IMG/VR virus record: IMGVR_UViG_3300028198_000005
Coordinates: 1-55,796 of that record
Reading direction: 5' to 3' (one strand)
Source of the DNA: a virus
Taxonomy: Duplodnaviria; Caudoviricetes
Length of the DNA stretch: 55,796 nucleotides
This document shows, one piece after another, positions 1 through 55,796 of this stretch. The position numbers and the translations under genes were made by a program. Numbering within the stretch: the stretch's first letter is position 1; the number at the start of each line of letters is the position of its first letter. A model generated the notes under the pieces. That model was not told the origin of the DNA. It saw nothing but the letters and a program-made list of their open reading frames with translations, and ran no database searches.

Positions 1-591
1 AAGCCTCTGGTGAGGTTTTTAGATAAGTTGATGGACAACCCATCTCGCAGAGCAGTAAACGAGTTATACGCTTTCCTAGAGCATAAAGCGATGCCTCTGA
101 CTCCTGACGGTAATTTCCTCGCGTACAAGGGAGTACGTTCCGATTATACTGATTGGCACTCTGGCAAATTCTCTAACAAGGTTGGGGATGAAAACGAAAT
201 GTCTCGCAGAAATGTTTGCGACGATGCGAACATTGGATGCTCCTACGGTTTCCATGCTGGCTCATTGGATTACGCACGGCAATACGGCAATGGAGGACAC
301 TTGATGGTTGTCGAGATTAACCCTTCTGACGTTGTTAGCGTACCTCTGGATTGCGACCAGCAAAAATTACGCACGGCAAAGTACAAGGTTGTTTCTCATT
401 TTGAGAAGAAGCTAGAGGAACCAATGTGCGACGAGTACGGTGATTACGAAGATTATTGCGAGGATGATTCCGAGGATGACTTCGATCAAGCGAGTTACGA
501 TGCGGGATATATAGCCGCAAAGAATGATTTGGTGAAGTATGCCAAGAGCAACTCTAACAGGGACGCTCAAGGACGCTTCGCTAAAAAGTAG
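1..591 (+). CDS. rIIB: RIIB-like protein (T4 rIIB family), 5'-truncated by window edge
   Basis: Motifs NPSRRAVNELYAFLEH, LTPDGNFLAYKGV, CSYGFHAGS and INPSDVVSVP are typical of RIIB; the frame is open from base 1. Confidence 0.8.
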   Translation, partial: KPLVRFLDKLMDNPSRRAVNELYAFLEHKAMPLTPDGNFLAYKGVRSDYTDWHSGKFSNKVGDENEMSRRNVCDDANIGCSYGFHAGSLDYARQYGNGGHLMVVEINPSDVVSVPLDCDQQKLRTAKYKVVSHFEKKLEEPMCDEYGDYEDYCEDDSEDDFDQASYDAGYIAAKNDLVKYAKSNSNRDAQGRFAKK

Positions 592-713
592 CGTAGTAGT
601 CATAGTGACTTGTCAGAGCATTTAAGTTTTCGTTGTTGTTTCTTAATGTAAGTCTCTGTCAAGTTTCTACTACTTGTAAAAACACTAAACCAAAAACTAG
701 AAAAAATAATTTT

Positions 714-1394
714 ATGATTACTACAAAAGTTGAGAATTTTTTCGATTCAATCAAAGACAAGGATATAAAATCTTACAATGATTATTGGGGGGAATTGAAA
801 CCCCAATCAGACAACGCCGCTTTCAGAAGATATTTGTTTGCCTTCATGTCAGTTCACACAAGCTGGAAAAACAACTGTAAAGGATACAATGCAATCAAAC
901 AATTCACAAACTGGACGCTCGAAAAAGGAGAGCAACTTGAACTCTGGAACTACGATTCGGACAATCTATTCAAGCGGATTGAAAAAACGAGGGTTGGGAT
1001 GCAGAATAATCGAACTAACTATATCGGTCTTTTCAATGATACTTTTTGGGACTCTCCTAGTGACTTTATCGCTCGCAATTCTGGTGAAGGATGGAGTGAG
1101 TGGCGCGATAGGCTTGCCAAGAAGATTCTTGGTTTGGGTAAGGCGAAAACTTCCTTCGCAATAGAAATGCTTTATCCTACAGAAGCAAAGGTTGTTTGTA
1201 TGGATACACATTTGTTTCAAATTTATGGACTAAATCAAACCAAAAACGCAAAACTATATAACACCATTGAAGCGGATTGGCTTGAGCGAAGCGAGCAGCG
1301 AGGCGTTGCACCGTACATGGCACGATGCTTGTATTGGGACAAGAACCAGAACCGTAAAAACTCACGCTATTGGAGCAAGGTATTAGAAGCATGA
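714..1394 (+). CDS. HhH-superfamily DNA glycosylase-like protein (Ogg2-like)
   Basis: ILGLGKAKTSF hairpin with Lys, followed by VVCMDTH (cf. xxxxDRH); start placed at ATG 714. Confidence 0.55.
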   Translation: MITTKVENFFDSIKDKDIKSYNDYWGELKPQSDNAAFRRYLFAFMSVHTSWKNNCKGYNAIKQFTNWTLEKGEQLELWNYDSDNLFKRIEKTRVGMQNNRTNYIGLFNDTFWDSPSDFIARNSGEGWSEWRDRLAKKILGLGKAKTSFAIEMLYPTEAKVVCMDTHLFQIYGLNQTKNAKLYNTIEADWLERSEQRGVAPYMARCLYWDKNQNRKNSRYWSKVLEA

Positions 1395-1630
1395 GCTACT
1401 CATTCCATCAACGCTGGACATTGCAAAAAGGTTGCTTCGACAAGAATAGATATGATTCAGTAGAGGAAGCATCGAATGAAATTGTGCGCGGTTTTAATAG
1501 AAGGGGAGAACTTTTAAGGCACTATAGATGCCCTAATTGTCACGGTTATCATTTAACAAAAAAGGACGCTAATCAAAAACATTTAGACAGAGCAAAAAAA
1601 ATAATTTTTAGAATAAAAAACAAAGCATGA
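1391..1630 (+). CDS. small Zn-ribbon phage protein
   Basis: YRCPNCHGYHLT motif; ATGA overlap with the upstream stop. Confidence 0.6.
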   Translation: MSYSFHQRWTLQKGCFDKNRYDSVEEASNEIVRGFNRRGELLRHYRCPNCHGYHLTKKDANQKHLDRAKKIIFRIKNKA

Positions 1631-2388
1631 AGCATACAGCAAGACATATTGAACTACCAAGCTCGCCCATTTCAGAAAGCGAAGCGTTATCAACAAACAG
1701 AGTCAGGACTTACTCTATTCAAATTAGATTAGATTCACCTTATCCTTCCCCCAAGACTGCCACAACCAGAAACATAGATGGAGAGTTCGTATGGGAGAGG
1801 TTGGTTACTTGTAAGGGACGCTCACAAGCAGTTGTCATTGCAGCAAAGTGGTTTCAAGATTTGCGGAACGATGGCCGAAGAAAAGGAGGAATCGGTAAAA
1901 TCTTTATAGGAAAAGAAACTCACAACTATGTGACCGTCGATGATAACTGGAACGAATGCGTTTACGGTTCCAACTTCCAACCTCTTTCCACGAACAATCG
2001 TCTCCTCGACAAACAAACCATCGAAAGAGTTATCGAGGAATCTAAAGGGAATCTCAAGATCGCTGACAGTCCTTTGAAAAAAGGACGAAAGTATCCCTCG
2101 CTAGAATGGGCAAGTGGTTGTAAAAAAGTAAATTCACTCCCCATAAAAATTGGTTTTTCGTCTTACTCTGATCCAACAAAAGGAGGAATGAAGGAGTCTA
2201 TTGACAATGCCGTGCGGAGAGCAAAGAAAAGAAAAGTGTCTTGGTCGAGAGAGCAGGAGTTGAAGGAGGCTAGGATTACGGTTAAAAGGATGAAAGCAGC
2301 AGGACTCCTAAAAGAGAGAGAGTCGAATATGGATGCTATATTTGAAAAAATGTCAAAGTCTAAACACACAAAAGAATTAGAAGCATGA
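1627..2388 (+). CDS. hypothetical basic protein
   Basis: 253-aa ORF with ATGA coupling at both ends. Confidence 0.65.
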   Translation: MKHTARHIELPSSPISESEALSTNRVRTYSIQIRLDSPYPSPKTATTRNIDGEFVWERLVTCKGRSQAVVIAAKWFQDLRNDGRRKGGIGKIFIGKETHNYVTVDDNWNECVYGSNFQPLSTNNRLLDKQTIERVIEESKGNLKIADSPLKKGRKYPSLEWASGCKKVNSLPIKIGFSSYSDPTKGGMKESIDNAVRRAKKRKVSWSREQELKEARITVKRMKAAGLLKERESNMDAIFEKMSKSKHTKELEA

Positions 2389-2594
2389 CATATCCAAAAG
2401 AAGATATTGCCGCAATGCGCGAAACCCTCCACATAAGCGAGTGGGAAGGGCTTGTAGATAGAGATTTGCTTGCGACCCTTTGGGAAGGTTGCGTTGGCTG
2501 GAAAAACATTCCTGACAAAGAAGTAATTGAAATGTACGAAAACATTTACGGTGAAACTGACAATGTTGAAATTGTTCAAGAAAAAGAATTATGA
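2385..2594 (+). CDS. hypothetical acidic protein
   Basis: Translationally coupled ORF. Confidence 0.65.
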   Translation: MTYPKEDIAAMRETLHISEWEGLVDRDLLATLWEGCVGWKNIPDKEVIEMYENIYGETDNVEIVQEKEL

Positions 2595-2779
2595 CATACA
2601 TAGTAAAATTCAAAGTAGATGGTGATGATGTTTCCTATACAGTCAATGCAGAGAATGTTTTGGAAGCGGAGGAGGCAGGGAAAAAAGCAATGTGCGCTGA
2701 CGTTAAGATTAGCGACAAACGAGGTTCTCTCGTTTCCTCATGGGAGATCAAAAGCATAGAACATATACCAGACGCATGA
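2591..2779 (+). CDS. hypothetical protein
   Basis: Coupled ORF. Confidence 0.6.
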   Translation: MTYIVKFKVDGDDVSYTVNAENVLEAEEAGKKAMCADVKISDKRGSLVSSWEIKSIEHIPDA

Positions 2780-2970
2780 TTGGAGAATTAAAGAATTGGG
2801 CATGGTGCGAGCATTGCCTTGGATGGAAAGATGCTGATGAGGTTAGCTTTATTGAAATGAAGGAAGATGTATACGGTAAAGATTTACTTTCATTTGCTTG
2901 TGATGATTGTAGTAAAGATACCATTGATTCCATTGTGATCTCATCAGTAACCAAGCCAATCGGAGGATGA
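2776..2970 (+). CDS. small Zn-finger protein
   Basis: CEHC...CDDC; ATGA overlap at 2776. Confidence 0.55.
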   Translation: MIGELKNWAWCEHCLGWKDADEVSFIEMKEDVYGKDLLSFACDDCSKDTIDSIVISSVTKPIGG

Positions 2971-3073
2971 AAAGGAGATGGAAAGGAATTACCGCTTCGC
3001 TATGTTTGTCGGTTCTTGCTCTCCTATGGTACGAGGCTTTAACAACTTTGAATGAAATTATATTATTAGCGAG

Positions 3074-3271
3074 ATGAGAGAAGAACAATACTGGAAGCAA
3101 GGAAGCGGGGAAGTAATTGCAGTTGGAGACATGAGCGAACATTATGCCAAAAACGTCTTGCGAAAGATGATTAAGAAAAGTAGACAAAGAGGGCAAGATG
3201 TTTTGGTAATGCGCGACAAGATTAGTCAAATTAACAATACGCTAGGTGATATTAAAAGAGATTTACTATGA
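3074..3271 (+). CDS. hypothetical protein
   Basis: W-x-x-x-x-G...I...DMSEHYAKN pattern seen in small phage proteins. Confidence 0.55.
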   Translation: MREEQYWKQGSGEVIAVGDMSEHYAKNVLRKMIKKSRQRGQDVLVMRDKISQINNTLGDIKRDLL

Positions 3272-3552
3272 CAGAAGAAAAGGAATATCCGCATTATGTA
3301 GACTGCTCCAGCAAGCGTAGCTTTATTGGAGATGTAAACGAAGATGCTTTATTTGCCGATGGTTTCGATGATGCTATAATAGGGTACGATGCTTGTGCGT
3401 ACAGAGTCGTTTACGATTATGATAAGTGCATGGACATTCTAAAAAATAACGATGACATGAGCTTGGCCGATGCAAACGAGTATATGCAGTTTAATGTAGT
3501 CGGTGCTTTCGTTGGAGATTTTACACCGTTGTTTGTTCACTCATTAGCATGA
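3268..3552 (+). CDS. conserved phage hypothetical protein
   Basis: DGFDDAIIG...VYDYDKC...EYMQFNVVGAFVG..TP motif. Confidence 0.7.
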   Translation: MTEEKEYPHYVDCSSKRSFIGDVNEDALFADGFDDAIIGYDACAYRVVYDYDKCMDILKNNDDMSLADANEYMQFNVVGAFVGDFTPLFVHSLA

Positions 3553-3935
3553 ATAATATGGATAAATTAGACGAATTACTATGTGAGGTATGCGGCGAGA
3601 TCATAGAGGGCAAGTGGGATTCTCAAGTTTACTTGGGGCTGGAAACAGGGGAGTTGGATAAAAGCGGCATAGCTCGTTGGTTGATTTACGACAAGCATAT
3701 CAAATGCTCTCCAAGTCGAGCGCAAAGGATTGTGCATCCAGAATATCCAGCAGTTGTGGACGAAAGACCACAATTCGATTGGCGACCAGAAGCAGACAAC
3801 TCTTGGACAGATGAGATGCGTAACAAGTGGAAAAAGGTTTATACTGACGCTTGGGTTAGCTTACAAGAAAGATACAACCCAAATTGGCCTACGCAAATTG
3901 CCATAAATGTAAAAACTATAACCAAGAAAGCGTAA
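3549..3935 (+). CDS. hypothetical protein
   Basis: 128-aa coupled ORF with CxxC and H/C residues. Confidence 0.6.
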   Translation: MNNMDKLDELLCEVCGEIIEGKWDSQVYLGLETGELDKSGIARWLIYDKHIKCSPSRAQRIVHPEYPAVVDERPQFDWRPEADNSWTDEMRNKWKKVYTDAWVSLQERYNPNWPTQIAINVKTITKKA

Positions 3936-3946
3936 AAAATAAAAAT

Positions 3947-4201
3947 ATGTACATCACATTATCACTAACGCCAGACAGAGACGGTTTTCAAGGCACGATA
4001 GCTTTGAATACAGAAAAGATCATAGGCTTCAAGGAAGCCGCATATAAAGACATTGGCGGCAACTCTCAAAAGGATAAGGCGGGATATGTAGGGACATACA
4101 CCGAGGTTCTCATGGAAGGATCGAAGCTCCCTATCAACGTAGCTGATCCTATTCAGTCCATATTAAGAAACTACGGGAACAATTTAGACGAAACGAAATG
4201 A
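3947..4201 (+). CDS. FlbD/SwrD-like small protein
   Basis: YITL...IALNTEKI...TEV...VxDxIxxI pattern. Confidence 0.4.
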   Translation: MYITLSLTPDRDGFQGTIALNTEKIIGFKEAAYKDIGGNSQKDKAGYVGTYTEVLMEGSKLPINVADPIQSILRNYGNNLDETK

Positions 4202-4461
4202 CAGGCAGACTAAAAGTTGTATCATCCTCGGAAGGTAAATTGCTTCGCGCCAAAAGCGTACACAAGAAAGCAAGTATACATTTTGATAATCTCTATACTC
4301 ATACCCTCACGCTTGCAAGGAAAGTATTACAGATTGAGATTCATGCAGTAACCTTTGAATCGGATTCTATTTTAATTGACGCGCAAGGATGGATAGAAGG
4401 AAAGAGTAAAGAAGATGTAAGAAACCCTACGTTGTTGGAATTAAGATTTTACCCCGAATGA
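4198..4461 (+). CDS. hypothetical protein
   Basis: Coupled ORF. Confidence 0.6.
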   Translation: MTGRLKVVSSSEGKLLRAKSVHKKASIHFDNLYTHTLTLARKVLQIEIHAVTFESDSILIDAQGWIEGKSKEDVRNPTLLELRFYPE

Positions 4462-4721
4462 AGAACTCGCTCGTATATAAACTGATAGACAAAAGAATAG
4501 ACCAACATATAGCCCAAAAACAAAGTGAGGTTCATTTCAAAAAAGGGAAAGGTTTATTGGAAAAATCCAGAAAAACAAAAATTATGGGCAGCGAAAAGAA
4601 AAGCGAGAACAGTAAAGATTCGGGATATTCAAAAATCGGTAGCGAGAGAATGTTCGCTTCTAGGGGATTGCTCCAAGGAAAACATCAACGAGATCACAAG
4701 GCTTTATCTCAAGCAGCTTAA
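4458..4721 (+). CDS. hypothetical basic protein (the overlapping frame 4525-4830 is an alternative)
   Basis: ATGA coupling; frame choice uncertain. Confidence 0.35.
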   Translation: MKNSLVYKLIDKRIDQHIAQKQSEVHFKKGKGLLEKSRKTKIMGSEKKSENSKDSGYSKIGSERMFASRGLLQGKHQRDHKALSQAA

Positions 4722-4795
4722 AGTAGATGGATTTATCGTTAACCATAAAACAACAGAAGGAAAAAACGCAACTAGGGTAAATTTTTATATAGAAA

Positions 4796-5005
4796 ATGGC
4801 ACATTTAGTAACATTAACAAATGCGGATAGCAACGAGGATATACTGTTCAATCTTGATACGGTTGTCTCCATTGAAAAAGGTCATCAAAACACGGTCATC
4901 ACTACCCGATGGGGCAGACAGTATGTTAAGGATACTCTTTCCGAGATAATGGATAGAGCATATTCAGAAGTAAAAACAGTTGACATTGCTCCCGAAATGG
5001 AGTAG
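4796..5005 (+). CDS. FlbD/SwrD-like small protein
   Basis: LVTLT...ILFNLDTVVSIE...TVIT...VKDTLSEI pattern. Confidence 0.55.
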   Translation: MAHLVTLTNADSNEDILFNLDTVVSIEKGHQNTVITTRWGRQYVKDTLSEIMDRAYSEVKTVDIAPEME

Positions 5006-5174
5006 CCTTACCAGTATGGTTCTAATTCCAATAACAATCACAATAATCGCAGGGTTTTTCTTTGTGCGATGGGTAGTAAATTCAGAAATTTAAGATGGCA
5101 CTAAATAAGAAGTTTCGGAAAGTAACTAAAAACATAGAATACAACATGAAATCTGGCTCAAGAATTTTATAATT

Positions 5175-5609
5175 ATGGCACTAAAAACTAGACACATACA
5201 CTACAATATGAGACAGATTAAAACAGAAATTGACAGGGACTTATACGATAAAATAGTCCCGAAGATAAATTGGGAAAAACATGGAGTTGTAAATAGCAAT
5301 CCAAGAATTGATAAAAATAAAATTATTGCCAAATCACAAACAAGCGATTTTCCCGCCGAATCAATCACGGTAAGGGTAACTAGCGCAAAGAACAAAAGAT
5401 TCACGGCGTACTTCGCAGGGAAAAGAGTGACTAAACAATGGGGCAACTATACTGCTCAATGGTTAAAAGTACCAGTAGATTGCTCGCGAAAGTGGAGTGA
5501 CAAGACTATTTGGCACTTTACTGGCGAGATGCCCCATGACACAACTCCAGAAGAAGCAGCCTACGCCTTGGGGTACATAGAGGACGTTTTATATGGAGAG
5601 CAGCACTAA
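5175..5609 (+). CDS. hypothetical protein
   Basis: 144-aa ORF. Confidence 0.65.
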   Translation: MALKTRHIHYNMRQIKTEIDRDLYDKIVPKINWEKHGVVNSNPRIDKNKIIAKSQTSDFPAESITVRVTSAKNKRFTAYFAGKRVTKQWGNYTAQWLKVPVDCSRKWSDKTIWHFTGEMPHDTTPEEAAYALGYIEDVLYGEQH

Positions 5610-5612
5610 AAA

Positions 5613-5918
5613 ATGGACAAGGAAGATAACAAAGATACATATTATTTAGGAGATTTAACAGACTTAAACGAACTTAAACTCTTACGACCCATGAAAGACA
5701 TAAACGAAAAACCGAATCACGCCTTCAAATTTGATGGCATGACGGCATACGTTTATGATTTAAGTAATGTTTGGGAGGTTCATGTACGCATTTGGGAAGA
5801 TGAGCCAGAACCAGAAGGCAATAGAGTTGATAAAATGATAGACTATATGCAGCACGAAGGCTTTTTCGCCAGCAATAATAACCCTATTCAAGTTTGGGTT
5901 GTCGGAATAAAAAGATGA
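5613..5918 (+). CDS. hypothetical protein
   Basis: 101-aa ORF directly after the upstream stop. Confidence 0.65.
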   Translation: MDKEDNKDTYYLGDLTDLNELKLLRPMKDINEKPNHAFKFDGMTAYVYDLSNVWEVHVRIWEDEPEPEGNRVDKMIDYMQHEGFFASNNNPIQVWVVGIKR

Positions 5919-6109
5919 ACAAGAAGGAAGTTTTAGATAAGATAAAGGAGGAAACTGGATGCGACGAAGAATCAGCGGAAAGAATTTTCAGAAAAGCGAT
6001 AAAAGACGGCATGGTGAAAGCAATGCCAAATTGGAATTTCATTGTCACTATAGCAATATACCTAGCGGTACTAATAACAGGAGCATGGGCTTTATGGCAG
6101 CATTTGTAA
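5915..6109 (+). CDS. small membrane protein
   Basis: C-terminal hydrophobic helix; ATGA overlap. Confidence 0.55.
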   Translation: MNKKEVLDKIKEETGCDEESAERIFRKAIKDGMVKAMPNWNFIVTIAIYLAVLITGAWALWQHL

Positions 6110-6381
6110 AAAATACCTTTTTCGCCGCATTACTTTTATTTTTATGCGGTTGTACTATTACCAAGATCGGGGAACCGTTAAAACTCGACTTACCAAGAGA
6201 GAATCAGCACAAGTATTACGTCATTGACATAAACGCCGATGTACCAGATGCCAACTTCAAGACGTTTGAGGAAGCGTCAGTATATCAAAAGGAGTTTGCC
6301 GAATACCATGATTATGTTATAGTCAAAGCAGATGAGGAATTTAGTGTTTACTACATGGAAGTAATAAAAAATGAGAGATAA
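6085..6381 (+). CDS. putative lipoprotein
   Basis: FFAALLLFLCGC lipobox-like signal; exact start uncertain. Confidence 0.5.
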   Translation: MGFMAAFVKNTFFAALLLFLCGCTITKIGEPLKLDLPRENQHKYYVIDINADVPDANFKTFEEASVYQKEFAEYHDYVIVKADEEFSVYYMEVIKNER

Positions 6382-6538
6382 ATTAGCAAACAAGTACGAA
6401 TTAGCATATAAAAAACTGTATGCAGAACTGCCACAATGGAAACGTCAGTTAGTTGACGAAAAACATGATAGGCAATGCGATGAGTTAGCCAAGCAAGTAA
6501 TTAGATATGCCGAAAAAGATAAGAACAAAGAAGATTAA
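6371..6538 (+). CDS. hypothetical protein (55 aa, below the ORF-track cutoff)
   Basis: MRDKLANKYELAYKKLYAELPQWKRQ..., read manually. Confidence 0.5.
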   Translation: MRDKLANKYELAYKKLYAELPQWKRQLVDEKHDRQCDELAKQVIRYAEKDKNKED

Positions 6539-6671
6539 GGACATTCGCCGCTATATAGAGCTAAACATAAAGGGAGTTGATGATGTAATGGCATCTCGTA
6601 TATACGAAGTAATGACAGGCTTTACTGCTTCCACAAAAGAAAAAGATGGTAGCATTAGATTGATAACATGA
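6507..6671 (+). CDS. hypothetical protein (54 aa)
   Basis: MPKKIRTKKIKDIRRYIEL...; its stop overlaps the next ATG. Confidence 0.45.
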   Translation: MPKKIRTKKIKDIRRYIELNIKGVDDVMASRIYEVMTGFTASTKEKDGSIRLIT

Positions 6672-6958
6672 ACGAAATAGATAATCCATATTATAGGGCA
6701 GCGTACTCAAGGTACGTTGCAGAGCAAGACGAGTCGGTAGCTAACCTACTGACTTTGTTTAATCGTCCAGTAGGAATCGGTGAACATACCGATTTCTTAA
6801 CAGAGATCGACAAGTGGGTAAACCAAGGTGCAAATGCTGTAGATAAGATCCAGTTCATTGCTAATGTATTCTCTCAAAACGAGGATAAGAGCATCGTTCC
6901 TAACGATACCCCTGACGTACCTCAAGAAAGCGTACAAACGTCCGCACAAGGGGCATAG
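6668..6958 (+). CDS. conserved phage hypothetical protein
   Basis: NRPVGIGEHTDFLTEIDKW motif. Confidence 0.65.
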   Translation: MNEIDNPYYRAAYSRYVAEQDESVANLLTLFNRPVGIGEHTDFLTEIDKWVNQGANAVDKIQFIANVFSQNEDKSIVPNDTPDVPQESVQTSAQGA

Positions 6959-7218
6959 AGGCCCAAAGAATGACTATATATAATAACGAAGTTATGGCAA
7001 CGCTATTTGATATAAGAAAAGACCGAAAAGGAGAAGGAAAAATTGTATTTAATAGTATCGTTAATTATTGGGATGATATGGGGAATCATAAGTAGAAGGA
7101 ATAAGAAGAAGAAAGAACATCTACCATATCCCTTTATAGAATAGCAAAGATAATCAAACAAAGATGTAAAGATGTAAAAAATAGGTAGTGTTTAATTTAT
7201 ATTTTTAATAAATATAGC

Positions 7219-7248
7219 AAAGAGTTCAGTAAAATGGACTCTTTTTTT
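7219..7248 (+). terminator. rho-independent terminator
   Basis: AAAGAGTTCA/TGGACTCTTT stem followed by a T-run. Confidence 0.6.
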
Positions 7249-7276
7249 GTTGTATACCTATGTATTAACCCTATCT

Positions 7277-7564
7277 AATTAGGAATGAATAGTTGTAAAA
7301 TATAAGAAAAATTAGGAATGAATGTGGTATAAATACGGCTCAATATGATAGGAAATATAAAAATAGGGTAGAAATAGGGGGAGCGGCGGGATATTTATAA
7401 AACTTATAATTGCGTTTTTACTAATGTTTTTGCATATTTGGTCAGGTTTTTCATAGGGGTAAACATAAAAAAAAATTATGAATGAATTACTCTTAAATAC
7501 TGGGTTAATTGTGAATGAATATATCCTAAATACCGCAAATTAGGAATGAGTCTGGTCTAAATAC
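7277..7564 (+). repeat. five 27-bp iteron-like direct repeats AATTRKGAATGA-N8-TAAATAC
   Basis: Copies start at 7277, 7310, 7474, 7507 and 7538 in an AT-rich non-coding region. Confidence 0.75.
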
Positions 7565-7768
7565 CCAGCGGCCAAAACATTAAAAATTATAGATAAAAAA
7601 TAATAATATAACCATGTAAAAAACTCATAACTTTCAAACATAAGATAAAATTTTATGGATACTTTTTACAAATAATCTCACTTTTTAACCATATTGATTT
7701 ATTTTAACTTTTTGCATTGACTCCTAACCAGAAAACCTTTATTATTAAGTTTCCCGTTGAGGGATAAC

Positions 7769-8020
7769 ATGAAAACCAAAGGAAGCACATCATATACAGG
7801 GGTAACTCTAGGAGAATTAAGTAAGTTCTTTAAGGAGGATGCCGTTATTGAGGTGAGCAAGAAATTCCTGAATATGCACAAACTGGTATCTGGTAATAAC
7901 CACATATCACTTGTCGTAGGCAAGGAAGATGCTCAAGTCGAGGTCAAGGAAACACAACTGGAAAAACCAGTAGAAGAAAAGAAGGACGATACAATTTGCC
8001 ATCAAATAGAAAATTGGTAA
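7769..8020 (+). CDS. hypothetical protein
   Basis: KGSTSY..VTLGEL..FKEDAVIEVSKKF ORF behind a TTGACT promoter-like element. Confidence 0.6.
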   Translation: MKTKGSTSYTGVTLGELSKFFKEDAVIEVSKKFLNMHKLVSGNNHISLVVGKEDAQVEVKETQLEKPVEEKKDDTICHQIENW

Positions 8021-8067
8021 ATTAGTGTTTGACTTCTGATATAATTAAATTATATAATATCGCCGCT

Positions 8068-9006
8068 ATGACTACTGCTGCTACATTATTCCCAAACATT
8101 ATCGGACAGGATGCCGCGAAACGAAAGATGGCATTCTTTATTAGGGGTTACGAGAAAACTCTCGTTGCCCCTCATCTCTTGCTTACCGCGCCGAAAGGCA
8201 CGGGTAAGACGCTTCTGGCGAAGGCTTTTGCTAGATGCTTACTGGATTCGGACACACTCAAGCCCAAGGCATTTCTTGAGCTAAATTGTGCTACGATTAA
8301 GAACTTGCGTCAATTCGTTGAGCAGATAATGAATGTCTACATGAACAACAACGACATTACTATATTGTTTGATGAATGTTCTGAACTGCCCAAGGACGTA
8401 ACAATGGCACTATTGACTATATTAAATCCCAATAAGGAGAATATGAATGAATTTTCCTATGAAGGATATAATTTTACAATAGATTTCAGAAGGATAAGTT
8501 TTATCTTTGCGACTACCGAGCCTCAAGATTTATTCCATGCTCTGATTGATAGGTTAGAGAGGATTGATCTGATCGACTACACACACGAAGAATTGGCCCA
8601 AATTCTCCACTTGAACCTTGAACATATTAAGTTTGAGAAGGGTATTCTATGTCGTATCGCGCCGACATTGCGCGGCAACGCAAGAGCAGCGCAAAAGATG
8701 AGTAAACATATCATTAGCTATTGCGAGGCTAAAGGCATAAGTTCTTTTGGAGTGAAAGATTGGCATAATCTTAAAAAGGTACTGGATATACTTCCTTTCG
8801 GCATGACGAAGATAGAAATGAAGCTATTGGAGGTGCTGAAACGTGACGGTATGCTGCGATTGTATAACTTGTCTGCCAAAATGCAGATGACTCGTTCTGC
8901 TGTCCAGAATGGTATCGAAGTGTATCTACAAAAGCTGAATCTCATTGAGGTAACTCAAAATGGAAGGAGGTTGACCGATGAAGGCAAAGAAATCTTTACA
9001 TCATAA
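8068..9006 (+). CDS. ruvB: RuvB-like AAA+ ATPase (Holliday junction branch-migration helicase family)
   Basis: IIGQ, Walker A APKGTGKT, Walker B ILFDEC, FATTE, ALIDRL, RGNAR and a C-terminal EVYL...GRRLT wHTH. Confidence 0.8.
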   Translation: MTTAATLFPNIIGQDAAKRKMAFFIRGYEKTLVAPHLLLTAPKGTGKTLLAKAFARCLLDSDTLKPKAFLELNCATIKNLRQFVEQIMNVYMNNNDITILFDECSELPKDVTMALLTILNPNKENMNEFSYEGYNFTIDFRRISFIFATTEPQDLFHALIDRLERIDLIDYTHEELAQILHLNLEHIKFEKGILCRIAPTLRGNARAAQKMSKHIISYCEAKGISSFGVKDWHNLKKVLDILPFGMTKIEMKLLEVLKRDGMLRLYNLSAKMQMTRSAVQNGIEVYLQKLNLIEVTQNGRRLTDEGKEIFTS

Positions 9007-9099
9007 AAGTCTTGACAAACCTAGGGCGCGTATCCTCTGGAATACGGGGGAGCGCGTCCATCCGCCTAAAAAAGGTAGAGGTAGTTACAAAAGAGAAAA

Positions 9100-9260
9100 T
9101 TATAAATAAAAAGGAAATAAATAATTGCTAAATAAAAGGGAATTAAATAAGTACTAAATAAGAAATAAATAATCCCTAAATAAGGAATTACAAATACCTA
9201 AATACTAAATAATCATGTAAATCTATCAACTGATTAACAAATTTACATAAATAAATAATT
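9100..9260. repeat. TAAATA/AAATA-rich tract preceding element E1
   Basis: TAAATA at 9103, 9129, 9144, 9155, 9166, 9177, 9199 and 9206. Confidence 0.55.
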
Positions 9261-9310
9261 ATACTTTTATAAAAAAACAATAATTTTGTCATCGCCCCAT
9301 TCCAATGACG

Positions 9311-9384
9311 TAAGTCACTGACTATCAAGGACTTAGCTCGGCGCCCCCCGCCCGCGGCGTAAGTCCTTGCGCTGCAACGACTTA
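9311..9384. repeat. double-palindrome element E1
   Basis: TAAGTC-ACTGACTATCAAG-GACTTA, 24-bp C-rich spacer, TAAGTC-CTTGCGCTGCAAC-GACTTA. Confidence 0.95.
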
Positions 9385-9464
9385 GGTACCTTTTAAAATC
9401 ATACTTTTTCGCGGATGTCAAGCCTTTTCTTAAAAAAATATCAGAAAAAACTTATCTTTTTGGG

Positions 9465-9493
9465 TTGACGCGGCGACTTTTTTACAAGATACT
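9465..9493 (+). promoter_or_regulatory. sigma70-type early promoter
   Basis: TTGACG-N17-GATACT, with ATG 10 nt downstream. Confidence 0.65.
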
Positions 9494-9503
9494 CGGGGGC
9501 GTT

Positions 9504-9746
9504 ATGACACGTTACATACACAGCAATTGCACCTACGTCCAAAACTACAACGAAGGCACCTATACATTCACCGGCCCGTGTCGGGTAACCGGCAAGCCCT
9601 ATAGTGTGACAATATTAGGGTGCGAACTTTGGGACTTAAACCAAGGCGCGTTGATACAAGACGCGCTTAAAACTGTAAGCGCAGAGGACAGGGAGTTTGT
9701 TTGCAGCGGGACAAGCCCCGAAGGATGGGAAAAATTATTTGCATAA
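9504..9746 (+). CDS. conserved small phage protein
   Basis: GALIQDAL..VSAEDREF..SG..PEGW..LF motif. Confidence 0.7.
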   Translation: MTRYIHSNCTYVQNYNEGTYTFTGPCRVTGKPYSVTILGCELWDLNQGALIQDALKTVSAEDREFVCSGTSPEGWEKLFA

Positions 9747-9761
9747 AAAACATTTTTTTGG

Positions 9762-9790
9762 TTGACTCGAATCATTGATTGAATTATACT
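9762..9790 (+). promoter_or_regulatory. sigma70-type early promoter
   Basis: TTGACT-N17-TATACT, with ATG 10 nt downstream. Confidence 0.75.
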
Positions 9791-9800
9791 TTTTGCAGTT

Positions 9801-10550
9801 ATGGAACTACTCAGCATATCATTTGAAAACGCAAAGCTCAAGGGCATTTATCACTTCTCTCTTCCGAGCGGACACACTTGCCCCGGCGCAAAAAACTGCT
9901 TAACTAAAGCGGACAGGGTAACGGGGAAGCTCACGGATCAGCAGACAGAAGTGGACGGGATTATCTTTCGCTGCTATGCAGCAGGGATGGAGAATAGGTT
10001 TCCCAAAGTAAGGGCATCGCGCTGGCGCAACTTTGATCTGTTAAAAGAAAAGAAAAGCACAGCCGAAAAAACACAGTTAATTGTGGAGAGTATAAAAGCC
10101 ACGGGCCTGAAGCGTGGCGGGACATTGCGTGTGCATATCGGCGGCGATTATTATTCCCAAAGTTATTTCAACGCATGGATGAAAGCGGCAAGCTATTTCC
10201 CAAACGTGGTTTTTTATTCCTATACTAAAAGCATTAAGTTTTTGTTGGAGTACGCCACCGCAATGGGCGGTTTGCCAAAGAACTTTGTTTTTACCTGCTC
10301 GCGCGGTGGAAAGTATGACAATTTAATTCCCTCGACGATGGTTAAAAGCGCAAAGGTTTTCTTCAACAAGGACGAGGCTGATGCACTTGGTTTAGAGATT
10401 GACCACACCGACGATCTGGCGATTTCGGGTTCTGATGATTTCGCGCTTGTGATTCACGGAGCGCAGCCAGCGGGAAGTGAAGCCAGCAAAGCCCTTTCGG
10501 CTAATAGAAAAAAAGGCTTTACAGGGTACAGCGCAACCGCTAAAATTTGA
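9801..10550 (+). CDS. Gp88-like phage protein
   Basis: FSLPSGHTCPGA..C, CYA, RVHIGGDYYS and FYSYTKS motifs. Confidence 0.7.
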   Translation: MELLSISFENAKLKGIYHFSLPSGHTCPGAKNCLTKADRVTGKLTDQQTEVDGIIFRCYAAGMENRFPKVRASRWRNFDLLKEKKSTAEKTQLIVESIKATGLKRGGTLRVHIGGDYYSQSYFNAWMKAASYFPNVVFYSYTKSIKFLLEYATAMGGLPKNFVFTCSRGGKYDNLIPSTMVKSAKVFFNKDEADALGLEIDHTDDLAISGSDDFALVIHGAQPAGSEASKALSANRKKGFTGYSATAKI

Positions 10551-10621
10551 CCCGTGGAGCATACATGGTTCTGGGTCGGAGTAACGGTGTTTTTACTGAT
10601 GGCCTTCAAAAAATTATTTGA

Positions 10622-11101
10622 ATGACGAAAGTTATAGTACAGAAAGAAGGGACGAACTGGGCAGTCGGCATAGTTGGCGACACAAAAAGAGAAGTCGAAA
10701 GAAGATATTTCTATTTTTGGAATAATAAAGCGACAGACGGCGAACTGTTTTGGTTGAAAGATGAAGCCGCGCCATTCGTGGCATATTTTTGGACTGACAA
10801 GGACAGATTGAAAGAGTCATTGAAAAATGCCAGTTTATTGGAAGCGATGCAAGCGGGGTTTGGCGATGATTTCAAAGGTAAAAAAGGTGGGCTAATGCCC
10901 TTTGCGAAAGATATAGCAGAATCAAAATTTCTAGAGATTAAAACAGAGACGTTTATAGATAGAACAAAAAGATATAACTTCTACACACTAGGGAGCATAA
11001 AAGCAGAAAACTTTTATCCCGTTCCCCGGTCTGCTTTAGATCGGACTACGATTCACAATAAAAATGAATCTAACGGGGGTATATTCAAAAAAATAAAATG
11101 A
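10622..11101 (+). CDS. hypothetical protein
   Basis: 159-aa ORF. Confidence 0.6.
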   Translation: MTKVIVQKEGTNWAVGIVGDTKREVERRYFYFWNNKATDGELFWLKDEAAPFVAYFWTDKDRLKESLKNASLLEAMQAGFGDDFKGKKGGLMPFAKDIAESKFLEIKTETFIDRTKRYNFYTLGSIKAENFYPVPRSALDRTTIHNKNESNGGIFKKIK

Positions 11102-11280
11102 TAAACGACAATCAAGAACACACACGGCAAGCGGATTCCTTTGATGATGTTTATAGTATCGACCTCGGAGCTATAAAAGAGTTTAATACGGCCTACGAAA
11201 AATGGGCAAAGAAAAACAACATTCAAAGCGGATGGCAAAAGAACAAGGGACAATTTAATTGTAAAACTGTAAAAGAATGA
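11098..11280 (+). CDS. hypothetical protein
   Basis: Coupled ORF. Confidence 0.55.
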   Translation: MINDNQEHTRQADSFDDVYSIDLGAIKEFNTAYEKWAKKNNIQSGWQKNKGQFNCKTVKE

Positions 11281-11459
11281 AACTACCAAAAATAGATTTG
11301 CTAAATACTTATGTTTTTGAAACCAATCACGGTGAGAAAATAACAATAAAAGCATATTTTAAAGAAGAGGCGATTATTGAATTCCAAGAAGATTATCAAA
11401 AAATTGGAACCAGTTATTATAAACCCACTGTTTTTGTAAAAGTGGAAAAGGTGGCCTAA
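11277..11459 (+). CDS. hypothetical protein; its stop codon is the TAA of element E2
   Basis: Coupled ORF ending in TAA at 11457-11459. Confidence 0.55.
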   Translation: MKLPKIDLLNTYVFETNHGEKITIKAYFKEEAIIEFQEDYQKIGTSYYKPTVFVKVEKVA

Positions 11460-11529
11460 GTCGTTGACTACCAAGGACTTACGGCCGCGCCCCCCCCGCG
11501 GCGCTAAGTCCTTGTGCGACAGTGACTTA
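11457..11529. repeat. double-palindrome element E2
   Basis: TAAGTC-GTTGACTACCAAG-GACTTA, 23-bp C-rich spacer, TAAGTC-CTTGTGCGACAGT-GACTTA. Confidence 0.95.
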
Positions 11530-11542
11530 CGATGGACCTTAG

Positions 11543-11833
11543 TTAAAAGCGGTTTGCTGTACTATTTCCGGCAAGGAAACTAGTAGCGACTTTCACAACC
11601 CCGTAATGAATGCCTTTTATCGCGGTGGGTTTTTTCCATTTTTCCTTTGTTGTGTCAACCGTTATCTTTCTGTCGTAATGTTTAGAGCCGTGAGTGGGGT
11701 GTTTGTGACACCCACGATTGCCAGCTCTATATACATTGAAAAGGATAACTTTTCTAAACTTTTCCTTTTTGTCTTTTTGGGAAACGAAGCGCCAAGGATA
11801 GTTGGAGAGAAGTTTAGGCTTTTGATGTTTCAT
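11543..11833 (-). CDS. possible hypothetical basic protein
   Basis: 96-aa ORF on the locally coding strand; no motif. Confidence 0.3.
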   Translation of the reverse strand: MKHQKPKLLSNYPWRFVSQKDKKEKFRKVILFNVYRAGNRGCHKHPTHGSKHYDRKITVDTTKEKWKKPTAIKGIHYGVVKVATSFLAGNSTANRF

Positions 11834-11843
11834 GATTAAATAC

Positions 11844-11867
11844 CCCCCACCCCTTGCGGGGTGGGGG
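11844..11867 (-). terminator. strong GC hairpin downstream of the DUF932-like gene
   Basis: CCCCCACCCC-TTGC-GGGGTGGGGG perfect 10-bp stem; weak U-tract. Confidence 0.5.
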
Positions 11868-11881
11868 TGTGATGTGTTCCC

Positions 11882-12790
11882 CTAGACCGTCAGCGTGGTC
11901 TCTATTTTCTCCTTGACAAGAGCTTTGGTGGTGAGCTCTCCAAAACGCTTGGCGGAGTTCTGAGCCTTGACCAAGTTCCCCAGCATCGTCTTGCTGACTC
12001 GGTTGGCGTACTCGAAGCGATCACCTTGAACCTCATGGGTCAGGTGCTGTGTGGTGGCGTTGTACAGGTTGTACAGGTTGTCACTGCGTTGCTCAAGCCT
12101 ATCCTGATTAAGGTAAGCCTCGTTTTCCCAGATGAACTGGATGGAGTCCCGCATGGATTCAGCCAGCACCTTCTTGATGGCGAGGTTGTCGAGAATCAGA
12201 ACACCTTGCTCTTTGGTGATCGTGCGCTCGCGCAGTCCCTTGAACATGGTGAGGGAGGTCTCAAACTTCTCCTTGCAAACGGCGATAGAATTGCCGATGA
12301 AGTCCAGCGTCAGCTTGGAGCTGTGCTTTTTAGTGACGCTCGTGTCGTTGACCAGAGCAGTCATCCCGTTGGTGCAGATTTGGCGTAGAAGCCCAATCGA
12401 CCATGAAACCCCGCAACTTCTATCGAATGAGTTGTTAAGGGTCAAGCGCATACCGACCGCATCACCGTTGGCGACCTTGCCAGTAACGGTAGGGAAGTCG
12501 TACACCCCATAGAAACGTGCGCCGTCACGGGCAACAAATTTCTGGCTAGTGAAACCGCTTAAACCGTTTTTGGATAAAGCGTCTTCGACTGAATCAACAA
12601 TTTTACTATTGTTGACGATCTCGTACTTCTCGGTGGAAGTACCTAAGCAGACATTGCTGTCTGTGCGAAAGTTCCCCATTACTGGAGACTTCCCGATCAT
12701 GACAGGCTTGCCGCCACGACTGAACAGAGGCTCCTGCACGACTTGGTAGTCGTACTCGGAACTTGTAGTAGGATTTTTAGGTTTTCTCAT
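11882..12790 (-). CDS. DUF932-family protein
   Basis: YEIVNN, LNNSFDRS, RQICTNGM, KKHS and NLYNLYNATT motifs. Confidence 0.75.
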   Translation of the reverse strand: MRKPKNPTTSSEYDYQVVQEPLFSRGGKPVMIGKSPVMGNFRTDSNVCLGTSTEKYEIVNNSKIVDSVEDALSKNGLSGFTSQKFVARDGARFYGVYDFPTVTGKVANGDAVGMRLTLNNSFDRSCGVSWSIGLLRQICTNGMTALVNDTSVTKKHSSKLTLDFIGNSIAVCKEKFETSLTMFKGLRERTITKEQGVLILDNLAIKKVLAESMRDSIQFIWENEAYLNQDRLEQRSDNLYNLYNATTQHLTHEVQGDRFEYANRVSKTMLGNLVKAQNSAKRFGELTTKALVKEKIETTLTV

Positions 12791-12944
12791 AACAGTTGTT
12801 TCAAGTCCTTCCTCAGGACGCACTAATCATCTCATATTTTTGGAATCAAGTCAACCCCTTTATTGTCACTTTTTTAAAAAAATTTCTTTTATAAATCCTC
12901 AACATTGGCACGGTTCTTTCCGAAAAACCCACTTTATTGAAACT

Positions 12945-13017
12945 TAAGTCGTTGCGCTACAAGGACTTACGCGCGCCGGGGGGGCGCGGACGTAAGTCCT
13001 TAAGCGTCAATGGGTTA
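12945..13017. repeat. double-palindrome element E3 (whole-inverted form)
   Basis: TAAGTC-GTTGCGCTACAAG-GACTTA, 23-bp G-rich spacer, TAAGTC-CTTAAGCGTCAAT-GGGTTA. Confidence 0.95.
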
Positions 13018-13022
13018 GGTAT

Positions 13023-13058
13023 AAAAAAAACAACCCCTCGGCGTTGGCCAAGGGGTTG
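13023..13058 (-). terminator. rho-independent terminator
   Basis: CAACCCCT/AGGGGTTG stem with a T8 run on the minus strand. Confidence 0.7.
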
Positions 13059-13111
13059 CAGTTATGAGAGAAAACGCATTCCAAGATACGAGAATGCGTT
13101 CTCAAGAGATT

Positions 13112-13351
13112 TTAGAAAAGCCTCATGCTTTTAGCAAGCTTTTTCAAAAGGCTTTCCTTGCTTTCCAAGTAGCTCTCTACCTCTTCGCTTGTTGCGAGAC
13201 GTAGACTCTTGGCTTGCACGGAACCTTCTTCGCGCTTGTGATGTTCAGTCACTACCCGTGTGTTGCTGAACTGATTGGATATAACCCTTTCGACTCTCTT
13301 CTTTGGGACGTTGAAGTAGAGTGAACCGTTTCGTATGTCTTTGGTTTTCAT
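13112..13351 (-). CDS. hypothetical protein
   Basis: 79-aa ORF with its own TTGACT...TATACT promoter. Confidence 0.65.
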   Translation of the reverse strand: MKTKDIRNGSLYFNVPKKRVERVISNQFSNTRVVTEHHKREEGSVQAKSLRLATSEEVESYLESKESLLKKLAKSMRLF

Positions 13352-13392
13352 AACCGAGATAAGTATAGATTAAACAGGAGAAGGAGTCAAGT

Positions 13393-13671
13393 CTATTCTG
13401 AAATTGCTTGGCGTATCTTTTTCATCTTACCCTTCAAAAATGAAATAGCATCACAATTTTTGGCGTTGGTCTGCATGATGTGGCTCAGACTATATTCTAT
13501 TTTGCGCGTAAAGTCTTTGCGTAACGCATCCAACTTATCTGCATCTGCTCGCTTTATTGCGCGAGTCTTCTTGGCCGCTTTCTTCTTGTCAGCCTTCTTT
13601 ATTAAATGTTTAGTCTTCACTTTTTTTTCTCCGAATGCCTCTAGTAACTTGTCGTAATTGCTTACCTTCAT
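13393..13671 (-). CDS. Lys-rich hypothetical protein
   Basis: ATG at 13671 (MKVSNY). Confidence 0.6.
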   Translation of the reverse strand: MKVSNYDKLLEAFGEKKVKTKHLIKKADKKKAAKKTRAIKRADADKLDALRKDFTRKIEYSLSHIMQTNAKNCDAISFLKGKMKKIRQAISE

Positions 13672-13682
13672 ATTAAATAAAA

Positions 13683-14203
13683 TGGTGGCGGGAGTATTTG
13701 TGTACCCGCACCTTTTCAGTCCCCAGAAAACAAATGTTTCAGATCGACTTACTTCGGACTCACCCACGATTTTCCTCTGCCACTAGGCCGTTGTACTTCT
13801 CGCAGTCGCTACGTTACCCCTTTGGGAGGGGTTATTCCGTCACACCGAACTCTCTCCGTCGAGAGAGAAATTGATTTGAATGGCGGTCAATCAAGGGAGA
13901 AATCTCAGCCACCGGCTCCAACCCCAGTAAGCTCAGCAAAGCCCCGCTGCATCTTAATAGCAATCTGCACCATTCAAAATTAAATGAGTTGTTACCGCGC
14001 CACCAGTAAATGCACAGGTAAGTCCTGCTCCAGCGTAAGATGTCTTACCATCCCTGTCCCTAGCGCGTTTATAGCTTAAGGGCGACGGAGGCGTATTTAA
14101 ATCACCAACTCAAATTCAAAGAACAATTAAAAAGTGTCAGGGGTGATTAGCATTGCGTTCCCGCCCTAATCTTTTTTTGTTAAGTCAGCCCTGCCTGACT
14201 CGC
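13683..14203 (-). ncRNA. cluster of about four putative structured non-coding RNAs
   Basis: ORF-poor, more GC-rich 520 bp made of units each closed by terminal complementary ends; upstream TTGACA-N17-TAGACT promoter. Confidence 0.5.
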
Positions 14204-14240
14204 ATTTTATGAAAGCTCCCCTAAGGGAAAGTATAGTCTA

Positions 14241-14516
14241 TCAGCTTTCTGTTTCGCTGTCAACCTGAAAATCATCCTTTGAAGGAATTTGATTCTCTTT
14301 TAGACTCTTGCGAATGTACTCCAAAGCTACGCGCTGCTTCGCAACGGTAAGTTTGATTTGATTCAAGCTCAAGTCGTTAGCCTCTTCCAAGAAACCGAGA
14401 GCATCACCTACCATGCGAATCTCTTTAACAGCTTCGCGCTGGTTGCTGCTTCTGCGTTCGATTTCGTCTCTCCCCGCTTTAGTGCGGGCCTGTAACCAAT
14501 GTAATGGGATATCCAT
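14241..14516 (-). CDS. hypothetical protein
   Basis: 91-aa ORF, GTTATG start behind a promoter. Confidence 0.6.
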   Translation of the reverse strand: MDIPLHWLQARTKAGRDEIERRSSNQREAVKEIRMVGDALGFLEEANDLSLNQIKLTVAKQRVALEYIRKSLKENQIPSKDDFQVDSETES

Positions 14517-14529
14517 AACTTTTTATATA

Positions 14530-15123
14530 TTACTTTGTTTCTGCTTGAAGGTCAAGCAAATTTTTCATCTTATCCTTTGGGGTATAGAAAATATTGTAGT
14601 GCGGCCCGATAGCGGTCTTGTCTCGGATGATCACCCTGTCAGACTTGTGAATGGGTGTTTTCTCTACATCATCAACAAAAGTCTCATGTTTATAGGGGTT
14701 GTAATACCCTCCGCGAAAATCTTCGCTCGACTCTGGGACGCATTGCTCGCAGTAGTCGTATGGTTTGTCGCTACAGTCACAGATACTGTACTTTTCGTAT
14801 AACTCATTATCAACCTCGCGAAAGCGTTCCTTGGAAACGTCACCAATCTCATGACATTTTCCGACAATATAAGCGTGAACATTCTTACGCTTTTCCCGAA
14901 GGACTCGCTGCCGACCTGCTGGCTGAACCCGAAACTTGGCATCATGCAATTCGACACGGTGAGCATGGCAGTATAACAGTCCCGTCTCAGCATCGATCAC
15001 CGACAGGCAATCCAAGTTCAGATTAAAATAAACCTTCACACGATCCGGTGCGACTTCGATGCCGTCTACCATCTTGCGTGGCCCTGCATCCTTCCAACTA
15101 ATGAATCCTTTTCTTTCCCTCAT
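14530..15123 (-). CDS. conserved phage hypothetical protein
   Basis: VYFNL...GRQRVLREKRKNVHAY...YNPYK..TFVD motif, with a Cys-rich insertion. Confidence 0.7.
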   Translation of the reverse strand: MRERKGFISWKDAGPRKMVDGIEVAPDRVKVYFNLNLDCLSVIDAETGLLYCHAHRVELHDAKFRVQPAGRQRVLREKRKNVHAYIVGKCHEIGDVSKERFREVDNELYEKYSICDCSDKPYDYCEQCVPESSEDFRGGYYNPYKHETFVDDVEKTPIHKSDRVIIRDKTAIGPHYNIFYTPKDKMKNLLDLQAETK

Positions 15124-15192
15124 AACTTCAAATAGTATAATTCAGTTCTTCTTGAATGTCAACGATTAATTTCAACTTTTTTAAAATTAAAT

Positions 15193-15266
15193 TGGACGCG
15201 AGGGACGGAATCGAACCGTCAATTGTTCTTTTGCAGAGAACCGTCTTACCGTTTGACCACCCCGCG
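15193..15266 (-). tRNA. tRNA-Cys(GCA)
   Basis: Cloverleaf: acceptor CGCGGGG/CCTCGCG, anticodon arm GTTCT-CTGCAAA-AGAAC, T arm GACGG-TTCGATT-CCGTC, U73 and encoded CCA. Confidence 0.92.
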
Positions 15267-15416
15267 AGCACAAGAAAATAGTCTCATGCTTTCGGAAACT
15301 TGTCAACAGAAAAAAATAAGAAATAAGAAATCATTAAATAGGAAATAGGAAACGGTTAAATACTAAATAGAGGGACGTTTTATAAATATATTTTTGGAAA
15401 AATTTTATAATTTACC

Positions 15417-15489
15417 TAAGTCACTGATTACCAAGGACTTACGCGCGCCCCCTCCCCCCCGGCCTAAGTCCTTGTAGCGCAACGACTTA
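15417..15489. repeat. double-palindrome element E4
   Basis: TAAGTC-ACTGATTACCAAG-GACTTA, 23-bp C-rich spacer, TAAGTC-CTTGTAGCGCAAC-GACTTA. Confidence 0.95.
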
Positions 15490-15553
15490 CGACTTTAAAA
15501 AGACACAAAAAAAACTCACGCTTTTTAGCGTGAGTGATGAGGGTTGGCACGGT

Positions 15554-15799
15554 TTATGCCTTGCCGAAGCACGTGGGGCACGACTCGAAAATTTTGCACC
15601 AGCACACCTCCTCGACCTCGGCCATAGCCAGATCGCGCTCGCGATCCTCGCGCTCGCGTTGCGCTTGCTGGGCGGCTTCGGATTCCATAGCGGCGTCCTG
15701 CGCGGCGATGTCAGCCTCGCGCACCTCGTCGCAATGACGTTCCAATTCGAACACCTCTTCGCATGAGAGGTCGGCGTATAACGATTTCGTAAGTCCCAT
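15554..15799 (-). CDS. small acidic protein with a C-terminal Cys cluster
   Basis: GTTATG start behind a TTGACT promoter; E/D-rich; CWC...CPTC. Confidence 0.6.
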   Translation of the reverse strand: MGLTKSLYADLSCEEVFELERHCDEVREADIAAQDAAMESEAAQQAQREREDRERDLAMAEVEEVCWCKIFESCPTCFGKA

Positions 15800-15854
15800 A
15801 ACTGATTAGAGAGTAACAGATTTCCGGAAAAAGTCAACAAAAAATCTCACTTTT

Positions 15855-16070
15855 TTAATACCATTGTTTGCGGTCGGTTTCCTGATCATAGCCCGCGTGG
15901 TAGGCCTCCACCTCGGCCTTGGCCATATCCTCCACCTTGACGCGAGGAGCGTTCCCCGTGCCGTTCGGATAATGGTGGGGCTCGCTGCCCCTGCCGTAGT
16001 AACGGTCAGCGGATCCCCGATCATAGGGGCTGCCGTGCTTCGTGTCGTATTTATTCATTTCAGTCCTCAT
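15855..16070 (-). CDS. conserved small phage protein
   Basis: HGSPYDRGSADRYYGR...EAYHAGY motif. Confidence 0.7.
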   Translation of the reverse strand: MRTEMNKYDTKHGSPYDRGSADRYYGRGSEPHHYPNGTGNAPRVKVEDMAKAEVEAYHAGYDQETDRKQWY

Positions 16071-16077
16071 AATAAAA

Positions 16078-16368
16078 TTACCAATCGCAGCATCCACCGT
16101 AATCCTCGTCGGTGCCAAAACCAGCGCTCGCGAGCGCGTCCCCGTCCGCTTCTGCGTCTGAGCGGAAACCGTCCCACGGCTCATCCGTGGCATCATCGAT
16201 AGACCACACCACGACACGAGTGCCGTCCGCGAGATGCTCGACGACATCCTCGCCCGCACGTTGGGCCAAATCGATGGCATCATTCAGCGCACTGTGATCC
16301 GCGTCGCCCATGTTCTGCGTGAAACTCCGCACGACACCCTCTTCGTCAACAACTGAGTACTTCCTCAT
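16078..16368 (-). CDS. highly acidic small phage protein
   Basis: DADGDALASAGFGTDEDYG-type C-terminus; TTGACA-N17-TATACT promoter. Confidence 0.7.
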   Translation of the reverse strand: MRKYSVVDEEGVVRSFTQNMGDADHSALNDAIDLAQRAGEDVVEHLADGTRVVVWSIDDATDEPWDGFRSDAEADGDALASAGFGTDEDYGGCCDW

Positions 16369-16495
16369 AACGCAAAACAGTATACCAGAAACCGGCGAGA
16401 TGTCAACCAATAATCTCACTTTTTTTCTTTTTTTTTCTTATGATTTTTGGCACGGTTGGCACGGAAACCCTTCTTAAAACGCTTTTCTGGAAACT

Positions 16496-16568
16496 TAAGT
16501 CACTGAGTATCAGGGACTTACGCGCGCGGGGGGGCCGCGGCCGTAAGTCCTTGTGGCTTAACGACTTA
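16496..16568. repeat. double-palindrome element E5 (spacer-flipped form)
   Basis: TAAGTC-ACTGAGTATCAGG-GACTTA, 23-bp G-rich spacer, TAAGTC-CTTGTGGCTTAAC-GACTTA. Confidence 0.95.
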
Positions 16569-16701
16569 CGACGTGGTTCCTTAGCATGTTGCGTGCCAAG
16601 TCAGGGGCTTTTATCTTGTGTCGCGATTACAGTAATCGCCAGCATTATTAAAAACGCAATGGTCGATATTAAAACAGTTGGGTCAGGGACTAAGTGGAGA
16701 A

Positions 16702-16890
16702 TCATTTGTAATTTGTAAAGTTGAAGTTGAAGGTTTTCTTTTCTTTCGCCGTCAATTTCAATTCTGTATTTTCAGCTTTAGCAATTACAGTTTCCCTTAA
16801 TTTTTTTCTCCTTCGCGCGTCACCTTCGCAAGCTGCGCGATCGTTTAAACTTAAGCCGCTCCAAATTTCGATTGAATTTTGTTTTTCCAT
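16702..16890 (-). CDS. hypothetical protein
   Basis: 62-aa ORF in a minus-strand run. Confidence 0.5.
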   Translation of the reverse strand: MEKQNSIEIWSGLSLNDRAACEGDARRRKKLRETVIAKAENTELKLTAKEKKTFNFNFTNYK

Positions 16891-16893
16891 AAT

Positions 16894-17130
16894 TTATCTT
16901 TTCCTTTTCTTTTGTCGGTTGGTGGCTTTTGTTTTATTTGATCCGGCTGGTCTTTCAAAAACTGTATGGACATTATTGCGACATCCGTCTTTACGGCCAT
17001 TGGAATCTGTTCCTTGGCTGCCCCAACTCCTTTTACCGCCGCTAGAACTATACAACATTTCTTGGTGGGCTTCTAGTCCTCCTAGCGGCATATGTCCGAG
17101 ATCGCCCATGTGTCGTTTTTCGTTTTTCAT
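16894..17130 (-). CDS. hypothetical protein
   Basis: Coupled to the upstream ORF. Confidence 0.5.
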   Translation of the reverse strand: MKNEKRHMGDLGHMPLGGLEAHQEMLYSSSGGKRSWGSQGTDSNGRKDGCRNNVHTVFERPAGSNKTKATNRQKKRKR

Positions 17131-17390
17131 GCGCGCCCTCCGTGTATGGCTTGCGCCATGTTAATAAGGTTGACGGCCTTGACCATACGATCCCAGCGGA
17201 AACGTCGAGTCTGGCCGGTTGGGCCTTGGTTGTCGTGGATCTCGACCGTTACCCCAGAAAAGGTTTCCCCCTCGGTAGTGTTGCGGAAGTGGTCAACGAT
17301 TACCCCAAGGTAGTTGTAAACGTGGTTGCCGTGATTTACCTCGCCCTCGTGGCGAGCCGGTTGATATTCGAACTTGTACATGTCTCTCAT
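17127..17390 (-). CDS. small protein, possible WYL/SH3-like fold
   Basis: C-terminal TRRFRWDRM; own promoter. Confidence 0.55.
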   Translation of the reverse strand: MRDMYKFEYQPARHEGEVNHGNHVYNYLGVIVDHFRNTTEGETFSGVTVEIHDNQGPTGQTRRFRWDRMVKAVNLINMAQAIHGGRA

Positions 17391-17432
17391 AACTTCAAAA
17401 AGTATAACTGATTTTTCCTTAAACGTCAACCC
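17384..17432 (-). promoter_or_regulatory. early promoter/start cassette, identical copy at 20688-20736
   Basis: GGGTTGACG-N17-TATACTTTTTGAAGTTATGAGAG, 49 bp exact duplicate. Confidence 0.85.
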
Positions 17433-17659
17433 CTAATTTGATATTTTAACCGTGGCAGCCAAGATTCTTTTTTCCATTCTAAAGCGAGCCGGTGGTTTTC
17501 CTTATTCTTTTTCCATCTCGCGATCCGAAGATCCAGCTTGAAAGCCGCGTAAAGCACTTTCTTAATCAAAAACACCTGCAACCTTACGGCCACGGCTAGC
17601 GGATGCAGAATCTTTTCAGCAATCGCAAAAACCGTTCCTTTTTCATTTTCATTTTTCAT
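17426..17659 (-). CDS. hypothetical protein
   Basis: ATG 17659 after an AGTGAG-NNN-CTCACT leader hairpin. Confidence 0.5.
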   Translation of the reverse strand: MKNENEKGTVFAIAEKILHPLAVAVRLQVFLIKKVLYAAFKLDLRIARWKKNKENHRLALEWKKESWLPRLKYQIRG

Positions 17660-17718
17660 TTTTTCAGTTTTTAGTGAGCCTCTCACTTCCTTAATCATGA
17701 AGCAATCAGGCAAAAAGG

Positions 17719-18120
17719 TCAACCCTTAAAATTAACTTTTTTAACTTTTGATTGGTCTTGCTTGTTTTTAGCTTCCCAATTAGCTATCCTTAAGCGCATC
17801 CTGTGGTTCGTCTGAAGCATTCGCATTGCAGTATTCCAACCGTGTTTCATTCCGTCAAGTAGAGCTTTTTGCTCAAGTCCATCTACTTCTCTGGTGTGCG
17901 CTTGGACACCACTTGCGGCCTTTCTGATCTTGAACCATTCTGATTTGATCAAGTCCGCTTCCGCTTGTTTGAAAATCTCCAACGGCCGCGGCTGTTTCCA
18001 TGTTTTGGCGAGTTCGGCATCCTTCAGGTCATTGGCTTCAGCGGCTTGTTTGTCAGCAGCAGCCATGTCCATTTTGGCGATCCAATTTTCATTCTTGTCT
18101 TTATTTTTCATTTTTTTCAT
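17719..18120 (-). CDS. hypothetical helical protein
   Basis: ATG 18120 after TTGACC-N17-CAGAAT and a leader hairpin. Confidence 0.6.
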   Translation of the reverse strand: MKKMKNKDKNENWIAKMDMAAADKQAAEANDLKDAELAKTWKQPRPLEIFKQAEADLIKSEWFKIRKAASGVQAHTREVDGLEQKALLDGMKHGWNTAMRMLQTNHRMRLRIANWEAKNKQDQSKVKKVNFKG

Positions 18121-18189
18121 TTCAGTGAGTCTCTCACTTCCCTTATTCTGAAGCAACCAGAGAAAAAGGTCAACCCTTAAATTTAATTT

Positions 18190-18432
18190 TTATCCGCAAG
18201 TCGGAAACAAGCGGCCCCTGTTCAATTGATCGCCGCCCCAACCGAAGGCGATTTCCTGACCGTCTCTCTCGATGATCCAAGGCCACATATTCCCATCCAA
18301 AACCTGCGCCATTTCGCAAGCGGCATCAAATGCAGAGTGGTCTTTGCCTCGTTCGTTCGTGAACTTTTTGCTGCCCACGCGGTTGGTGTCTTCGTCTCTC
18401 CAACTTAACTCGTATGTGATCTTGTCTCTCAT
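18190..18432 (-). CDS. hypothetical protein
   Basis: 80-aa ORF with its own promoter. Confidence 0.65.
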   Translation of the reverse strand: MRDKITYELSWRDEDTNRVGSKKFTNERGKDHSAFDAACEMAQVLDGNMWPWIIERDGQEIAFGWGGDQLNRGRLFPTCG

Positions 18433-18479
18433 AACTTCAAAAATTATCGTTTATTTCGCCTTAAAAGTCAACACTTATT

Positions 18480-18701
18480 TTAAAGTATATTTGGCATACG
18501 CCGCCGCGTTACTACTATCTCGGCCGCTTTCCCGATCCTCTTAAGATTAGCCTCACGCTTGAACTGCTCCCAAGTGGGGCGATCGCTTTCGGCGGTCGTC
18601 ATGTCTAGTTGCAGAGCTTTCCACTCTTTCATGTCGGCCCTTCGGAGTGCTTGAACGCGTAGGGCAAGTTGCTTGAATTGGTTGTCTGTCATGTCTCTCA
18701 T
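18480..18701 (-). CDS. hypothetical protein
   Basis: MRDMTD start behind TTGCAA-N17-GACAAT. Confidence 0.55.
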   Translation of the reverse strand: MRDMTDNQFKQLALRVQALRRADMKEWKALQLDMTTAESDRPTWEQFKREANLKRIGKAAEIVVTRRRMPNIL

Positions 18702-18744
18702 AACTGGGTTTATTGTCTCAAAAAACTGATAAGGTTGCAAGCTT

Positions 18745-18936
18745 TTATTCGCACTCGCGGCATTGGAACCAGTCGGTATCAGTCCATTGGCTGGCCTCTT
18801 CATGGCTAATGTGAAGCTCTTCATTGCATCCGCAGCAGGATACCAGTACTTTTTCGTTAGCCTTTTTGACTGCCTCTCGGCGGTTCCGGAGGTTGAAGTG
18901 TCGGCGAATTTCGGTCATTGTCATTGTGTTTTTCAT
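18745..18936 (-). CDS. Zn-finger protein, paralog of 23937-24101
   Basis: VLVSCCGCNEEL...DWFQCRECE. Confidence 0.65.
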   Translation of the reverse strand: MKNTMTMTEIRRHFNLRNRREAVKKANEKVLVSCCGCNEELHISHEEASQWTDTDWFQCRECE

Positions 18937-19101
18937 GTTGTTCTTAATCTCTCTCACTGAAAAAAGTATAGCAGAATCCGAGAAAAAGTCAACCAATAAT
19001 CTCACTTTTTTTCATTTTATTAAAGAAAGTTTTTTTTGTAATCGGGAGGGGTTGGCACGGTTCTACTTTGAAAAACGTTATTTTTTACCTTTTAAGAGTC
19101 G

Positions 19102-19174
19102 TAAGTCGTTGAAGCTTAAGGACTTACGCGCGGGGGGAGGGGGCGGCCGTAAGTCCTTGGTACTCAATGGGTTA
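19102..19174. repeat. double-palindrome element E6 (whole-inverted form)
   Basis: TAAGTC-GTTGAAGCTTAAG-GACTTA, 23-bp G-rich spacer, TAAGTC-CTTGGTACTCAAT-GGGTTA. Confidence 0.95.
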
Positions 19175-19254
19175 GGGTATAGAAAACGCCCCGCCGAGAA
19201 GAAATGAAGAAAGACCCGACGGGGCGCGCTGTTAGTTATGAGGTAACAGAAAAA

Positions 19255-19404
19255 CTATAATTTATTAAAAGTCTTTTTTAGTTTACGGCTTACTTTCAAC
19301 CGGCGCTGAACAGTATCATTGATTTCTTGTTCTGTCAATTCTTCTTTTTCGAAGTTTGGGTCTTTGCCTCTATACGGTTTAGTGTGACGGTATTCTTGTT
19401 TCAT
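19255..19404 (-). CDS. hypothetical protein (49 aa)
   Basis: MKQEYRHTKPYRGKDPNFEKEE..., read manually. Confidence 0.45.
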   Translation of the reverse strand: MKQEYRHTKPYRGKDPNFEKEELTEQEINDTVQRRLKVSRKLKKTFNKL

Positions 19405-19407
19405 AGT

Positions 19408-19737
19408 TTATAAGTACTCTTTTCTGTCTGGTTCTACATTTTTTTTGTAGTGGTCAAAGAATTTTTTTCTAGCTTGTTTCCTTAACTCTTTAAAGTATCC
19501 ATCAAAGCTCATTGAGACTTCCCACTTAGAATCCTCGCTCCAAGGCATCCCCTGTATGTCATCAACAACAATATTAACGATTTCTTCTATTGGCTTGCCC
19601 CATAGATTGCTCTCGTCTTTTACTAGAAACGATCTAGGACTGCACATCGATAACTGGCCTTCCTCTTTTTGGTTGTCCCACTTATCGCTAGCTTCTTCCC
19701 AAATTTCCTCCAAGCCTTTTTCTATTGTAGAGTTCAT
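19408..19737 (-). CDS. hypothetical protein
   Basis: 109-aa ORF. Confidence 0.6.
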   Translation of the reverse strand: MNSTIEKGLEEIWEEASDKWDNQKEEGQLSMCSPRSFLVKDESNLWGKPIEEIVNIVVDDIQGMPWSEDSKWEVSMSFDGYFKELRKQARKKFFDHYKKNVEPDRKEYL

Positions 19738-19746
19738 TATAGTTTA

Positions 19747-20208
19747 TTATAGTTTATAGAAAGCGTGTTGACCTATAACTTTGACAGGCTTTTCGCCTTT
19801 GGCCCAGTATGGTTTTTTCTTCATCCATGTGGCATGGTAGTGATTAGCAAAGCCAACGTAGTCGCGGCTTAAAAGTTTGATATTCTTTGCCAACCCCAGC
19901 GCGTACTTACCTTGCGGAACCTTCAGCAGATGTTCTAGGTCTTTTAATTGCTTACCGTTCCAGCAACTAAACTGATAGGGTTTGAGACAGATTTCGGTTG
20001 GTGTTCTCTTTCTCTCGAATGCACGTTGAGCAATGACAGCAGCCACCGCGTACATTCCCTTTTCCCCTTCTCCCCTTGCTTCGGCAAGGATAGTGATCGC
20101 AATTATTTTCGTTTCACGGGTGAATTTTGCGTTGTTATGCGTGTGCGCATAAACAGAACAAAAGATGATAGGTAGGGCTAGTAGTGTTATTATTTTTTTC
20201 ATTTTCAA
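19747..20208 (-). CDS. SleB-like cell wall hydrolase (Hydrolase_2) with signal peptide
   Basis: AEARGEGEKGMYAVA, QFSCWN, ANHYHA, PYWA and IGQHAFY motifs. Confidence 0.88.
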   Translation of the reverse strand: MKMKKIITLLALPIIFCSVYAHTHNNAKFTRETKIIAITILAEARGEGEKGMYAVAAVIAQRAFERKRTPTEICLKPYQFSCWNGKQLKDLEHLLKVPQGKYALGLAKNIKLLSRDYVGFANHYHATWMKKKPYWAKGEKPVKVIGQHAFYKL

Positions 20209-20366
20209 TATCCGTTATATGTTGTGGTTGTGCCGTACTTTTTGCGCTTGGCATCAGCGGCCTTCCTCATTGTATCATGGTAAGAGCCTTCGCTCCAGTC
20301 TGATTTTGGATAATGTCTCCAAATGTTCATTGCCGTTATTTCTTCTTTTATTATTGGTTTTTTCAT
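20205..20366 (-). CDS. hypothetical protein
   Basis: MKKPIIKEE start; coupled to the hydrolase gene. Confidence 0.45.
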   Translation of the reverse strand: MKKPIIKEEITAMNIWRHYPKSDWSEGSYHDTMRKAADAKRKKYGTTTTYNGY

Positions 20367-20370
20367 GGGT

Positions 20371-20694
20371 CTACCGATTCCGTTTTCTTTCAAGACATCT
20401 GAGGACTTTTGCTTCGGCGAGTTCATCCTCGCCAGCGATACTCCGCTCATCAATGCCGCGCTCGCGTAAACTTTTGGTTACAGACTCGTCAGATAACCAT
20501 TCAAGATCTTCGCTATGTTCGATCTCTCGGAGGGTGTCGCTGATAGTTTCGAGCCTTTGCTTGAGTTGGCCTAGTCGGAGCTGGATATGTGCCTTGTCAA
20601 CTAGGTTGGTTTGTGCAAGTATATCGACCATACCGGTGATATCCTCAATCTTGCTCGCTTCGTTTCTGATGTGTTTTTGTGTTTCAACTCTCAT
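20371..20694 (-). CDS. hypothetical coiled-coil protein
   Basis: Start lies within the duplicated promoter cassette. Confidence 0.6.
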   Translation of the reverse strand: MRVETQKHIRNEASKIEDITGMVDILAQTNLVDKAHIQLRLGQLKQRLETISDTLREIEHSEDLEWLSDESVTKSLRERGIDERSIAGEDELAEAKVLRCLERKRNR

Positions 20695-20722
20695 AACTTC
20701 AAAAAGTATAACTGATTTTTCC

Positions 20723-21037
20723 TTAAACGTCAACCCTTAAATCTAATTTTTTCAACTCTTCATTAGTCTCCGCTATTCGCTTTTGGAGGCTGTCCTTCTC
20801 GGTTTGCAGCCTTATCCTTGCGGCTTCCGAATCTGAAGTGTTGGCGAAATAATTAACGATTGTCTCGACGATAACGGTCATCGATACACCCAATCGACTG
20901 GACAGATCTTCGAGCTGCTGTTTTGTCTCCACTTTCAGCCGATAAGTAGCCATTACTCTATCGGGGATTTCTGGACTTTTCCCAACTTGGACGTTCGTTC
21001 GTTCAGCGACTGGGATTCTTTTGATTTTGGTATTCAT
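20723..21037 (-). CDS. ribbon-helix-helix (CopG/Arc-like) DNA-binding protein
   Basis: ATYRLKVETKQQLEDLSSRLGVSMTVIVETIV followed by a coiled coil. Confidence 0.65.
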   Translation of the reverse strand: MNTKIKRIPVAERTNVQVGKSPEIPDRVMATYRLKVETKQQLEDLSSRLGVSMTVIVETIVNYFANTSDSEAARIRLQTEKDSLQKRIAETNEELKKLDLRVDV

Positions 21038-21113
21038 TGTTATTTTTTTTTGCTTTAGTGAGTCTCTCACTTCCCCTAGTATGAAGCAACCAGAGAAAAA
21101 GTCAACCCCTTTA

Positions 21114-21635
21114 TTATCTTTTTGGCCGTCTCCCGTTGTCCCTATATTTGGGGCCGCGTGGGCCTTTGTATGGTTTTGGGGGTTGTGTGGGCCGTTTGCT
21201 CCAGTGAACGACGATCTCGGAAGGGTCGTAGCACTCGTTCGCGAGAACCTCGCCCAAGGTTACTTTGGCTTGGTGGTCGTCGGATAGGTGATGACGATGG
21301 CCTTCCGTCCCTTCGGGGAAGTACTCAAGGAATGACCACGCTATGCCGTCATCTAGTTTGCCGCAAGTGTCGTGGTTTAGGTAAACGTCCTGACCGTTCT
21401 CTGCCGCAAAAGCAATGGCATCAGCAAAACCGATTCTGTTTGCGGGCCAAGCCCATGTGCCGCAGTCGTAAACCGCGTAATGCGCGCCGAGTGGGACGCC
21501 GATCATCCATGCGTGACCCGAATGGTGGGAATCGGGCGGCGATGCGTATTTGCCCGATTTACACATAGGGCAACCCCTGCTGTGCTTTTCCATTGTCTCT
21601 TCGCTGTGGTCTATGTTGTCGTGTATTTCGCTCAT
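21114..21635 (-). CDS. hypothetical protein (Cys/His-rich)
   Basis: 173-aa ORF with its own promoter. Confidence 0.6.
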   Translation of the reverse strand: MSEIHDNIDHSEETMEKHSRGCPMCKSGKYASPPDSHHSGHAWMIGVPLGAHYAVYDCGTWAWPANRIGFADAIAFAAENGQDVYLNHDTCGKLDDGIAWSFLEYFPEGTEGHRHHLSDDHQAKVTLGEVLANECYDPSEIVVHWSKRPTQPPKPYKGPRGPKYRDNGRRPKR

Positions 21636-21692
21636 AACTTCAAAAAGTATAGTTTATTCGATGGTGGAAGTCAACCCTTAAAAGTCACTTTT

Positions 21693-21908
21693 TTACCATT
21701 TCACCACTCGGAACCATTCTCCGCGTACTCGCCTATTTAATGGCGTGTAGCTTGTCCACTCGTCCTGACTGATCTCTTTGACCGTTTGGACTCCGTCAAC
21801 CCAAGGCCCTTTGACCTTGACCATCTTCGGGCGACTGGCTTCAACCAACTCACGGGCGAATAACTCTTCATTTTCGAAGACCTCTTCTAGTTCGATTCTA
21901 TCCCTCAT
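21693..21908 (-). CDS. hypothetical protein
   Basis: MRDRIE start behind TTGACT...TATACT. Confidence 0.6.
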   Translation of the reverse strand: MRDRIELEEVFENEELFARELVEASRPKMVKVKGPWVDGVQTVKEISQDEWTSYTPLNRRVRGEWFRVVKW

Positions 21909-22046
21909 AACAGAAAACAGTATATCACAATCGCCGAAAAAGTCAACTTAAAAAGTCACTTTATTTCACTTTTTTTATTTTTATTTTTTGCTGTATTTGG
22001 CACCAGTTGGCACGCGTCCTGCACAAAAGTGTGATGTTTTAAAACC

Positions 22047-22119
22047 TAAGTTGTTGATTACCAAAGACTTACGCGCGCGGGGGGGCCGCGGCCGTAAGTC
22101 CTTGCGGCACAGTGACTTA
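22047..22119. repeat. double-palindrome element E7 (spacer-flipped form)
   Basis: TAAGTT-GTTGATTACCAAA-GACTTA, spacer identical to E5, TAAGTC-CTTGCGGCACAGT-GACTTA. Confidence 0.95.
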
Positions 22120-22198
22120 CGTACTAGCGGTGTTAGCATGTAGCGTGCCATGTAGCACCGATTATACTTTATTGTTTTAATTGTAATTATTAGATTAT

Positions 22199-22227
22199 AA
22201 AAAAACCCCGCCTCTTTCAAGGCGGGG
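22199..22227 (-). terminator. rho-independent terminator
   Basis: CCCCGCCT/AGGCGGGG stem with a T-run on the minus strand. Confidence 0.75.
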
Positions 22228-22301
22228 ACAAATGAATACAAGTAGATATGTTAGTTAACAACAACGGTTGACCTCCACCGTCAGGGGAAATTGTGCTGAG
22301 C

Positions 22302-22847
22302 TTAAGCCTTGGGGCCAAAGGCAATGCTGCCCTTGATCTTGCGCTTGCTTTTGCCGACCTTTTCCTTGGCCCACGTTAGCAGGCCTTTCTTGTTTAGGTC
22401 GACCATTACCGCGTTGACGCGATCCACTTCCTTCTTTGTCCAGAAGGGCGTACCCATGAACGTGGCGACGAACTTACCGGACAGGGAGTAGAACCCATCG
22501 TGGCCAGCGGCCTTGGCGTATTCTTCCTTGGCGTTCAGTAACGCCTTGACGGCCAGCCAAACGGCCCATTGCCGTGTGGTTAGCTTCACGTCCTTATGGG
22601 CGTGAGTGTACCTGCTGGACTTGACCTTAGCCTTGGCCTTAGCCTTGACTAACGATACCTTGGCCTTCGTCGTCTTGATGACGACCTTCTTCTCCCTCTT
22701 GGGGGACGTTACCGCGCTTACGGTGATGCTGCGCCCGGGGGCGTGTAGGCAATTCGCCAGAGCTAATGCGCCCTTCACGTTGCCGTTGATCAGTAACTGA
22801 CTTACCGCATTATGGATAGCGGCTGAACCTTCATTTTGCTTACTCAT
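22302..22847 (-). CDS. basic Lys/Ala-rich protein, possible C-terminal wHTH
   Basis: KAKAKAKVK tract; LTTRQWAVW...LNKKGLL; strongly GC3-biased codons. Confidence 0.65.
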   Translation of the reverse strand: MSKQNEGSAAIHNAVSQLLINGNVKGALALANCLHAPGRSITVSAVTSPKREKKVVIKTTKAKVSLVKAKAKAKVKSSRYTHAHKDVKLTTRQWAVWLAVKALLNAKEEYAKAAGHDGFYSLSGKFVATFMGTPFWTKKEVDRVNAVMVDLNKKGLLTWAKEKVGKSKRKIKGSIAFGPKA

Positions 22848-22906
22848 CTCGTTGTGTTTTTACCAAGAGGCGTTCGCCTCCATACCTCTAATGTAAGGGC
22901 TTCGAG

Positions 22907-23068
22907 CTATTCTGTCAACCCTTTTTTAAATTCTTCCGGCACCTTGTCTGGTGCTGGCTCGTCGTAGTCCATCTCGTTATCCTCCATCTTGGGCGGTGCG
23001 CCGTAGGGGAAGTTATTCGCTGCTACGAAGTATCTGCTTGTATTGTCGGTTAAGCTAAAGAATCTCAT
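22907..23068 (-). CDS. small acidic protein
   Basis: MRFFSLTD start adjacent to the upstream stop. Confidence 0.45.
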   Translation of the reverse strand: MRFFSLTDNTSRYFVAANNFPYGAPPKMEDNEMDYDEPAPDKVPEEFKKGLTE

Positions 23069-23069
23069 G

Positions 23070-23303
23070 TTATTGATTGTCGTTTGCATCTTCTTGGCAC
23101 TCATCGCAGATCGTCCCGTGATCATACTCATTGCCCCAGCTATGCACGCTGATCGTGCCTTCCCACTCGCTCTTTGCGCCGTCTTCCCTGTTGCATATGT
23201 CGCAAACCAATTGACCAAAATTTTCTTTTGGTGTTAAGCTGCTATGAATGAAGCCTGCAAAGGCCGCTCCGTATGTGTTTATTGTTTCTTTCTTGTCCCT
23301 CAT
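23070..23303 (-). CDS. small Zn-finger protein
   Basis: CDIC...CDEC; own promoter. Confidence 0.6.
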   Translation of the reverse strand: MRDKKETINTYGAAFAGFIHSSLTPKENFGQLVCDICNREDGAKSEWEGTISVHSWGNEYDHGTICDECQEDANDNQ

Positions 23304-23345
23304 AACTTCAAAAATTATCGTTTATTTCTTTGGATAAGTCAACAA

Positions 23346-23609
23346 CTATTCGCAAGAACCTTCGTAACATTCCGCGATGCTCACGACTTGGATCATCTCG
23401 CCGTTTGTCCATGTCTTACCGTGGATATCCTTTACGACTGTTTCCGCATGGAATTTGTCGATCATGTCGGCCTCGCTTGTGCCGAGCGGGAAGGTCGTGT
23501 GAATCCTGTTGAATCTGGTAAGCTCATGGCTGCCATTGTAAGCGGGGTTGCGCTCGATGTTGAACACTACGTTGAGGAATCTCTTTTTGGTTTTCATTGT
23601 ATCTCTCAT
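23346..23609 (-). CDS. hypothetical protein
   Basis: MRDTMK start behind TTGCAT...TATACT. Confidence 0.6.
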   Translation of the reverse strand: MRDTMKTKKRFLNVVFNIERNPAYNGSHELTRFNRIHTTFPLGTSEADMIDKFHAETVVKDIHGKTWTNGEMIQVVSIAECYEGSCE

Positions 23610-23665
23610 AACTGGGAAAAGTATAACAGGTTTTTCAGATAATGCAAGTAATAATCTGACTTTTT

Positions 23666-23893
23666 TCAAAAAAGTTCAATTAATTTATCGATCCTTTCCC
23701 GAAGCATTTCGGCCCTGTCGTTAGCTTCTGCCAACGCCTTGGTCAAGAATGTGTTTCCATTCTCGGCTTCCATCCAATCGCTGGACACTTTGCAGATCGA
23801 TTGAATCTCGATTAGCTCGCTGCTGATTTGTGCCTTCTCCTTGCTGATCTCCTTGACCTGCTCCAATGTCATTTCATTTACATTAACTTTCAT
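23666..23893 (-). CDS. hypothetical coiled-coil protein
   Basis: Start lies within the duplicated 55-bp promoter block. Confidence 0.6.
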   Translation of the reverse strand: MKVNVNEMTLEQVKEISKEKAQISSELIEIQSICKVSSDWMEAENGNTFLTKALAEANDRAEMLRERIDKLIELF

Positions 23894-23936
23894 AACTGGG
23901 TTTATTGTCTCAAAAAACTGATAAGGTTGCAAGCTT

Positions 23937-24101
23937 TTATTCGCATTCGTGGCATTGGAACCAGTCCAGATCATTCCAGTTTGCAGCCTCTTCTTGGCTG
24001 ATGCGAAGCTCTTCGTTGCATCCGCAGCAGGACACTAACACCTCGCTGGTAATCACTTGGCCGTTGTCGATAGGGTTCACTATTTCGTTGTTCTTATTCA
24101 T
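23937..24101 (-). CDS. Zn-finger protein, paralog of 18745-18936
   Basis: VLVSCCGCNEEL...DWFQCHECE. Confidence 0.65.
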   Translation of the reverse strand: MNKNNEIVNPIDNGQVITSEVLVSCCGCNEELRISQEEAANWNDLDWFQCHECE

Positions 24102-24316
24102 CTTATTTATTTCGTTGTTATTTCTCTCACTCACTGGGAATAGTATAGCACAACCTCCGAAAATTGCAAGCAAAAAAAGTCACTTTTTTAATCTTTTTTT
24201 AGGAGGGGGCGTGGCAGGTATCGTGCCAACATGGGCCATTTATCTGAAATATTTTGTTGTGTAATCGGTGGCGGTCGGCGGGGGGTGGGTAATTTCATTC
24301 TACCCTTTTATCCTAC

Positions 24317-24372
24317 AAATATATTTTCAAAAATACAAAACGAGAGAAGATAAAATATATTTTCAAAAATAC
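24317..24372. repeat. 20-bp direct repeat AAATATATTTTCAAAAATAC x2
   Basis: Copies at 24317 and 24353. Confidence 0.7.
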
Positions 24373-24396
24373 TGATAAGTCGCTATAATAGGATAT

Positions 24397-24621
24397 ATGA
24401 AAATGTGCACAAGCTGCCACGAGTCCAAACCTTACGATTTGTTTAGGAGACAGTCGAAAACCAAGGATGGGTACAAATATAGATGTAAAGAGTGCGATAA
24501 TTTGGCCGCTAGGGAATACTATAAGAGAAAAAAGAGTAAAATTATTGAAAACGCGAAAGAATGGCAGAAAAATAACCCGGATAAGGTAAAGGAATACAAA
24601 AAAAAGTATTATAGTAAGTAA
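24397..24621 (+). CDS. Zn-binding protein resembling the N-terminus of HNH/EndoVII-type endonucleases, without a nuclease domain
   Basis: CTSCHESK...KDGYKYRCKEC...W..NNPDK. Confidence 0.6.
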   Translation: MKMCTSCHESKPYDLFRRQSKTKDGYKYRCKECDNLAAREYYKRKKSKIIENAKEWQKNNPDKVKEYKKKYYSK

Positions 24622-24629
24622 AGACTGCC

Positions 24630-24950
24630 CTAAGGCTTATTGTACCGATTCGGCAGCTTCTTCTTAAGCCATTTTATAGATGAAACTTCGTAGCCGGAGT
24701 CTTTTACCATCTTTTTTATCTTCGAGGGATGAATTTCCACATTCCAATAATCTAGAAAGAGATTTCCCTGCTTGTAATCCATTTTAAGACTCTTGACCTT
24801 ACTGTTTTTGCTGAAGATCTTCTTAAGTCCTATGGCGCACGAGGGACAAACGAGTCCTCTGACGGCTATTTCGACATCAAAGAGTGGCGGCCGATCTTTT
24901 GCGTGAATTAAAGTCGCCGTTAAAAAAAATAATATAAAAAAACTTCTCAT
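24630..24950 (-). CDS. exported heavy-metal-associated (HMA) domain protein
   Basis: Signal peptide; VRGLVCPSCA; DSGYEV. Confidence 0.8.
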   Translation of the reverse strand: MRSFFILFFLTATLIHAKDRPPLFDVEIAVRGLVCPSCAIGLKKIFSKNSKVKSLKMDYKQGNLFLDYWNVEIHPSKIKKMVKDSGYEVSSIKWLKKKLPNRYNKP

Positions 24951-25453
24951 TTTGATTTGATTTGCCGCTGTCCAGACTGAAGGGACTCCATCCTTTTCAA
25001 AAGATAGTCTCTTTTTTCCCCTTCTTCCATTCTTCCTAGGTACTCCAAGCCTTTTTCATTTAGGGGTGCTTTTATCACAATCGTTGGAAGACCGTTCTTC
25101 TCGAAGCTAATTACCTGTTCTTTTCCGTAGGATGAGATAATGGCAGAGCTCGAAAGCACTTTTTCAAGTTCTAAGTTGTACAGCTTCTCGTTAGCTTTAA
25201 GAGAAACGAACTTATCCGGTTCCCCAGCCTTTCTGAGGATAAGATGAACCTTTTTAACTCCGTTTAATCGAGTAATGCCCGTTAGAAAAACTGTTGGAGC
25301 CGTTATATCATTAATTGGAGGGAGCACAAAGTCCGGCAGGGCTGGCTTTGAGGTTAGATCAAAAGCATTTCGGGCGCTTATTGATTTATATGGATTATCT
25401 TCGGCGAGAATAGAAACTGTAAATAGAAATATTAGTATGCTAATATTTTTCAT
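24947..25453 (-). CDS. exported protein, possibly GspC/PilP-like, host-type
   Basis: Signal peptide; NPYKSI..RNAF; LTGIT. Confidence 0.5.
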   Translation of the reverse strand: MKNISILIFLFTVSILAEDNPYKSISARNAFDLTSKPALPDFVLPPINDITAPTVFLTGITRLNGVKKVHLILRKAGEPDKFVSLKANEKLYNLELEKVLSSSAIISSYGKEQVISFEKNGLPTIVIKAPLNEKGLEYLGRMEEGEKRDYLLKRMESLQSGQRQIKSK

Positions 25454-25758
25454 TGGGTATCGTGATTGGGTTTGACCCTGATGGGTACATTTCGAGTAAA
25501 TTCCTTATAATTTTTATCTAGCTTTTCGTCTAGTTTATCGAACCTGTCATGTATGATATCTATAGCGCGAGTTAAATCATTTCTAGATGCATAGTTTTTA
25601 GGTAGTTCGATTGCCATATTTGTTATTTTTTCTGTCACGTCATCATGCTTCCTCCATAGATCATCTATACTCTGGTATGCTCTTTTGATAATTAGTGCAA
25701 CCATGAAGCCCCCAGCGGCCAAAACACCCTCGATAATATAATGTACTGAATTATCCAT
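25450..25758 (-). CDS. single-TM coiled-coil protein (holin-like or membrane)
   Basis: N-terminal TM; LPKNYASRND...RFDKLDEKLD. Confidence 0.55.
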   Translation of the reverse strand: MDNSVHYIIEGVLAAGGFMVALIIKRAYQSIDDLWRKHDDVTEKITNMAIELPKNYASRNDLTRAIDIIHDRFDKLDEKLDKNYKEFTRNVPIRVKPNHDTQ

Positions 25759-25882
25759 GTAAACATAGATATCTTACACAAATTTGGGCAATAACAACAA
25801 TCTAAATGGTAAATATCTCCCAAAATATAAAATAAAATTTAAAGTTTAGCAATTTTTACTGTAGAATTTACAAATTTGACAT

Positions 25883-25897
25883 TGGCACGAATCCTGC
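25883..25897 (+). promoter_or_regulatory. sigma54-type -24/-12 element
   Basis: TGGCACG-AATC-CTGC, 15 nt before ATG 25913. Confidence 0.55.
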
Positions 25898-25912
25898 AGT
25901 GTAGTATTTGTT

Positions 25913-26491
25913 ATGTTTATCAAAAGTATACTTAAGATAGGGTTAGTTGCTGCCACGACGTCAGCGTTAACAGTTTCAGCGCAGGTCGCTAAACCCACAC
26001 CAGCGTCGGATATATGTCCAGCCGCGCCTAAACCAGATAAACCTGAGAAGGGGAAGCCTGAGCGCGGTGGCAAGAAATTTGATCCGGCCAAAGCCAAGGA
26101 GAGGCTTAAGGCAGCTTTCGATAAACGCAGGAAAAAGCGCGGAGACGCAAAGAAGCGCGGTCACAAGGTTCATGATCGCAAAAAGGGCGACCACGAGAAA
26201 GATAGTGGGTTCGGCAAGCTCGTGAGAGACGACGCCAAGATCAAAGAGCTCAAGGACGCCTTCTCTAAGGCCGCTAAGGGGCTCAAGGGGGCTTTTGATA
26301 GAGCTGGATGGAAAGATGCCACCGACGAAGAGAAAAAGGCTCTGAGGGAGAAAATGGCAGCTTCGAGAAAAGAGTGGGCGCAGCAAATGAGAGCTCACCA
26401 AAAAGAAGTACATGCCCGCATCAAGGAAATCCGCGAGGAGTTCAAAAATAACCGCGATGAAGTTATTGATGGAAACAAACCCGGAGAATAG
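25913..26491 (+). CDS. exported, highly charged helical protein
   Basis: Signal peptide; K/E/R-rich. Confidence 0.7.
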   Translation: MFIKSILKIGLVAATTSALTVSAQVAKPTPASDICPAAPKPDKPEKGKPERGGKKFDPAKAKERLKAAFDKRRKKRGDAKKRGHKVHDRKKGDHEKDSGFGKLVRDDAKIKELKDAFSKAAKGLKGAFDRAGWKDATDEEKKALREKMAASRKEWAQQMRAHQKEVHARIKEIREEFKNNRDEVIDGNKPGE

Positions 26492-26513
26492 GCTATATAC
26501 AATATAAGTAAAT

Positions 26514-26747
26514 ATGAAACTTAAAATACTTGACTGGAAATCATTCGCGATTGGTGTATTGTTGACCACTACGGTAATACTTGGAACAGGTGCTACATCC
26601 AGCCCGTTGATCATTTCTTGGGACCCAACTCAACAGTGGGAATATAAAACCTCCAATACTAAAAATATTCCCGAAGGCTGGGAGCCATTTGCTTATGACA
26701 GCAACGATAATTTTGATCCACTCCTCTTACGGCGTCGTATAAAATAA
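26514..26747 (+). CDS. small membrane-anchored protein (QWEYK motif)
   Basis: DWKSFAIG TM; QWEYK; EGWEP. Confidence 0.6.
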   Translation: MKLKILDWKSFAIGVLLTTTVILGTGATSSPLIISWDPTQQWEYKTSNTKNIPEGWEPFAYDSNDNFDPLLLRRRIK

Positions 26748-26765
26748 TCGAGACTCTATAAAGCT

Positions 26766-26793
26766 AAAAGCCCCGTGAAAACGGGGCTTTTTT
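26766..26793. terminator. bidirectional terminator
   Basis: AAAAGCCCCGT/ACGGGGCTTTT between convergent genes. Confidence 0.85.
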
Positions 26794-26794
26794 A

Positions 26795-27133
26795 TTAACT
26801 TGTTATTTCAGGGCCTACTCTAACGAGACCTTCTTGAATTCGAATAACATTCGCACCGCTCGTTACTTCAACGTCGTATCTTAAATCTCCTACGATTAAA
26901 GCGGCGGTTTCCGTCGCAGTTAAAGAAAGGTCGACTAGTCCGTTAACATAACTGTCTTGGACGCTCGTTGTGAAGTCAACCAGAGAAGTTCCCGTACTAT
27001 AATTATACTTGATTTTACCGGCGGCAGAATACCCAGTGAGGTTCAACAGGTTTCCATCAACGTCATAACCTGTTATAGTGGTCGAAAACGTTGATCCCTG
27101 ATCTATTAGTAGATTTGATTTTGTATAAGCCAT
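26795..27133 (-). CDS. virion beta-sandwich protein (BppU-N-like)
   Basis: IDQGSTF, NLTGY, LSLTATET, YDVEV and RIQEG motifs. Confidence 0.65.
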   Translation of the reverse strand: MAYTKSNLLIDQGSTFSTTITGYDVDGNLLNLTGYSAAGKIKYNYSTGTSLVDFTTSVQDSYVNGLVDLSLTATETAALIVGDLRYDVEVTSGANVIRIQEGLVRVGPEITS

Positions 27134-27173
27134 TTTTTATCCTATGCCGTGGGCCATTTTAATATATTACACT

Positions 27174-27202
27174 AAAAAAACCCCGTTCAAGTTTGACGGG
27201 GT
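27174..27202 (-). terminator. rho-independent terminator
   Basis: ACCCCGT/ACGGGGT stem with T7 on the minus strand. Confidence 0.65.
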
Positions 27203-27230
27203 CACGTTATACGTCTATTTTATTTGGATT

Positions 27231-27467
27231 TTATGGAATTAAATTTTCCAGTATTTTATCCTTAGCTTTATCTTTGGCTTTATCAGCTACCTTATCCACC
27301 ACTTCATCTACGGCGGTATCGACAGCCTGTTTAACTACTTTCTCTTTGAGTTGTTGTCCAAAAGATTTCTCAACTACGTTAGTAGTTGCCGAAGTTTCCG
27401 TGGCAGCTTCCTTATTACTGCAAGCTGCCAGAAAACCCAATAAAGCTATCGCAGCGTATTTTTTCAT
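27231..27467 (-). CDS. lipoprotein
   Basis: MKKYAAIALLGFLAAC lipobox. Confidence 0.65.
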   Translation of the reverse strand: MKKYAAIALLGFLAACSNKEAATETSATTNVVEKSFGQQLKEKVVKQAVDTAVDEVVDKVADKAKDKAKDKILENLIP

Positions 27468-27627
27468 ACGCAATATATTACACTAATTTTAGTAACGAAG
27501 GTTTGCTAAAACTAGCAAATGTGTATTTTATGATATGAAAAGGAAGAATTATGATATTTTACCTGAAGATTGGTCTGGCGAGGACTATACGGTGTGGGTT
27601 TGGTAAAACTGTTGTGTAATATAAGGA

Positions 27628-29175
27628 ATGAGTGAACTGCATACTTTAGCCAGCAATGGCAACATAAAAGGTATTAGAAAAGCTTTATCCGAAGCAGCCG
27701 TCAAGAGAGCATTTTCATCTTTGGACGAGGAACTGGGCTGGACCCCTTTGCATTATGCCGCAAATTACAGCAAGGCGAAAGTAGTACAGGTTATATTAGA
27801 AGCGGGCATATCTCCGAATATTAAAAGCTCTCCCCCTCAGCACGAAAAACAAAGCGACTGGAATCTTGCTCTCCAGAAAAACGAACATGCTAAAGACCCT
27901 GTCGTATACCCTATGGACGTAGCAGAAGGCCCTAGTCGTCTTAAAATAATAAACAACTTAAAAGCAAAAGGGGGTAAATTTTACGGAAACGACATGACTC
28001 TTCACCAAGCTATTCAAATGCAGGATATGGATGAAGTAGAAACTCTCTTAGAAGATGAGTCTATAAGAGTAAACGGCAGAGATGGCCGGGGGTGGATGGC
28101 TATACATTATGCCGTAGAACTAAACAGTCAAGAGATGTGCGATTTATTATTTGAGTATAAAGCTAACCCTAATGGCTCCTGTCATGACGGACAGTTAAAT
28201 CCTTATGAAATTGCCTTAGACAACAACCATGAAAATCTTTTAAAATACCTAAAAACTAAAGGTTGCCTCAAAAACCCAAATAGAAACAAAACGAGACAGC
28301 ACAAGACGGTATCGACCACGAAAGTCGGAGTAGCCAAAGACCCTAGAGAATACAAGTCAATGGAGTTTCAGGACGTTAAACAGGCGCCGAAAAGCTTATG
28401 GGGTAAAATGACAGAGTCTAAATCCGACAGGGAAGCTCGAGACGCGGCCCTACAAAAAGAACATGACGAAAGAAGTGCTCGAATAAAAGAAGCTACCGAC
28501 AAAGCCAAAAAAGACGAGGAGAGAATAAAAAGGTCCAGAGTTATAACATGGAAATGGGGAGAAGATCCATTTTCCTGCAAAGGGGACTCTATTACTTACG
28601 ATAGCCCCTGTGAATCTTATACATATTTTATGGATATTGTGGGGTATTCCAAAAAAAGCACCGCAATGCAGAAGAAAGTGATGGATGATCTTATAGCTAT
28701 AGTTAAAGGGACAGAAGGCTATCAACAGGCCCAAAGACAAGGTAAGCTGATTGTTCTTCCGACTGGAGACGGAATGGCTCTCGTCTTCTTCAACAGCGTT
28801 CACGCCGCTTTTAAATGTGCCGTTGACGTGGGTAAGAAATGCTACAAGAGCGCAAGCATAGGTTTAAGGAATGGGCTTTATACAGGCCCAGTTGTCCCTG
28901 TGAGAGATATAAACAATAACCCTAATGTTAGTGGGCACGGGATCAATATGGCTCAAAGATGTATGGATGCTGGAGATAATGACCATATTTTAATCTCTAA
29001 TGGTGTATATATGAATGTTAGTGAAATGGGTATTCCGGGTCTAAAATTTGAAGATTGGGGGCCAGTTATTGTAAAACATGGATCTACGGTCCACCTTCAC
29101 ACAGCTTACGGCCCCAACTTCGGTCGCACGGAGTTTCCCGACTGGAGAGGAACAAAGAAAGCAGAATACAAATGA
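27628..29175 (+). CDS. ankyrin-repeat protein fused to a class III adenylate/guanylate cyclase domain
   Basis: GWTPLHYAA and GWMAIHYAV ankyrin repeats; FMDIVGYSK, PTGDGMAL, RNGLYTGPV and GHGINMAQR cyclase motifs. Confidence 0.85.
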   Translation: MSELHTLASNGNIKGIRKALSEAAVKRAFSSLDEELGWTPLHYAANYSKAKVVQVILEAGISPNIKSSPPQHEKQSDWNLALQKNEHAKDPVVYPMDVAEGPSRLKIINNLKAKGGKFYGNDMTLHQAIQMQDMDEVETLLEDESIRVNGRDGRGWMAIHYAVELNSQEMCDLLFEYKANPNGSCHDGQLNPYEIALDNNHENLLKYLKTKGCLKNPNRNKTRQHKTVSTTKVGVAKDPREYKSMEFQDVKQAPKSLWGKMTESKSDREARDAALQKEHDERSARIKEATDKAKKDEERIKRSRVITWKWGEDPFSCKGDSITYDSPCESYTYFMDIVGYSKKSTAMQKKVMDDLIAIVKGTEGYQQAQRQGKLIVLPTGDGMALVFFNSVHAAFKCAVDVGKKCYKSASIGLRNGLYTGPVVPVRDINNNPNVSGHGINMAQRCMDAGDNDHILISNGVYMNVSEMGIPGLKFEDWGPVIVKHGSTVHLHTAYGPNFGRTEFPDWRGTKKAEYK

Positions 29176-29375
29176 CGAATAAAAGAAATAGACTAAATCA
29201 CTTATTTATCGTCTTTATGTTAATTTTGTTACTTCTTTTCGGGTTAACCTATTCTCCTAAAGCGCCCGTAAAAAGAACCGGTATTTTCATCCCTTTATTC
29301 GGTCATTTTTACCCCGAAGCATCAACCAATGTTTTTTCGATGCCGAATTCAAGATATGGGTCGGGGATAAGATAA
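29172..29375 (+). CDS. small membrane protein
   Basis: ATGA coupling; N-terminal TM. Confidence 0.45.
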   Translation: MTNKRNRLNHLFIVFMLILLLLFGLTYSPKAPVKRTGIFIPLFGHFYPEASTNVFSMPNSRYGSGIR

Positions 29376-29550
29376 GAAAGCTAAATAAAATGAGCAGAAC
29401 CACGAGAAACAATTTAAACCTAGAAACCGGCAGGTCAGAGAAGACAAGAGATAATAAGCCCCGCTGTGAATGCTGCTGTAATCCTCGTCGCAGCAAATAC
29501 GGCAATAAAAAAGAAAAGCTAACCATACAAGAGAGAAAGGAAATCGGATA

Positions 29551-29706
29551 ATGAAAAAAAACATTCACTGTATAAATCCAAATTGTTTCGATGACAACTG
29601 TCATGGATCATGCGAATCAAAAGACATGGATATGAACGAAGAACACTGGGATAGTTTAGCTAGAGATTTTTCGCTTAAAAAGGAAGAAAGCGATCAAGAA
29701 GACTAG
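29551..29706 (+). CDS. small Cys-rich protein (51 aa)
   Basis: CINPNC...CHGSC; upstream AAAGGA. Confidence 0.4.
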   Translation: MKKNIHCINPNCFDDNCHGSCESKDMDMNEEHWDSLARDFSLKKEESDQED

Positions 29707-30003
29707 CATTATGCCCGTAATGTAAAAATGAAAAACCCAATAGGAGAAAAACTTCTTTTAATTGTGGGATGGATAGCTGTTTCACCATTTGTGATTCAGT
29801 ACTATGTTATAGAGGGGTTTAAGTGGATCATGAAAAAAATAAAAAAAGATAAGATATAATGACAGAAAAGAACAATAAACCCCTTCGAGTTAAGTGGGAA
29901 ATGGCTGATAAAAAGAGAAAGAAGTAGTTCCCGGAACGTGACTTATTCACGACCATAGTAATAACAATAATTGTAGGGGCCGCTATACTAATTAAAGCTT
30001 ATA

Positions 30004-30192
30004 ATGGCTAAACTGATAGGGAAACCAACATGGAGGAACCTTTATCACTACTTAAGGCGCGAAATCAAAAAAACGTGGAAAGAATATGCAATAATAGCTG
30101 GGGGAGCCTTCTTGGGGATACTGCTGCTTATTCTTTGGATTACATATGCTAACTGGGAGTTTAGGTCAACATACGGAGGCTTTTTAAAATAA
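30004..30192 (+). CDS. small membrane protein
   Basis: One TM helix. Confidence 0.5.
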   Translation: MAKLIGKPTWRNLYHYLRREIKKTWKEYAIIAGGAFLGILLLILWITYANWEFRSTYGGFLK

Positions 30193-30196
30193 CTTT

Positions 30197-30394
30197 GTGA
30201 ATATAGAATCTATAACTCAAGAAGCCCTGACTATAGCAGTATATAAGGAAATAGAATCTTCGCGATTAATGGAAGCTAAAGAATTAGACGATATTAACAG
30301 AGTCAAACAAATAGACGAAGTTCAAGAGCTTAACGCGTTAATGAACGCTGAAGTGATGATAAACCAAGGAGGCTTCTTTGATTTATATGTCTAA
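30197..30394 (+). CDS. hypothetical protein
   Basis: 65-aa ORF ending GGFFDLYV. Confidence 0.5.
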   Translation: MNIESITQEALTIAVYKEIESSRLMEAKELDDINRVKQIDEVQELNALMNAEVMINQGGFFDLYV

Positions 30395-30411
30395 GATAGA
30401 ATTATAGAATA

Positions 30412-30762
30412 ATGAAATTCCATTTGTATTTAAAACAGCTTAGATCCGTACGGTTCAAGGACACTAAAAAATTATGCATGATGCTTGGCGTCTCAAAAGA
30501 GAAATGGCGTAAAATTGAACGAGGAATAAACCCTCCGCCTCGAAGATCGCTATTAAACAAGTTTTGCGTTTTGACGGCCGCTTTAAGTTATGAACAGGCC
30601 CAGCTTTTCGAGCTCGCTAGAAGATGGACGCCGCATGAAAATACTAACACGGGTCACCATAGACTGCTGAGCGAAAACTCTAGTCCTGAATGGATCCAAG
30701 CGATGACGAAAGAAAATACCCCTGACTACCCTATACCCAAAGAGTGGTCTAGGTCTAATTAA
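30412..30762 (+). CDS. XRE-family HTH protein
   Basis: YLKQLR...LCMMLGVS...KIERGINPPP. Confidence 0.7.
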   Translation: MKFHLYLKQLRSVRFKDTKKLCMMLGVSKEKWRKIERGINPPPRRSLLNKFCVLTAALSYEQAQLFELARRWTPHENTNTGHHRLLSENSSPEWIQAMTKENTPDYPIPKEWSRSN

Positions 30763-30769
30763 GTTGCCT

Positions 30770-31732
30770 CTACTCCGTGCTCAAAAAAGCTGAGGTGGGT
30801 GGTGTGAAACTAGATGTATAACGAGCTTCACCTTTCGTGATTCTAAGTTCGTCTATATAACCATTAAAAGGATAATCAGTAGGAGGTTCAGATCTGCTGT
30901 CCATACCTACTATAATATTCTGCGTTGTATCCGTTATTGCGCCCGACCAAGTAGCGGTCGCGTTGGAGACGCCATTTCTGTATATATTTATAGCAGTTCC
31001 GTTGCGGACAACAGCTACATGATGCCAAATATTGTTTGTCCATCCACTTGTACTTCCGGCCTGAACGTTTCCGAGATTAGTGCGAAGCCCTAATCCATCT
31101 TCCCAACTACCCTTGCTAGAGAAAACAACCCTGAAACCACCGCCAATCTGATTGCCTATAATATCTTGATGATACCCCGCCATTATATCTGTAGCGTACA
31201 TCCAAAACTCGATGGTGAAATCACTACTGCCAAAATTAAAATCAGCACTATTTAGAACTTTTGCGTAATCGTTGGATCCGTCAAACTTAGCGCTGCTCCC
31301 CCCGAACTTGCTTTGGGTTGTGGAGATTTGAGTCCCGTTATGAAACGTAACCGTATGACTGTTCGTGGTGCTGTCAGTAGTTGTAGTAGCTCCGTCTGAG
31401 CCGTCAAAATGAAGCAGGAGCTTAAGGTTAGCATTGCCAGCAGAAGCAGTACCCTCGTAAAGCCCAGTAGGAGTCATGGATATAGTTCTAAAAGATGAGT
31501 CTACTGCATCCGTTATTAAATTATCTAGTCCAGCATAATGCAACGAGCTATAATACACTCTACCTAAATGGTTTCTTAAAAAAGAATCATCTGCCGCATT
31601 TCCGGAAGTTAAAACTCCTGTAATATGAGGTTTGTATCCTGTTAGCTCGGCTTTGTTTGGTGCCGAGTGAATCATATTAAGAAGAGCAGTTTTCCCTTCG
31701 CCGTTATAAGTTGGATTGGTTCCTTGACTCAT
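30770..31732 (-). CDS. LamG/concanavalin-A-like domain virion protein
   Basis: LLLHFDG, SKFGGSS, DFTIEFW, WHHVAVVR and GYIDELRITKG motifs. Confidence 0.85.
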   Translation of the reverse strand: MSQGTNPTYNGEGKTALLNMIHSAPNKAELTGYKPHITGVLTSGNAADDSFLRNHLGRVYYSSLHYAGLDNLITDAVDSSFRTISMTPTGLYEGTASAGNANLKLLLHFDGSDGATTTTDSTTNSHTVTFHNGTQISTTQSKFGGSSAKFDGSNDYAKVLNSADFNFGSSDFTIEFWMYATDIMAGYHQDIIGNQIGGGFRVVFSSKGSWEDGLGLRTNLGNVQAGSTSGWTNNIWHHVAVVRNGTAINIYRNGVSNATATWSGAITDTTQNIIVGMDSRSEPPTDYPFNGYIDELRITKGEARYTSSFTPPTSAFLSTE

Positions 31733-31738
31733 TTTAAA

Positions 31739-32239
31739 TTATTTCCTTGTGGTTTTCTTATTATTTTCTCTTTCAACGACTTCTACCTGCATAGGAGCTG
31801 GCTGAATAAGGGCCTCTTCGGTTCCTATGTACCCGGGATCCCCTCCCGATGGTAGGTATGGGACTTTCCCGTTTTGCATTAGCTTCTTTTCTATAGTTAA
31901 TTGTTTTAATTGCTCATTAGGAACGACCATTTTAGATGATCTGTCTGTCATGTAAAAGCAGGTTGTTCTTATGCCTACTCTCACTATTCGTGCCTGACGA
32001 CCTGAAATATATATTATGTCATCATTATTAAAATCACTCCCCATAAACACTAATAACGCTTGCGCGAAATTTATAATCATGTCTTTCGCTAATATCGCTG
32101 CAAGTGCGCCCATTATAAGCCATCCGTACTGCCCAACCAAGTCCTGAGCCACTTTCTCTGCTTGCTCTGTGGTTACTCCTTGGCTTAATAGGCTGACGGC
32201 ATGAGGCACCGCATTTGTGATTTCGTTCATAATCCTCAT
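31739..32239 (-). CDS. MscS-like (mechanosensitive channel beta-domain) membrane protein
   Basis: TM segment, then DIIYISG...IVRVGIRTT...VVPN. Confidence 0.6.
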   Translation of the reverse strand: MRIMNEITNAVPHAVSLLSQGVTTEQAEKVAQDLVGQYGWLIMGALAAILAKDMIINFAQALLVFMGSDFNNDDIIYISGRQARIVRVGIRTTCFYMTDRSSKMVVPNEQLKQLTIEKKLMQNGKVPYLPSGGDPGYIGTEEALIQPAPMQVEVVERENNKKTTRK

Positions 32240-32268
32240 AGGTATTTACACTTAAAATAGTGTATAAT

Positions 32269-33036
32269 ATGAAGATGCCTAAAGTTAAAAGCGTAGAGGG
32301 CTTTGATTCCCTTGAGGTTACGAACGGAAAAATCAAAATTCACCAAAGAGGCCCAATTAAACCAAAAGATAATTTTTATATAGAAGAATTACCTTGGACA
32401 AACAAACAAAAGAGTTTTTTAGAAGTTGCATTAGATAAATCTACTAGGCTTATTTTATGCAAAGGCCCCGCGGGAAGTTCTAAAACTCTAATATCAGTAT
32501 ATGCGTCCTTAAACCTCCTTAACCAAAGTAAAGTCTCAGATATTCTTTATATGCGTTCTGCGGTAGAGAGTTCTGATGCTAGACTGGGTTTTCTCCCCGG
32601 AGACGCTGATGAAAAGCTCCATTATTATAATTTACCATTTATGGATAAATTAGACGAATTACTAAGCGAAGAAACAGTAAAAAAACTTCAAAAGGAAAGA
32701 AGAGTCTCTATTCATCCGGTTAATTTTGCTAGAGGAATGAGCTGGAATGGAAAAGCTATATTACTTGACGAGGCTCAGAATAGCTCTTTTCGGGAAATAG
32801 TTACTGTTTTGACTCGTATCGGTAAATATTCTAGATGTGTTATAACAGCTGATCCTATGCAGACAGATTTAAAAAACGGAAACCGAGGAGGCTTCGAGAA
32901 AATCTATCACGTTTTCGATAACGAAGAGAGTAAAGATAAGGGAATCCATACTTTCGAATTCAGCGAAGAAGATATCGTAAGGTCAGAATTAACCAAGTTT
33001 ATCGTATCAAAACTCTCCGAAGTAAATATTACTTGA
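32269..33036 (+). CDS. phoH: PhoH-family ATPase
   Basis: GPAGSSKT, LGFLPGD, FARGMSW, LDEAQN, LTRIG and DIVRS motifs. Confidence 0.92.
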   Translation: MKMPKVKSVEGFDSLEVTNGKIKIHQRGPIKPKDNFYIEELPWTNKQKSFLEVALDKSTRLILCKGPAGSSKTLISVYASLNLLNQSKVSDILYMRSAVESSDARLGFLPGDADEKLHYYNLPFMDKLDELLSEETVKKLQKERRVSIHPVNFARGMSWNGKAILLDEAQNSSFREIVTVLTRIGKYSRCVITADPMQTDLKNGNRGGFEKIYHVFDNEESKDKGIHTFEFSEEDIVRSELTKFIVSKLSEVNIT

Positions 33037-33298
33037 TCTGTTTATTAATTAATCCAGCTAGGACAGAGGAGAACTTTCTAACCTCTCTCTCGGACTTGTC
33101 CCAAAAGAAAGCATGAGTCACTTCTTCTATTAAAGTGCTTAATTTCCTTCTTTTCTTAAGCTTTGGGTCTACTAGGATCTTAGGATTGTCCATTTCCGGA
33201 GAGTGGCATAAACCATCTGCGTTATAAGTATAATGGGGCTTTCTCCATATTAGCTCGTATTCCACTCCGTCCGAATTTTTAAACTTGACGTTTTCCAT
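33029..33298 (-). CDS. zincin-like small protein (degenerate HExxH)
   Basis: GLC...ILVDP...TLIEEVTHA. Confidence 0.55.
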   Translation of the reverse strand: MENVKFKNSDGVEYELIWRKPHYTYNADGLCHSPEMDNPKILVDPKLKKRRKLSTLIEEVTHAFFWDKSEREVRKFSSVLAGLINKQIK

Positions 33299-33371
33299 AT
33301 CTTTAAAGATTACACACTTTTTTTTAGAAAAAAGTTTTTTTTACCATAGAATATATAGTGTAAATTCATTT

Positions 33372-33737
33372 ATGAAACTATATTGCAGTAAATGTGGATC
33401 CGGACATTCGTACTCCATGCAGAAGCCAAAATTTTGCGCTAACTGCGGTAAGTCTTATATGTCGACTCCGTCCGCTATAAAGAAAAAGCGAATTGCAGCC
33501 AAACCTGCCGAATCTAAGGCTAAGTTAGAAGATGACGAAGAGTTCTTTGAAGTGGGGATTGATTCGTTGGAGTTCGATCTAAAAACCTCTTTCGCGAATG
33601 TTCATAAATTGGGGGATATCGTAGGAAGCGCTACAGAGGAGCAAGCGGAAGGATCTAGAGAGAGAGATCCTAGTTATAACAAGGGGAATATTGAGAAGGA
33701 CTTCTTAAACGATGCGGGGAGCATAAAGAAGTCATAG
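33372..33737 (+). CDS. Zn-ribbon protein
   Basis: YCSKCG...KPKFCANCG. Confidence 0.7.
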   Translation: MKLYCSKCGSGHSYSMQKPKFCANCGKSYMSTPSAIKKKRIAAKPAESKAKLEDDEEFFEVGIDSLEFDLKTSFANVHKLGDIVGSATEEQAEGSRERDPSYNKGNIEKDFLNDAGSIKKS

Positions 33738-33738
33738 G

Positions 33739-34419
33739 ATGCCGAGAAAAAAGAAGCTTAAATTTGAAGATTGTATAGAGCAAATTGACTCAGAAATAAG
33801 AAAAAGAAAAAGCAGATGGAACTTGACTGCTCTTTCTTGGATGGATTTTGATGATGTTTCTCAGATAATTAGAATTCATATTTTTAAAAAGTGGCATTTA
33901 TATGACCAGTCTAAAGCTTTAGCTCCTTGGATAAATACTCTTATCTCTAATCAAATTAAAAATTTGATCAGAAACAATTATGGAAATTACTGTAGACCTT
34001 GTTTAAAATGTGCAGCCGCAGAGTCCGATTCTCTATGCTACATCTACGGAACCCAAAGTTCTGCTTGTCCGCTATTCGCTCAGTGGGAAAAAACAAAAAA
34101 AGCTGCGTACTTAACTAAACTTCCCTCACCCCTAGAATCGGTAGAGCACGAAACTGAAAATATGCAGTTGCAGGAATTTGACTTTGATACGGTATTAGAA
34201 AAACTAAATAAGCAGCTCAAAGAAAAACTAAAAGAAAACGAATGGATAGTCTATCAGAACCTTTTTCTAAAAAGAAAAACAGAACAAGAAGTGGCGAAAA
34301 TGCTAGGGTATAAAACTTCAGAAAAGAACAGGAGTCCCGGATACAAACAAATCAAAAACATAAAAAAATCTATTATAGAAAAAGCTAAGGAAATAGTATC
34401 GGAGGATATGCATATATGA
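33739..34419 (+). CDS. phage sigma70-family factor (probable late sigma)
   Basis: Region 2-like DFDDVSQ...YDQSK..LAPWI...NQIKNLIR; region 4-like EQEVAKMLGY. Confidence 0.7.
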   Translation: MPRKKKLKFEDCIEQIDSEIRKRKSRWNLTALSWMDFDDVSQIIRIHIFKKWHLYDQSKALAPWINTLISNQIKNLIRNNYGNYCRPCLKCAAAESDSLCYIYGTQSSACPLFAQWEKTKKAAYLTKLPSPLESVEHETENMQLQEFDFDTVLEKLNKQLKEKLKENEWIVYQNLFLKRKTEQEVAKMLGYKTSEKNRSPGYKQIKNIKKSIIEKAKEIVSEDMHI

Positions 34420-35513
34420 AGAAAAAAGAAGAAATACTGCTAACAGAAGAGCAAATCGCAGAAGTCGATAATTTATACGATAATAAAAACATAACAGCGA
34501 TAAAAGAATTAGTGGCTCAAGTATTTCCTGATATCGATGAAAAATACAGAGATGGCAGAAGCATCTACGGGAGAGCGATTAAAAAGCACCTAGCGTCAAA
34601 AGGTAAAAAAACAATTGCGACTTCTGACTACATAAAAAAAGAATACGAACTAAGCCAAGAAGAAAGAGACTTTTTGTATAATAACTGTTCGACAATGAAG
34701 GTTTCCGACATGGCTAACACTTTATACGAAGAACAAATAAACCCTCTGGATAGAAGATACAGAGCTTGCAGCGACTTCGTAAAAACTATCGACAATAAAG
34801 TCGTTCTTTCTGAGGTCGTTAAAGAAGTTTCTCCTAGCGATTATCTACCTCCCAAGAACGAAACAAAGGCTGTAGCCAGAATTAATAAATACGTCCACGA
34901 AGGAATAGATAAAAACAATCTTAAAGCTTCGGATAAAAAAAATATTTCTAGACTCATAGCGTATATGCATACTTATAGATTTTTGCATCAAATATCAAAT
35001 TATACCTCTCAAAGTAACCGAGAACTTTTTGAGAGCAGTTTCGTAAGATACACTAACGATAAGCCAGATTTAACACAAGAGGAAGTTGATCAGTACATAG
35101 TCCTATCTGCAGAAGTTGTTATTGCATCTAATATTCAAATAAGAGTAGAGAGGCTTCAAGAATTACTTGATCAAGCGGCCGAAGAAACCGAAGGAAAAAA
35201 AATGGCAATGAGTTTAGTCGAATCAATCAACACTGCTCAAACAGAATATAATCAGTGTGTAAACCGACAAACAAAACTCTTAAACGAACTTAAAGAAAAA
35301 CGAAGCCAAAGAATCAGTAAACAGATCAAGGAAAACGCCTCGATTTTAAATCTTGTGGAAATGTGGAGAGACGAAGAGTCTAGGCATAAAATGATCAAGC
35401 TGGCCGAAATCAGAAAAAAAGCGCTCGAAGAAGAAGTAGGCAGGCTCTCCAGCATGGATGAAATTAAATGCAGGATCATGGGTCTGACGGAAGAGGAGGT
35501 ATTAAATGGTTGA
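34416..35513 (+). CDS. conserved helical protein upstream of terminase (small-terminase-like candidate)
   Basis: 365 aa with a C-terminal coiled coil; position in the operon. Confidence 0.5.
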   Translation: MKKKEEILLTEEQIAEVDNLYDNKNITAIKELVAQVFPDIDEKYRDGRSIYGRAIKKHLASKGKKTIATSDYIKKEYELSQEERDFLYNNCSTMKVSDMANTLYEEQINPLDRRYRACSDFVKTIDNKVVLSEVVKEVSPSDYLPPKNETKAVARINKYVHEGIDKNNLKASDKKNISRLIAYMHTYRFLHQISNYTSQSNRELFESSFVRYTNDKPDLTQEEVDQYIVLSAEVVIASNIQIRVERLQELLDQAAEETEGKKMAMSLVESINTAQTEYNQCVNRQTKLLNELKEKRSQRISKQIKENASILNLVEMWRDEESRHKMIKLAEIRKKALEEEVGRLSSMDEIKCRIMGLTEEEVLNG

Positions 35514-36441
35514 TTGTAAAGAATGCGGAAAAGATTTTACCTCAGATAGAAGTCTTCACGCTCACTTAAAAGCTCACAAGCTTAAGGTCAAAGAGTATTA
35601 CTATAAATATTTCCCTAGAAGAGATAAATACGACAACAAACTAATAAACTTTACAAACAAAGATAATTATTTCTCTTCAGACTTTAATAATAAAACTAAC
35701 CTGAAAAAATGGATGGCTCACGTTGTTCCAGAAACTGCTAAAACGTATTTTAAAAATTTCCTCATCAACAGAAAAAAAAAGAAAGATTTAGAGTTCGCCC
35801 CATGCCAAGTCGAGCTTAGATCTTTGATGAGCCCTTCTGTAACTTATTACCAAAAAGTGTTTGGGGATTATAATGAAATATGCGAAGAAGTTGGGCTTTC
35901 TACAAAATACGAAACTATTTCTAAACCGTTGGAATTTTCCCCGGAAAAATACGAAGGGGGGAAAATTTATATAGACACAAGGGAACAACGTCCTTTGGAA
36001 ATTGACGATTACCCTACAGAGGTTAAGGGCTTAAAATATGGCGATTACGCTTTTAGCGACAAAGACTTGACCTGTAATTGCTATATAGAAAGAAAATCTA
36101 TTCAGGATTTAATCGGTACTTTGAGTGGCGGATACGAAAGATTTTGCGACGAAATAGAAAGAGCTGAAACGGAAAACGCTAATTTAATTGTTCTTGTGGA
36201 AAGTGATTATAATGCGAGTTTAATGTTCCATAAGCTTAAAAGAACCTATAAAAACATAAGAACTAACCCGCAACATATTTTCCACAACATAAGAACTGTG
36301 ATTCAGGAATACCCCAATGTACAGTTTCTCTTTGTTAAAGACAGACGGGAGTCTATAAGAGTAATGAAAAGGATATTCTTTAGTAATTGCGAGTATGCAA
36401 AAGTAGATTTGCAATACGCATATGATTCAAAACTGTTGTAA
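35506..36441 (+). CDS. C2H2 Zn-finger + ERCC4 (XPF/Mus81) nuclease domain protein
   Basis: CKECG...LHAHLKAH; IDTREQ, GDY and IERKS motifs. Confidence 0.8.
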   Translation: MVDCKECGKDFTSDRSLHAHLKAHKLKVKEYYYKYFPRRDKYDNKLINFTNKDNYFSSDFNNKTNLKKWMAHVVPETAKTYFKNFLINRKKKKDLEFAPCQVELRSLMSPSVTYYQKVFGDYNEICEEVGLSTKYETISKPLEFSPEKYEGGKIYIDTREQRPLEIDDYPTEVKGLKYGDYAFSDKDLTCNCYIERKSIQDLIGTLSGGYERFCDEIERAETENANLIVLVESDYNASLMFHKLKRTYKNIRTNPQHIFHNIRTVIQEYPNVQFLFVKDRRESIRVMKRIFFSNCEYAKVDLQYAYDSKLL

Positions 36442-36451
36442 ATAATTAAAC

Positions 36452-38275
36452 ATGTGGTACACTCACGAGAAGTATAACCGAGTCGTAAACGACACTAATC
36501 TAGAACTGTTAAATTTAAAAGGAGAGCTCGATTCCAAGGAGGCGAAGATAACGCTAGCGAAATTTCTAAGGGCCAACTTAGGGTTTACGGTAGAGTTGAT
36601 TTCCGGAATAAAACTGGCGCCATATCAAGAAGTTACCCTTAAAGGTTTTTTTAATAGGAATTTTAATATGTGTGTTTGGGGACGCGGATGCGGCAAAACT
36701 TTTATCGCGTCTATTTATTGTTTTCTTCAATGCATATTTGAACCCAATACAAAAATCCTTATAGCTGGCCCAACGTTTCGTACTGCTAGATTTATTTTCC
36801 AGAATCTAGAAAATATAGTAGAAACCAAAGGGGCTGAATTGCTAGCGCAGGCTTTCGGAGCAAAGTCTAAACGTAATGATCAGTTTGAGTGGAGAATTAA
36901 CGGAGGAAGCGTAACAGCTATACCTTTGAGTGGAGAAAAGATTCGTGGATTTCGAGCGAACATTCTGGTGCTTGACGAGTACCTTTTACTTCCCGAAGAA
37001 ACTATTAAAACAGTCCTTATGCCTTTCTTGGTTGCCCCTCAAGACATGGCGGAAAGAATAAAGATCAGAGAAATAGAGGACTCGTTGATTAAGGCTGGAA
37101 AGATGGGGGAAAAAGATCGTATGGTTTTTGAGAATAAATCAAAAATGATAGCTTTATCTTCTGCTAGTTATAGCTTCGAAAATTTATACAAAACATATAA
37201 AGAATGGATGGGGAATATTTATTCGGATGACATTCTAGACTCTAAGTATTTTATATCTCAAATGGGCTACGACTCTATTCCCAAAGATATGATCGATGAA
37301 ACGATTATTGAAGAAGCTCAAGCTGGGGGCGCGTCCTCTTCTTCTTTTCAGCGGGAATACTGTGCTCAGTTTACTGATGGAAGCGATAGCTATTTTAGCG
37401 CGAAAAAAATGTATGAATGCACAGTGCCCGACGGAGAATCTCCGCATTCAAGGATAGCCGGGAGCCCCGACAAAGAGTATATTCTAGCGATCGACCCAAG
37501 TTTTAGTAATAGCCCGAGTTCAGATTATTTCGCAATGTCTATACTGGAATTAGACGAAACGTCTTATACATTGGTTCATTCTTATGCAGTGGCGGGAGGA
37601 AACCTAAAGGATCATATCAAGTATTTATTTTACGTATACAAGAACTTTAATATCAAGCTGATTATAATTGATAACGCCGGGTATCAATTTATTGATGGGG
37701 CAAATGAATCTGAGTTATTCAGAGAAGCTAAGTTGAAAATTAAGTTTTTTGATTTTAATACCGAAAAAGAAGGTGTTGAATATGAAAAAGAGCTTAGATC
37801 AGTCAAAAGGAAATATAGCGCTAAAGACAATGTTGTTTGCTTTAGGCAGATTTTCAGCTCCGATTTCTTAAGAAACGCTAATGAATACTTGCAGTCTTGT
37901 ATCGACCATAAAAAAATATTTTTCGCTTCAAGGACTTCGGCGTATGGAAGTTTCTTTTCAAGAGCTACATCGTTAAAGATTCCGGTAAACCTCACTCCCT
38001 TTAACGATATAGGGGAATTAATCGAGACTCAAGACGATCTAATTTACCAAACTAAGAAGCAATGTGCTCTAATCGAGGTTAAGTCAACAGCTAAAGGAAC
38101 ACAAACCTTTGACCTCCCCCAGCATCTTCGCCGAAGTAATTCTGCGAGCAGGGCCAGAAGAGATAACTATACGACGTTAATGTTAGGTAATTGGGCCGTA
38201 AAGGCCTATAATGACCTTAGGGACGTAAAGGTTGAAGAAGCTAACTTTACTTTTGTTCCAAGAATGATTAATTAA
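36452..38275 (+). CDS. terL: terminase large subunit
   Basis: LAPYQ, GRGCGKT, IRGFRANILVLDE, FQREYCA and LAIDPS motifs; C-terminal D. Confidence 0.9.
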   Translation: MWYTHEKYNRVVNDTNLELLNLKGELDSKEAKITLAKFLRANLGFTVELISGIKLAPYQEVTLKGFFNRNFNMCVWGRGCGKTFIASIYCFLQCIFEPNTKILIAGPTFRTARFIFQNLENIVETKGAELLAQAFGAKSKRNDQFEWRINGGSVTAIPLSGEKIRGFRANILVLDEYLLLPEETIKTVLMPFLVAPQDMAERIKIREIEDSLIKAGKMGEKDRMVFENKSKMIALSSASYSFENLYKTYKEWMGNIYSDDILDSKYFISQMGYDSIPKDMIDETIIEEAQAGGASSSSFQREYCAQFTDGSDSYFSAKKMYECTVPDGESPHSRIAGSPDKEYILAIDPSFSNSPSSDYFAMSILELDETSYTLVHSYAVAGGNLKDHIKYLFYVYKNFNIKLIIIDNAGYQFIDGANESELFREAKLKIKFFDFNTEKEGVEYEKELRSVKRKYSAKDNVVCFRQIFSSDFLRNANEYLQSCIDHKKIFFASRTSAYGSFFSRATSLKIPVNLTPFNDIGELIETQDDLIYQTKKQCALIEVKSTAKGTQTFDLPQHLRRSNSASRARRDNYTTLMLGNWAVKAYNDLRDVKVEEANFTFVPRMIN

Positions 38276-38294
38276 GTGTAATTTTAAATTAAAT

Positions 38295-40226
38295 ATGGCC
38301 GTAACAAGAAAAACTAAGGAAGAAAATTCTCTTAAAGAGCCCTTAATGGCCGGAGAAGGGTTTCAGGAGTCTTTCGCTTCTACTAGGACGCGGCGCAACA
38401 GGGCTGGGTCAATAGAAAGAACTGACAGGTATTCGAATATCAACGACGGCATTATCCCTTTTCGTTATTCTCAGGGGGTTTCCAACAATTCTAGTCTTGA
38501 CATAAGGGACACTATAGTTCTTTGCCAGAAGGCTTATTATAACTTTTCAGTCTTTAGGAACACTATAGATCTCATGACAGAATTCTCTATGAGTAATCTA
38601 TATCTTACGGGAGGAAGCAAGAAGTCTAAAGATTTTTTTAACGCTTTACTTAAAAAGATAAACATTAATAATTTACAAAGTAAGTTCTTTCGCGAGTATT
38701 ACAGATCAGGAAACGTTTTCGTCCATAGGTTTGACGCGAATCTTTCACAAGAAGACGTTACGAGGATGACCCAAACTTTTGGCTTGGTTTCAAATGCTTC
38801 TTATTCGCTACCTGCAAGGTATATTATCCTAAACCCTGCCGATATCCAAATTACAGGAAATATCACTTTTACTTCGGGAGAGTTTAGAAAAGTATTAACC
38901 GATTACGAATTAGAAAGGTTACGAAATCCCAAAACAGAAGAAGACGTTCAGGTTCTAGAGAATCTCGATCCGGAGACTGTAAAGAAAATTAAAGGAGGAA
39001 AGAAAAAGCCCGGCCATAGCGCTGTGTCGATTCCTCTTCCTGTTGAAAAAATGACGGCGGTCTTTTATAAAAAACAAGACTATGAGCCTTTTGCTGTGCC
39101 GATGGGTTATCCTGTTCTGGAAGATATTAACTGGAAGCAGGAGATGAAAAAAATGGACATGGCTCTAACCCGTACGACAAACCAAGCTATCTTGTTGGTA
39201 ACGATGGGGTCCGAGCCTGAGAAGGGTGGGGTCAACCAAAAGAACCTCCACGCCATGCAAAAGCTTTTTGAGAACGAGTCTGTTGGTAGGGTTTTAATTT
39301 CTGACTATACGACTCAAGCTAAATTTGTAATACCTGACATCGCTGGTATTCTCGATCCTAAAAAATATGAAGTAGTCAATCATGATATTCAAATGGGTTT
39401 GAATAATATTCTCTTGAGCGATGAAAAATTTGCAAACTCAAGTATCAAGGTTCAAGTCTTCATGGAAAGACTTAACGAAGGTAGAAAAGTTTTCATTAAC
39501 GATTTCTTAATTCCAGAAATTAAGAGATTGTCTAAAGAAATGGGTTTCAAAAACTACCCAACTCCTCATTTTGAAGATTTAGATTTAAAAGATAATTCTG
39601 TTTATGCTAGAGTATACAGTAGGCTAATAGAACTGGGAGTTTTGACTCCCGAAGAAGGGATTCAGGCTATAGAGTCCGGCCGCATGCCAACTACGGAAGA
39701 ATCGTTAGAATCTCAAGAAAGGTTTAAATCGCTCAGAGACGAAGGCTTATATGAGCCGGTTTTGGGTAATAAGCAAATCGAAGTCCCGAAAGAAACGCCT
39801 AACCAAAATAACAAAAAGCCGGTACCGCAACAAAAGGGAAGGCCGCAGGGAACCGGTAGGCCAAAAGAAACCGATAAGAAGAACCCAATAGGTCTAAAAG
39901 CTTCGACTAAATTCAGCTTAACTAAAATTCAAAATAATTTAAATCTTGCGGATAAGCTAAATCTAGAAGTGGAAGCTTCCTTGAGGGAGCTTCATAACAG
40001 AAAAAGATTAAACAAGTCTCAAAAAGAAATTGCTCAACAAATTTCTAATATAGTTATTCATAACGAAGATCCAGAAAACTGGTTAGCTAAAGCCGGAAGA
40101 TATGCGGCTGAGCCTATTGACAGAAATGAGGAAAGGGTAAAGGAAATCCAGTCTATTGCTTACGAGCATCAAGTAGATGATTTTCTCGCTGGTATATTGT
40201 ACTGTAGTAAGCATGATGGGGAATAA
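38295..40226 (+). CDS. putative portal protein
   Basis: 643 aa directly after terL; FRNTIDLMTEF, REYYRSGNVF; GRP tail. Confidence 0.75.
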   Translation: MAVTRKTKEENSLKEPLMAGEGFQESFASTRTRRNRAGSIERTDRYSNINDGIIPFRYSQGVSNNSSLDIRDTIVLCQKAYYNFSVFRNTIDLMTEFSMSNLYLTGGSKKSKDFFNALLKKININNLQSKFFREYYRSGNVFVHRFDANLSQEDVTRMTQTFGLVSNASYSLPARYIILNPADIQITGNITFTSGEFRKVLTDYELERLRNPKTEEDVQVLENLDPETVKKIKGGKKKPGHSAVSIPLPVEKMTAVFYKKQDYEPFAVPMGYPVLEDINWKQEMKKMDMALTRTTNQAILLVTMGSEPEKGGVNQKNLHAMQKLFENESVGRVLISDYTTQAKFVIPDIAGILDPKKYEVVNHDIQMGLNNILLSDEKFANSSIKVQVFMERLNEGRKVFINDFLIPEIKRLSKEMGFKNYPTPHFEDLDLKDNSVYARVYSRLIELGVLTPEEGIQAIESGRMPTTEESLESQERFKSLRDEGLYEPVLGNKQIEVPKETPNQNNKKPVPQQKGRPQGTGRPKETDKKNPIGLKASTKFSLTKIQNNLNLADKLNLEVEASLRELHNRKRLNKSQKEIAQQISNIVIHNEDPENWLAKAGRYAAEPIDRNEERVKEIQSIAYEHQVDDFLAGILYCSKHDGE

Positions 40227-41701
40227 TGTCAAGAGTTATTTACAATGTAGAGGGGCTTTTTACAGGGCCATCCGGACATAACTTTCTGAGTTATATAGGA
40301 GAGAGGCCTCACGACGACTATTCTAATCCGTTACTCACTCATAACTTAATAAAACAAATAGATAGGGTTCAGTCTTTTTCTTATGACATAAACATTCCCC
40401 ATACCCAAATCAATCAGCTAAATACTAGATCTGTATTAGGTAGACCTATCATTAACCCCCCGCAAGTAGACTTTAGTTTTAGATATTTAGTCGCGGACGT
40501 TTCAAACGAATCAAAACTCGGCCTTTATGTAAACTATCCTCAGTATGAACGCGCCGGAGAAGGAAGTTCGTCGTACGATCTTAACGGTACGCCTTTTTAC
40601 TTAAATAACACAGGGCATACTTTACTATCCGGTTTTGTCGACGAGGAAGAGCATCAAGATTATTATTACCAAACAGGAAAGTATGATCCGTTTTTCCCCG
40701 CTAGAACTTATAGAGATAGGAAAAACTTTTACTTAGCGGTAAGAAGTGACCTTGAGGATATATACACCGGGGAAAGACTAGAGGATTTAAACGCTAAGGA
40801 CCCCCAAGAGGTAGTAGATCCAAACGCTACTGGTTACAACGTCATTTCTTTTGGTCGCTGTTACATGACTTCATATTCAACCGAAGCTTCTGTCGGAACC
40901 CTTCCAACCGTAGATGTTACTTATGTCGGGGAAAATGTAATGTTCGAAACGAGCGGGAGTGGGTTTTTAAGCCCAACGATAGAGCCTAAATACGGAAAAC
41001 AGTTTGCTGACATGCATTGTGTTATCCCGAAGAGAATAGAGAGAAATCCTATATCTGTAGTAAGACCGGGGGACATTAATTTTTCAGTAGATTCTTTTTC
41101 TGGGGTAGGTGTAGATTTCAATAATCTTCATTTAGAATCTTATGTTATATCTTTTGATATTCCGCGAGAAAGAGAAAATAATCTAGGGTACAAGTTTCCA
41201 ATAAGCAGAAAAGTTAATTTCACCGCCCCGGTGACCATAAGCATTAATGGGGTAGTAGAAAAAATGAGCTCCGGATCTCTGATTGATTTAGTTAATTTAA
41301 ATCAGGATTATAACTTCACAATAACTTTGGATATGCCTCAAAACTGTAAAACTCCTTTAACCGGAGACCCAGTTAACGCCGGTGTCGCCCCTCTGCAGTT
41401 AAGAGAAGAAGAGTTAATAAGGTATTCTTTTAATAGCGCTAAATTAGATCAATTTTCATACGATACTTCAATCGGGGAAAATAAACTTTTCTCAGCAAGC
41501 TTCAGTACAGAAATAGATCCAGACGATTTATCCAAAGGTCTTTTTATTAGTGGGTTTTTATCAGATAGAAAACTAGAAGACTTTCAACTTTTAGAAACAA
41601 CTCCGGAGGCAGAAGTGCATACTGAGGATATCGAAAGATTCCATCTGGAATTAGAGGAATCTAGCGGGTTACTGGTTTCTAACTACCTACCCCTCTATTA
41701 A
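40226..41701 (+). CDS. virion structural protein, tail-tube-like
   Basis: RVIY...IDRVQSFSY...P.V.FSF.Y beta-rich two-domain pattern. Confidence 0.5.
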   Translation: MSRVIYNVEGLFTGPSGHNFLSYIGERPHDDYSNPLLTHNLIKQIDRVQSFSYDINIPHTQINQLNTRSVLGRPIINPPQVDFSFRYLVADVSNESKLGLYVNYPQYERAGEGSSSYDLNGTPFYLNNTGHTLLSGFVDEEEHQDYYYQTGKYDPFFPARTYRDRKNFYLAVRSDLEDIYTGERLEDLNAKDPQEVVDPNATGYNVISFGRCYMTSYSTEASVGTLPTVDVTYVGENVMFETSGSGFLSPTIEPKYGKQFADMHCVIPKRIERNPISVVRPGDINFSVDSFSGVGVDFNNLHLESYVISFDIPRERENNLGYKFPISRKVNFTAPVTISINGVVEKMSSGSLIDLVNLNQDYNFTITLDMPQNCKTPLTGDPVNAGVAPLQLREEELIRYSFNSAKLDQFSYDTSIGENKLFSASFSTEIDPDDLSKGLFISGFLSDRKLEDFQLLETTPEAEVHTEDIERFHLELEESSGLLVSNYLPLY

Positions 41702-41729
41702 AAAGTGTATAATATAAAAGGAATAAGGA

Positions 41730-44700
41730 ATGCCAAATAAAAAAATATCACAGCTTTCGGGCATATCTCCGGTACCCACTGGAGCCTTAATGGTTTTAGC
41801 TAATTCAGGCGTTAGCAGAAGCGCTACCGTCAAAGACATAGCGGAAGCTATTCAAGGGGAATCTTCTACTACGTGGAGCGGTCTTTCTGATACTCCGTCT
41901 GACATAACTGGTAATATGTTTGTAATGGGGCATTCTGACGCTCATGGCCTCACCTTTTCAAATGACGCTGGAATTCTCACGGGGGGTTATTGGCTGGATA
42001 AAAGATATGGAGGTATTGTTAGCGGTGATGTGACAATGGCTGCTGGGGATACGATATATTTAAACGATAATGCTTTTAACAAAAACTATATCAGTCATGA
42101 TGGTACTGGAGTTGTCACTATTGGTGCCGGAAAGTTTTTACGGTTAACTTCTAGAACTGGCGTCGTAGTTTATGGGGACGGACAAGACAGCGCTATAACT
42201 TTAGTAAGCGCTCTGGATGATGCAGGCATAGATCAGGGTCATAAAATATCTCTCAAAGGCGCCCAGTTGTTACTTTCTGGCGCTGGCAACACTGTCATAC
42301 AAAGCTCCGAAGACCATACAAAAGGTTTAGATGTAAGCGGAAGATATTATCAAAGCGGTGTTGAGATAAATTTTGGAGATTTCTTTAAATCAGGACAGGG
42401 GTTCACGGGACTAGATGATACGCCAAACAGTTACCATCTTCCCGGCGGCGCGCCCGGAGACACTGTTGCAGGAAGTGGGATTGTAGTAAATGCTGCTGGA
42501 GATGGTTTGGAGTTTCTAAACACTGGTTCCTATTTCGTTGGTCATTGGCAAACCGGAGGTTTTATCGACACAAACATGACGGGCAATTTCTTGGATATAA
42601 ATTATGATTCTGGAAAATTTGTTCCTAGGACGGAAACGGGCCTTTTTGTTTCAGGTTCAGGTATAGCTGGCTATTATACTAAATGGGCAGAAAAACAAAT
42701 TCTTACTTCGGGAATATTTTTAGACGATGGTACTCATCTTTATCCTGTTTCGGGGGGCGGCGGATTGGGATCCTCTGCAAATAGATGGAGCGGGATAAAC
42801 GCAAGAACAATAGATATCTTACAAGGAGGGTACGATCCGACTACTCAGGTTGGTTTCGGAGCGAATATAACGGCGAAGTCGAGCTACACAGGCTACGTTA
42901 GCACTAATATATTTTTAAAAAATAGCGATGATGATCGGCTTATAGCGGGAATTTCTTCGACAGGCAAAAAATGGACTAATAATTCTGGGGACTCTTATAT
43001 ATATACATCGAATACCGGGTACCCTTTTCATATAGGTAGCAAAAGTCAGCTTAATATTTACGCTAATCGGCTTACGGGATATAACCAAGTAGATGTTGAG
43101 CCTTCGATTGAACTGTCGAACGAGGATCCTTATACTATATCTTTAAATAAACAGGTTGAGTTTAGTAAAGCTTTCACTTTCCCTACGGAAGATGGAACAA
43201 CAAATACGCCTATTTTGATGACGGACGGAGCCGGAACGGTAACTTGGGGTAATCATTTTTCTGGGTACATCACAGGGTTGTGGGACGTTAACGTTGATGC
43301 ATCAACTAAAATTCCCCAAGGCGGTTACGGTAACCCTTTGGATTCTCTCGTAGTTGATCCGGCCGGAAATGGGATGATATGGTCAGGGGTTGCTGGTGGG
43401 GGAGCGGGTACGGCTGTATCCGTTTTTACAACTAGCTTAACAGATACTCCGGCTAATTATACTTCCCCTGCCGCCGGAGGTAATTTAGTTAGAGTCAAGG
43501 ATACTCAAGACGGTTTAGAATTTATTCCCACAGGAGATTTCGTGGGGGCTGGAGAAACTGGAGATTTCCTAACTCAATATCTTTTAAATAATAAGTTTCC
43601 ATGGGGTCCTTCTGGTCCGTTCAATCATGCCTACACTGGATACCTGATGGATAAACATGATTCTGGGGTGCTTGTTAATACTGATATGACGGGCGGGTTC
43701 ATGGATTTGAACGATTCTGGCTTTTTTATAACTCAAACAAAACTAGATGATGTAACCGACAAAGCCTACACAGGGCATTTTATTGCGTCTGGCGTAGTTT
43801 TTACGGGGGCTTTCTCTGATTATTGTGCCGAATATAATATCGGCATACACTCTACTCATAAAATAAGCGTAAGAGAAACGAGCCCGTTAGGCCCAGCGCA
43901 TCCCGAGGGGAATTCGGATACTCTAGCTGGAGCCCAAAGAAATCAACCAGATTTGTTTTTGCAAAAAGGTTGCACGTATAAATTTAATGTAACTGGGTCG
44001 AATGTTACTAATGCTCATTTCGGTATTTCTACAGGGCTTCTTGGTACACATAACGCTGCTCCGTATCCGGCAACTTGGTCAGATTACCTGTATAGATCTG
44101 GGCAGTTTGCCGGAGATGATATTACTGCGACTCGAGCCGCAGCTAATGGGCAAAGCTTATACTTCAGAGTACCGCAAACCGCACCGAATACTCTTTATTA
44201 TAATGCTTTTACTTCTAGTGATCCGTCATCATTTTCTTTAATAAATGATTATGGTGGCACAATCAAACTTTACGACGATAGTAGAGTTGGTCACGACGAA
44301 ACAGGGAATTTGATTAGCAATATAATGACCGGTGGATTTGTTGATGTAAATATGACCGGTGGATTTGTTGATATTAACATGACGGGAGGTTATGTTGACA
44401 TTAACATGACAGGAAAATTCTTAGATCATCAAGACTCTGGACATTTTTACAGTAGATACGGCGGACCCATTACCGGCGACGTTTTAATAACTGGCAGCGC
44501 AAACAACGCCTTCAAGGTTAAGTATACAGACCCGTTATGTGAAATCGATGGTTACGATAGGGACGTAGTAGTTATTAATAACTCTGGAATATTTGTTTCT
44601 GGCGATGTTCATATTCGTTCTGGTGTTTCTCATCACAAACCTCATAGCGGAGAAGGAGCTGTAATTGATTGGAGTAGGAGTAACGCACAGTTTAAAGACG

Positions 44701-44975
44701 TGGCAGCTAGTACAAACTTTAGTTTTACAAACGTAAAAGATGGACAGACTTTAACAATGTACGTTAAGAATACCTCGGCGTCGTTGATCGATTGCACTTT
44801 TATGTCTGGCGACCCTGCTACCGCTGCGGCAAACAGGGTTAAAATGCCAATGGATGCTCTCGGTAGCACAGACGCTCCACAAATCCAAATAAAGAAAGCT
44901 AATGTTTATACTTTCGTTAGAATAAACACAGGTATTTTTACTAGTTATATAACTGGGTATGATTTCATCGATTAA
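41730..44975 (+). CDS. tail fiber-like protein
   Basis: KKISQL N-terminus; repeated GLxDTP...GLEF modules; VPQTAPNTLYY; G/T-rich. Confidence 0.7.
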   Translation: MPNKKISQLSGISPVPTGALMVLANSGVSRSATVKDIAEAIQGESSTTWSGLSDTPSDITGNMFVMGHSDAHGLTFSNDAGILTGGYWLDKRYGGIVSGDVTMAAGDTIYLNDNAFNKNYISHDGTGVVTIGAGKFLRLTSRTGVVVYGDGQDSAITLVSALDDAGIDQGHKISLKGAQLLLSGAGNTVIQSSEDHTKGLDVSGRYYQSGVEINFGDFFKSGQGFTGLDDTPNSYHLPGGAPGDTVAGSGIVVNAAGDGLEFLNTGSYFVGHWQTGGFIDTNMTGNFLDINYDSGKFVPRTETGLFVSGSGIAGYYTKWAEKQILTSGIFLDDGTHLYPVSGGGGLGSSANRWSGINARTIDILQGGYDPTTQVGFGANITAKSSYTGYVSTNIFLKNSDDDRLIAGISSTGKKWTNNSGDSYIYTSNTGYPFHIGSKSQLNIYANRLTGYNQVDVEPSIELSNEDPYTISLNKQVEFSKAFTFPTEDGTTNTPILMTDGAGTVTWGNHFSGYITGLWDVNVDASTKIPQGGYGNPLDSLVVDPAGNGMIWSGVAGGGAGTAVSVFTTSLTDTPANYTSPAAGGNLVRVKDTQDGLEFIPTGDFVGAGETGDFLTQYLLNNKFPWGPSGPFNHAYTGYLMDKHDSGVLVNTDMTGGFMDLNDSGFFITQTKLDDVTDKAYTGHFIASGVVFTGAFSDYCAEYNIGIHSTHKISVRETSPLGPAHPEGNSDTLAGAQRNQPDLFLQKGCTYKFNVTGSNVTNAHFGISTGLLGTHNAAPYPATWSDYLYRSGQFAGDDITATRAAANGQSLYFRVPQTAPNTLYYNAFTSSDPSSFSLINDYGGTIKLYDDSRVGHDETGNLISNIMTGGFVDVNMTGGFVDINMTGGYVDINMTGKFLDHQDSGHFYSRYGGPITGDVLITGSANNAFKVKYTDPLCEIDGYDRDVVVINNSGIFVSGDVHIRSGVSHHKPHSGEGAVIDWSRSNAQFKDVAASTNFSFTNVKDGQTLTMYVKNTSASLIDCTFMSGDPATAAANRVKMPMDALGSTDAPQIQIKKANVYTFVRINTGIFTSYITGYDFID
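44325..44414 (+). repeat. 27-bp in-frame tandem repeat (MTGGFVDxN)x3+
   Basis: ATGAC at 44325, 44352, 44379 and 44406. Confidence 0.85.
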
Positions 44976-46942
44976 TGCAACCCTTTCCTACAGCATTTTG
45001 GAAAAAGGAAAACCTAATCTTAGAAGAAGATAGTTGTTTTTCTCCTTTTAAGGGATCCTTCTCCCAAAACCCTACGGACTCTGTATATAGAATGCTGGTC
45101 GCTGAGGAGCCAAGTACTCCGACCAAAGCAGAAACTTCCGACGGGGCTATAGGCCTTTATGTTGACATAATACCCCAATCCCATCTTCATCGTCGAATTT
45201 TAATAGATGAATATGGGTTAGAAGAACCTTTCGGTGCATGGCGTATGTGGTGGGGCGATTTAAATCCGTATTTCGCAATAGATGAAGCCAGTGGCGCGTA
45301 TAACAGATTTGATAACTGGGCGACAGATATCCTACAAGACAATATCGTCGCAGAAGGAGTTTTCGGCCCGATAGACGTAAAAGTTGAGGGTAAGTTTCTC
45401 GGGGTGTTACCAGTTCCAATTAATTTAGGGAAGACAGACGCGACTGCGCTAATTTCAAACGCATATTCAATATACGAAGTCAATAAAGGTCATGCCGATT
45501 ACGAAGAGTTAGTGAAACATTTTTGGAACCGGCCAACATGCCATTGGCCATACGTCAAAGCAGATAAAGATAAAGATAATGACGGTACAGTTTTTTTAAC
45601 TAACGAGCCCATCTATATCCTGTTATTTGATAGTTCCTATCAATACATTTCTGCTAGCGAAGAAATAAAACGAAAGGGGTTTTTAAGTGCAAATAATACA
45701 AATGGCATGGGAATCAGTTCATCTTACGGACAGATAGATTATACTGGACGAGAAGTCGATAATTATCCCGAGACTATAAAGCATAGTTGGCTAGATTCTT
45801 GGATACGAAGAGATGACCTTCACAGAGCGCTTGGCCCGGTAACTTATTCCTCCTCGGAAGACTGTAAAACTATTACTGTGAAATGCTATTTCGAAAAAGA
45901 TGCTTTTCAAGCTATATCAGAACATTTACAAAACTCTGGTCACAACCCTAATGGTTTTTTCGGAGACAATGAGAAATTCGGCGGGGATTTTATTAGTCAC
46001 GACGTTTTAAAAGCTATCAGAATGGGGTACAATGGATATAGTGACACCAGCACTCTTCAGCAGTTTTTTTATCGACAAAGAGCCAAGGCCAGATTTTCAT
46101 TTGCTCTCGGCTCACAAAAAGCTATCAGGATTACGATAAAAGGATTAGGGACAGACACCGTTGGTGGTGGATACGGCGGTGGGCTGAATCTACATATAGG
46201 CCAAGACGCGGCCCTTAAAGGGGGAACGAAACAAGATGAGGGAGAATCATACCCTAAATCTTTTACTAATAAAGAGTCCGCGGGAACTCCTTATCCATGT
46301 GCCCCGAGCGATTCACAAACATGTAAAATATTTATAGACAACACTGAAAAAATAAAGTGCGTTGCCCCACAGATAGGTTACTTCGAGTTTGAAGATGCTT
46401 CTTATCCTTCAATCGGTCCTGCAGAATCTAACCCTATCTACAATGAGACTTGGAAGGGTAACTATCTAAAAGGTCCAGTTAGAATTTTTGAACTAGCAAG
46501 TTCGACAATTAACGATGAAGGTGAAACGGTTAACAATTATAAAGGTACCGGCGGGGATAAATTTGCGCTAGATTCAAACCTCGATATTGTAAATGGGACC
46601 AGAGGCGGTCTAGAGGCTGACGATTATCATTATTTTCATGGGCTAGAATATATTGATATATCGAACTTTGATAATAGAAAATCTTACTCAACAAACAGCG
46701 AAATTGACGCTGGCAACACTACGGTTAATCCATATGGTAATTCGTGGAAAAACGGAGACTCGACTAATTTTTACGATTATGATTCGATTATGGTCACCCC
46801 AACTTACGAAAGCCCGTATTCATTTATTAAAGACTATACGTTAGAAAAAGGAGATCATACAATAGACTTACTCTTTGATAGTGTGCGTTGTTCCATGAAT
46901 GGTGGGGCTTATTACGAAATACAAATAGAAATACGCGACTGA
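44975..46942 (+). CDS. putative virion/tail-associated protein
   Basis: 655 aa coupled to the fiber gene; FPTAFWK N-terminus. Confidence 0.55.
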   Translation: MQPFPTAFWKKENLILEEDSCFSPFKGSFSQNPTDSVYRMLVAEEPSTPTKAETSDGAIGLYVDIIPQSHLHRRILIDEYGLEEPFGAWRMWWGDLNPYFAIDEASGAYNRFDNWATDILQDNIVAEGVFGPIDVKVEGKFLGVLPVPINLGKTDATALISNAYSIYEVNKGHADYEELVKHFWNRPTCHWPYVKADKDKDNDGTVFLTNEPIYILLFDSSYQYISASEEIKRKGFLSANNTNGMGISSSYGQIDYTGREVDNYPETIKHSWLDSWIRRDDLHRALGPVTYSSSEDCKTITVKCYFEKDAFQAISEHLQNSGHNPNGFFGDNEKFGGDFISHDVLKAIRMGYNGYSDTSTLQQFFYRQRAKARFSFALGSQKAIRITIKGLGTDTVGGGYGGGLNLHIGQDAALKGGTKQDEGESYPKSFTNKESAGTPYPCAPSDSQTCKIFIDNTEKIKCVAPQIGYFEFEDASYPSIGPAESNPIYNETWKGNYLKGPVRIFELASSTINDEGETVNNYKGTGGDKFALDSNLDIVNGTRGGLEADDYHYFHGLEYIDISNFDNRKSYSTNSEIDAGNTTVNPYGNSWKNGDSTNFYDYDSIMVTPTYESPYSFIKDYTLEKGDHTIDLLFDSVRCSMNGGAYYEIQIEIRD

Positions 46943-46943
46943 T

Positions 46944-47783
46944 ATGTCTTATACGAGATACGCAGGAGATAGATTTGTTGGCCCAGCCGGAAACCCTACT
47001 GGGTTTCCGCTTGATGTCGCTGATGGCGCGGTTCTGTTTACTTCTGGAGCTTTCGGAAATAATCAAGCTTCGTATATTAAAGTTTCTGGGACTTGGCAAC
47101 AGGTAGTCCAAACTGGCGTGGTTTTACAAACCATGACCGGCGATCTTCTGGATAAGTATTCGGACCAAGATATACACGGGGTAAAAAGCTTTCATAATAA
47201 TGTTTTTATAAGAGATTTAACCGTTACCGGTACGCAAACTACGCTTAATACGGTAGACTCTACGATCAAAGACAATATTATACTACTTAATAGTGGTGAG
47301 GTTGGAGCGGGAATAACCTTGTTGTCCGGAGGGGTACAAATAGATCGAGGAACAAAGCCCGACGTTTCTTTGGTTTTTGACGAAACTTTATCCGGAGAAT
47401 TTTATACTGGCGCTTTCAACTTTAGCTCTGAAGTAACCGTAACTGGAGACAAGCTAGTTAAATCTAGCGAGACAGGAATCTTTCAAACGGTAATAAACTC
47501 GGTGCACGAAACAGGGTATACAACCACTACCGGAGTTTCCGAAATGCTTCTTACTGGGGTTTCTAGTATATACAATATAGACGGAGTAGTTTTAGGGGAG
47601 GCAACTATTACTCAAAGTCAGCAGATTCAATGTTATGTCGGAGGCGTAGTCCAAACTCCTGTAAGATACTCTTTGTCTAATGCTTCAGCAGGTACCGGAG
47701 TCCCTACTGTTACTTTTAGTGAAAATCTGTTTTCTGGAGTCAGGGCTGATTTTATCTATTCGGCTTCAGCTAGGGTGGTTTAA
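46944..47783 (+). CDS. tail fiber-related structural protein
   Basis: DQDIHGVKSF, LTVTGTQTT, IKDNIILLN and GVQIDRG motifs. Confidence 0.65.
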   Translation: MSYTRYAGDRFVGPAGNPTGFPLDVADGAVLFTSGAFGNNQASYIKVSGTWQQVVQTGVVLQTMTGDLLDKYSDQDIHGVKSFHNNVFIRDLTVTGTQTTLNTVDSTIKDNIILLNSGEVGAGITLLSGGVQIDRGTKPDVSLVFDETLSGEFYTGAFNFSSEVTVTGDKLVKSSETGIFQTVINSVHETGYTTTTGVSEMLLTGVSSIYNIDGVVLGEATITQSQQIQCYVGGVVQTPVRYSLSNASAGTGVPTVTFSENLFSGVRADFIYSASARVV

Positions 47784-47812
47784 AGACTAAAAAATAGTGT
47801 AATACTTTTCGT

Positions 47813-48031
47813 ATGAAAGCACTTTCAGGCAAAAAAACTTATTTTACCGCTGGTGCAGCGGTTTTGACGGCTCTCGGCGCATATTTCGCTGGAGAGGTAG
47901 ATATGCAAACAACGATTTCTGCTCTATTTGCATCACTAATGGCTATTTTCCTTAGAAAGGGTATCACTTCGGAAGCTAAAAAAGCTGCTTCTGATGAAGC
48001 TGCTCCCGCCGAAGATAAACCAGCCGAGTGA
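47813..48031 (+). CDS. holin-like membrane protein
   Basis: LSGKKTY followed by two TM helices and FLRKGI. Confidence 0.55.
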   Translation: MKALSGKKTYFTAGAAVLTALGAYFAGEVDMQTTISALFASLMAIFLRKGITSEAKKAASDEAAPAEDKPAE

Positions 48032-48234
48032 TGGGGTGGCTTAATTCTATATTATCTATACTTACTTCGTTTTTTAAGGTTTTAGATAAAAAAACTTTGA
48101 CTTATGAGGAAAAGGTAGATAAGATAGAAAGAGGCGAAAAGGAACAGGTAAAAAGTGATTGGAAAGAAACACAGAATGAGATTGATCGTGCTTTTGAGCG
48201 CGCTAAGTCTCGTAATAAGTTGCAAGACAACTAA
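48031..48234 (+). CDS. membrane-anchored coiled-coil protein (i-spanin-like)
   Basis: Hydrophobic N-terminus, charged helix. Confidence 0.4.
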   Translation: MGWLNSILSILTSFFKVLDKKTLTYEEKVDKIERGEKEQVKSDWKETQNEIDRAFERAKSRNKLQDN

Positions 48235-48400
48235 TAACCATATTTCTTTACCATCTGTTCCCCAAGATGTTGTAAAAAGGATGATGAACCATCCTCAAAT
48301 AGACAAGGCTTGGGAGAATGTTCCTGAATTTACCAGAGACACTCTTAAGGTTATCTCTGATCAGTCAGCTGAAATAGAAACCTTAAAAATCGATAAATAA
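48176..48400 (+). CDS. lipoprotein (o-spanin-like)
   Basis: MRLIVLLSALSLVISC lipobox; overlaps the previous gene. Confidence 0.45.
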   Translation: MRLIVLLSALSLVISCKTTNNHISLPSVPQDVVKRMMNHPQIDKAWENVPEFTRDTLKVISDQSAEIETLKIDK

Positions 48401-48404
48401 CATT

Positions 48405-48710
48405 ATGAAAAGAACACTAGCACTAGTTGCAATATTAGCAATCTTTTCTCTTACGGCTAACGCAGGAGAAGAGAAAGAAAGTTGGTTCGCGGCAGGCGTT
48501 AAGCCTGATCCTTATATCACTATTCCTTTTATTGGAATCAAAACGCCTCTTCCTGCCGTTTGTGCGGGTAAGGGAATTTCCGCGTCTTTTGATTTTAAAT
48601 GCACGAAGGAAAACTTTATGCTTAAACTTCCTTATTTTAAGATAGACTGGGATTTTCCCGCTTTGTCTCTCGGAAGAGGAAAAGCAAAGGTGACTTTGGG
48701 TACAGAATAG
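48405..48710 (+). CDS. exported hypothetical protein
   Basis: Signal peptide ending ANA. Confidence 0.6.
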   Translation: MKRTLALVAILAIFSLTANAGEEKESWFAAGVKPDPYITIPFIGIKTPLPAVCAGKGISASFDFKCTKENFMLKLPYFKIDWDFPALSLGRGKAKVTLGTE

Positions 48711-48771
48711 TTAGAGTGGGTTTAGAGGACCCCATCTTTAAATTCTAAAAGTTAATTGCAAACCTCTCATT

Positions 48772-48801
48772 AGACCTACCTTTTTGGTAGGTCTTTTTTT
48801 T
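48772..48801 (+). terminator. rho-independent terminator
   Basis: AGACCTACC/GGTAGGTCT stem with a T-run. Confidence 0.8.
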
Positions 48802-48836
48802 CTAAAAACTCATAATTACGTGTATATTACGGATAA

Positions 48837-49238
48837 GTGACTAGGGAAAGACATATGATTTTAGATATCTCCTCTTCGAAGGAAGAAGCTCCGCAGGATG
48901 AATTCATAGATCACTCTCTAAAAGTTAAAAAATATTTAGAAGCTAAAGCTGAAGAAGCCGGAGGAATCAGTTCGGAAAAGCTTATCGAAGTTTTTAAAGA
49001 AGCCGCAAAAGAAGAAGCGGAAATGGTCTTTTGTTTAGCTAAAATTAATAATTTTTTAGAACTGTTTTTAGGAAATCAAAGCTTTAAGACAGCGGTCGCT
49101 AACGAATTCTTCCCAGAAGAACAGTGTTTCATTAAAGCGAAGGAAGAAGTTAAGGAATTTGGTTTGGAGGAAATTGTTTTCGAAGATGCGAGTCAGTTTT
49201 ACCTCGAGACAGAAATGATGAATTTAGAAATTCTATAG
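48837..49238 (+). CDS. acidic hypothetical protein
   Basis: 133-aa ORF; start uncertain. Confidence 0.6.
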   Translation: MTRERHMILDISSSKEEAPQDEFIDHSLKVKKYLEAKAEEAGGISSEKLIEVFKEAAKEEAEMVFCLAKINNFLELFLGNQSFKTAVANEFFPEEQCFIKAKEEVKEFGLEEIVFEDASQFYLETEMMNLEIL

Positions 49239-49242
49239 AAAC

Positions 49243-50688
49243 ATGAAAACGAAATATACAACTATTTTTAGTTCTCATATCAAACCTTTGGTTTCTGAGG
49301 AGAAAGATAAATATCTTGCTTTGGCGTCACTGGTTGATTTAGAGAAGTTCGTGCCCAATGTCGACACAGAGGAAAACTACGATCTGCTTCCTGTGGCATT
49401 CAACGCTTTTGTCGCAAATAGAGTGAATAAGAACGGCGATGTTGTAGACACTGAAACAGCTTTGGCGATGTATAAAAATTTCATCAATAAGCCTGTCAAC
49501 ATCGAACATAACCGTAAATCTGTTATCGGAACTATACTTACGGCAGGATTCTCCTCTTTCGGCGAAGATAAGCCATTAACAGAAGAGGAAGTCAAGGGGT
49601 CAAACGAGCCGTTTAATGTTACTCTTGGGGGAATTGTCTGGAAAATAACAGACCAAGACCTCGCCAATAAAATAGAAAACTCTAGCGACCCTACCAGCGA
49701 AGACTATATGAATATTAGCGCAAGCTGGGAGCTCGGCTTTAACGATTACAATATTGTAGTAGTGGAGGGCGAGGAAAAAAATATCGGAAACGCCAAAGAA
49801 ATTTCTGACCCAAAAGAAATCGAAGAGCTCGAGCCTAAACTAAGAGGTTTCGGCGGAGAAGGCAAACTAGAAGACGGCTCTCATATCTATAGAAAGGTGA
49901 TAAACAAAGTAATTCCTTTAGGAATTGGACTGACAGAAGCGCCAGCAGCTGACGTAAAAGGTGTCCTTACCGCTTCGGGAGAAAAAGAAGATACACAAAT
50001 CGAAGCTGAAATTGCCGAACAAAAAGAAGAAAAAATTTCCCAAAATACTAAAACAAATGTAAGTATTCGAAAGGTGGAACCTATGAAAATAGAAAATATC
50101 ACAGACATAAATGATGAGTCCTTGCAGACTCTTAAAGCTTCTGCGATTCATGAGTACATCCAAAAGAGCCTTCAAGACGCTTCTGAGAAGTTTACTTCTG
50201 AGAAGCAGGAAAAAGATAGCGTTCTAGCGGAGTCTCAAGAAAAGCACGATGGCTTGCTTAAAGAGCACGATTCTCTTAAGGCTGAATTAGAATCCATTAA
50301 GGAGAAGTTGGCTTCTCTGGAAACTGAAAAAGCAGAAAGAGAAATGCTAGAGCGATTCAATCAAAGAATGGCCTCTTTTGACGAGCGCTATGATTTGACT
50401 GACGAAGACCGCAAGGTTCTCGCTAGTCAGGTTAAGAACTTGTCAGACGAAGAGTTCGCCGCCTTTGATGAGAACATGACGGTTCTTCTCTCCTCTAAAA
50501 CTAAGAGGGAAGAAGAAGTAGTTGAGGAAGTAGAAGCATCTACTGCTGAAGAAGTTGTTGAGGCCGCTGTTGAAAACGCAGAGGTTGAAAAGGAAACTGT
50601 TCCTGTATCTTCGCCAGCTGAAGAGCCTTCTATTACCGATAAATATAGTAAAGCTTTTAATATCGATCAGTTCGATATAAAATTGTAA
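49243..50688 (+). CDS. prohead protease/scaffold-like protein
   Basis: NKNGD, KPVNIEH and SASWELGF motifs; acidic coiled-coil C-terminal half; upstream of capsid genes. Confidence 0.7.
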   Translation: MKTKYTTIFSSHIKPLVSEEKDKYLALASLVDLEKFVPNVDTEENYDLLPVAFNAFVANRVNKNGDVVDTETALAMYKNFINKPVNIEHNRKSVIGTILTAGFSSFGEDKPLTEEEVKGSNEPFNVTLGGIVWKITDQDLANKIENSSDPTSEDYMNISASWELGFNDYNIVVVEGEEKNIGNAKEISDPKEIEELEPKLRGFGGEGKLEDGSHIYRKVINKVIPLGIGLTEAPAADVKGVLTASGEKEDTQIEAEIAEQKEEKISQNTKTNVSIRKVEPMKIENITDINDESLQTLKASAIHEYIQKSLQDASEKFTSEKQEKDSVLAESQEKHDGLLKEHDSLKAELESIKEKLASLETEKAEREMLERFNQRMASFDERYDLTDEDRKVLASQVKNLSDEEFAAFDENMTVLLSSKTKREEEVVEEVEASTAEEVVEAAVENAEVEKETVPVSSPAEEPSITDKYSKAFNIDQFDIKL

Positions 50689-50708
50689 ATTGGAGAAAAT
50701 AAAATATT

Positions 50709-51278
50709 ATGGCAAATGAAAGATTAGAGCCGTTTAGAGATTATGACGAGCACGACGTTATCAATTTGTTCAGCTTCGATGATGCTGCAGTTACCCTTAA
50801 TAATTCAACCGTCGTTTACGCCGGTTCGGTTGTTAAGATTAGAACAGGCTGGAGCAACACCGATGAGGTTCAATTTTTAGGTGGCGCAGGTGCTGATTAC
50901 GATAACGTTGTTTCACAACGTTATGGCGTTAACGCAAAAGTAGAATACTGTAACGGCGGACCTTCCGAGGTTCCGTTGGGTATTACTCTTTATGACGTTA
51001 GAGAATACGACGAGAACGGAGAGCTTCTGAAATTTAACCCTCAGAAGGCCTGCGAACTACAAGCTACTGTTAGCGGACAGGCTGTCCCGGTTGCTACAAA
51101 GGGAATTTTCCTTATGGCAACTGGTGCATTTACCGATGCTGACGCGCTTGCTGCGGGTTCCTCGCTTTATGCGACAGGAAATGGTCAACTCTCTCCGACT
51201 GTTGGCGGAGTCAAAGTGGGTAAAGCCCTCGGTGATTCAGACGCAGACGGAAGTGTTCTGGTTAAACTTGAACTGTAA
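50709..51278 (+). CDS. capsid decoration/cement protein
   Basis: Gly-rich beta protein between scaffold and MCP; VGKALG...VLVKL. Confidence 0.65.
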   Translation: MANERLEPFRDYDEHDVINLFSFDDAAVTLNNSTVVYAGSVVKIRTGWSNTDEVQFLGGAGADYDNVVSQRYGVNAKVEYCNGGPSEVPLGITLYDVREYDENGELLKFNPQKACELQATVSGQAVPVATKGIFLMATGAFTDADALAAGSSLYATGNGQLSPTVGGVKVGKALGDSDADGSVLVKLEL

Positions 51279-51299
51279 TTTTAAAGGAGATTTAATAAA

Positions 51300-52439
51300 A
51301 TGAAATTAAAATTTAAAAATACCCCAGAACAGGTTGAATTAATTAAAGCTATGGGCTCAAAGCGTCCAGAGGTTTCTCGCGAAGCTTCTGAGGCTTTTGC
51401 AGCTTTTATTGGCCCCGTTATTCAACAAGTACTTAGTCAGGCTGATACCGCTTCTGCTGTATATGCTGACGTCGTTTATGACGAAGACGATAACCCAAGC
51501 TATCCTCTTGATTTGTTCTACGAGCAAAGAAACGCGGATAACTACGTGACTGTCTTTCAGCAGAACATGGCCGGTGGTCTTCCTAGTTCTCAAGTCGCAG
51601 GCGCCAACGAGCTGAAGGTTTCGACCTATAAGCTTGATAGCGCTGTCAGCTTCTTGAAGAAGTATGCTCGTCGCGGCCGTTTGGACGTTGTGAGTAAGGC
51701 TGTTGAGCGTATGGCTCAGGAAGTCTTGGTTAAACAGGAGCGTAATGCTTGGGCCGTTCTTTTGAAAGCTCTCTCAGAGGGTAAAGGAACTGGTTCCGCT
51801 AACGGTAACCATATCGTCAACAATGTTGGGTCTACAGAGACCTTCCAGCTGGACACTCTTAATGCGATGATTACTCGTATGAAGCGTATTAATAAGTCGT
51901 TCGCTGGCGGCACTGCTGCTCAGGTTTATTCCGAGGGCATTACCGACTTGTTTGTTAGCCCTGAAGTTAAGCAGGATATCAGAGCCTTCTCGTATTCTCC
52001 GATCGGCAATAATGCTGCTCAGAGTTTGCCAGAAGACGCCAAGAGTGGCGCTTATAGGGCCGCTGGTATCGCTAATATCTTCGGTGTTAATATCATCGAC
52101 TTGCAGGAGCTCGGTGTTGGTCAGAAGTACAATACTCTGTACGAGACCTTCAGTGACGCTGCCGGTTTGGCCGCTGCTGTTAACGAGGCTGGTGCTACTA
52201 CTACCTCCGCGTTTAACGATGCTTCCAGCCATGAGGTTGTTGTTGGCGTTGACGCAAGTCGCGAGGCCCTTATCCGGCCTGTCGCTGCTAACTCTGAAAC
52301 TGGCGGAACCTTTACGGCTCTTCCGGACGATCAGTTCACGCAACGTGCAGACAAGACCGGTTTCTACGGTTCTGTCGAAGAGGGACGCGTGTGTATTGAT
52401 GCTCGTGTTTTGGCAGGTGCTCATCTCAAGCGTTCTTAA
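51300..52439 (+). CDS. major capsid protein
   Basis: 379 aa; strong codon bias; ITDLFVSPE, IFGVNI and GFYG..EEGR motifs; followed by a terminator. Confidence 0.8.
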   Translation: MKLKFKNTPEQVELIKAMGSKRPEVSREASEAFAAFIGPVIQQVLSQADTASAVYADVVYDEDDNPSYPLDLFYEQRNADNYVTVFQQNMAGGLPSSQVAGANELKVSTYKLDSAVSFLKKYARRGRLDVVSKAVERMAQEVLVKQERNAWAVLLKALSEGKGTGSANGNHIVNNVGSTETFQLDTLNAMITRMKRINKSFAGGTAAQVYSEGITDLFVSPEVKQDIRAFSYSPIGNNAAQSLPEDAKSGAYRAAGIANIFGVNIIDLQELGVGQKYNTLYETFSDAAGLAAAVNEAGATTTSAFNDASSHEVVVGVDASREALIRPVAANSETGGTFTALPDDQFTQRADKTGFYGSVEEGRVCIDARVLAGAHLKRS

Positions 52440-52458
52440 TAGAAGCGCTATTAAATTC

Positions 52459-52491
52459 AAAAACCCGTCGACTTCGGTCGGCGGGTTTTTT
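52459..52491 (+). terminator. rho-independent terminator (UUCG loop)
   Basis: AAAAACCCGTCGAC-TTCG-GTCGGCGGGTTTTTT. Confidence 0.9.
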
Positions 52492-52550
52492 ATTTCTATT
52501 TTTTAGATAAAATGTGTAAAATATATTATAATAAGGAAAGGTAAAAGGTA

Positions 52551-52910
52551 ATGGCAGCAAAAAGGAAAAAGAGAAAATTAGACAGCGTTAAACAAACTCA
52601 CGCAAAGGTGGAGAAAAAGTTCCAACCAACAACCCTTGATCAGATTTGGGGGGATGATGGCTCTTCAGAATACGGTACTTTGAGCTATGAAAAGTACAAG
52701 GATAAAGTGTATGATATGAATATGTCCGATCTTCAGGCTCATGCATCAAGAGTAGGAATAGTTCCTGTTGACAATAGAAACATGCTTACGGACAGACTTT
52801 TGAGAGAGTTCGGCAGACATGCGTCGACGTATTCAAAACCAGCAGAAGCCTCCGCCGCAGAACAAAAAATTCCTGAAAAAATAAAGCAAATCCTTGCCGA
52901 GGGGAGATAA
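52551..52910 (+). CDS. hypothetical protein (Rho-N/SAP-like helical motif)
   Basis: MNMSDLQAHASRVGI...RNMLTDRLL. Confidence 0.6.
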   Translation: MAAKRKKRKLDSVKQTHAKVEKKFQPTTLDQIWGDDGSSEYGTLSYEKYKDKVYDMNMSDLQAHASRVGIVPVDNRNMLTDRLLREFGRHASTYSKPAEASAAEQKIPEKIKQILAEGR

Positions 52911-52914
52911 ATAA

Positions 52915-53379
52915 ATGTCTCACGGGTTGGATAAAATAGACCCTAGGTATGTAGACGGCTCCAAAGGAAGAAATAGTCAAATACTAAGACTTGACTCTGA
53001 CTTAGATTCTGATTTTGGAGACTTACTAAGGGTAGCTAACCCTTCCGGCACGACTGGGAATAACGGAACATATTACTTTGATCATGGTTCCGAGTTTCAT
53101 ACTTTTATCCTGAATCACAACAACTCAAACATATACTTTTCAGGCACTCCTGACGTCAAGGGTAGTTATCAAGTTAGAATATATAATAACTCAGGAAATG
53201 GAAATATCACAGTAAATGAATACGAAAAATTTGCTTGGCAGGGACAGAAACCTCCAGTAAGCGTTATCGTCCCAAGCGGACAACATTATATATATGCTTT
53301 GACTCACCACGGAGATTTCACTTCTTCATATCCAGATTTGAAGGACTGGTCTGCTATATTTGTTTCAGAAAGTCCATAA
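52915..53379 (+). CDS. hypothetical structural protein
   Basis: 154-aa beta-rich ORF. Confidence 0.55.
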   Translation: MSHGLDKIDPRYVDGSKGRNSQILRLDSDLDSDFGDLLRVANPSGTTGNNGTYYFDHGSEFHTFILNHNNSNIYFSGTPDVKGSYQVRIYNNSGNGNITVNEYEKFAWQGQKPPVSVIVPSGQHYIYALTHHGDFTSSYPDLKDWSAIFVSESP

Positions 53380-53402
53380 AAAAGTGTAATAGATAAAACA
53401 AG

Positions 53403-55502
53403 ATGATTAAATACGAGCCTAAAAAAGTGGTAGAAATACCAGAAATAGAATTTAATAGATCTGTACAAGGACAGTATAAGACATCTGTAATTAACCCTGA
53501 CGGATCTGCCGAAAGAGAAGGAGACTGGAGTAAGAACTTAATTCTTGATTGTGGCTTGGATAAAATTGCCTACATGCCTTGGGCTCAGGTGTTTCAGTTT
53601 TGCGTAGCCGGAGATCAGCTTTCTGGATCAGTAACCCCCGCAACGATTTCTGACACCGAGTTAGAAAAACCTGCGATGATGAATTCTTTCTACCTTCCGG
53701 GTAGCGGGAACTGTGGATATAATGTTTATTCCAGCGGGGACAACAGGTATTTGCAGCTTTTCAGAACTTTTGATTTTCTCGCTCAAAAGCAAAACGCTAC
53801 GATTACAGAGCTAGGATTTAAAGAAACCCCCGGCGCAAAGAAGCTTTTTTCTCGAGTTGTGTTAGACGGAAACACAGCGGCCGGAAGACCAGACCCAGAA
53901 GTTCTTCGCCCGGGTCAATTCTTAAGAGTAAAATACGAATTAAATGTTCAGCTTGATCCTGTGGCTCCAAGTACGACAGGGTTAATTCCTACCGGTTCAG
54001 ACGGAAATCTTCCTACTATTTCGTGGAGCGGAACAGCGGCTTCTGGGGATAGGCATGGTCTACAGCACATAGGAATGGTAGGTATAGATCATTCCGGTAT
54101 AGCTACTCCTGTAGACGATGGAGGGGCTTGTAATGAGCCGTTTGCTGTTGGGGCTGTGGACTTTGGTCCGGGGTTTGGTTATGTTAATAGATGGCAAAAT
54201 GGGGAAGGGGTACCTAACGAATTTAATACGGCATACGTTTACAGCGGGGAATCTGGCAACGCGGTGGATGGTTGGAGCGGGGACCTATCTTATGCGCTTA
54301 AATACCCGGCAGTACCATCTGGGGTCTGTATAGGGTATAAACAACCGACAGGGACAGAAAGGCTTTCTGATAGACCGGGGCCGCTTTTGACTTTGGTTGA
54401 TCATCAAGATTTTAACAGATTTATAAATCACGAGGCGATAACGAGCTCTACCTTTTTGGGTACTGATATTCACAAGAATATGAGTGGGATTGCAGGAAAT
54501 GGCACTACCTCTAATCTTGTTTCCGGAGCTTCGGGATACTGGCCTTGGGGGGATTACTTGCGTTATCAACAGCTTCAGGATTTTGATACGGTTTACAGTT
54601 TGCCGGGGCAACAGAAGACCTCATTCAGCAGCAATTTCTATGGCCATAGCCAGCTGTTTAACTTCAGCAACAACTCGCTTACTTATGCTACCGTTTTTAA
54701 AACTCCGTTTTTTACTCAAGGTCCATTGACTTTTGTAATGCGTCCTGTCGCTCGATACGGGATAGATAATAGCATGATAAATTGGAGTGCTTTTGGTCCG
54801 TACGTAGGATCTGATGCGGGAACCTCCGCGGATACTAGTTCCGACATCACCAATATGAAGTATTCTCCTCACCATAATCTTTATGCAGTAGAGCTTAACG
54901 CAGAATACGTAAGCAATAACTCGTCTCCAAACAGCAACGATATAAACGAAAGAGCTCAGTATTTTAACGTTACTCACTTTTATGCTCCTAACCAAAACTC
55001 TAATGCTGGGTCTTATTTAACAATGGATGAAAGCGTAACCACTAGAGGTTTTGACGACGCTTCGTCGAGCGTTTTTTGGGGGCCTTGGGATATGAGAGGA
55101 GCTTCCTGTTTCTTATCTACGAACACAGGGACCGTTCAACCTTTCGGAAGCACAGGCGTAGCTTTTGATAGGTCGGCTGGAGAAGATTTTTACGAGCTTC
55201 CTTTAAGGAAGGCAGAATACAACGCCGCTCAAAGCGGAGACTCAAGGACTCTTACTAAGTTTTGCTTCTATGATAACGCAGTTGGCAATACAATAGAAAA
55301 CGGTCAAACTGTGCATCCTTCATGGAGTACTATAGGGGTTGGAGCCACTACTGACTGGTCAATTAATCCGGTTTCTATGAGCGGTGCGGCTAGAGACAAT
55401 GGTTATGTCTACAGGCTTGAAACCCCTAGAGAAAAAGATAACGACCATATCTTAAAGGTTTCATTTAAGTATACTTGGACTAGGAACACTGGGCAACTAT
55501 AA
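53403..55502 (+). CDS. putative tail/baseplate protein
   Basis: NLILDCGLD, RTFDF, ITELG, LFSRVVL and LRVKYEL motifs. Confidence 0.6.
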   Translation: MIKYEPKKVVEIPEIEFNRSVQGQYKTSVINPDGSAEREGDWSKNLILDCGLDKIAYMPWAQVFQFCVAGDQLSGSVTPATISDTELEKPAMMNSFYLPGSGNCGYNVYSSGDNRYLQLFRTFDFLAQKQNATITELGFKETPGAKKLFSRVVLDGNTAAGRPDPEVLRPGQFLRVKYELNVQLDPVAPSTTGLIPTGSDGNLPTISWSGTAASGDRHGLQHIGMVGIDHSGIATPVDDGGACNEPFAVGAVDFGPGFGYVNRWQNGEGVPNEFNTAYVYSGESGNAVDGWSGDLSYALKYPAVPSGVCIGYKQPTGTERLSDRPGPLLTLVDHQDFNRFINHEAITSSTFLGTDIHKNMSGIAGNGTTSNLVSGASGYWPWGDYLRYQQLQDFDTVYSLPGQQKTSFSSNFYGHSQLFNFSNNSLTYATVFKTPFFTQGPLTFVMRPVARYGIDNSMINWSAFGPYVGSDAGTSADTSSDITNMKYSPHHNLYAVELNAEYVSNNSSPNSNDINERAQYFNVTHFYAPNQNSNAGSYLTMDESVTTRGFDDASSSVFWGPWDMRGASCFLSTNTGTVQPFGSTGVAFDRSAGEDFYELPLRKAEYNAAQSGDSRTLTKFCFYDNAVGNTIENGQTVHPSWSTIGVGATTDWSINPVSMSGAARDNGYVYRLETPREKDNDHILKVSFKYTWTRNTGQL

Positions 55503-55511
55503 TGAATTTAA

Positions 55512-55796
55512 ATGAGTTTCAATCTAGAAGTCATAAATACAGGGACTACCGCAAATGACGGAAATGGAGACCCTTTAAGGACCGCGTTTTATTATACTTA
55601 TAAGAATGACCTTCTGTTAAGCGGGGAAATAGTTAACTTAAGCGGCAACTTAGCTGTGGCTTATACAGATGCGGATAACGCTTTAAGCGCCAGAATAGAA
55701 TCTACTGGGTCCAACTTACAATCCCAGCTACCAATAGAAACAAACAGAACTTACAATAATTTAAACAGCGGCGAATATATAGATATAACCAACGGA
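55512..55796 (+). CDS. baseplate/tail protein with a T4 gp9/gp10-like N-terminal motif, 3'-truncated
   Basis: INTGTTANDGNGDPLRTAF; open to the window end (not in the ORF track). Confidence 0.65.
   Translation, partial: MSFNLEVINTGTTANDGNGDPLRTAFYYTYKNDLLLSGEIVNLSGNLAVAYTDADNALSARIESTGSNLQSQLPIETNRTYNNLNSGEYIDITNG

What the first reader, a model, noticed from the sequence alone, without database searches (positions are those of the whole stretch)
9311..22119. Seven dispersed 73-bp double-palindrome elements partition the early region into gene cassettes
Seen: E1 9311, E2 11457, E3 12945, E4 15417, E5 16496, E6 19102, E7 22047. Each is TAAGTCnTTG-N5-CAAnGACTTA, a near-pure G/C spacer of 23 bp (24 in E1), then a second such palindrome. 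Geometry is fixed (25+23+25) while the N5 centres vary. The inner arms (CAAGGACTTA...TAAGTCCTTG) are the best conserved. All copies lie at gene boundaries, 1.1-2.9 kb apart, and none occurs outside 9.3-22.1 kb. E3, E6 and E7 sit between the promoter of one minus-strand block and the terminator hairpin of the next; E2 supplies the stop codon of its upstream gene. Inference: tetrameric protein-binding or recombination sites delimiting exchangeable cassettes (integron/shufflon-like). Alternatives are cruciform signals for DNA injection, replication priming or genome organisation. No recombinase is encoded in the window. I do not recognise this element as a described family.
Basis: partly seen in the sequence, partly recalled or inferred. 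Interest (0 to 1): 0.92.

Follow-up and report, generated by a model that had tools for sequence, protein, structure and literature searches.

The report
Phased double bend-site elements upstream of phage promoters
Seven 73-bp repeats in the early region of an uncultured marine phage look like paired protein-binding (IHF-type DNA-bending) sites set at helically phased distances upstream of strong early promoters, and belong to a large, apparently undescribed family of such elements in marine phages.

Summary
There are 14 half-palindromes in 7 pairs at the stated coordinates, against 0.03 expected, and none elsewhere.

The arms are not hairpins. On 146 dyads, 83.1% of cells pair, against 83.7±0.5% in shuffles, with almost no compensatory changes. 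They therefore read as double-stranded protein half-sites.

The symmetrised half-site is W-A-T-C-A-A-n-G-A-C-T-T-A. It fits the IHF consensus WATCAANNNNTTR at every specified position, with AA/TT steps 9 bp apart.

Six of the seven elements lie 80-110 bp upstream of a sigma70-like -35. Across relatives this distance has a 10.3-bp period. That period and its phase were replicated on 325 new elements from 119 other viral loci.

Gene modules between elements are permuted and inverted among relatives. However:
- no recombinase is present, even in a 90%-complete relative;
- none of the 15 listed natural variant junctions lies inside an element.

Best reading: a promoter-coupled architectural or regulatory module. 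The binding protein is unidentified. The integron/shufflon model is not supported.

The parts
9311..9384 (+). E1: double dyad with a 24-bp G/C spacer. Its sense orientation is + ; it lies 80 bp upstream of the -35 TTGACG at 9465.
11457..11529 (.). E2: double dyad at the convergent junction of the + and - units. No promoter was found within 200 bp on either side. Its first TAA is the stop codon of ORF 11277..11459.
12945..13017 (-). E3: double dyad lying 2-3 bp after the T-run of terminator 13059-13030 and 90 bp upstream of the -35 at 12854.
15417..15489 (-). E4: double dyad after terminator 15535-15514. It lies 110 bp upstream of a TTGACA...GACTAT promoter (about 15306-15278) that precedes tRNA-Cys (15266-15193).
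16496..16568 (-). E5: double dyad 89 bp upstream of the -35 at 16406 (TTGACA-16-TATACT). A sigma54-like motif (16598-16583) ends 14 bp before it.
19102..19174 (-). E6: double dyad 109 bp upstream of the -35 at 18992 (TTGACT-16-TATACT).
22047..22119 (-). E7: double dyad downstream of terminator 22227-22206 and 100 bp upstream of the -35 at 21946. Sigma54-like motifs at 22150-22135 (-) and 22008-22023 (+) point into it from both sides.
9465..9493 (+). Sigma70-like promoter downstream of E1 (TTGACG-17-GATACT).
12826..12854 (-). Sigma70-like promoter downstream of E3 (TTGACT-17-GATGAT), ahead of the DUF932 gene 11882..12823.
16379..16406 (-). Sigma70-like promoter downstream of E5.
18965..18992 (-). 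Sigma70-like promoter downstream of E6.
21919..21946 (-). Sigma70-like promoter downstream of E7.
13030..13059 (-). Intrinsic-terminator-like hairpin directly upstream (in the sense direction) of E3.
15514..15535 (-). Intrinsic-terminator-like hairpin upstream of E4.
22206..22227 (-). Intrinsic-terminator-like hairpin upstream of E7.
12905..12912 (-). CGTGCCAA motif between E3 and its promoter. Copies stand in the same relation to E5 (16447, 16456), E6 (19052) and E7 (22007).

Best explanation
Each 73-bp element is a promoter-coupled, protein-bound architectural module that acts on double-stranded DNA.

Its two 25-bp dyads are independent binding sites. The half-site consensus, read from the dyad centre outwards, is W-A-T-C-A-A-n-G-A-C-T-T-A. 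This is a symmetrised form of the IHF consensus WATCAANNNNTTR, with the AA/TT intercalation steps 9 bp apart.

The inferred mechanism is as follows. An IHF/HU-type bending protein, most likely from the host, or an unidentified phage protein with similar geometry, makes two sharp bends on either side of a stiff G/C spacer. The module sits just after the terminator of one early unit. It lies a whole number of helical turns (18 + 10.3n bp) upstream of the -35 of the next sigma70-type early promoter. The folded upstream DNA therefore faces RNA polymerase from a fixed side. From there it could boost or gate the promoter, or insulate it from the unit upstream.

Because the copies are quasi-palindromic repeats at unit boundaries, they also coincide with places where early gene modules have been permuted and inverted during evolution.

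Shown here: duplex-site behaviour, the match to the consensus, placement, phasing, the size of the family, and concerted evolution of the spacers. Inferred: the identity of the binding protein, the bending, and the direction of the effect on transcription.
For: 1. No structure signal. On 146 dyads (138 distinct), 83.1% of cells pair, against 83.7±0.5% in shuffles (456 of 500 shuffles are at least as high). The covariation score is 0.107 against 0.113. On the 126 dyads of the first set, position 4/22 reads GC 79, CC 21, GG 12, CG 1, and position 6/20 reads CG 85, GG 20, GC 0. Arms within one element are no more complementary than arms of different elements.

2. The half-site logo equals the IHF consensus at all 9 specified positions in two sets. 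The three central positions were left free in the search pattern, yet read W 0.78-0.80, A 0.73-0.75 and T 0.48-0.56. The outermost base is R in 99% of cases. At least one perfect WATCAANNNNTTR half occurs in 60 of 126 dyads and in 270 of 545 dyads. The consensus, its start near the site centre and the 9-bp AA spacing were read in passages of PMC1874591.

3. In sense orientation, E1 and E3-E7 align as one composite unit ending in TTGAC and a -10.

4. Phasing. In the discovery set the best period over 7-14 bp is 10.3 bp (n=30, R=0.71, 0 of 5000 random sets as high). This is stable over score thresholds 14-19. It also holds with distinct distances only, on a hand-compiled list (n=23, R=0.59, p about 8e-4). 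In the independent set, 105 of 325 elements have a one-sided promoter. There the best period is 10.3 bp, R=0.31, p about 5e-4, and the phase is 8.0 against 7.7.

5. The same dyad occurs in viral contigs that share no detectable protein with the window, and in other architectural contexts. Eight copies lie upstream of terminase genes, and others lie beside a TTATCCACA box.

6. No phage HU/IHF gene was found, which fits a host factor.

7. Sigma54-type promoter motifs, which classically work with IHF, flank elements in several relatives.
Against: - Canonical IHF sites are asymmetric, with an A-tract in the other half. These sites are symmetric.
- The n-G-A-C positions inside the consensus N4 are conserved (0.8-0.9), which the IHF consensus does not explain.
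- In the window itself only 2 of 28 half-sites match the full 13-mer, and one dyad of each element has a G/C-type centre.
- A close relative (L136) carries a different inverted repeat around a G/C core at the same terminator-to-promoter position. That argues for a lineage-specific binding protein.
- Dyad-to-dyad spacing is constant within a genome but ranges from 36 to 63 bp across the family.
- Only about a third of elements in the wide set have a recognisable one-sided promoter within 160 bp, and phasing there is weaker (R=0.31).
- The strand bias of the C-run (22 against 5) was not replicated (37 against 56).
- E2 has no promoter nearby.
- Elements in related phages are not independent samples.
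- The IHF match was found after the fact. I estimate it roughly as a 1-in-10 to 1-in-20 coincidence once the number of known motifs tried is allowed for. This is my own estimate, not a computed value.
Confidence: 0.5

Rival explanations
1. The dyads are operators for a dedicated phage-encoded regulator, not IHF/HU. This could be a dimer-of-dimers that shuts off or activates early promoters, and it co-evolves with its sites.
For: - Extra conserved GAC positions and full dyad symmetry.
- Spacing and spacer sequence are constant within a genome and specific to each lineage. Spacer similarity is 0.49 within genomes against 0.07 between them.
- The close relative L136 has different arms with the same architecture and position.
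- The helical phasing fits this reading equally well.
Against: - No recognisable DNA-binding regulator was found among 34 window ORFs scanned against Pfam. The only DNA-binding domain found is the winged helix of a RuvB-like ATPase.
- The same dyad is present in contigs that share no detectable protein with the window. Those contigs are fragments.
- The match to the IHF consensus would then be a coincidence.
Confidence: 0.22
2. The main role is evolutionary. The quasi-palindromic repeats serve as homologous-recombination substrates that permute, invert or exchange early gene modules, like PeSL regulatory cassettes.
For: - Module order and orientation differ among 7 relatives. Adjacencies across double elements are conserved in 39 of 112 comparisons, against 97 of 161 within modules.
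- Spacers evolve in concert within genomes, which needs exchange or conversion between copies.
- A RuvB-like gene lies next to the region in all the relatives compared.
- PeSL is a precedent (abstracts of PMC2839356 and PMC4122927).
Against: - None of the 15 listed junctions in 4 laid runs has an end inside an element. The nearest is 37 bp away with a 24-letter side. Several junctions lie between promoter repeats D7 and D1.
- Unit boundaries tolerate breakpoints whether or not an element is present.
- Conservation of half-sites, with free centres and free spacers, points to selection for binding rather than for homology.
- The phasing to promoters is left unexplained.
- Assemblies break at E5 and E7, so junctions there could be hidden.
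Confidence: 0.13
3. The elements are enhancer-like upstream activating sites for a bacterial enhancer-binding protein that drives sigma54-type promoters.
For: - TGGCACG-N4-xTGC motifs number 37, against 0 for the reversed control, in 13 sources.
- In L150, 23 of these motifs flank the elements: one or two end about 15 bp before an element and one starts about 62 bp after it.
- The window has 6 such motifs against 0.42 expected. Three of them point into E5 or E7.
Against: - Only 14 of 74 elements and 8 of 325 elements have such a motif within 150 bp.
- In the window the downstream promoters are sigma70-type.
- Many motifs point into the element from 12-16 bp, which is too close for looping.
- No enhancer-binding protein or sigma54 gene was found in the records searched. 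The only hit is generic AAA+ similarity in the RuvB-like gene.
Confidence: 0.06
4. The elements are site-specific recombination sites that delimit exchangeable cassettes, integron- or shufflon-like.
For: - The 10-N5-10 dyads resemble recombinase core sites.
- Two dyads per element recall the two simple sites of attC (recalled from memory).
- Modules are reshuffled among relatives.
Against: - No Tyr or Ser recombinase or Y1 transposase in the 90%-complete 144-kb relative; no Tyr recombinase or Y1 transposase in the window.
- No pairing between arms, which attC needs.
- Modules carry their own promoters.
- No junction lies inside an element.
Confidence: 0.03
5. The elements act as folded nucleic acid (cruciform, RNA three-hairpin or terminator), or are selfish MITE/BIME-like repeats.
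For: - Palindromic form and intergenic position.
- Paired inverted units resemble BIMEs (start of the abstract of PMC2817692, seen in the listing).
- Single copies of the palindrome act as terminator-like hairpins after tRNA genes in some bacterial genomes.
Against: - No excess pairing and almost no compensatory changes.
- Self-complementarity of the spacer is barely above shuffles: 4.46 against 4.21±0.11.
- No Rfam match.
- No T-run after the elements.
- Conservation is concentrated in the arms, not spread evenly as in recent transposon copies.
- No Y1 transposase.
- The elements are confined to one 11-13-kb region in the window, G011 and G012.
Confidence: 0.04

Closest known systems
IHF binding sites upstream of phage early promoters (Mu Pe; lambda pL recalled from memory)
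   Same: - A sequence that matches WATCAA...TTR, with AA steps 9 bp apart.
- Placement upstream of a strong early sigma70 promoter.
- Passages of PMC3820752 state that IHF has a specific site on Mu that affects Pe transcription. Passages of PMC1874591 give the site anatomy.
   Different: - Here the site is symmetrised, with the consensus in both halves.
- It is doubled around a G/C-only spacer.
- It is repeated 7 times in one region and hundreds of times across a phage group.
- It carries extra conserved GAC positions.
- Binding by IHF is untested.
PeSL (promoter-early stem-loop) regulatory cassettes of T4-type phages
   Same: - Short repeated regulatory modules at the boundaries of small early genes in plastic regions.
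- They combine a terminator with a strong sigma70-like promoter.
- They are associated with modular shuffling (abstracts of PMC2839356 and PMC4122927).
   Different: - A PeSL is only promoter plus stem-loop. Here a separate 73-bp double dyad lies between terminator and promoter and shows no stem-loop signal.
- The natural junctions seen here lie in promoter repeats, not in the element.
- The phage has no detectable relation to T4. Its large terminase is at most about 25% identical to any cultured phage.
E. coli BIME / RIB-RIP elements (REP palindromes with an IHF site)
   Same: A composite extragenic repeat, at the ends of transcription units, that combines palindromes with an IHF site. REP, BIME and IHF recruitment were read in the starts of the abstracts of PMC2817692 and PMC3479197 in the listing. 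The RIB/RIP layout is recalled from memory.
   Different: - The layout is inverted: in RIB/RIP, G/C-rich REP hairpins flank one IHF site; here two IHF-like dyads flank a G/C core.
- These are phage elements, not host ones.
- Seven copies, not more than 100.
- No RAYT-type transposase.
- No stem covariation.
Integron attC sites
   Same: Two pairs of inverted core sites with 5-bp centres around a variable middle, located at gene-module boundaries (recalled from memory).
   Different: - No integrase.
- No pairing between distal arms.
- Modules have their own promoters and lie in both orientations.

Membership tests
IHF binding site | WATCAA starting near the site centre, with TTR four bp further on | tested here: met
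   The symmetrised logo is W-A-T-C-A-A-n-G-A-C-T-T-A in 126 and in 545 dyads. A perfect 13-mer occurs in at least one half of 60 of 126 and 270 of 545 dyads. The definition was read in PMC1874591. In the window only 2 of 28 halves are perfect.
IHF binding site | Two AA (TT) steps 9 bp apart at the centre, where the prolines intercalate | tested here: met
   TT at dyad positions 8-9 and AA at 17-18 are nearly invariant.
IHF binding site | A-tract in the 5' half, giving an asymmetric site | tested here: not met
   The other half carries a second copy of the consensus instead.
IHF binding site | Bound and sharply bent by IHF | not testable with these tools
   This needs EMSA, footprinting or bending assays. 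No HU/IHF gene scores above the family cut-off in the window or in G011.
PeSL regulatory cassette | Composite of a strong sigma70-like early promoter and a terminator stem-loop | tested here: inconclusive
   The intergenic units contain both. The 73-bp element itself is neither, and it shows no stem signal.
PeSL regulatory cassette | Recombination between copies creates indels and shuffles ORFs | tested here: inconclusive
   Modules are shuffled among relatives. Contig junctions lie between promoter repeats, such as 17716 to 18169 and 20720 to 21631. None of the 15 listed junctions lies inside an element.
Integron (attC with IntI) | Tyrosine recombinase IntI encoded by the element | tested here: not met
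   PF00589 gives 0 matches in the window and 0 in G011 (90% complete) and G012.
Integron (attC with IntI) | attC folds by pairing of its distal and proximal arms | tested here: not met
   Inner-inner and outer-outer arm identity is not above the between-element control.
Shufflon / invertase systems | Dedicated Tyr or Ser recombinase | tested here: not met
   PF00589 and PF00239 are absent from G011 and G012. PF00589 is absent from the window. PF00239 was not searched in the window.
REP/BIME | Stem-loop repeats, high copy number in a bacterial genome, associated RAYT (Y1) transposase | tested here: not met
   There is no stem covariation. The window has 7 copies, confined to one region. PF01797 is absent from the window, G011 and G012. 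Five bacterial genomes hold 1-7 copies of the single palindrome.
Rfam RNA families | Match to a curated covariance model | tested here: not met
   A cmscan of 9000-23000 at E up to 1 gives no hit on any element.
Sigma54 enhancer (UAS) | A -24/-12 promoter within looping distance, plus an enhancer-binding protein | tested here: inconclusive
   Motifs flank elements in L150 and at E5 and E7. They occur near only 14 of 74 and 8 of 325 elements. No enhancer-binding protein or sigma54 gene was found.

The most novel reading that the evidence does not exclude
A large, undescribed class of phage cis-elements. Each is a portable 'fold-back' cassette made of two symmetric IHF-type U-turn sites clamped by a G/C spacer. 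The cassette would shape upstream DNA in three dimensions to control early promoters from a fixed helical face. In some lineages it is wired to sigma54-type promoters, which would mean that marine phages recruit the host's enhancer/IHF machinery for early transcription. The same quasi-palindromic cassettes would allow early gene modules to be inverted and permuted without a dedicated recombinase.
Probability: 0.2. Interest if true: 0.8.

Novelty: new variant of a known kind. Interest (0 to 1): 0.66.

Why it matters
If the reading is right, a widespread group of uncultured marine phages organises its early transcription with a standard architectural part. The window's own early region (bases 12500-22400) was held, at half or more of its sampled words, by 14 marine or seawater runs, one of which may be its source sample.

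That part is a double bend-site placed in helical register with each unit's promoter. This would give:
- a testable rule for annotating promoters and transcription units in viral dark matter;
- a hint about the host (a bacterium with IHF and probably RpoN);
- a compact natural part for synthetic promoter insulation or boosting.

It also bears on how phage early regions stay modular. Boundaries marked by quasi-palindromic repeats can be permuted or inverted without a recombinase.

I found no description of the family. There was no Rfam match and no match of one element, E5 with 10-bp flanks (16486-16578), in 50,697 cultured-phage records. Nothing relevant appeared in the literature searches.

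Tried and rejected
- **Hairpin, cruciform or RNA motif.** Rejected by arm-identity tests, per-position pair counts and the formal pair count, and by the lack of an Rfam hit.
- **Conserved mismatch at arm position 7.** All 14 window dyads are mismatched there, but across 126 dyads 28 are Watson-Crick, against 25% expected. The position is simply free.
- **Spacer hairpin.** The best stem averages 4.46, against 4.21±0.11 in shuffles, which is at most weak.
- **C-run on the sense strand.** 22 against 5 in close relatives, but 37 against 56 in the wide set. Dropped as a general property.
- **Host REP.** Most hits are single hairpins after tRNA genes, followed by T-runs, in spirochaete and planctomycete assemblies. 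Copy numbers are 1-7 per genome in 5 genomes. I take these as ordinary terminators.
- **Cultured relatives.** There was no megablast hit for 9000-23000. No phage-database hit was found for E5. The terminase is at most about 25% identical to any record.
- **Second protein query.** The query 21114-21635 found no viral relatives.
- **Phage-encoded HU/IHF.** Only sub-threshold hits. The 71-aa ORF 5894..6109 has an HU-like N-terminal helix and then what looks to me like a membrane helix, so it is not an HU.
- **Enhancer-binding protein or sigma54 genes.** None were found. The PF00158 hit is generic AAA+ similarity in the RuvB-like gene.
- **Read laying.** All four runs were contigs, so no molecule ends or strand could be read. 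Contigs break inside E5 and E7, which share a 39-nt identical stretch. Absence of junctions there proves little. The fall in RNA-contig cover after E2 (bin 11506-12006) and at E7 is not evidence.

Full report
**1. The observation**

A search for TAAGTCNTTGNNNNNCAANGACTTA with up to 3 mismatches finds 14 sites in the window, against 0.03 expected. An alignment shows the fixed 25+23+25 layout (24 in E1), near-pure G/C spacers and the best-conserved inner arms.

The window is a complete IMG/VR record of 55,796 bp that CheckV rates 38% complete. It is a fragment of a phage, carrying a large terminase, a tail fibre and a baseplate-like protein. It has no close cultured relative: megablast gave no hit, and the terminase is at most about 25% identical to any record.

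The region 11.5-25.4 kb is a minus-strand block of small ORFs with many strong sigma70-like promoters (TTGACx-17-TATACT). The scan found 48 such sites against 25 expected.

**2. The arms are duplex half-sites, not stems**

A protein query with the endolysin-like early gene gave 19 related loci (L135-L153). Most of them carry the same double dyads. A 5.7-kb contig (L042) shares early proteins at 43-82% identity.

I collected 63 distinct double elements from 13 sources and ran three tests.
- Arms within an element are no more complementary than arms taken from different elements of the same genome.
- Variable stem positions show mismatches, not compensation. Position 4/22 reads GC 79, CC 21, GG 12, CG 1. 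Position 6/20 reads CG 85, GG 20, GC 0.
- The formal count on 146 dyads gives 83.1% paired cells, against 83.7±0.5% in column shuffles.

Palindromy therefore arises because each arm independently keeps a consensus. That is the signature of a symmetric protein site on double-stranded DNA. No Rfam family matches.

**3. The half-site matches the IHF consensus**

The symmetrised logo, read from the dyad centre outwards, is W-A-T-C-A-A-n-G-A-C-T-T-A. The IHF consensus is WATCAANNNNTTR. WATCAA starts near the site centre, TTR lies four bp further on, and two AA steps lie nine bp apart where the prolines intercalate (passages of PMC1874591; the term occurs in 24 papers).

All nine specified positions agree. 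The TT and AA steps of the dyad (positions 8-9 and 17-18) are nine bp apart. The outermost base varies only between A and G.

The three central positions were free in my search pattern. They still read W, A, T in a second, independent set of 545 dyads.

At least one perfect 13-mer half occurs in 60 of 126 and 270 of 545 dyads. In the window itself only 2 of 28 halves are perfect.

Points against a plain IHF site:
- the full symmetry of the dyad;
- the conserved GAC inside N4;
- the G/C-type centre of one dyad in each window element.

No HU/IHF gene is present in the window or in a 90%-complete relative.

**4. Coupling to promoters**

Turned into the sense orientation, E1 (+) and E3-E7 (-) align as one composite unit: element, about 100 bp of A/T-rich DNA, then TTGAC and a -10. 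E4's promoter drives tRNA-Cys. The gaps from the element end to the -35 are 80, 90, 110, 89, 109 and 100 bp.

Across relatives the gaps run from 17 to 134 bp, but in steps.
- With a fixed scoring rule (score at least 16, promoter on one side only; 30 of 63 elements), the best period over 7-14 bp is 10.3 bp. R is 0.71, and 0 of 5000 random sets reach it.
- The result is stable for score thresholds 14-19, on 74 elements.
- It holds with distinct distances only, on a hand-compiled list (n=23, R=0.59).

These hold 886 dyads and 325 new double elements. Of the 325, 105 have a one-sided promoter. For these the best period is again 10.3 bp (R=0.31, p about 5e-4), with the same phase (8.0 against 7.7 bp).

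The elements thus sit on a fixed helical face relative to the promoter. This argues for a role in transcription through a bound protein or a defined bend.

Caveats:
- related phages are not independent samples;
- two thirds of the wide-set elements lack a promoter that my matrix recognises;
- the strand bias of the C-run (22 against 5) was not replicated (37 against 56).

**5. The cassette and recombination idea**

Families of shared early genes show that the modules between elements occur in different orders and orientations in seven relatives. For example, the GP88-like module, the DUF932 module and the L5-gp82-like module are permuted. Adjacencies across a double element are conserved in 39 of 112 comparisons. 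Within modules the figure is 97 of 161, and across single dyads it is 8 of 25.

Spacers are much more alike within a genome than between genomes (0.49 against 0.07, permutation p about 5e-4). This means concerted evolution among the copies.

Against a dedicated mechanism:
- No tyrosine or serine recombinase and no Y1 transposase were found in the 144-kb, 90%-complete relative G011. All 14 of its half-sites lie within 131.9-143.2 kb.
- The window lacks a tyrosine recombinase and a Y1 transposase. I did not search the window for serine recombinases.
- In contigs of three DNA runs and one RNA run laid on 8500-23500, 15 junctions were listed and 9 more were not shown. None ends inside an element.
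- Several junctions join copies of promoter-associated repeats: 17716 to 18169, 17694 to 21095, 21041 to 17658 and 20720 to 21631. This is PeSL-like behaviour of the promoters, not of the 73-mers.

Assemblies break inside E5 and E7, so junctions there could be hidden.

**6. Other contexts and variants**

The same dyad occurs in viral contigs that share no detectable protein with the window.
- In G003, eight copies lie in 570 bp just upstream of gpA-type terminase genes.
- In a second group of contigs it lies beside a TTATCCACA box.
- L069 carries pairs of dyads whose starts are 42 bp apart (a 17-bp spacer), and shares no detectable protein with the window.

These are settings where architectural proteins usually act.

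A close relative, L136, has a different inverted repeat around a G/C core at the same place between terminator and promoter: TTGACRTCTAACG, about 21 G/C-rich bp, then CGTTAGAWGTCAA. By my own hand count from the printed sequence, its gaps to the -35 are 34, 44, 44, 46 and 53 bp. This favours a lineage-specific binding protein.

Sigma54-type motifs (TGGCACG-N4-xTGC) number 37, against 0 for a reversed control, in 13 sources. Of these, 23 flank elements in L150 and 6 are in the window. Only 14 of 74 and 8 of 325 elements have one within 150 bp.

**7. Verdict**

The elements are real. They are part of a large family that I could not find described, and they are best read as promoter-coupled double protein-binding (bend) sites. 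I give about 0.5 to that reading with an IHF-type binding protein as written, and about 0.2 more to a phage-specific regulator acting in the same way.

The integron/shufflon reading is not supported. A passive role as boundaries where modules get reshuffled remains plausible.

Supplementary files of the papers cited were not seen.

Noticed in passing
window 16598-16583 (-), 22150-22135 (-), 24228-24213 (-), 15545-15560 (+), 22008-22023 (+), 25883-25898 (+); L150 7420-19827: Sigma54-type promoter motifs (TGGCACG-N4-xTGC). The window has 6 against 0.42 expected. Thirteen sources have 37 against 0 for a reversed control. L150 has 23, many of them perfect TGGCACGCTTCCTGCT. The motif at 25883 lies just upstream of the first plus-strand gene (25913). 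One literature search listed no paper on sigma54 promoters in phage genomes.
   Followed up: partly
window 12905, 15544, 16447, 16456, 16592, 19052, 22007, 24222, 25882: The 8-mer CGTGCCAA occurs 9 times against 0.93 expected. It is about 8-fold enriched within 120 bp of elements in relatives (21 of 63 elements). It overlaps the -24 half of the sigma54-like motif, but often lacks a -12 half.
   Followed up: partly
window 8029-9006 (+): The gene next to E1, labelled a clamp loader by PHROGs, is a full-length RuvB homologue. Its RuvB_C domain scores 43.7 bits, and it aligns to solved RuvB chains over residues 23-316 (E 3.5e-8). It flanks the element region in all seven relatives compared.
   Followed up: partly
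window 13678-13866 (-): A match to the manA RNA motif (RF01745) at 43.3 bits, E 1.7e-8. This is below the gathering score of 55.2 but covers the whole model. Metagenome contigs show small indels next to it (13867 to 13976 or 13983).
   Followed up: no
L136 7899-7945, 9109-9155, 10765-10811, 11715-11761, 14230-14276, 15277-15323: A close relative without the TAAGTC dyads has a different 47-bp element (a 13-bp inverted repeat around a G/C-rich core) at the same position between terminator and promoter. L139 and L140 show a third variant.
   Followed up: partly
L010 (G003) 4303-4871; L005, L006, L009: The same 25-bp dyad occurs in contigs that share no detectable protein with the window. Eight copies lie directly upstream of small and large (gpA-type) terminase genes. 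In another group, three dyads lie beside a DnaA-box-like TTATCCACA.
   Followed up: partly
window 15111-15195, 17378-17462, 18420-18504, 20682-20766, 21623-21707, 23291-23375: A repeated promoter and 5' region in which the -10 (TATACT or TATAAT) lies only about 12 nt before the ATG of ...GAAGTTATGAGAG. This suggests very short leaders or leaderless early mRNAs.
   Followed up: no
window 9068-9211 and 15314-15369; L136 16367-16524: A/T-rich short-period repeats (AAATAAGRAAT-like; 15-bp period in L136) beside E1 and E4. Metagenome variants carry a 22-bp insertion at 15326.
   Followed up: no
window 17635-17739, 18086-18190, 21019-21123: Metagenome and metatranscriptome contigs join these 105-nt repeats to each other, giving deletions of 452 and 3400 bp and a reordering. 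This shows natural cassette loss and gain at promoter-region repeats.
   Followed up: partly
L015-L134 (bacterial genome contigs): The perfect palindrome TAAGTCCTT-N7-AAGGACTTA often stands a few bases after tRNA genes and before a T-run in spirochaete (many from termite gut) and planctomycete assemblies. These look like ordinary terminators. Whether the recurrence of this stem sequence exceeds chance was not tested.
   Followed up: no

Follow-up and report, generated by a model that had tools for sequence, protein, structure and literature searches.

Nested-palindromic elements between early genes of a marine phage look like fixed, locus-specific copies of a putative regulatory cassette

In the early-gene region of an uncultured marine phage, seven nested-palindrome elements lie between genes, and their parts occur in both orientations among the copies. 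Are these isomers the states of a DNA switch, or arrangements fixed at each locus? Each element in the window (the whole 55,796-nucleotide stretch analyzed here) measures 73–74 nt and is parsed as a 10-mer, 5 nt and the reverse complement of that 10-mer, a spacer, and the same palindromic arrangement once more; that is, two 25-bp dyads comprising four copies of one 10-nt half-site, with the consensus TAAGTC(C/G)TT(G/A), in alternating orientation. The spacer, 23 nt in six elements and 24 nt in E1, consists of G and C only, with a C- or G-run, within a genome of 40% G+C, and is flanked by the inner arms as perfect 10–12-bp inverted repeats. All ten exact matches of the inner 10-mer in the window fall within the seven elements, and the dyad pattern gave eight matches versus none for a reversed-pattern control, so that the repeat far exceeds chance expectation. 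In addition, each strand of every element can be folded into a single long hairpin (z-scores −2.4 to −7.8), in which the A-N-T-A-Y center of one dyad (X) and the G+C-rich center of the other (Y) oppose each other as a 5×5 internal loop.

The copies differ in centers, spacers and surroundings. E1 (9311–9384), which the initial annotation cited and which falls outside the span it gave (11457–22119), joins an AT-centered ACTAT dyad to a GC-centered CGCTG dyad through a C-rich spacer, and is located upstream of a plus-strand sigma-70-like promoter and gene 9465–9746. In E2 (11457–11529; ACTAC dyad, C-run spacer, TGCGA dyad) the first TAA is the stop codon of the plus-strand ORF 11277–11459. E3 (12945–13017) has a GC-centered CGCTA dyad, a G-run spacer and a right dyad whose variant outer arm, CAATGGGTTA, adjoins a minus-strand terminator; similarly, in E6 (19102–19174; AAGCT dyad, G6AG5 spacer, GTACT dyad) the outer arm CAATGGGTTA adjoins a minus-strand terminator. 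E4 (15417–15489; ATTAC dyad, C5TC7 spacer, TAGCG dyad) is positioned between tRNA-Cys (15193–15266, minus strand) and the terminator of gene 15554–15799, with an AT-rich left flank similar to the one at E1 (repeat family D10). E5 (16496–16568; AGTAT and TGGCT dyads) and E7 (22047–22119; ATTAC and CGGCA dyads) carry one and the same G-run spacer, within an identical run of 39 nt outside of which the two differ.

All of the arrangements named in the initial annotation are indeed present. X centers stand on the left and G+C-rich centers on the right in E1, E2, E4, E5 and E7; the spacers are C-rich in E1, E2 and E4 and G-rich in E3, E5, E6 and E7, such that E5 and E7 combine X-to-Y order with a G-rich spacer. 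The proposal that E3 and E6 are whole-element inversions fits E6 as an inverted E4-like copy: its spacer matches that of E4 at 18/23 positions in reverse complement versus 9/23 directly, and its right center, GTACT, reads as an A-N-T-A-Y word on the other strand. The proposal suits E3 less well: its left dyad and the right dyad of E4 are exact reverse complements, but its right center, AGCGT, is not a reversed X center. Similarly, the reverse complement of the E5 spacer does match the E2 spacer at 18/23 positions, but this likeness is weak (null mean 15.5, P = 0.16, with the C-run kept between random G/C flanks). Uncultured aquatic phages carry a wider family of 171 unique copies, in which the two ways of combining dyad order with spacer polarity are equally common (18 unique sequences each; another 13 are fully symmetric).

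The initial annotation attributed the mixed arrangements to inversion of the spacer by an invertase or by hairpin or cruciform resolution. If such a process acted on spacer or element, for instance at replication, both orientations should occur per locus in the population. The perfect inner repeats, the long hairpin available to every element, the equal frequency of both isomer classes and an ERCC4-domain structure-specific nuclease encoded at 35506–36441 are consistent with this idea. However, among 91 positional orthologues, drawn from 167 elements in 91 marine metagenome contigs, run polarity was that of the window in 69/69 cases with flanks at least 85% identical, as seen in assembled contigs, from which rare variants are dropped and which may hide a minority isomer at a locus. 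For these close orthologues polarity was kept in 4/4 for E1, 9/9 for E2, 7/7 each for E3 and E4, 13/13 for E5 and 8/8 for E6; for E7, polarity and all four arms were the same in 28/28 orthologues with flanks 71–100% identical. The 22 orthologues with less similar flanks comprised 15 of the same polarity, 4 opposite and 3 weak. In the four opposite ones the spacer sequence differs too, and from these cases we conclude that polarity changes over longer times. Of 11 comparisons between orthologues on IMG/VR contigs, none revealed a flip; E1, E2, E3, E4 and E6 are covered by contigs of runs X2 and X5, each with 0–2 differences; and 0 of the 15 rearrangement joints listed (28 in all) change strand at an element. 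Moreover, a search for serine and tyrosine recombinases (PF00239, PF00589) found none in five related phage records, one of them 88% complete. With the window 38% complete and the best relative 88%, a recombinase might sit in the DNA beyond, and with the ERCC4-domain nuclease cruciform cutting is conceivable; both points count against the reading that we favor below.

Switches of the Hin/Gin and Fim types likewise have a segment bounded by inverted repeats that is found in both orientations, as is true here among copies; unlike them, the present segment is 23 nt long, far shorter than any known invertible segment of these types to our knowledge, it lacks an accompanying recombinase in the five records, and its orientation is fixed per locus. 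Parvovirus genomes end in flip/flop hairpins, palindromes whose asymmetric parts can face either way. Here the loci are internal, there are seven copies, close relatives share one orientation per locus, and the contig ends need not be genome ends. Active flip/flop is thus scarcely credible, and the isomers look like fixed, locus-specific arrangements, each site having one arrangement in all close relatives, rather than switch states. Aligning related elements, as the initial annotation itself advised, has largely gone against its inversion model, with orientation fixed in relatives and the X/Y polarity not holding across the larger alignment.

What, then, does polarity follow? TTGGCAC-type motifs at 36–55 nt face a G-run in 60/63 unique cases from the window's lineage, which also argues against free inversion. 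For example, on the plus strand a distal TTGGCACGG motif (12905–12913) lies 40 nt left of E3 and points into it, two tandem TTGGCACGG motifs (16447–16464) lie 49 and 40 nt left of E5, another TTGGCACGG (19052–19060) lies 50 nt left of E6, and TTGGCACC plus TTGGCACG-N4-CTGCA (21997–22023) lie 50 and 40 nt left of E7, the latter motif having sigma-54-like −24/−12 spacing. Because spacer polarity is tied to flanking sequence, the spacer of E5 and E7 is oriented as in E3 and E6 relative to the flanks, contrary to the suggestion that E5 and E7 are spacer-only inversions. Relative to the flanks these four elements share one facing, and it is the side of the AT-centered dyad that differs. In fact, a 117-nt motif-plus-element unit is common to E3, E5 and E7 in direct orientation (repeat family D6), and the right flank of E1 resembles the reverse complement of the left flanks of E7 and E5 (scores 16 and 13; null 95th percentile 11). 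In phage record G001 all seven motif-bearing elements have the motif 29–31 nt away, and motif, G-rich sense and ATTAT loops turn together in 7/7.

In the window, in G001 and in many relatives, proximal sigma-54-like motifs stand 29–32 nt away from the edge of an element. On the minus strand, TTGGCACG-N4-ATGCT (16583–16599) points into E5 from 31 nt beyond its right edge and ATGGCACG-N4-ATGCT (22135–22151) points into E7 from 32 nt. E5 orthologues retain the former even where the flank around it is unrelated. Coupling of the proximal motif to polarity is looser (27 C-run, 12 G-run, 6 weak) and differs between genomes, the motif facing a G-run in G001 and a C-run in the window, where most motifs are oriented against the neighboring genes. 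A further stretch of the minus strand about 90 nt left of E5 (16366–16412) carries TTGAC-type and TATAC-type hexamers with a start codon roughly 10 nt past the second, and has equivalents left of E3, E6 and E7 (repeat families D1, D5 and D8); by its sequence it is a candidate promoter and part of the cassette.

Sigma-54 promoters have a −24/−12 consensus, with enhancer sites for an AAA+ activator 80–150 bp upstream. In this respect the −24/−12-spaced motifs are promoter-like and the paired dyads resemble activator sites; unlike enhancers, the dyads lie directly downstream of the predicted start. From the −12 to +1 distance of sigma-54 promoters, the proximal motif predicts a start 2–5 nt before the first arm. 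The holoenzyme binds its promoters in an inactive state, as PMC4591121 describes. No activator gene was found; the AAA+ matches are clamp-loader-like or, by reading of the sequence, Clp-like.

The predicted start raises the alternative that the element acts as RNA: transcription from the sigma-54-like promoter next to it would yield a long 5′ hairpin (a stabilizer, processing site or RNA-polymerase-modifying signal), with a loop polarity that is neutral and drifts. That the element would begin 2–5 nt past this start fits a 5′ hairpin equally well and counts against the DNA-site reading; the folding of all strands as one hairpin and the conservation of the motif where flanks diverge point the same way. 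Nevertheless, the stems lack covariation: arms that would pair match at 593, 605 and 560 of 790 positions, versus 622 and 614 of 790 for arms that would not, and arm variants such as TAA(A)CCC lack compensating changes. Conserved stems with variable loops would be the opposite of most protein-bound RNA hairpins, no Rfam family matched at any element (E up to 1), and the window motifs mostly point against the neighboring genes. An RNA element is therefore an unlikely reading.

While the copies do not appear to switch, they do exchange parts. Spacer type at E3, E5 and E6 differs between relatives with 93–100% identical flanks, and between such relatives the left loop of E6 changes from AAGCT to ACTAT; E6 relatives with 97–100% identical flanks have the ACTAT left loop and/or the E5/E7-type spacer, run X16 holds such an E6 allele (joint 19112–22066), and some E3 orthologues and E5 relatives carry an E6-like spacer. 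Indels and rearrangement junctions abut elements: for example, a 307-nt indel (11530–11836) abuts the right edge of E2 in 9/10 window-like orthologues. A 3.3-kb deletion also lies between two 48–49-nt promoter repeats (joint 17383–20688). Because spacers and loops have been swapped between paralogues and rearrangements abut the elements, the inference that they are recombinationally active stands in an evolutionary sense, though not as an invertase or hairpin-resolution switch. In plastid DNA, hairpin loops bounded by short inverted repeats are reported to undergo small inversions, with no dedicated enzyme, and unpaired quasi-palindrome parts here likewise change orientation over evolution. 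In an E2 orthologue of 81% identity, for example, the run between almost unchanged G+C flanks is of G rather than, as in E2, of C. Unlike the plastid case, inversion is indistinguishable from replacement at E2 (17/23 matches direct versus 16/23 reversed) because the G+C-only flanks are near-palindromic.

Rearrangement junctions at the elements would also befit a purely structural role, in which a cruciform or very stable G+C clamp in the DNA acts as supercoil insulator, bidirectional terminator back-up or recombination hot spot without any sequence-specific binder. Its place directly after terminators or stop codons and its G+C-only core in a 40% G+C genome agree with this. However, a G+C-rich center is expected to hinder cruciform extrusion, separate canonical terminators already adjoin E3, E4, E6 and E7, and what is conserved across distant phages, with proteins about 36% identical, is the half-site sequence rather than symmetry alone, while centers and spacers vary. 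We consider a purely structural role very improbable.

Mobility in trans offers another explanation for repeated copies. REPINs, as described in PMC3337134, consist of a spacer between two inverted imperfect palindromes and can fold as one hairpin, and the present elements share this plan as well as the intergenic location and many copies of REPINs and BIMEs with their RAYT transposases (PMC3337134, PMC3116915); spacers of the present family are uniform within each genome but differ from one genome to the next. A REPIN- or MITE-type element, inserting in either orientation and spread by a transposase, is nevertheless quite improbable. No RAYT-type Y1 transposase (PF01797) was found in the five related phage records, no empty site occurs among the 91 related contigs (a set chosen for holding an element), and the flanks show no target-site duplication. 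Among the 120 bacterial loci listed with the core pattern, only one, on a 17.7-kb MAG contig, has the full architecture, so that the family appears phage-carried with no host chromosomal counterpart in that list. Also unlike REPINs and BIMEs, the half-site is conserved with no covariation, and the elements keep the same place with respect to terminator and promoter; indeed, the order terminator, element, AT-rich stretch, promoter recurs in a distant phage record. The phage itself is without a close cultured relative (terminase less than 26% identical to that of any cultured phage).

A further parallel is offered by the PeSLs, promoter-early stem-loop cassettes of T4-type phages that combine a sigma-70-like promoter with a terminator stem-loop (PMC2839356, PMC4122927). 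As in those accounts, small, repeated and putatively regulatory cassettes separate small non-essential genes where the genome is plastic, and recombination between copies yields indels and replacements, here the 3.3-kb deletion, the spacer and loop swaps and the E2 indel. Unlike PeSLs as described there, the present elements are double dyads with a G+C spacer, have separate terminators and promoters beside them, and are accompanied by sigma-54-like motifs.

Taken together, the elements are probably copies of a phage-specific, nested-palindromic intergenic regulatory cassette of fixed orientation with paired protein-binding sites. The cassette occupies module boundaries of the early-gene region. 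It comes after the terminator of one small gene, with the sigma-70-like promoter of the following gene about 90–110 bp downstream and the TTGGCAC (sigma-54-like) motifs on its flanks, and its orientation as a whole would follow the neighboring gene module and flanking motif. The mixed arrangement of E5 and E7 probably reflects exchange of units between copies over evolutionary time, in which gene conversion transferred a spacer, loop or dyad; such an exchange could land in either orientation, since all arms are inverted repeats of one another. Against the protein-site reading, no DNA-binding protein was identified, and no Pfam DNA-binding domain was found in 20 small ORFs. The arms of E7, unchanged in all its orthologues though flanks diverge by up to 29%, favor protein sites, and judged from sequence the dyads are most likely paired binding sites in module-boundary cassettes. 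As putative operators or upstream sites for a dimeric DNA-binding protein, they would allow that protein to regulate or insulate the adjoining promoters of the phage early genes.

Seven elements of 73-74 nt, E1 (9311-9384), E2 (11457-11529), E3 (12945-13017), E4 (15417-15489), E5 (16496-16568), E6 (19102-19174) and E7 (22047-22119), share one plan: two dyads, each a 10-mer, a 5-nt centre and the reverse complement of the 10-mer, flank a G+C-only spacer with a run of C (E1, E2, E4) or of G (E3, E5, E6, E7). The spacer is 23 nt long throughout the window save in E1, where it has 24 nt, and it is bounded by inverted repeats, the inner arms CAAGGACTTA and TAAGTCCTTG, the latter being closely approached in all seven elements. 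Outer arms are variants of the TAAGTC-ACTG or TAAGTC-GTTG kind, and E3 and E6 have a TAACCCATTG variant as the right one. Chance does not account for the repeat: the inner 10-mer has 10 exact matches, every one inside the seven elements, and the dyad pattern matched 8 times versus 0 for a reversed-pattern control. The initial annotation, whose span of 11457-22119 holds every element but E1, correctly listed the AT-type (A-N-T-A-Y) and GC-rich dyad centres, the run polarities and the identical spacers of E5 and E7, and interpreted them as flip/flop isomers, by inversion of the whole element or of the spacer alone, as an invertase or hairpin/cruciform resolution would produce. The stretch itself, 55,796 bases from a single virus record in IMG/VR with a completeness rating of 38%, gave no nucleotide match to cultured phages by megablast over positions 9000-23000, and its terminase is less than 26% identical to that of any cultured phage; at least half of its sampled words are present in 17 marine metagenome runs.

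On both strands each element can be folded into one long hairpin, with the run at its apex as a loop and the AT-type and GC-rich centres opposed in a 5x5 internal loop. Since the centres and the run are exactly what stays unpaired there, the marks of polarity are simply the unpaired parts of a quasi-palindrome. The resemblance between the reverse complement of the E5 spacer and the E2 spacer, on which spacer inversion had been argued, is not significant: 18 of 23 positions match, and a null that allows for the common layout of a run between two G/C flanks already averages 15.5 (P = 0.16). E4 and E6 would make a better case for spacer inversion than E5 and E2, with 18/23 identities reversed versus 9/23 direct and a lone T/A interruption in register. 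A CRISPR mini-array (repeat-spacer-repeat) was dropped as a candidate, the spacers being G+C-only, conserved within each genome and seemingly below the usual length.

To follow orientation locus by locus, metagenome contigs were scanned for a fixed AT-centred dyad and inner arm with any spacer allowed, and orthology was assigned by the flanks abutting the element, which gave 91 orthologues. Where flanks were at least 85% identical, the run had the window's polarity in 69 of 69 orthologues (E1 4, E2 9, E3 7, E4 7, E5 13, E6 8, E7 21). Below 85% there were 15 of the same polarity, 4 opposite and 3 too weak to call; three of the opposite cases are one E1-site sequence and the other lies at the E5 site, and in all four the spacer sequence itself is different. 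Similarly, orientation was kept in 11/11 orthologous spacers from IMG/VR contigs (seven near-identical pairs and three or four of 82-85% identity). In assembled Logan contigs from four other marine runs, an inverted spacer would cost at least 9 differences per element, judging from the reversed identities; the contigs of one run (X2) differed from the window by 1 across E2 and E3, 0 across E4, 0 across E6 and 2 across E1, and those of another (X5) by 2 across E2 and 1 across E4. No strand change occurred among the 15 joints listed for contigs of other runs. Contigs from all four runs break inside the E5 spacer (16524/16541-16544), which we attribute to its 39 nt of identity with E7, not to inversion. 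Both orientations of one locus were thus not seen in these assemblies. The serine and tyrosine recombinase families, PF00239 and PF00589, were found in 0/5 phage records (G000 is 38% and G001 88% complete) under controls positive in 12/14 and 14/14 genomes, respectively, and other large ORFs gave no recombinase either. With polarity fixed in 69/69 close orthologues and recombinases in 0/5 records, a working invertase or hairpin-resolution flip-flop is not supported.

The isomers themselves are real. Of the unique TTGGCA(C/T) motifs that lie 36-55 nt off and point inward in the window's lineage, 60 of 63 face the G-run, so that by this flank rule the spacers of E3, E5, E6 and E7 share one orientation and the difference between these elements is the side on which the AT-centred dyad lies. 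In the phage record G001 the motif stands 29-31 nt from each of the 7 elements that have one, an eighth scanned pair being the left part of a triple array; motif, G-rich sense and ATTAT loops turn together there, and its two C-rich copies are therefore whole-cassette inversions. When all spacers of the 23-24-nt lineage are set G-rich, a left AT-type centre reads A-N-T-A-Y in 34 versus 5 cases and a right one reads its reverse complement in 42 versus 4. By this mirror rule the outer-to-inner polarity of each dyad is independent of the spacer. The two isomer classes of the initial annotation are equally frequent, AT left with GC right and GC left with AT right each occurring 18 times, beside 13 elements with AT centres on both sides, which are near-perfect long palindromes, and 3 with GC centres on both sides.

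The elements also have a set place between genes. Read in the direction of a minus-strand gene, the order is the terminator of the upstream gene, the element, about 40 nt, the complement of TTGGCACGG, an A-rich stretch, TTGAC/TATAC-type hexamers and, some 10 nt later, the start codon. E1 has the mirror-image order upstream of a plus-strand gene. Taken as reverse complements, the left flanks of E7 and E5 are similar to the right flank of E1, with scores of 16 and 13 against a null 95th percentile of 11. The distant record G003 keeps the same cassette order with different flanking motifs. As a separate observation, conserved promoter-start cassettes with TTGAC-type and TATAC-type hexamers precede most small minus-strand genes of the window (15111-15195, 17378-17462, 18420-18504, 20682-20766, 21623-21707, 23291-23375 and the D5/D8 sites); the start codon follows about 10 nt after the hexamers, so the mRNAs would be near-leaderless, and many of the proteins begin MRD or MRE. 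AT-rich short repeats of AAATA(A/G)GAAATA type (family D10) lie left of E1 and E4, at 9068-9211 and 15314-15369, the latter with a 22-nt insertion at 15326 in runs X5, X12 and X16.

At single loci we see units replaced rather than flipped. Among relatives, the spacer at the E3 site is either the native one or one like that of E6; the E6 site has its own or the E5/E7 spacer, with AAGCT or ACTAT as left loop; and the E5 site an E7-type or an E6-like spacer. Flanks are 93-100% identical across these swaps, and one swapped E6 allele is present in run X16. The weaker claim of the initial annotation, that the elements are or were recombinationally active, is supported in the form of recombination between copies. 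As each arm is an inverted repeat of all the others, a tract converted from a paralogue could end up in either orientation; a single such conversion would be enough to produce the E5/E7 arrangement, whose 39-nt core would afterwards have spread. At the E2 site of an 81%-identical relative a G-run stands between nearly unchanged G+C flanks, perhaps through a small inversion of the hairpin loop, which by sequence would be indistinguishable from a replacement.

Larger junctions also fall at or near the elements. The 307 nt that abut E2 on its right (11530-11836) are absent from 9 of 10 window-like E2 orthologues, which have a sigma-54-like motif in their place; E5 orthologues are joined to other right flanks; and a contig of run X12 has lost 3.3 kb (17383-20688) between two identical promoter repeats of 48-49 nt. 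The 307-nt segment encodes ORFs at 11543-11833 (minus) and 11606-11839 (plus), and its left junction apparently cuts the sigma-54-like motif that relatives keep. In a lineage of about 80% identity, tRNA-Cys, which the window has left of E4, lies directly left of an E2-like element in the opposite orientation; this relocation, found in metagenome contigs L296, L297, L330, L334, L363, L366, L369 and L375, reads as a rearrangement with its end points at elements.

A structured RNA family would be expected to show compensatory base changes in its stems. Across 79 non-identical elements, partner arms matched no better than non-partner arms: 593 and 605 of 790 for the short-hairpin partners and 560 of 790 for the outer stem of the long hairpin, against 622 and 614 of 790 for non-pairing control arms. 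Variant arms of TAA(A)CCC type are uncompensated, and no Rfam family matched at any element at E values up to 1. Phages with only 36% identity in the AAA+ protein they share still have the same half-site sequence, while centres and spacers vary; at E7 the four arms are identical in 28/28 orthologues whose flanks diverge by up to 29%. A conserved half-site with varying centre and spacer and no covariation is what dyad binding sites show when the half-sites are read by sequence and the centre is not contacted, and we infer that the dyads are probably paired protein-binding sites. In a search for the binder, 20 small ORFs showed no known DNA-binding domain of Pfam. The RuvB-like AAA+ protein at 8029-9006 was rejected as a binder or activator, as it belongs to a clamp-loader group in PHROGs and its Sigma54_activat match covers only the P-loop region.

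The elements are also accompanied by a flanking motif of -24/-12 spacing, which we take to be the sigma-54 promoter consensus. Matches beside the elements have the -24 GG and -12 GC parts at fixed spacing. The window holds 3-4 strict matches, at 16583-16599 (minus) and 22135-22151 (minus), pointing in from 31-32 nt right of E5 and E7, respectively, and at 22007-22023 (plus) and 25882-25898 (plus). The motif persists in E5 orthologues whose surrounding flank is unrelated. G001 has 9 matches, 8 of them inside its 8-kb element cluster, and the record G005 has 34 within 10 kb, each with 0 in reversed-pattern controls. Dense arrays lie at 20.4-30.6 kb of G005, at 250-2950 of its contig L138 and at 90.5-98.6 kb of G001; in G005 the motifs occur as inward-pointing pairs around GC spacer, TAAGTC dyad and GC spacer, between small plus-strand genes. 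A G-rich, spacer-like run, GGTGGCGGTCGGCGGGGGGTGGG, at 24260-24292 has no flanking TAAGTC dyads and adjoins a one-mismatch sigma-54-like motif at 24213-24228 (minus); here, where the block of minus-strand genes ends, an element may have decayed.

The dyads begin 9-13 nt after the -12 part, on the downstream side of the promoter and not upstream of it as activator sites would be. The predicted start lies 2-5 nt before the element, which keeps alive a reading as an RNA 5' hairpin. No AAA+ activator gene was found, PF00158 (Sigma54_activat) matching generic AAA+ proteins (control positive in 14/14 genomes); its match in G001 was set aside as an activator because it falls in a two-AAA+ protein that looks Clp-like. 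We regard as unlikely, on this evidence, the larger proposal that an uncultured aquatic phage clade has its early region run by host sigma-54 holoenzyme, with chains of TAAGTC dyads and G+C spacers acting as a new type of enhancer, operator or holoenzyme-parking site and rebuilt by copy-to-copy recombination. Under it, units that are inverted repeats of their neighbours would let chains be rebuilt in either orientation, which would yield both the observed isomers and the module shuffling. Among the titles listed by one literature search, none described phage use of sigma-54-type promoters.

Scans for the same four-half-site plan covered IMG/VR contigs, metagenome contigs and bacterial loci matching the core, and found it in about 29 further IMG/VR contigs and 91 metagenome contigs; 171 unique element sequences were gathered from the marine and freshwater contigs examined. 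A looser first collection pattern was discarded, its matches being chance hairpins. Copies cluster in early-gene regions, for example 7-8 within 8 kb of G001 (127.7 kb, 88% complete), 9 in locus L099 and 7 each in L145 and L157. Within one phage the spacers agree in length and sequence; from phage to phage both differ, with lengths of 20-21, 23, 25 or 27-28 nt. Loci L135, L138 and L150 have the chained order dyad-spacer-dyad-spacer-dyad, and L138 also the mirror order spacer-dyad-spacer. Among the 120 bacterial core-pattern matches listed, only 1 had the full architecture, and no dispersed high-copy family of a bacterial chromosome was seen among them. That one is a short MAG contig (L239, 17.7 kb) binned as a freshwater actinobacterium, with up to 6 full elements; it is probably a phage contig in the bin, or a prophage, and may point to a host of some members of the family. 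Contig L159, the only IMG/VR relative of the DUF932 gene beside E2/E3 (43% identity), has no element, and a neighbour-gene argument for E2 as positional orthologue of the element at L150:567 was rejected because the proteins are dissimilar (E = 0.41).

Several genes and one RNA match deserve mention. A GP88-family gene (PF17338, function unknown), with no solved relative of its protein, is the most widely shared gene near elements and lies inside the element-rich region of 7 different phage loci (window 9801-10550; L150:2749-3480; L099:4558-5292 and 8115-8894; L138:4058-4687; L145:4158-4928; L157:8915-9754; L080:1177-1881). Just upstream of the large terminase gene (36452-38275) are genes for a PhoH-like protein (32260-33036), a protein with sigma-70 region 2 that is a candidate phage sigma factor (33739-34419) and an ERCC4-domain nuclease with an HNH-associated repeat (35506-36441). 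The manA RNA motif (RF01745) matches 13678-13866 (minus) over the full model length with 43.3 bits (E = 1.7e-8), below the gathering score of 55.2.

Known systems resemble the elements in part. Parvovirus-type termini are palindromes at the end of a linear genome with both orientations about equimolar, whereas these elements occupy seven internal loci in fixed orientation. REPINs and BIMEs have the same shape, two REP-like palindromes inverted around a spacer and able to form a hairpin; the cognate RAYT (Y1 transposase, PF01797) was found in 0/5 phage records. Empty sites numbered 0 among 91 contigs, a set chosen for containing an element. Two papers on the PeSL cassettes of T4-type phages describe recombination between repeated copies (PMC2839356, PMC4122927). 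The elements likewise belong to a cassette that recurs among small genes where the genome is plastic, and their copies recombine; the 307-nt indel at E2, the flank changes at E5 and the X12 deletion match that description. In the PeSL unit, as described there, a sigma-70-like early promoter and a terminator stem-loop are fused, whereas here the double dyad stands apart as a third component, with a canonical terminator on one side and the promoter on the other. PeSLs are thus closest in role and REPINs closest in shape. In the assemblies and records examined the elements fell short of the defining features of invertible switches, parvovirus-type termini, REPINs and curated RNA families, and we file them among phage intergenic regulatory or recombination cassettes. 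Among the papers listed by literature searches with the 10-mer and on phage palindromes, none appeared to describe the family, and the 10-mer there seemed to be part of unrelated primers.

Mirror-image and mixed isomers among paralogous palindromes, then, do not alone show a working DNA switch. If the present reading holds, the elements form a widespread family of intergenic cassettes in phages, so far undescribed, that mark module boundaries and evolve by exchange of sub-units between copies. They would provide a sequence handle for locating early-gene modules in uncultured phages, as well as for palindromic-repeat-driven modular shuffling and for testing phage sigma-54-type promoters.

Follow-up and report, generated by a model that had tools for sequence, protein, structure and literature searches.

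The window, i.e., the whole stretch of 55,796 nucleotides analysed here, derives from an abundant uncultured marine phage (Caudoviricetes; IMG/VR record IMGVR_UViG_3300028198_000005), in which the borders of early-gene cassettes are marked by short boxes matching the docking site of sigma-54 RNA polymerase. To our knowledge, this transcription route has hardly been studied in phages, and a literature search found no published account of such a box/cassette module. TGGCACG occurs 11 times in the window, versus 2.99 ± 1.71 times in 100 dinucleotide shuffles, none of which reached 11; the matches start at 1318, 12906, 15545, 16448, 16457, 19053, 22008 and 25883 on the plus strand and end at 16598, 22150 and 24228 on the minus strand. 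Ten of them lie within 12.9–25.9 kb, a hyperplastic region of small minus-strand early genes, where all ten are placed between these genes, being either intergenic or touching a stop codon. The eleventh (1318–1324, +) is located inside ORF 633–1394, lacks a GC at −12 and is probably a chance match outside the box system. The two-part form TGGCAC-N6-TGC, carrying TGC at −12, is present six times (15545+, 22008+, 25883+, 16598−, 22150−, 24228−) versus 0.12 ± 0.33 times in 200 shuffles (largest value 2), and the density amounts to six complete and five partial boxes over 13 kb. A preliminary description of this DNA had correctly listed the ten positions within 12906–25889 and the six sites with TGC at −12; its identification of the motif as sigma-54 type (−24/−12) gains support from this enrichment and from the spacing kept in relatives.

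Two further features recur at the cassette borders. The first is a family of sigma-70-type early promoters, represented by TTGACA-16-TATACT at 16379–16406 (−) and found again at 12854–12826, 18992–18965, 21946–21919 and 24169–24142, each with an A-tract region containing AAAGTGAG/C upstream and a start codon about 10 nt downstream. Overall, the window holds 43 promoter-like sites versus 21.8 ± 4.5 in shuffles, the best ones all on the minus strand. The second is a double palindrome composed of four TAAGTCC/GGACTTA arms around a G-run (12932–13019), with additional copies at 11444–11531, 15404–15502, 16483–16570, 19089–19176 and 22034–22121 and one around 9329–9366. This four-arm architecture is shared by many loci in a set of 48 from IMG/VR and recurs at least 11 times within 200–240 kb of the distant phage G001. 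As described before, all four elements with a G-spacer have a plus-strand box to their left, separated from the first TAAGTC/TAAGTT arm by 32, 32, 42 and 32 nt.

Proceeding from left to right, the −24 box TTGGCACGG at 12906–12920 (+), with a weak −12 part (TTTC), faces the element 12932–13019 and points away from the early promoter 12854–12826 (−), to the −35 of which it has a distance of 51 nt; in a natural variant, a 911-nt insertion is found exactly at its left edge (joint 12897/12905), and a further joint in natural variants connects two elements (12928/15414). The complete site TGGCACG-GTTT-ATGC (15545–15559, +) is antisense to ORF 15554–15799, overlaps the stop codon of this ORF, and adjoins a minus-strand intrinsic terminator (15535–15514) as well as the inverted element 15404–15502. 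Two tandem −24 boxes 9 nt apart, both without a −12 GC (16448–16463, +), are 41 and 50 nt from the −35 of promoter 16406–16379. They are opposed by the complete site TGGCACG-CAAC-ATGC (16584–16598, −), which is oriented like the early genes and reads through element 16483–16570 toward that promoter and the genes beyond; its predicted +1 (~16572) is 4 nt ahead of the element's first TAAGTC arm, and a variant with seven differences in 16472–16640 alters only the −15 base of the site (place 16587). The box at 19053–19059 (+), again without a −12 GC, faces element 19089–19176 at 60 nt from the −35 of promoter 18992–18965.

At 21998–22022 (+), TGGCACC is followed 10 nt on by the complete site TGGCACG-CGTC-CTGC, both facing element 22034–22121 and lying 51 and 61 nt from the −35 of promoter 21946–21919. 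Opposite, just past an intrinsic terminator (22227–22206), the complete site TGGCACG-CTAC-ATGC (22136–22150, −) points in early-gene sense at the element, the promoter and ORF 21693–21908, in this order. The pairs 16457/16598 and 22008/22150 thus flank their elements in inverted arrangement, and the common right flank TTAGCATGTWGCGTGCCA reported earlier is indeed present at 16581–16598 and 22133–22150. A 17-bp mini mirror pair (24212–24228) consists of TGGCAGG (24212–24218, +), 42 nt from the −35 (TTGCAA) of promoter 24169–24142, and the opposing, sense-facing complete site TGGCACG-ATAC-CTGC (24228–24214, −). Finally, TGGCACG-AATC-CTGC is placed directly behind a TTGACA hexamer (25876–25881; whole feature 25876–25897, +), 16 nt ahead of the ATG of ORF 25913–26491, the product of which starts with a signal-peptide-like stretch; a distance of 4 nt separates the predicted +1 (~25909) from that ATG. 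The notion that the motifs have no gene to drive therefore fails for four of the six complete sites (16598−, 22150−, 24228−, 25883+), which face genes, the three minus-strand sites having the direction of the early genes immediately downstream. Promoters across the elements, as suggested before, may exist: no more than ~5 nt separate the predicted starts of 16598− and 22150− from the first arm of the element, and an equivalent layout is seen in the phages G001 and G003.

Three true relatives (G005–G007), with core proteins 30–64% identical to those of the window phage (TerL 39%, portal-like 42%, PhoH 43%, sigma factor 43%, early proteins 43–64%), carry the box at the equivalent cassette position in the form of 31-bp mirror pairs, 30 of which are found in their early regions. 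The unit reads TGGCAYG-N4-nnGC-W-GCnn-N4-CRTGCCA, with half-site centres 24 bp apart. The 60 half-sites were scored at positions left free by the search pattern and match the sigma-54 consensus at T−27 (55/60), G−20 (57/60), G−19 (50/60) and W−11 (60/60), and the GG-N10-GC spacing is kept (G−13 59/60, C−12 60/60). The commonest half-site variant is TGGCAT (10/60), −15/−14 are mostly G/G rather than T/T, and a perfect TGGCACG-N4-TTGCA is present at 10419 in G007. TGC at −12 occurs in 18 of the 60 halves—in none of the ten from G005—and favours the half facing the downstream gene (14/30 vs. 4/30).

Beyond these relatives, 55 IMG/VR palindromes with arms 19–30 nt apart were compared: 31 of their 110 halves place TTGC at the canonical offset, versus at most three at each of 14 other offsets, and TGC is found in both halves of 17, in one half of eight and in neither half of 30. 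In unrelated viral contigs, the arm spacing ranges from 14 to 28 nt with each half retaining sigma-54 geometry; hence, it is the half-site geometry that is kept while the spacing varies. The distant phages G001 and G002 carry TGGCAC-AGCAT-TTGCT 8 nt ahead of the equivalent element, with a similar site in G003, and tandem arrays of mirror pairs exist in the complete phage G010 (four pairs within ~180 bp) and in G009 (three). Box and element are separable, given that the boxes of G005–G007 occur without elements and most G001 elements without a box. The earlier proposal of accessory arm sites of a recombination complex finds no support, because the conserved unit has sigma-54 half-site geometry and box and element occur apart in relatives.

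Taken together, the boxes are probably best explained as −24/−12-type docking sites for the host's sigma-54 (RpoN) holoenzyme in early-gene cassettes, a reading drawn from sequence comparison. Salmonella RpoN promoters in a published list (glnA, pspA, fdhF, hycA, astC; PMC3844500) share the form YTGGCACGr-N3-nTGCW, in which GG and GC are separated by exactly one turn of the helix, and the same tolerated variants, namely TGGCAT and the −12 boxes ATGC, CTGC, GTGC and TCGC (fdhF, hycA, astC, glmZ, glnA). Like bacterial RpoN sites, the boxes are intergenic, some at promoter distance from a start codon. They differ from these in being located in a phage at nearly every small early-gene cassette border, often as mirror pairs with overlapping promoters or facing back into a palindromic element, in frequently having G at −15/−14 or no −12 box, and in their 10-bp register with a neighbouring sigma-70 promoter. 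Published precedent comes from Pseudomonas phage YuA (PMC10914365), in which the start of a sigma-54-like promoter has been mapped and which, lacking its own RNA polymerase, relies on host sigma-54 as well as sigma-70. However, that source describes one mapped region (P015) in an unrelated phage (TerL of the window phage is ≤25% identical to that of any cultured phage), as opposed to the numerous paired or mirrored, cassette-tied sites here.

The ancestral unit would be the mirror pair retained in G005–G007, set at cassette borders, where it follows the terminator or tRNA that ends one transcription unit and precedes the A-tract/UP region belonging to the next sigma-70 early promoter. In the window, it would have been joined to the TAAGTCC double palindrome as a second module, the UP-side half being reduced in most cases to a −24 box that keeps a ~10-bp register relative to the −35, and the far-side halves (16598−, 22150−), together with 24228− and 25883+, being complete, gene-facing predicted promoters. 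Sense-facing complete sites would then most likely act as activator-dependent auxiliary promoters upstream of the sigma-70 promoters, and back-facing halves might serve for holoenzyme binding or as start points of short RNAs, either antisense or from the element.

The register itself is strict: box to −35 distances fall at 30–32, 40–43, 49–52, 60–61 or 69–71 nt in 34 of 36 distinct cassettes (Rayleigh R 0.83 at 10 bp vs. 0.18 at 8 and 12 bp). Such phasing is seen more typically with a transcription factor or with DNA architecture than with a promoter acting independently, and four or five window boxes are without any −12 GC, yet at phased positions, which would suit a factor reading TTGGCACGG alone; furthermore, a TGGCA-N7-TGCCA palindrome yields GG-N10-GC by construction, e.g., at 24212–24228. 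The boxes could accordingly be operators for a phage-encoded or other host regulator recognising TTGGCACGG, with GC-W-GC in mirror pairs, which, bound upstream in phase with the neighbouring sigma-70 early promoter, would control it in the manner of a class I activator or shut it off as a repressor; the sigma-54 likeness would then be convergent or incidental. The G-rich rather than T-rich −15/−14 positions would fit and, like the low share of TGC at −12 in the relatives, weaken the docking reading. The window encodes an HTH protein (30412–30762) and a sigma-70-family factor (33739–34419). Neither an activator nor an enhancer came to light, which likewise speaks for an operator and against docking: the PF00158 profile found no sigma-54 activator in the phage DNA searched, and no enrichment is seen for TAATCGS, present near four sites (17 vs. 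16.2 expected). The PF00158 matches obtained were at P-loop level only (model positions 23–62 of 168), on a RuvB-like AAA+ protein, and were rejected. We nevertheless consider an operator unlikely, since about 12 of 14 sigma-54 consensus positions are matched (including Y−27, G−20, r−19 and W−11), perfect copies exist in the family, the tolerated variant is TGGCAT, the varying arm spacing would be forbidden by a fixed dimer, and 24 bp between half-site centres is awkward for a simple dimer.

Agreeing with holoenzyme docking on the reader but not on the mechanism, the sites could also be silent and never fire. They would then be decoys, titrating host sigma-54 in step with phage DNA replication, or form complexes with an architectural or insulating role where cassettes meet. 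According to PMC4591121, the holoenzyme is inactive when it binds a promoter, and the majority of the Escherichia coli sites are silent; these likewise have no obvious gene to drive, are in some cases antisense and are conserved only where important, but are mostly intragenic and single, compared with the intergenic, repeated, mirrored and phased boxes here. The same E. coli data disfavour the roadblock role proposed initially. Mirror pairs and tandem arrays, the missing activator and enhancer, the high copy number in each genome (13 pairs over 32.9 kb in G006) and back-facing halves without a gene in front of them would fit silent docking, which we regard as rather doubtful all the same, because it is the half facing the gene that tends to have the better −12 box, start codons lie at promoter distance from 25883+ and from two G003 sites, and −24-only boxes should bind poorly.

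Very improbable is a role as RNA or DNA hairpin arms (terminator, processing site or cruciform) of a PeSL-like promoter–stem-loop cassette serving mainly as homology for modular recombination, with TGGCACG as mere stem sequence: the inverted arrangements, the position between gene end and next promoter, the variant joints at cassette parts and the composite terminator/promoter motifs said to mediate such shuffling in PMC4122927 would agree with it, but the interior of the mirror unit is Watson–Crick paired at positions 7–12 in only 13–25 of 43 units and is therefore a protein site rather than a hairpin, C-to-T changes in one arm, found on either strand, are uncompensated, no T-run follows the unit (a separate intrinsic terminator often precedes it), the window arm flanks have nothing in common beyond TGGCACG, a stem would need neither a conserved loop-side GC-W-GC nor a fixed GG-N10-GC, and a homology role is compatible with binding-site function. 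The likeness to PeSL cassettes of T4-like phages (PMC4122927, PMC2839356) lies in brief composite motifs that separate the small ORFs in a hyperplastic region, each with an early sigma-70 promoter, and in close variants differing by indels or swaps at the motifs. In contrast, the present phage is not T4-like, its non-promoter part is a sigma-54-type box (pair) plus the four-armed double palindrome instead of a simple terminator stem-loop, and the box is kept as sequence blocks, not as a stem.

With regard to the source of the proposed docking holoenzyme, a sigma-54 DNA-binding domain was not found in G000 (38% complete), G001 (100%), G005, G006 or G007. A 20.9-kb contig with five mirror pairs is binned in a Pseudomonadales-labelled MAG whose gene content includes a sigma-54 DNA-binding domain (E 7.6e-67); this is a weak hint at the host.

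The box TGGCACG, a sigma-54 -24-like motif (the TTGGCACGG box), is present in 11 copies in the 55.8-kb window, whereas 100 dinucleotide shuffles contain 2.99 ± 1.71 copies and never reach 11. Ten copies lie within 12906–25889, at the coordinates listed in the preliminary description, and all ten are intergenic; the remaining one, at 1318, is contained in an ORF and looks like a chance occurrence. Complete sites, in which the box is followed by TGC at -12 (TGGCAC-N6-TGC), number six (15545+, 22008+, 25883+, 16598-, 22150- and 24228-, named by first base and strand) versus 0.12 ± 0.33 in 200 shuffles; box and complete site are, hence, both enriched over shuffled sequence, as the earlier sigma-54 proposal presupposed. 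The -12 boxes of these sites are ATGC (three) and CTGC (three), and all six sites have the exact gap of 10 nt between GG (-25/-24) and GC (-13/-12), while the strict form TGGCAC-N5-TTGC has no copy in the window. Five other boxes (12906, 16448, 16457, 19053 and a TGGCACC at 21998) lack the -12 GC, with TTTC at the corresponding place of 12906. The earlier view that these motifs lack a gene to transcribe is incorrect for four of the six complete sites, which do face genes: 16598-, 22150- and 24228- run in the direction of the early genes, and the predicted start of 25883+ lies 4 nt before the ATG of ORF 25913–26491. These sequence statistics were obtained directly from the sequences, as were the results given below on conservation, on the absence of pairing, on phasing and orientation bias, and on the joints of natural variants.

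Related phages carry the same two blocks. The contig G005, found by a search with a DUF932 protein, and the contigs G006 and G007 are true relatives by local tblastn, with 43–64% identity of the early proteins (G005), 39% of TerL, 42% of a portal-like and 39% of a capsid-like protein; in G006, PhoH and the sigma factor are 43% identical and in the same order. Two other phages, G001 and G004, are distant (TerL 27% and 23%, respectively). Among cultured phages, megablast revealed no near-identical one and TerL matches did not exceed 25% identity, so that no host can be inferred from relatives. Of the 15 TGGCACG copies of G005, 14 fall within the first 7.6 kb; no double palindromes were found in this contig. 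Across the three relatives, a 31-bp mirror pair of convergent boxes, TGGCAYG-N4-nnGC-W-GCnn-N4-CRTGCCA, is present 30 times, always between a terminator or tRNA 3' end and the A-tract/-35 region of the following promoter.

In the resulting 60 half-sites, counted at the positions left free by the search pattern, G-13 is found in 59, C-12 in 60, T-27 in 55, G-20 in 57, G-19 in 50, and A or T at -11 in 60. The spacing GG-N10-GC, on the conservation of which the preliminary description had staked its proposal, is thus kept in relatives, and information amounts to 1.9–2.0 bits at -13/-12 versus 0.6–0.9 bits at -18 to -14. The extended sigma-54 consensus is YTGGCACGr-N3-TTGCW, and the half-sites match it at T-27, G-20, r-19 and W-11. 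TGGCAT replaces TGGCAC in ten of the 60 halves. Contrary to this consensus, positions -15/-14 are mostly G/G in the relatives, TGC being present in 18/60 halves and in 0/10 of those from G005; in the window, they are A or C followed by T, giving nTGC in all six complete sites. A Salmonella study lists TGGCAT as well as ATGC, CTGC, GTGC and TCGC boxes among real sigma-54 promoters (PMC3844500). Two retained blocks with variable bases in between and on either side are what characterizes a site read by a protein. Judged by its sequence record, the motif is real, selected and family-wide, and its best reading, which we hold to be probable, is a sigma-54-type docking site built into the borders of small early-gene cassettes.

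The architecture of these borders is regular. In the window, a record judged 38% complete, small minus-strand ORFs (60–200 aa) fill 11.5–25.8 kb, each with its own sigma-70-type promoter of the form GTTGAC-16/17-TATACT and a start codon about 10 nt past the -10 box. A promoter scan returned 43 promoter-like sites versus 21.8 ± 4.5 in shuffles, the best ones all on the minus strand. Upstream of each -35 box is an A-tract region with AAAGTGAG/C, and repeated promoter families (D1, D4, D7 and D8) are found together with double-palindrome elements between the early ORFs. Read in the gene sense, a typical border runs from the gene end through an intrinsic terminator (e.g., 22227–22206) to a complete box in sense orientation (22150-). 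Beyond this come the element, a box that faces back (22008+, 21998+), A-tracts, the sigma-70 promoter (21946–21919), and the next gene. TGC at -12 is present in 14/30 gene-facing halves versus 4/30 back-facing halves of the relatives. In the mechanism we favour, sense-facing complete sites would act as activator-gated auxiliary promoters and back-facing halves would be their weaker mirror partners.

Several other features accompany this layout. The early genes are nearly leaderless (12826–24169, minus strand; e.g., 15162–15121 and 21674–21633), with the -10 box followed by about 10 nt (TTTTGAAGTT) and ATGAG, from which an early mRNA leader of about 3 nt devoid of a Shine-Dalgarno sequence would be predicted; those of G006 and G007 are likewise nearly leaderless. 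A tRNA-Cys gene (GCA; 15193–15266, minus strand) with its own promoter is located inside the early region, and mirror pairs in G006 and G007 directly follow the 3' ends of tRNAs. This tRNA was the sole match of an Rfam search, with no known RNA family over elements or boxes. The G+C content of 11000–26500 is higher (0.43–0.48) than that of the flanks (0.34–0.42). The stretch 24239–24300 is a decayed copy of the box-plus-G-run module (GTAATCGGTGGCGGTCGGCGGGGGGTGGG), 71% identical to 19016–19056, which suggests that cassettes may erode in place.

The boxes are placed in helical register with the sigma-70 promoters. In the window, the distance from box end to the -35 TTGAC is 41, 50, 51, 51, 60 or 61 nt, and 42 nt for a half-site at 24212. 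In 36 distinct cassettes from the window, the three relatives and IMG/VR loci, distances cluster at 30–32, 40–43, 49–52, 60–61 and 69–71 nt, classes that differ by whole helical turns; the distance modulo 10 is 9, 0, 1 or 2 in 34 of them. The Rayleigh R is 0.83 at 10 bp versus 0.18 at both 8 and 12 bp, with the cassettes being related and, hence, not independent draws. This pattern points to what would be a DNA-level, face-specific relation of the box with the sigma-70 promoter or its phased A-tracts, rather than a role at the RNA level. The phasing, together with the -24-only copies, also keeps two other readings alive. According to one, a regulator other than sigma-54 reads the boxes, which we regard as unlikely. 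According to the other, the reader is the same as in the docking-site reading and the boxes are silent docking sites or a sponge, to which we likewise assign a low probability.

A further and in our judgement improbable reading holds that the boxes are not promoters, but parking sites that capture the silent closed holoenzyme of host sigma-54. The sites would lie in fixed helical register with each sigma-70 early promoter and the double palindrome, and the bound holoenzyme would have an architectural or insulating role wherever cassettes meet. The replicating genome would also serve as a DNA sponge draining sigma-54 from host stress and defence regulons, and the mirror pairs and tandem arrays of many uncultured phages unrelated to one another would belong to this device as well. 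An E. coli study describes silent binding of the sigma-54 holoenzyme at many sites, and its authors saw no roadblock effect on overlapping genes (PMC4591121).

A role of the mirror pair as a nucleic acid hairpin fits the data poorly. Each of the six interior positions is paired in no more than 13–25 of 43 distinct 31-bp units, the pairing of the arms and of the central GC being imposed by the search pattern; C-to-T changes in the arms are uncompensated and occur on either strand. The unit is not followed by a T-run, and a separate terminator is often found ahead of it. The element with its flanking TGGCACG/CGTGCCA as one long hairpin or as a MITE with terminal inverted repeats was dismissed, given that the flanks share the 7-mer only and RNA-fold z-scores over these stretches are merely -2.5 to -3.8.

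Beyond the relatives, a scan of viral sequences for TTGGCACG-N3-30-CGTGCCAA gave at least 157 matches at at least 148 loci, with an arm spacing of 17 nt as the biggest class (42 among the matches listed). An offset test covered 55 distinct palindromes with arms 19–30 nt apart among the matches listed; in this set, TTGC is present at the canonical offset in 31/110 halves versus at most 3 at each of 14 other offsets, and TGC in 42/110 versus at most 9 elsewhere. Of these 55 palindromes among the matches listed, 17 carry TGC in each half and 8 in a single half, whereas 30 have none. In other contigs, the half-site geometry is kept over arm spacings of 14–28 nt. By these counts, some mirror pairs form a class of their own, in which the sigma-54 half-site is retained at varying half-to-half distance, which would suit two independent holoenzyme sites, not a fixed dimer or a stem. 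Arrays were found as well; the complete phage G010 has four mirror pairs within about 180 bp, and phage G009 has three. The G010 array lies in a 600-bp intergenic region (L231, 3690–4330) of this 44-kb high-GC phage, where four tandem canonical TGGCACG-N4-TTGC mirror pairs are accompanied by two further families of repeats, and a final single box lies about 75 nt upstream of a gene that has a Shine-Dalgarno sequence; in its composition, the region resembles a complete sigma-54 control region or an array of the kind seen at origins. A search of 596 Gb of bacterial genomes gave the 31-bp unit at 2 loci; an origin as a host repeat was rejected, one locus being a chance coding match and the other a phage-like contig in a MAG.

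With regard to the docking-site reading, we infer the reader protein, the firing of the sites and any effect on the host. A sigma-54 DNA-binding domain was not found in the window, the complete distant phage G001, G005, G006 or G007. The AAA+ activator family PF00158 gave P-loop-level matches only in the window and G005, and no match in G001, G006 and G007. On present evidence, the match at 8170–8301 was rejected as a phage activator, as it covers the Walker-A region of a RuvB-like AAA+ protein in which a winged helix, but no GAFTGA-type loop, was seen; this protein (8029–9006, plus strand; winged helix C-terminal) is labelled clamp loader in PHROGs and is 49% identical in G005 (10210–11148). 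TAATCGG/C was considered as an upstream enhancer and discarded; it is near four boxes, yet occurs 17 times in the window versus 16.2 expected, and no enriched upstream repeat was found in the window. We assume that an activator is either the host's or does not exist. A 20.9-kb contig with five mirror pairs is part of a MAG labelled Pseudomonadales that encodes rpoN, a binning result that weakly points to a host. Marine and seawater metagenomes commonly contain the phage; all or part of the region is present in 20 of 23 listed sequencing runs (16 studies). The RNA-library runs X16 and X17 also contain it, with depth over 28/30 and 29/30 bins, in contigs that bear neither strand nor start information and may reflect DNA carry-over.

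Transcription by sigma-54 is viewed as a bacterial route for stress and nutrient responses. In the literature found, sigma-54 use in phages is documented by essentially one case, the sigma-54-like promoter of Pseudomonas phage YuA (PMC10914365), and our search returned, outside of supplements, no description of phage sigma-54 boxes that are mirrored or linked to elements. The window represents a widespread marine phage that sets sigma-54-type boxes at nearly every early-cassette border, as do its relatives. If the host sigma-54 holoenzyme reads them, these phages would either transcribe early genes from a second set of promoters under activator control or deliberately capture sigma-54. Either would open a new chapter of phage–host transcription control and aid host prediction, since rpoN would be required in any host. 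A direct testable handle is provided by the 10-bp register of the boxes with sigma-70 promoters.

The double-palindrome element is present in seven copies between transcription units (9329–9366, 11444–11531, 12932–13019, 15404–15502, 16483–16570, 19089–19176 and 22034–22121), built as TAAGTC..GGACTTACG, a G/C run, and CGTAAGTCC..GACTTA, with TAAGTCC/GGACTTA arms around the G- or C-run. It is located just upstream of early promoters, and its inner arms are conserved as sequence. The family is widespread in uncultured phages (48 IMG/VR loci matched, many of them four-armed alike), and a loose finder detected at least 11 copies in G001 (200–240 kb). A box pointing into the element is found 8 nt (TGGCAC-AGCAT-TTGCT) or 7 nt (TGGCACG-ACAT-CTGC) ahead of it in the distant phages G001/G002 and 14 nt ahead in G003. 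Among the 11 G001 elements listed, only one is flanked by a box, and another box precedes a more diverged copy missed by the finder; as most G001 elements are boxless, box and element are separable modules. In the window, the gap between back-facing box and element is 32, 32, 42 and 32 nt, and the -12 C of 16598- and 22150- lies 15–16 nt before the TAAGTC arm, so that a transcript would begin at the element edge.

Contigs of four runs reveal 11000–26500 as hyperplastic, differing by insertions, deletions and rearrangements. Among the joints listed for these runs are a 911-nt insertion exactly left of box 12906 (12897/12905), a joint between two elements (12928/15414), two deletions (17128/19749 and 21691/24018), and further ones at promoter repeats, elements and box edges. 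In a variant with seven changes over 16472–16640, box 16598- is altered only at -15. Cassette borders being gene-swap points of variants, boxes may double as recombination homology. Shuffling mediated by promoter-early stem-loops (PeSLs) is described in T4-like phages (PMC4122927). The window cassette resembles a PeSL in combining an early promoter with other motifs in the gaps between the small ORFs of a hyperplastic region, and in that close variants differ by indels and swaps ending in the motifs. It differs in that stem pairing is not conserved in the box unit, which also has no T-run, so that the non-promoter part is not a terminator stem-loop, and in that the phage is not T4-like, with a TerL at most 25% identical to cultured phages. 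The cassette works like a PeSL but is not a member of this group.

Outside the early region, a phage sigma-70-family factor (33739–34419, plus strand; Sigma70_r2, E 1.4e-5) is encoded, which is 43% identical in G006. An GTGTAATA-like motif recurs just upstream of structural genes (27628, 38295, 41730, 53403 and, on the minus strand, 27133) and is a candidate late promoter for this factor. Accessory products comprise an ankyrin-repeat protein (27628–29175), PhoH (32260–33036), an ERCC4-type nuclease with homing-endonuclease repeats (35506–36441), a heavy-metal-associated domain protein (24630–24950) and a SleB-type cell-wall hydrolase (19747–20208).

Follow-up and report, generated by a model that had tools for sequence, protein, structure and literature searches.

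Phage T4 encodes two small stable RNAs, C and D, which lie between tRNA genes, form part of a multi-RNA precursor and are released by tRNA-processing enzymes. Known tandem riboswitches, to our knowledge, consist of one or two repeated aptamer classes, every one of them coupled to an expression platform. GOLLD and ROOL are phage-carried RNAs. In the accessible text of Kretsch et al. (2025; PMC12286853), both are described as long, multi-domain RNAs that fold without protein and, like manA, are homo-oligomeric. The manA motif itself was originally described, in the accessible text of Weinberg (2010; PMC2864571), beside mannose/fructose, nucleotide or photosynthesis genes, and the available part of a cryo-EM report (10.64898/2026.07.01.735769) states that manA RNAs self-assemble in vitro into decamers and 60-mer cages through kissing loops. 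Since 2010 manA has counted as an orphan RNA. The phage locus described here, together with at least 119 related marine contigs, gives it a fixed genetic partner, a basic protein family, and also travelling companions, three RNA families that are new to the Rfam catalogue and come from abundant ocean phages.

The window is the whole 55,796-nt stretch of the Caudoviricetes record IMGVR_UViG_3300028198_000005, whose coordinates are used throughout; the RNA modules are read on the minus strand. Over about 550 nt located 3' of a minus-strand promoter, it carries self-contained RNA modules with A/U-only linkers between them. From 5' to 3' on the minus strand the order is D, C, B and A (manA-like), followed by a small basic protein gene. 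The features of the locus are as follows.

14263-14235, minus strand: sigma-70-type promoter, TTGACA-N17-TAGACT with a TG extension, 10/12 consensus matches
14229-14216, minus strand: 5'-terminal leader hairpin, UUCCC-UUAG-GGGAG, MFE -6.1 kcal/mol, z -1.43
14202-14133, minus strand: module D, predicted H-type pseudoknot, covariation
14132-14112, minus strand: A/U-rich linker joining D to C, of a UUUUUGUUCUUUGAAAAUUU type seen again in relatives
14111-13986, minus strand: module C, long form, highly conserved multi-helix RNA, covariation
13978-13875, minus strand: module B, three-way junction, covariation
13867-13683, minus strand: module A, manA-like RNA including its 5' hairpin, Rfam RF01745 match and covariation
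13682-13672, minus strand: A/U-only spacer of 11 nt, UUUUAUUUAAU, from the manA-like 3' end to the ATG
13671-13393, minus strand: gene for a 92-aa lysine-rich basic protein, next to the manA-like RNA
13059-13030, minus strand: intrinsic-terminator-like site, the first strong one downstream, a 13-bp stem followed by a T run

Behind a conserved promoter, the minus strand encodes in one stretch four RNA folding units that are autonomous and evolutionarily mobile, and the array continues into the small basic protein gene without a terminator- or promoter-like site. No terminator-like site was found on the minus strand from 14230 to 13393, and a promoter-like site between D and the manA-like unit occurs in 0 of 62 arrays. 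The -35/-10 layout is kept, with a differing spacer, in the relatives L002, L012, L013 and L216, where the position of the leader hairpin is occupied by a different hairpin. Transcription would start near 14228, the leader hairpin is probably a 5' stabiliser, and the D-C linker is a candidate RNase E site. The promoter overlaps the stop codon of an upstream 91-aa ORF (14516-14241), for whose product the search found no relatives; at the other end, the terminator-like site stands beyond the next small ORF (13351-13112).

Only short ORFs are present between 14230 and 13683, and none is conserved. Relatives differ by insertions and deletions of whole modules (B is missing at its array position in L002, L012 and L013, and C is short or long), which excludes conserved coding. 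The preliminary description of this DNA had proposed about four structured RNAs, clustered behind one promoter and separated by A/T linkers, over some 550 bp with no credible ORF. This is borne out by the promoter, the relatives and the covariation, and the positions of units A to D and their named complementary ends are all as described there. The pseudoknot in D and the abutment of the array on a conserved basic protein gene had been missed.

The array resembles T4 RNAs C and D, a likeness drawn by description, in that both are phage-encoded small folded RNAs; it differs in that it has a promoter of its own and a downstream ORF and is not flanked by tRNAs, the nearest lying 1.3 kb off. As to the suggestion of processed stable RNAs like those accompanying tRNAs, the array is not placed among tRNA genes: ARAGORN finds nothing in the array region and a single tRNA-Cys (15193-15266) about 1.3 kb upstream, behind two ORFs. 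The related idea of tRNA mimics is unsupported: neither ARAGORN nor Rfam finds a tRNA- or tmRNA-like element in the region, where the Rfam tRNA and tmRNA models give no match even at E values up to 10. Like tandem riboswitches, the array places several folded units one after another in a single 5' leader, but it comprises four unrelated units, has no platforms, and varies in the number and order of its units. No known riboswitch family in Rfam matches the region; the sole candidate for an expression platform is the closing helix, which lies 11 nt ahead of the ATG, and a terminator-like platform is absent. In contrast to GOLLD and ROOL, whose models, like those of other large ornate RNAs, match nothing in the window at Rfam gathering scores and nothing in 13400-14500 at E values up to 10, the array is a series of separate closed units with A/U linkers, shuffled in relatives, rather than one interlocked fold, and its RNA runs into a protein gene.

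Comparison with relatives, and not folding energy, indicates that the structure exceeds chance. Against shuffles, the folding energy of the whole region has a z-score of -0.89, which is not significant; per-unit values are -1.84 for D, -0.27 for C, -0.82 for B, -1.43 for the leader and -1.07 for the manA-like unit. A lack of covariation had been named in the preliminary description as the outcome that would speak against structured RNAs, and the relatives show compensatory changes in A, B, C and D alike. G-U pairs are frequent or invariant in the manA-like unit (e.g., U66-G105 in 81/81 copies); on the opposite strand such pairs turn into A-C mismatches, which assigns the structure to the minus-strand RNA.

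Module A is identifiable, by its model match and its helices, as a divergent manA motif. A check against manA in Rfam had been suggested in the preliminary description, and unit A does match RF01745 over model positions 1-192 (43.3 bits, E 1.4e-9), a score below the gathering threshold of 55.2; modules B, C and D are unmatched in Rfam, including in the E-value scan of the region, whose three other rows (E 1.6-8) are at chance level. The manA-like copy in L002 scores 38.1 bits, and the manA copy in L021, which adjoins a C module, scores 56.3 bits, above gathering. Like manA, module A is marine, phage-borne and directly upstream of a gene, and it has the 5' hairpin with a GACG loop, the GUGAC.GAAUAA...UAA.GU hairpin and the 3' hairpin with its closing strand. 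It differs from manA, as characterized in the accessible text of the published accounts, in its sub-gathering score, its own middle helices, its constant CCACCA end, its tie to one small basic protein family and the other RNA modules that precede it.

In the manA-like unit, 81 distinct relatives share nine helices with 45 pairs, of which 20 are changed on both sides; 97.9% of cells are paired, compared with 41-48% in slid controls, and 0/500 shuffles reach the observed value. The 5' hairpin CUCUCUC-GACG-GAGAGAG (13867-13850), listed in the preliminary description as an element of its own, corresponds to the 5' hairpin in the manA model and forms part of A, and 4/7 of its pairs are changed on both sides. 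It aligns to the model with high posterior probability, as does the second hairpin (GUGaCUGAAUAA...UAAgGu), in which both-side changes affect 2/3 pairs of the outer stem and 3/6 of the inner stem. The 3' hairpin UGugGGUA...UCCcaC is also aligned to the model and is 100% paired, with 3/5 pairs changed on both sides. The two stems in the middle of the model are unaligned or mismatched in module A by cmscan, and the subfamily has middle helices of its own (alignment A2: 62-69/102-109, 82-84/89-91, 121-124/151-154 and 130-135/140-145), where 8/20 pairs are changed on both sides. The closing helix GGUG/CACC is pairable in 81/81 copies and never varies, so that covariation leaves it unproven; the first pair of the model is a C-A mismatch. 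The 3' end is invariant, ...CGCCACCA, and finishes in CCACCA. The structure as a whole is Rfam-guided; RNAalifold gave the junction another closure than the Rfam architecture has.

Module B is a predicted three-way junction with copies in many phage contigs. P1 is formed by UUUGAAUGG and CCAUUCAAA, P2 is the hairpin UUGC-UAUUAAGAU-GCAG at 13963-13947, P3 is a variable arm, and the junction strand UUGA(C/U)CG is conserved. In an alignment of 37 of the 38 distinct copies (the 152-nt copy in L046 was left out), 13 of the 16 tested pairs are changed on both sides and 92.6% are paired versus 66.8% in shuffles, and 0/500 shuffles reach the covariation score. B also turns up, frequently as tandem copies, in other phage contigs where manA is absent, and it ends there about 14 nt before an ATG. 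The B pattern has 36 matches in species-representative genomes, none of them a real B.

Module C occurs as 56 distinct copies in two forms, and the pair counts given here cover the long form; the short form accounts for 27 distinct copies. The predicted long form comprises P1 (GAGUUG/CAACUC), P2 (GGYG/CGCC), a CCC/GGG helix enclosing a central hairpin, the hairpin GGGAUG-GUAAGA-CAUCUU, a variable hairpin and P4, UUAC-UGGUGGCGCG-GUAA, with its loop at 14005-13996. Across 32 copies its 22 pairs are 99.6% paired and six are changed on both sides (three of four in P4, two of six in GGGAUG/CAUCUU and one of three in CCC/GGG). P1 is invariant in the long forms, and its 100% pairing in the array census arises by construction and is not evidence, the extraction having demanded six pairs. 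No pair of an alternative hairpin, GUAAG/CUUAC, is changed on both sides. All 32 long-form copies carry the invariant word CGCCUCC, which is anti-Shine-Dalgarno-like. C is found without a manA-like unit in L018, L022 and L025, and in L020 and L023 it stands downstream of manA, before a terminator-like hairpin.

The C loop UGGUGGCG has one exact 8-nt complement in the transcript, the manA-like tail CGCCACCA (-14.9 kcal/mol), a post hoc pairing whose energy shuffled loops reach in 4.4% of trials. At its variable position, 24 distinct combinations comprise eight C-G, nine U-A, seven U.G and no C-A, a co-variation that follows clades; the viral contig L021, which has another manA subtype, shows a C-A mismatch. 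Among the 29 matches of the C pattern in species-representative genomes one is real, in L216, which is also the sole match of the manA-like pattern there. L216 is a 15.8-kb contig of a metagenome-assembled genome (MAG) labelled Enterobacterales; it may be a binned phage contig and gives no firm host.

Module D is predicted to be an H-type pseudoknot, both stems of which are kept by compensatory change. Stem 1 pairs AGUCAG (14200-14195) with CUGACU (14188-14183), and stem 2 pairs CAGGG (14193-14189), in the loop of hairpin 1, with CCCUG (14142-14138). Loop 3 contains A-rich sequence together with an inserted hairpin, GAUUAG (14171-14166) with CUAAUC (14150-14145), whose inner stem GCG/CGC carries a GGAA loop (14161-14158); this insertion is missing in 16/63 copies. 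The variable pair of stem 2 is kept in 63/63 distinct copies, as A-U in 34, U-A in 17 and G-C in 12, whereas the shuffle mean is 31.7 and 0/5000 shuffles reach the observed number. The variable pair of stem 1 is likewise kept in 63/63, as A-U, U-A, G-C or U-G, and the remaining stem pairs are invariant. In a strain variant, two pairs of the inner stem (14163/14156 and 14162/14157) show compensatory changes. These pairs were counted by script, and the MAFFT alignment (A5) has the 3' strand of stem 2 out of register. These comparisons give good support to B, C and D as three RNA families that Rfam lacks, each having a covariation-supported fold.

In the relatives, which number at least 119 marine metagenome contigs, modules are shuffled, dropped or added. 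Among 97 distinct arrays there are 17 module orders, in which D, where present, is always first and manA is last; the D-C-B-manA order of the window is found in six. The manA-like unit stands without any other detected module in 19/97 arrays, so that modules D, C and B are dispensable. The spacer from CCACCA to ATG measures 11-17 nt in 100 of the 105 arrays that have a downstream ATG-ORF, and the 11-nt spacer of the window contains no Shine-Dalgarno sequence. One small basic protein family lies 3' of the manA-like RNA in 98/111 arrays and comprises 75 distinct proteins. The 92-aa protein of the window belongs to no Pfam or PHROG family; its 51 relatives are all metagenomic or viral, and none has a Pfam domain. 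It is predicted by AlphaFold to form a helical hairpin (pLDDT 73.8), which has no Foldseek match in the PDB at E <= 0.001, and in the Atlas it falls in its own cluster only. A "ZapD" label on two of the relatives, both from one source, is backed by no family match and was rejected.

The preferred reading, given about an even chance of being right, is that the modules are structural RNAs in their own right, with a manA-class core tied functionally to the basic protein. The modules would act as structural RNAs themselves and not as a chain of ligand sensors, and the manA-class unit would be the constant core. This unit could control the start codon, which lacks a Shine-Dalgarno sequence and lies 11 nt behind its closing helix; alternatively, it could work with the basic protein as a ribonucleoprotein. 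D and the 5' leader hairpin would shield the 5' end, C may use its conserved loop to dock on the 3' strand of the manA-like unit (UGGUGGCG facing CGCCACCA), and the A/U-only linkers would be likely endonuclease (RNase E-type) sites able to release the units. Stated this way, the manA question becomes concrete at this locus: protein-RNA binding, docking of the C loop on the manA tail, and the cutting apart of the units. An extended version, in which the array is a kit for a heteromeric RNA or ribonucleoprotein assembly, is improbable. A manA-class oligomeric shell or ring would then receive C on its CCACCA-ended 3' strand and B and D via their conserved loops, with the basic protein as cofactor or cargo, and A/U-linker cleavage would free the parts and yield a near-leaderless mRNA. 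Oligomers are known from cryo-EM of other manA members, and cage formation by this subfamily is an extrapolation because the window copy scores below gathering and its middle helices are unaligned. If such a kit existed, it would rank as the first multi-component RNA nano-assembly from nature to come with a genetic parts list.

The 550 nt could instead be a purely cis-acting 5' UTR that senses a ligand, temperature or a protein (perhaps the basic protein, in autoregulation) and sets downstream translation or stability, with nothing released or acting in trans; this is possible but doubtful. manA has been proposed as a 5'-UTR cis-regulatory riboswitch candidate in the accessible text of PMC2864571 and of the S-CREM1 paper (PMC9964418), and both the 11-17 nt between the manA-like 3' helix and the ATG (100/105) and the constancy of the gene family (98/111) fit such a leader, as does the ending of B about 14 nt before an ATG in other phage contigs. 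In the lack of a Shine-Dalgarno sequence, initiation would depend on access to the A/U-rich stretch beside the closing helix, and an ATG 11 nt behind the last helix of the array, at the head of a conserved gene, makes a cis role no less likely than a purely trans one. A plain cis-regulatory leader would account for this tight ATG junction just as well. A cis leader sits less easily with four unrelated, shuffled units that are gained or lost whole between close relatives, unlike known tandem riboswitches, with the lack of a terminator or anti-terminator expression platform between the units, or with the place of C in L020 and L023, behind manA and ahead of a terminator-like hairpin.

A second idea of the preliminary description, tRNA mimics or anti-defence/sponge RNAs, would make the units decoys that mimic tRNAs or other host RNAs or sponge up a host defence nuclease, an RNA-binding protein or parts of the ribosome; it is very improbable. 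The invariant CCACCA end of the manA-like unit, the complementarity of the C loop UGGUGG to such an end, the CGCCUCC of long-form C (32/32) and the tRNA-Cys that the phage itself encodes nearby are suggestive of mimicry, but neither ARAGORN nor Rfam detects a tRNA, a tmRNA or another known fold in the array region and the covariation-supported helices show no cloverleaf-like arrangement. Moreover, the leader of the gene continues after the CCA, where a processing site is only hypothetical, and Pfam and PHROG searches identified no defence or anti-defence genes beside the array. A reading in which the region does not act as RNA at all, and is a DNA-level element (an origin, packaging or recombination site), a set of chance inverted repeats or a group of small peptide genes, has next to no probability and is already contradicted. 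The non-significant folding energy, the presence of short ORFs and the location of the modules at joints where relatives diverge would agree with it. Against it stand the compensatory changes that keep pairing, including G-U pairs valid on the minus-strand RNA only, a pseudoknot and a three-way junction that have no DNA-duplex equivalent, module insertions and deletions that break every reading frame, and the Rfam manA match (E 1.4e-9).

A blastn search with 13300-14600 gave no match to cultured-phage records, and the best cultured relatives of the terminase have at most 25% identity, from which no host can be inferred. A contig from an RNA library covers 13168-14367, which is weak support for one transcription unit; the library may contain DNA, and as its data consist of contigs only they cannot show transcription, ends or levels, and uncovered parts are uninformative. 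In run X18, a 104-nt contig of a relative's manA-like RNA has a depth of 36.5, compared with 2.5-4.6 for the flanking contigs, which is a hint only.

On its minus strand the window carries four autonomous RNA folds in an array that is conserved and strand-specific, has a promoter in front of it, and is joined to a conserved gene. From 5' to 3' the folds are units D, C, B, and A; unit A is a manA-like RNA (Rfam RF01745 class) that ends in CCACCA, and the gene directly 3' of it encodes a small basic protein. The main features are as follows:

15193-15266, minus strand: tRNA-Cys, same strand as the array and about 1.3 kb upstream of it
14516-14241, minus strand: 91-aa ORF, its stop end inside the array promoter
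14263-14235, minus strand: promoter TTGACA-N17-TAGACT with a TG extension (sequence match)
14202-14133, minus strand: unit D
14111-13986, minus strand: unit C
13978-13875, minus strand: unit B
13867-13683, minus strand: unit A
13671, minus strand: ATG of the 92-aa basic protein, after the stretch of about 550 nt
13059-13030, minus strand: terminator-like site, the first downstream of the array

All units listed in the preliminary description lie where it placed them, with the complementary ends it gave, and its promoter upstream of an ORF-poor stretch of about 550 nt is present, the TG extension being new. This stretch contains only short ORFs, none of them conserved. The hairpin CTCTCTC/GAGAGAG, which had been described as a separate element, does exist at 13867-13850 but belongs to unit A, because the manA model match includes it. 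The linkers between C and B (8 nt), B and A (7 nt), and A and the ATG (11 nt) consist of A/U only, and the minus strand has no terminator-like site from the array promoter down to 13059-13030, the array itself included. The region does not stand out by folding energy alone (z = -0.89 for the whole; D -1.84, C -0.27, B -0.82, A -1.07), and the case for RNA units therefore rests on relatives.

The source of the window is an uncultured tailed phage, represented by a 55.8-kb fragment (CheckV completeness 38%). Three of ten large proteins match PHROG families (an unnamed family, the terminase large subunit, and a tail fiber), and the best cultured relatives of the terminase reach at most about 25% identity. 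The structural region (34416-55502) is very novel; seven of the ten large proteins lack a PHROG family at E <= 1e-5. The region 13380-14520 is present near-identically in 14 marine/seawater DNA runs, and some part of it occurs in 20 of the 24 runs listed, from 16 studies. Cultured phage records contain no match to the region at the blastn level. Among 185,579 species-representative genomes the array occurs in one, a MAG labelled Enterobacterales; the contig that carries it is 15.8 kb long and may be a binned phage contig. A viral contig found through the downstream protein (L002) shares the promoter, D, and A with the window, has C in a shorter version, and lacks B; further viral contigs were located by short conserved words, and a composite A-unit pattern recovered at least 119 metagenome contigs. 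The matches listed gave a set of 130 arrays with 81 distinct complete A units.

Module order was counted with regular expressions, which can miss divergent module copies, in 97 distinct arrays for which 700 nt or more of upstream sequence was available. The commonest orders are D-C-manA (22), C-manA (22), manA alone (19), and D-F-C-manA (9); the order of the window, D-C-B-manA, occurs in 6, and 12 rarer orders exist besides. D, where present, always comes first. In 17 of the 97 arrays (e.g., L013 10300-10470, L027 6200-6440, and L057/L059) D and C are separated by module F, which is about 170-230 nt long, is closed by CTCTTGAG.../...CTCAAGAG, and shares the word GAGCTATAAACGCG with long-form C. 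A small module E (GCACCTAG...CTAGTTAGARGTAGCAC) is found in some arrays (L216, and L012 between D and C) and also behind C units without manA (L018/L022).

Unit D is a pseudoknot: in 63 distinct copies, CCC-N-G behind the unit is paired to the C-N-GGG loop of the first hairpin. Both N positions were left unconstrained during extraction, and this variable pair is formed in 63 of 63 copies (A-U 34, U-A 17, G-C 12), a value matched by none of 5000 shuffles (mean 31.7). The variable pair of stem 1 is likewise paired in all 63, with four pair types. Of the 63 copies, 47 have an inner hairpin with a GGAA loop and 16 lack it; the stem of this hairpin shows a double compensatory change in a strain variant from the run contigs.

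Unit B is a three-way junction family, known from 38 distinct copies in these arrays and in other phage contigs, where it occurs without manA or tRNA nearby and often as tandem pairs. The count covered 37 copies (a 152-nt copy was omitted) and 16 pairs, drawn from P1, from the P2 hairpin with its loop UAUUAAGAU, and from the base of P3; 92.6% are paired versus 66.8% in shuffles, 13 of the 16 pairs are changed on both sides, and the covariation score is 0.634 versus 0.178. The window copy deviates slightly in its 3' junction strand (GAUUGACCG, versus CAUUGA(U/C)CG in most copies). Tandem B-type RNAs lie about 20 nt apart (L025 7271-7518, L030, L032, L034, L035, and L055); in L025 a short C is placed between the two. 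About 14 nt separate the end of the second copy from an ATG, and the layout of fold, A/U spacer, and start without a Shine-Dalgarno sequence is common to the tandem B contigs and the manA unit here.

Unit A is, judged from its sequence, a divergent manA subfamily rather than a textbook member, because it stays below the gathering score while a related copy adjoining a C module (in L021) exceeds it at 56.3 bits. The model covers 13866-13678 end to end (43.3 bits, E 1.4e-9, gathering score 55.2), with its two middle stems unaligned in the window copy. When 81 distinct relatives are placed on a structure guided by Rfam (9 helices, 45 pairs), 97.9% of cells form pairs, versus 41-48% with partners slid; 20 of the 45 pairs are changed on both sides, and 0 of 500 shuffles did as well. 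The closing stem, GGUG/CACC, does not vary in these relatives and is thus beyond the covariation test. In the metatranscriptome run X18, the manA-like RNA of a relative (window 13736-13777) is represented by a 104-nt contig with a word depth of 36.5, and flanking-gene contigs have 2.5-4.6, only a hint that this RNA accumulates, since contig depth cannot rank genes.

The Rfam comparison envisaged in the preliminary description succeeded for A, below the gathering score, and failed for B, C, and D, which have no match in the window at gathering scores or in 13400-14500 at E up to 10. Fourteen related loci gave six tRNAs and one manA at gathering scores, and no B, C, or D family. The manA RNA is a known motif (PMC2864571); its function was still termed unverified in 2023 (PMC9964418), and a 2026 preprint terms it putative cis-regulatory and reports that manA-class RNA self-assembles (10.64898/2026.07.01.735769). 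No paper describing companion modules or a partner protein of manA turned up in the manA-motif, phage, ROOL, and GOLLD literature searched.

Of the four units, C is conserved most strongly in sequence and shows the least covariation. It has 56 distinct copies, 27 of a short form and 29 of the long form seen in the window. In 32 long copies, 99.6% of 22 pairs are paired and 6 are changed on both sides, mainly in the hairpin GGGAUG/CAUCUU and in the P4 stem, on which the invariant loop UGGUGGCGCG sits; P1 does not vary, and an alternative hairpin, GUAAG/CUUAC, has no pair changed on both sides. The word CGCCUCC (14051-14045, minus strand) is invariant in all 32, and the short form has ACCCCUG in its place. 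Three long copies extend it to CCUCCUU(U/A), which is similar to the end of 16S rRNA that holds the anti-Shine-Dalgarno.

The C loop UGGUGGCG is exactly complementary to the manA-like 3' strand CGCCACCA, its only 8-nt complement in the transcript (-14.9 kcal/mol, an energy reached by shuffled loops in 4.4% of trials). Among 24 distinct C/manA combinations the one variable position is C-G in 8, U-A in 9, U.G in 7, and C-A in none; C-A occurs in a single viral contig, whose manA is of another subtype. This pairing, found post hoc and with co-variation that follows clades, is suggestive only, as is the competition with the manA closing stem that it would entail.

Downstream sequence was long enough in 111 arrays. 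In 105 of them an ATG-ORF (40 aa or more) starts within 80 nt, with the ATG 11-17 nt behind CCACCA in 100 of the 105. The product belongs to the same small basic protein family in 98 of the 111 (75 distinct proteins). This family has 51 database relatives and no Pfam domain or reliable name; a long helix and a short helix are predicted (pLDDT 73.8), with no fold match. In five arrays (L113, L149, L154, L189, and L213) the manA-like unit is followed by a conserved RNA-looking stretch (GCCGGTGCTGGTATGGTTTGA...) and not by the basic-protein gene. On the upstream side, a strict pattern places a promoter-like site within 160 nt of D in 30 of 57 arrays, and none of 62 arrays has one between D and manA. 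The tRNA-Cys is a conserved neighbour among related loci, never adjacent (44 matches on the array's strand, lying upstream of the manA-like start, commonly by 1.3-2.0 kb); any tRNA is present in 57 of 130 loci.

The units may be architectural RNAs around a manA-class core, tied to the basic protein through control of its start or through action together with it, and perhaps separable at the A/U linkers. This composite of architectural units, basic-protein tie, and possible linker separation is given an even chance. That the array is solely a leader acting in cis on the gene behind it is less likely. Readings of the array as a decoy, or as something other than RNA, carry little weight. A 550-nt leader is exceptional in this phage, because several early genes share a ATGAGAGA start with a promoter only some 10 nt ahead of it. 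The basic-protein ATG has no Shine-Dalgarno sequence before it, and by a crude count such words precede 10 of the 46 long ORFs of the window, a scarcity that fits early-gene mRNAs that would be nearly leaderless. The early-gene promoters read TTGAC-N17-(GATAAT/TATACT), about 10 nt before the start, and several early genes have starts of the form ATGAG(A/G)GA(C/T) (23609, 23303, 21908, 18432, 17390, and also 18701, minus strand).
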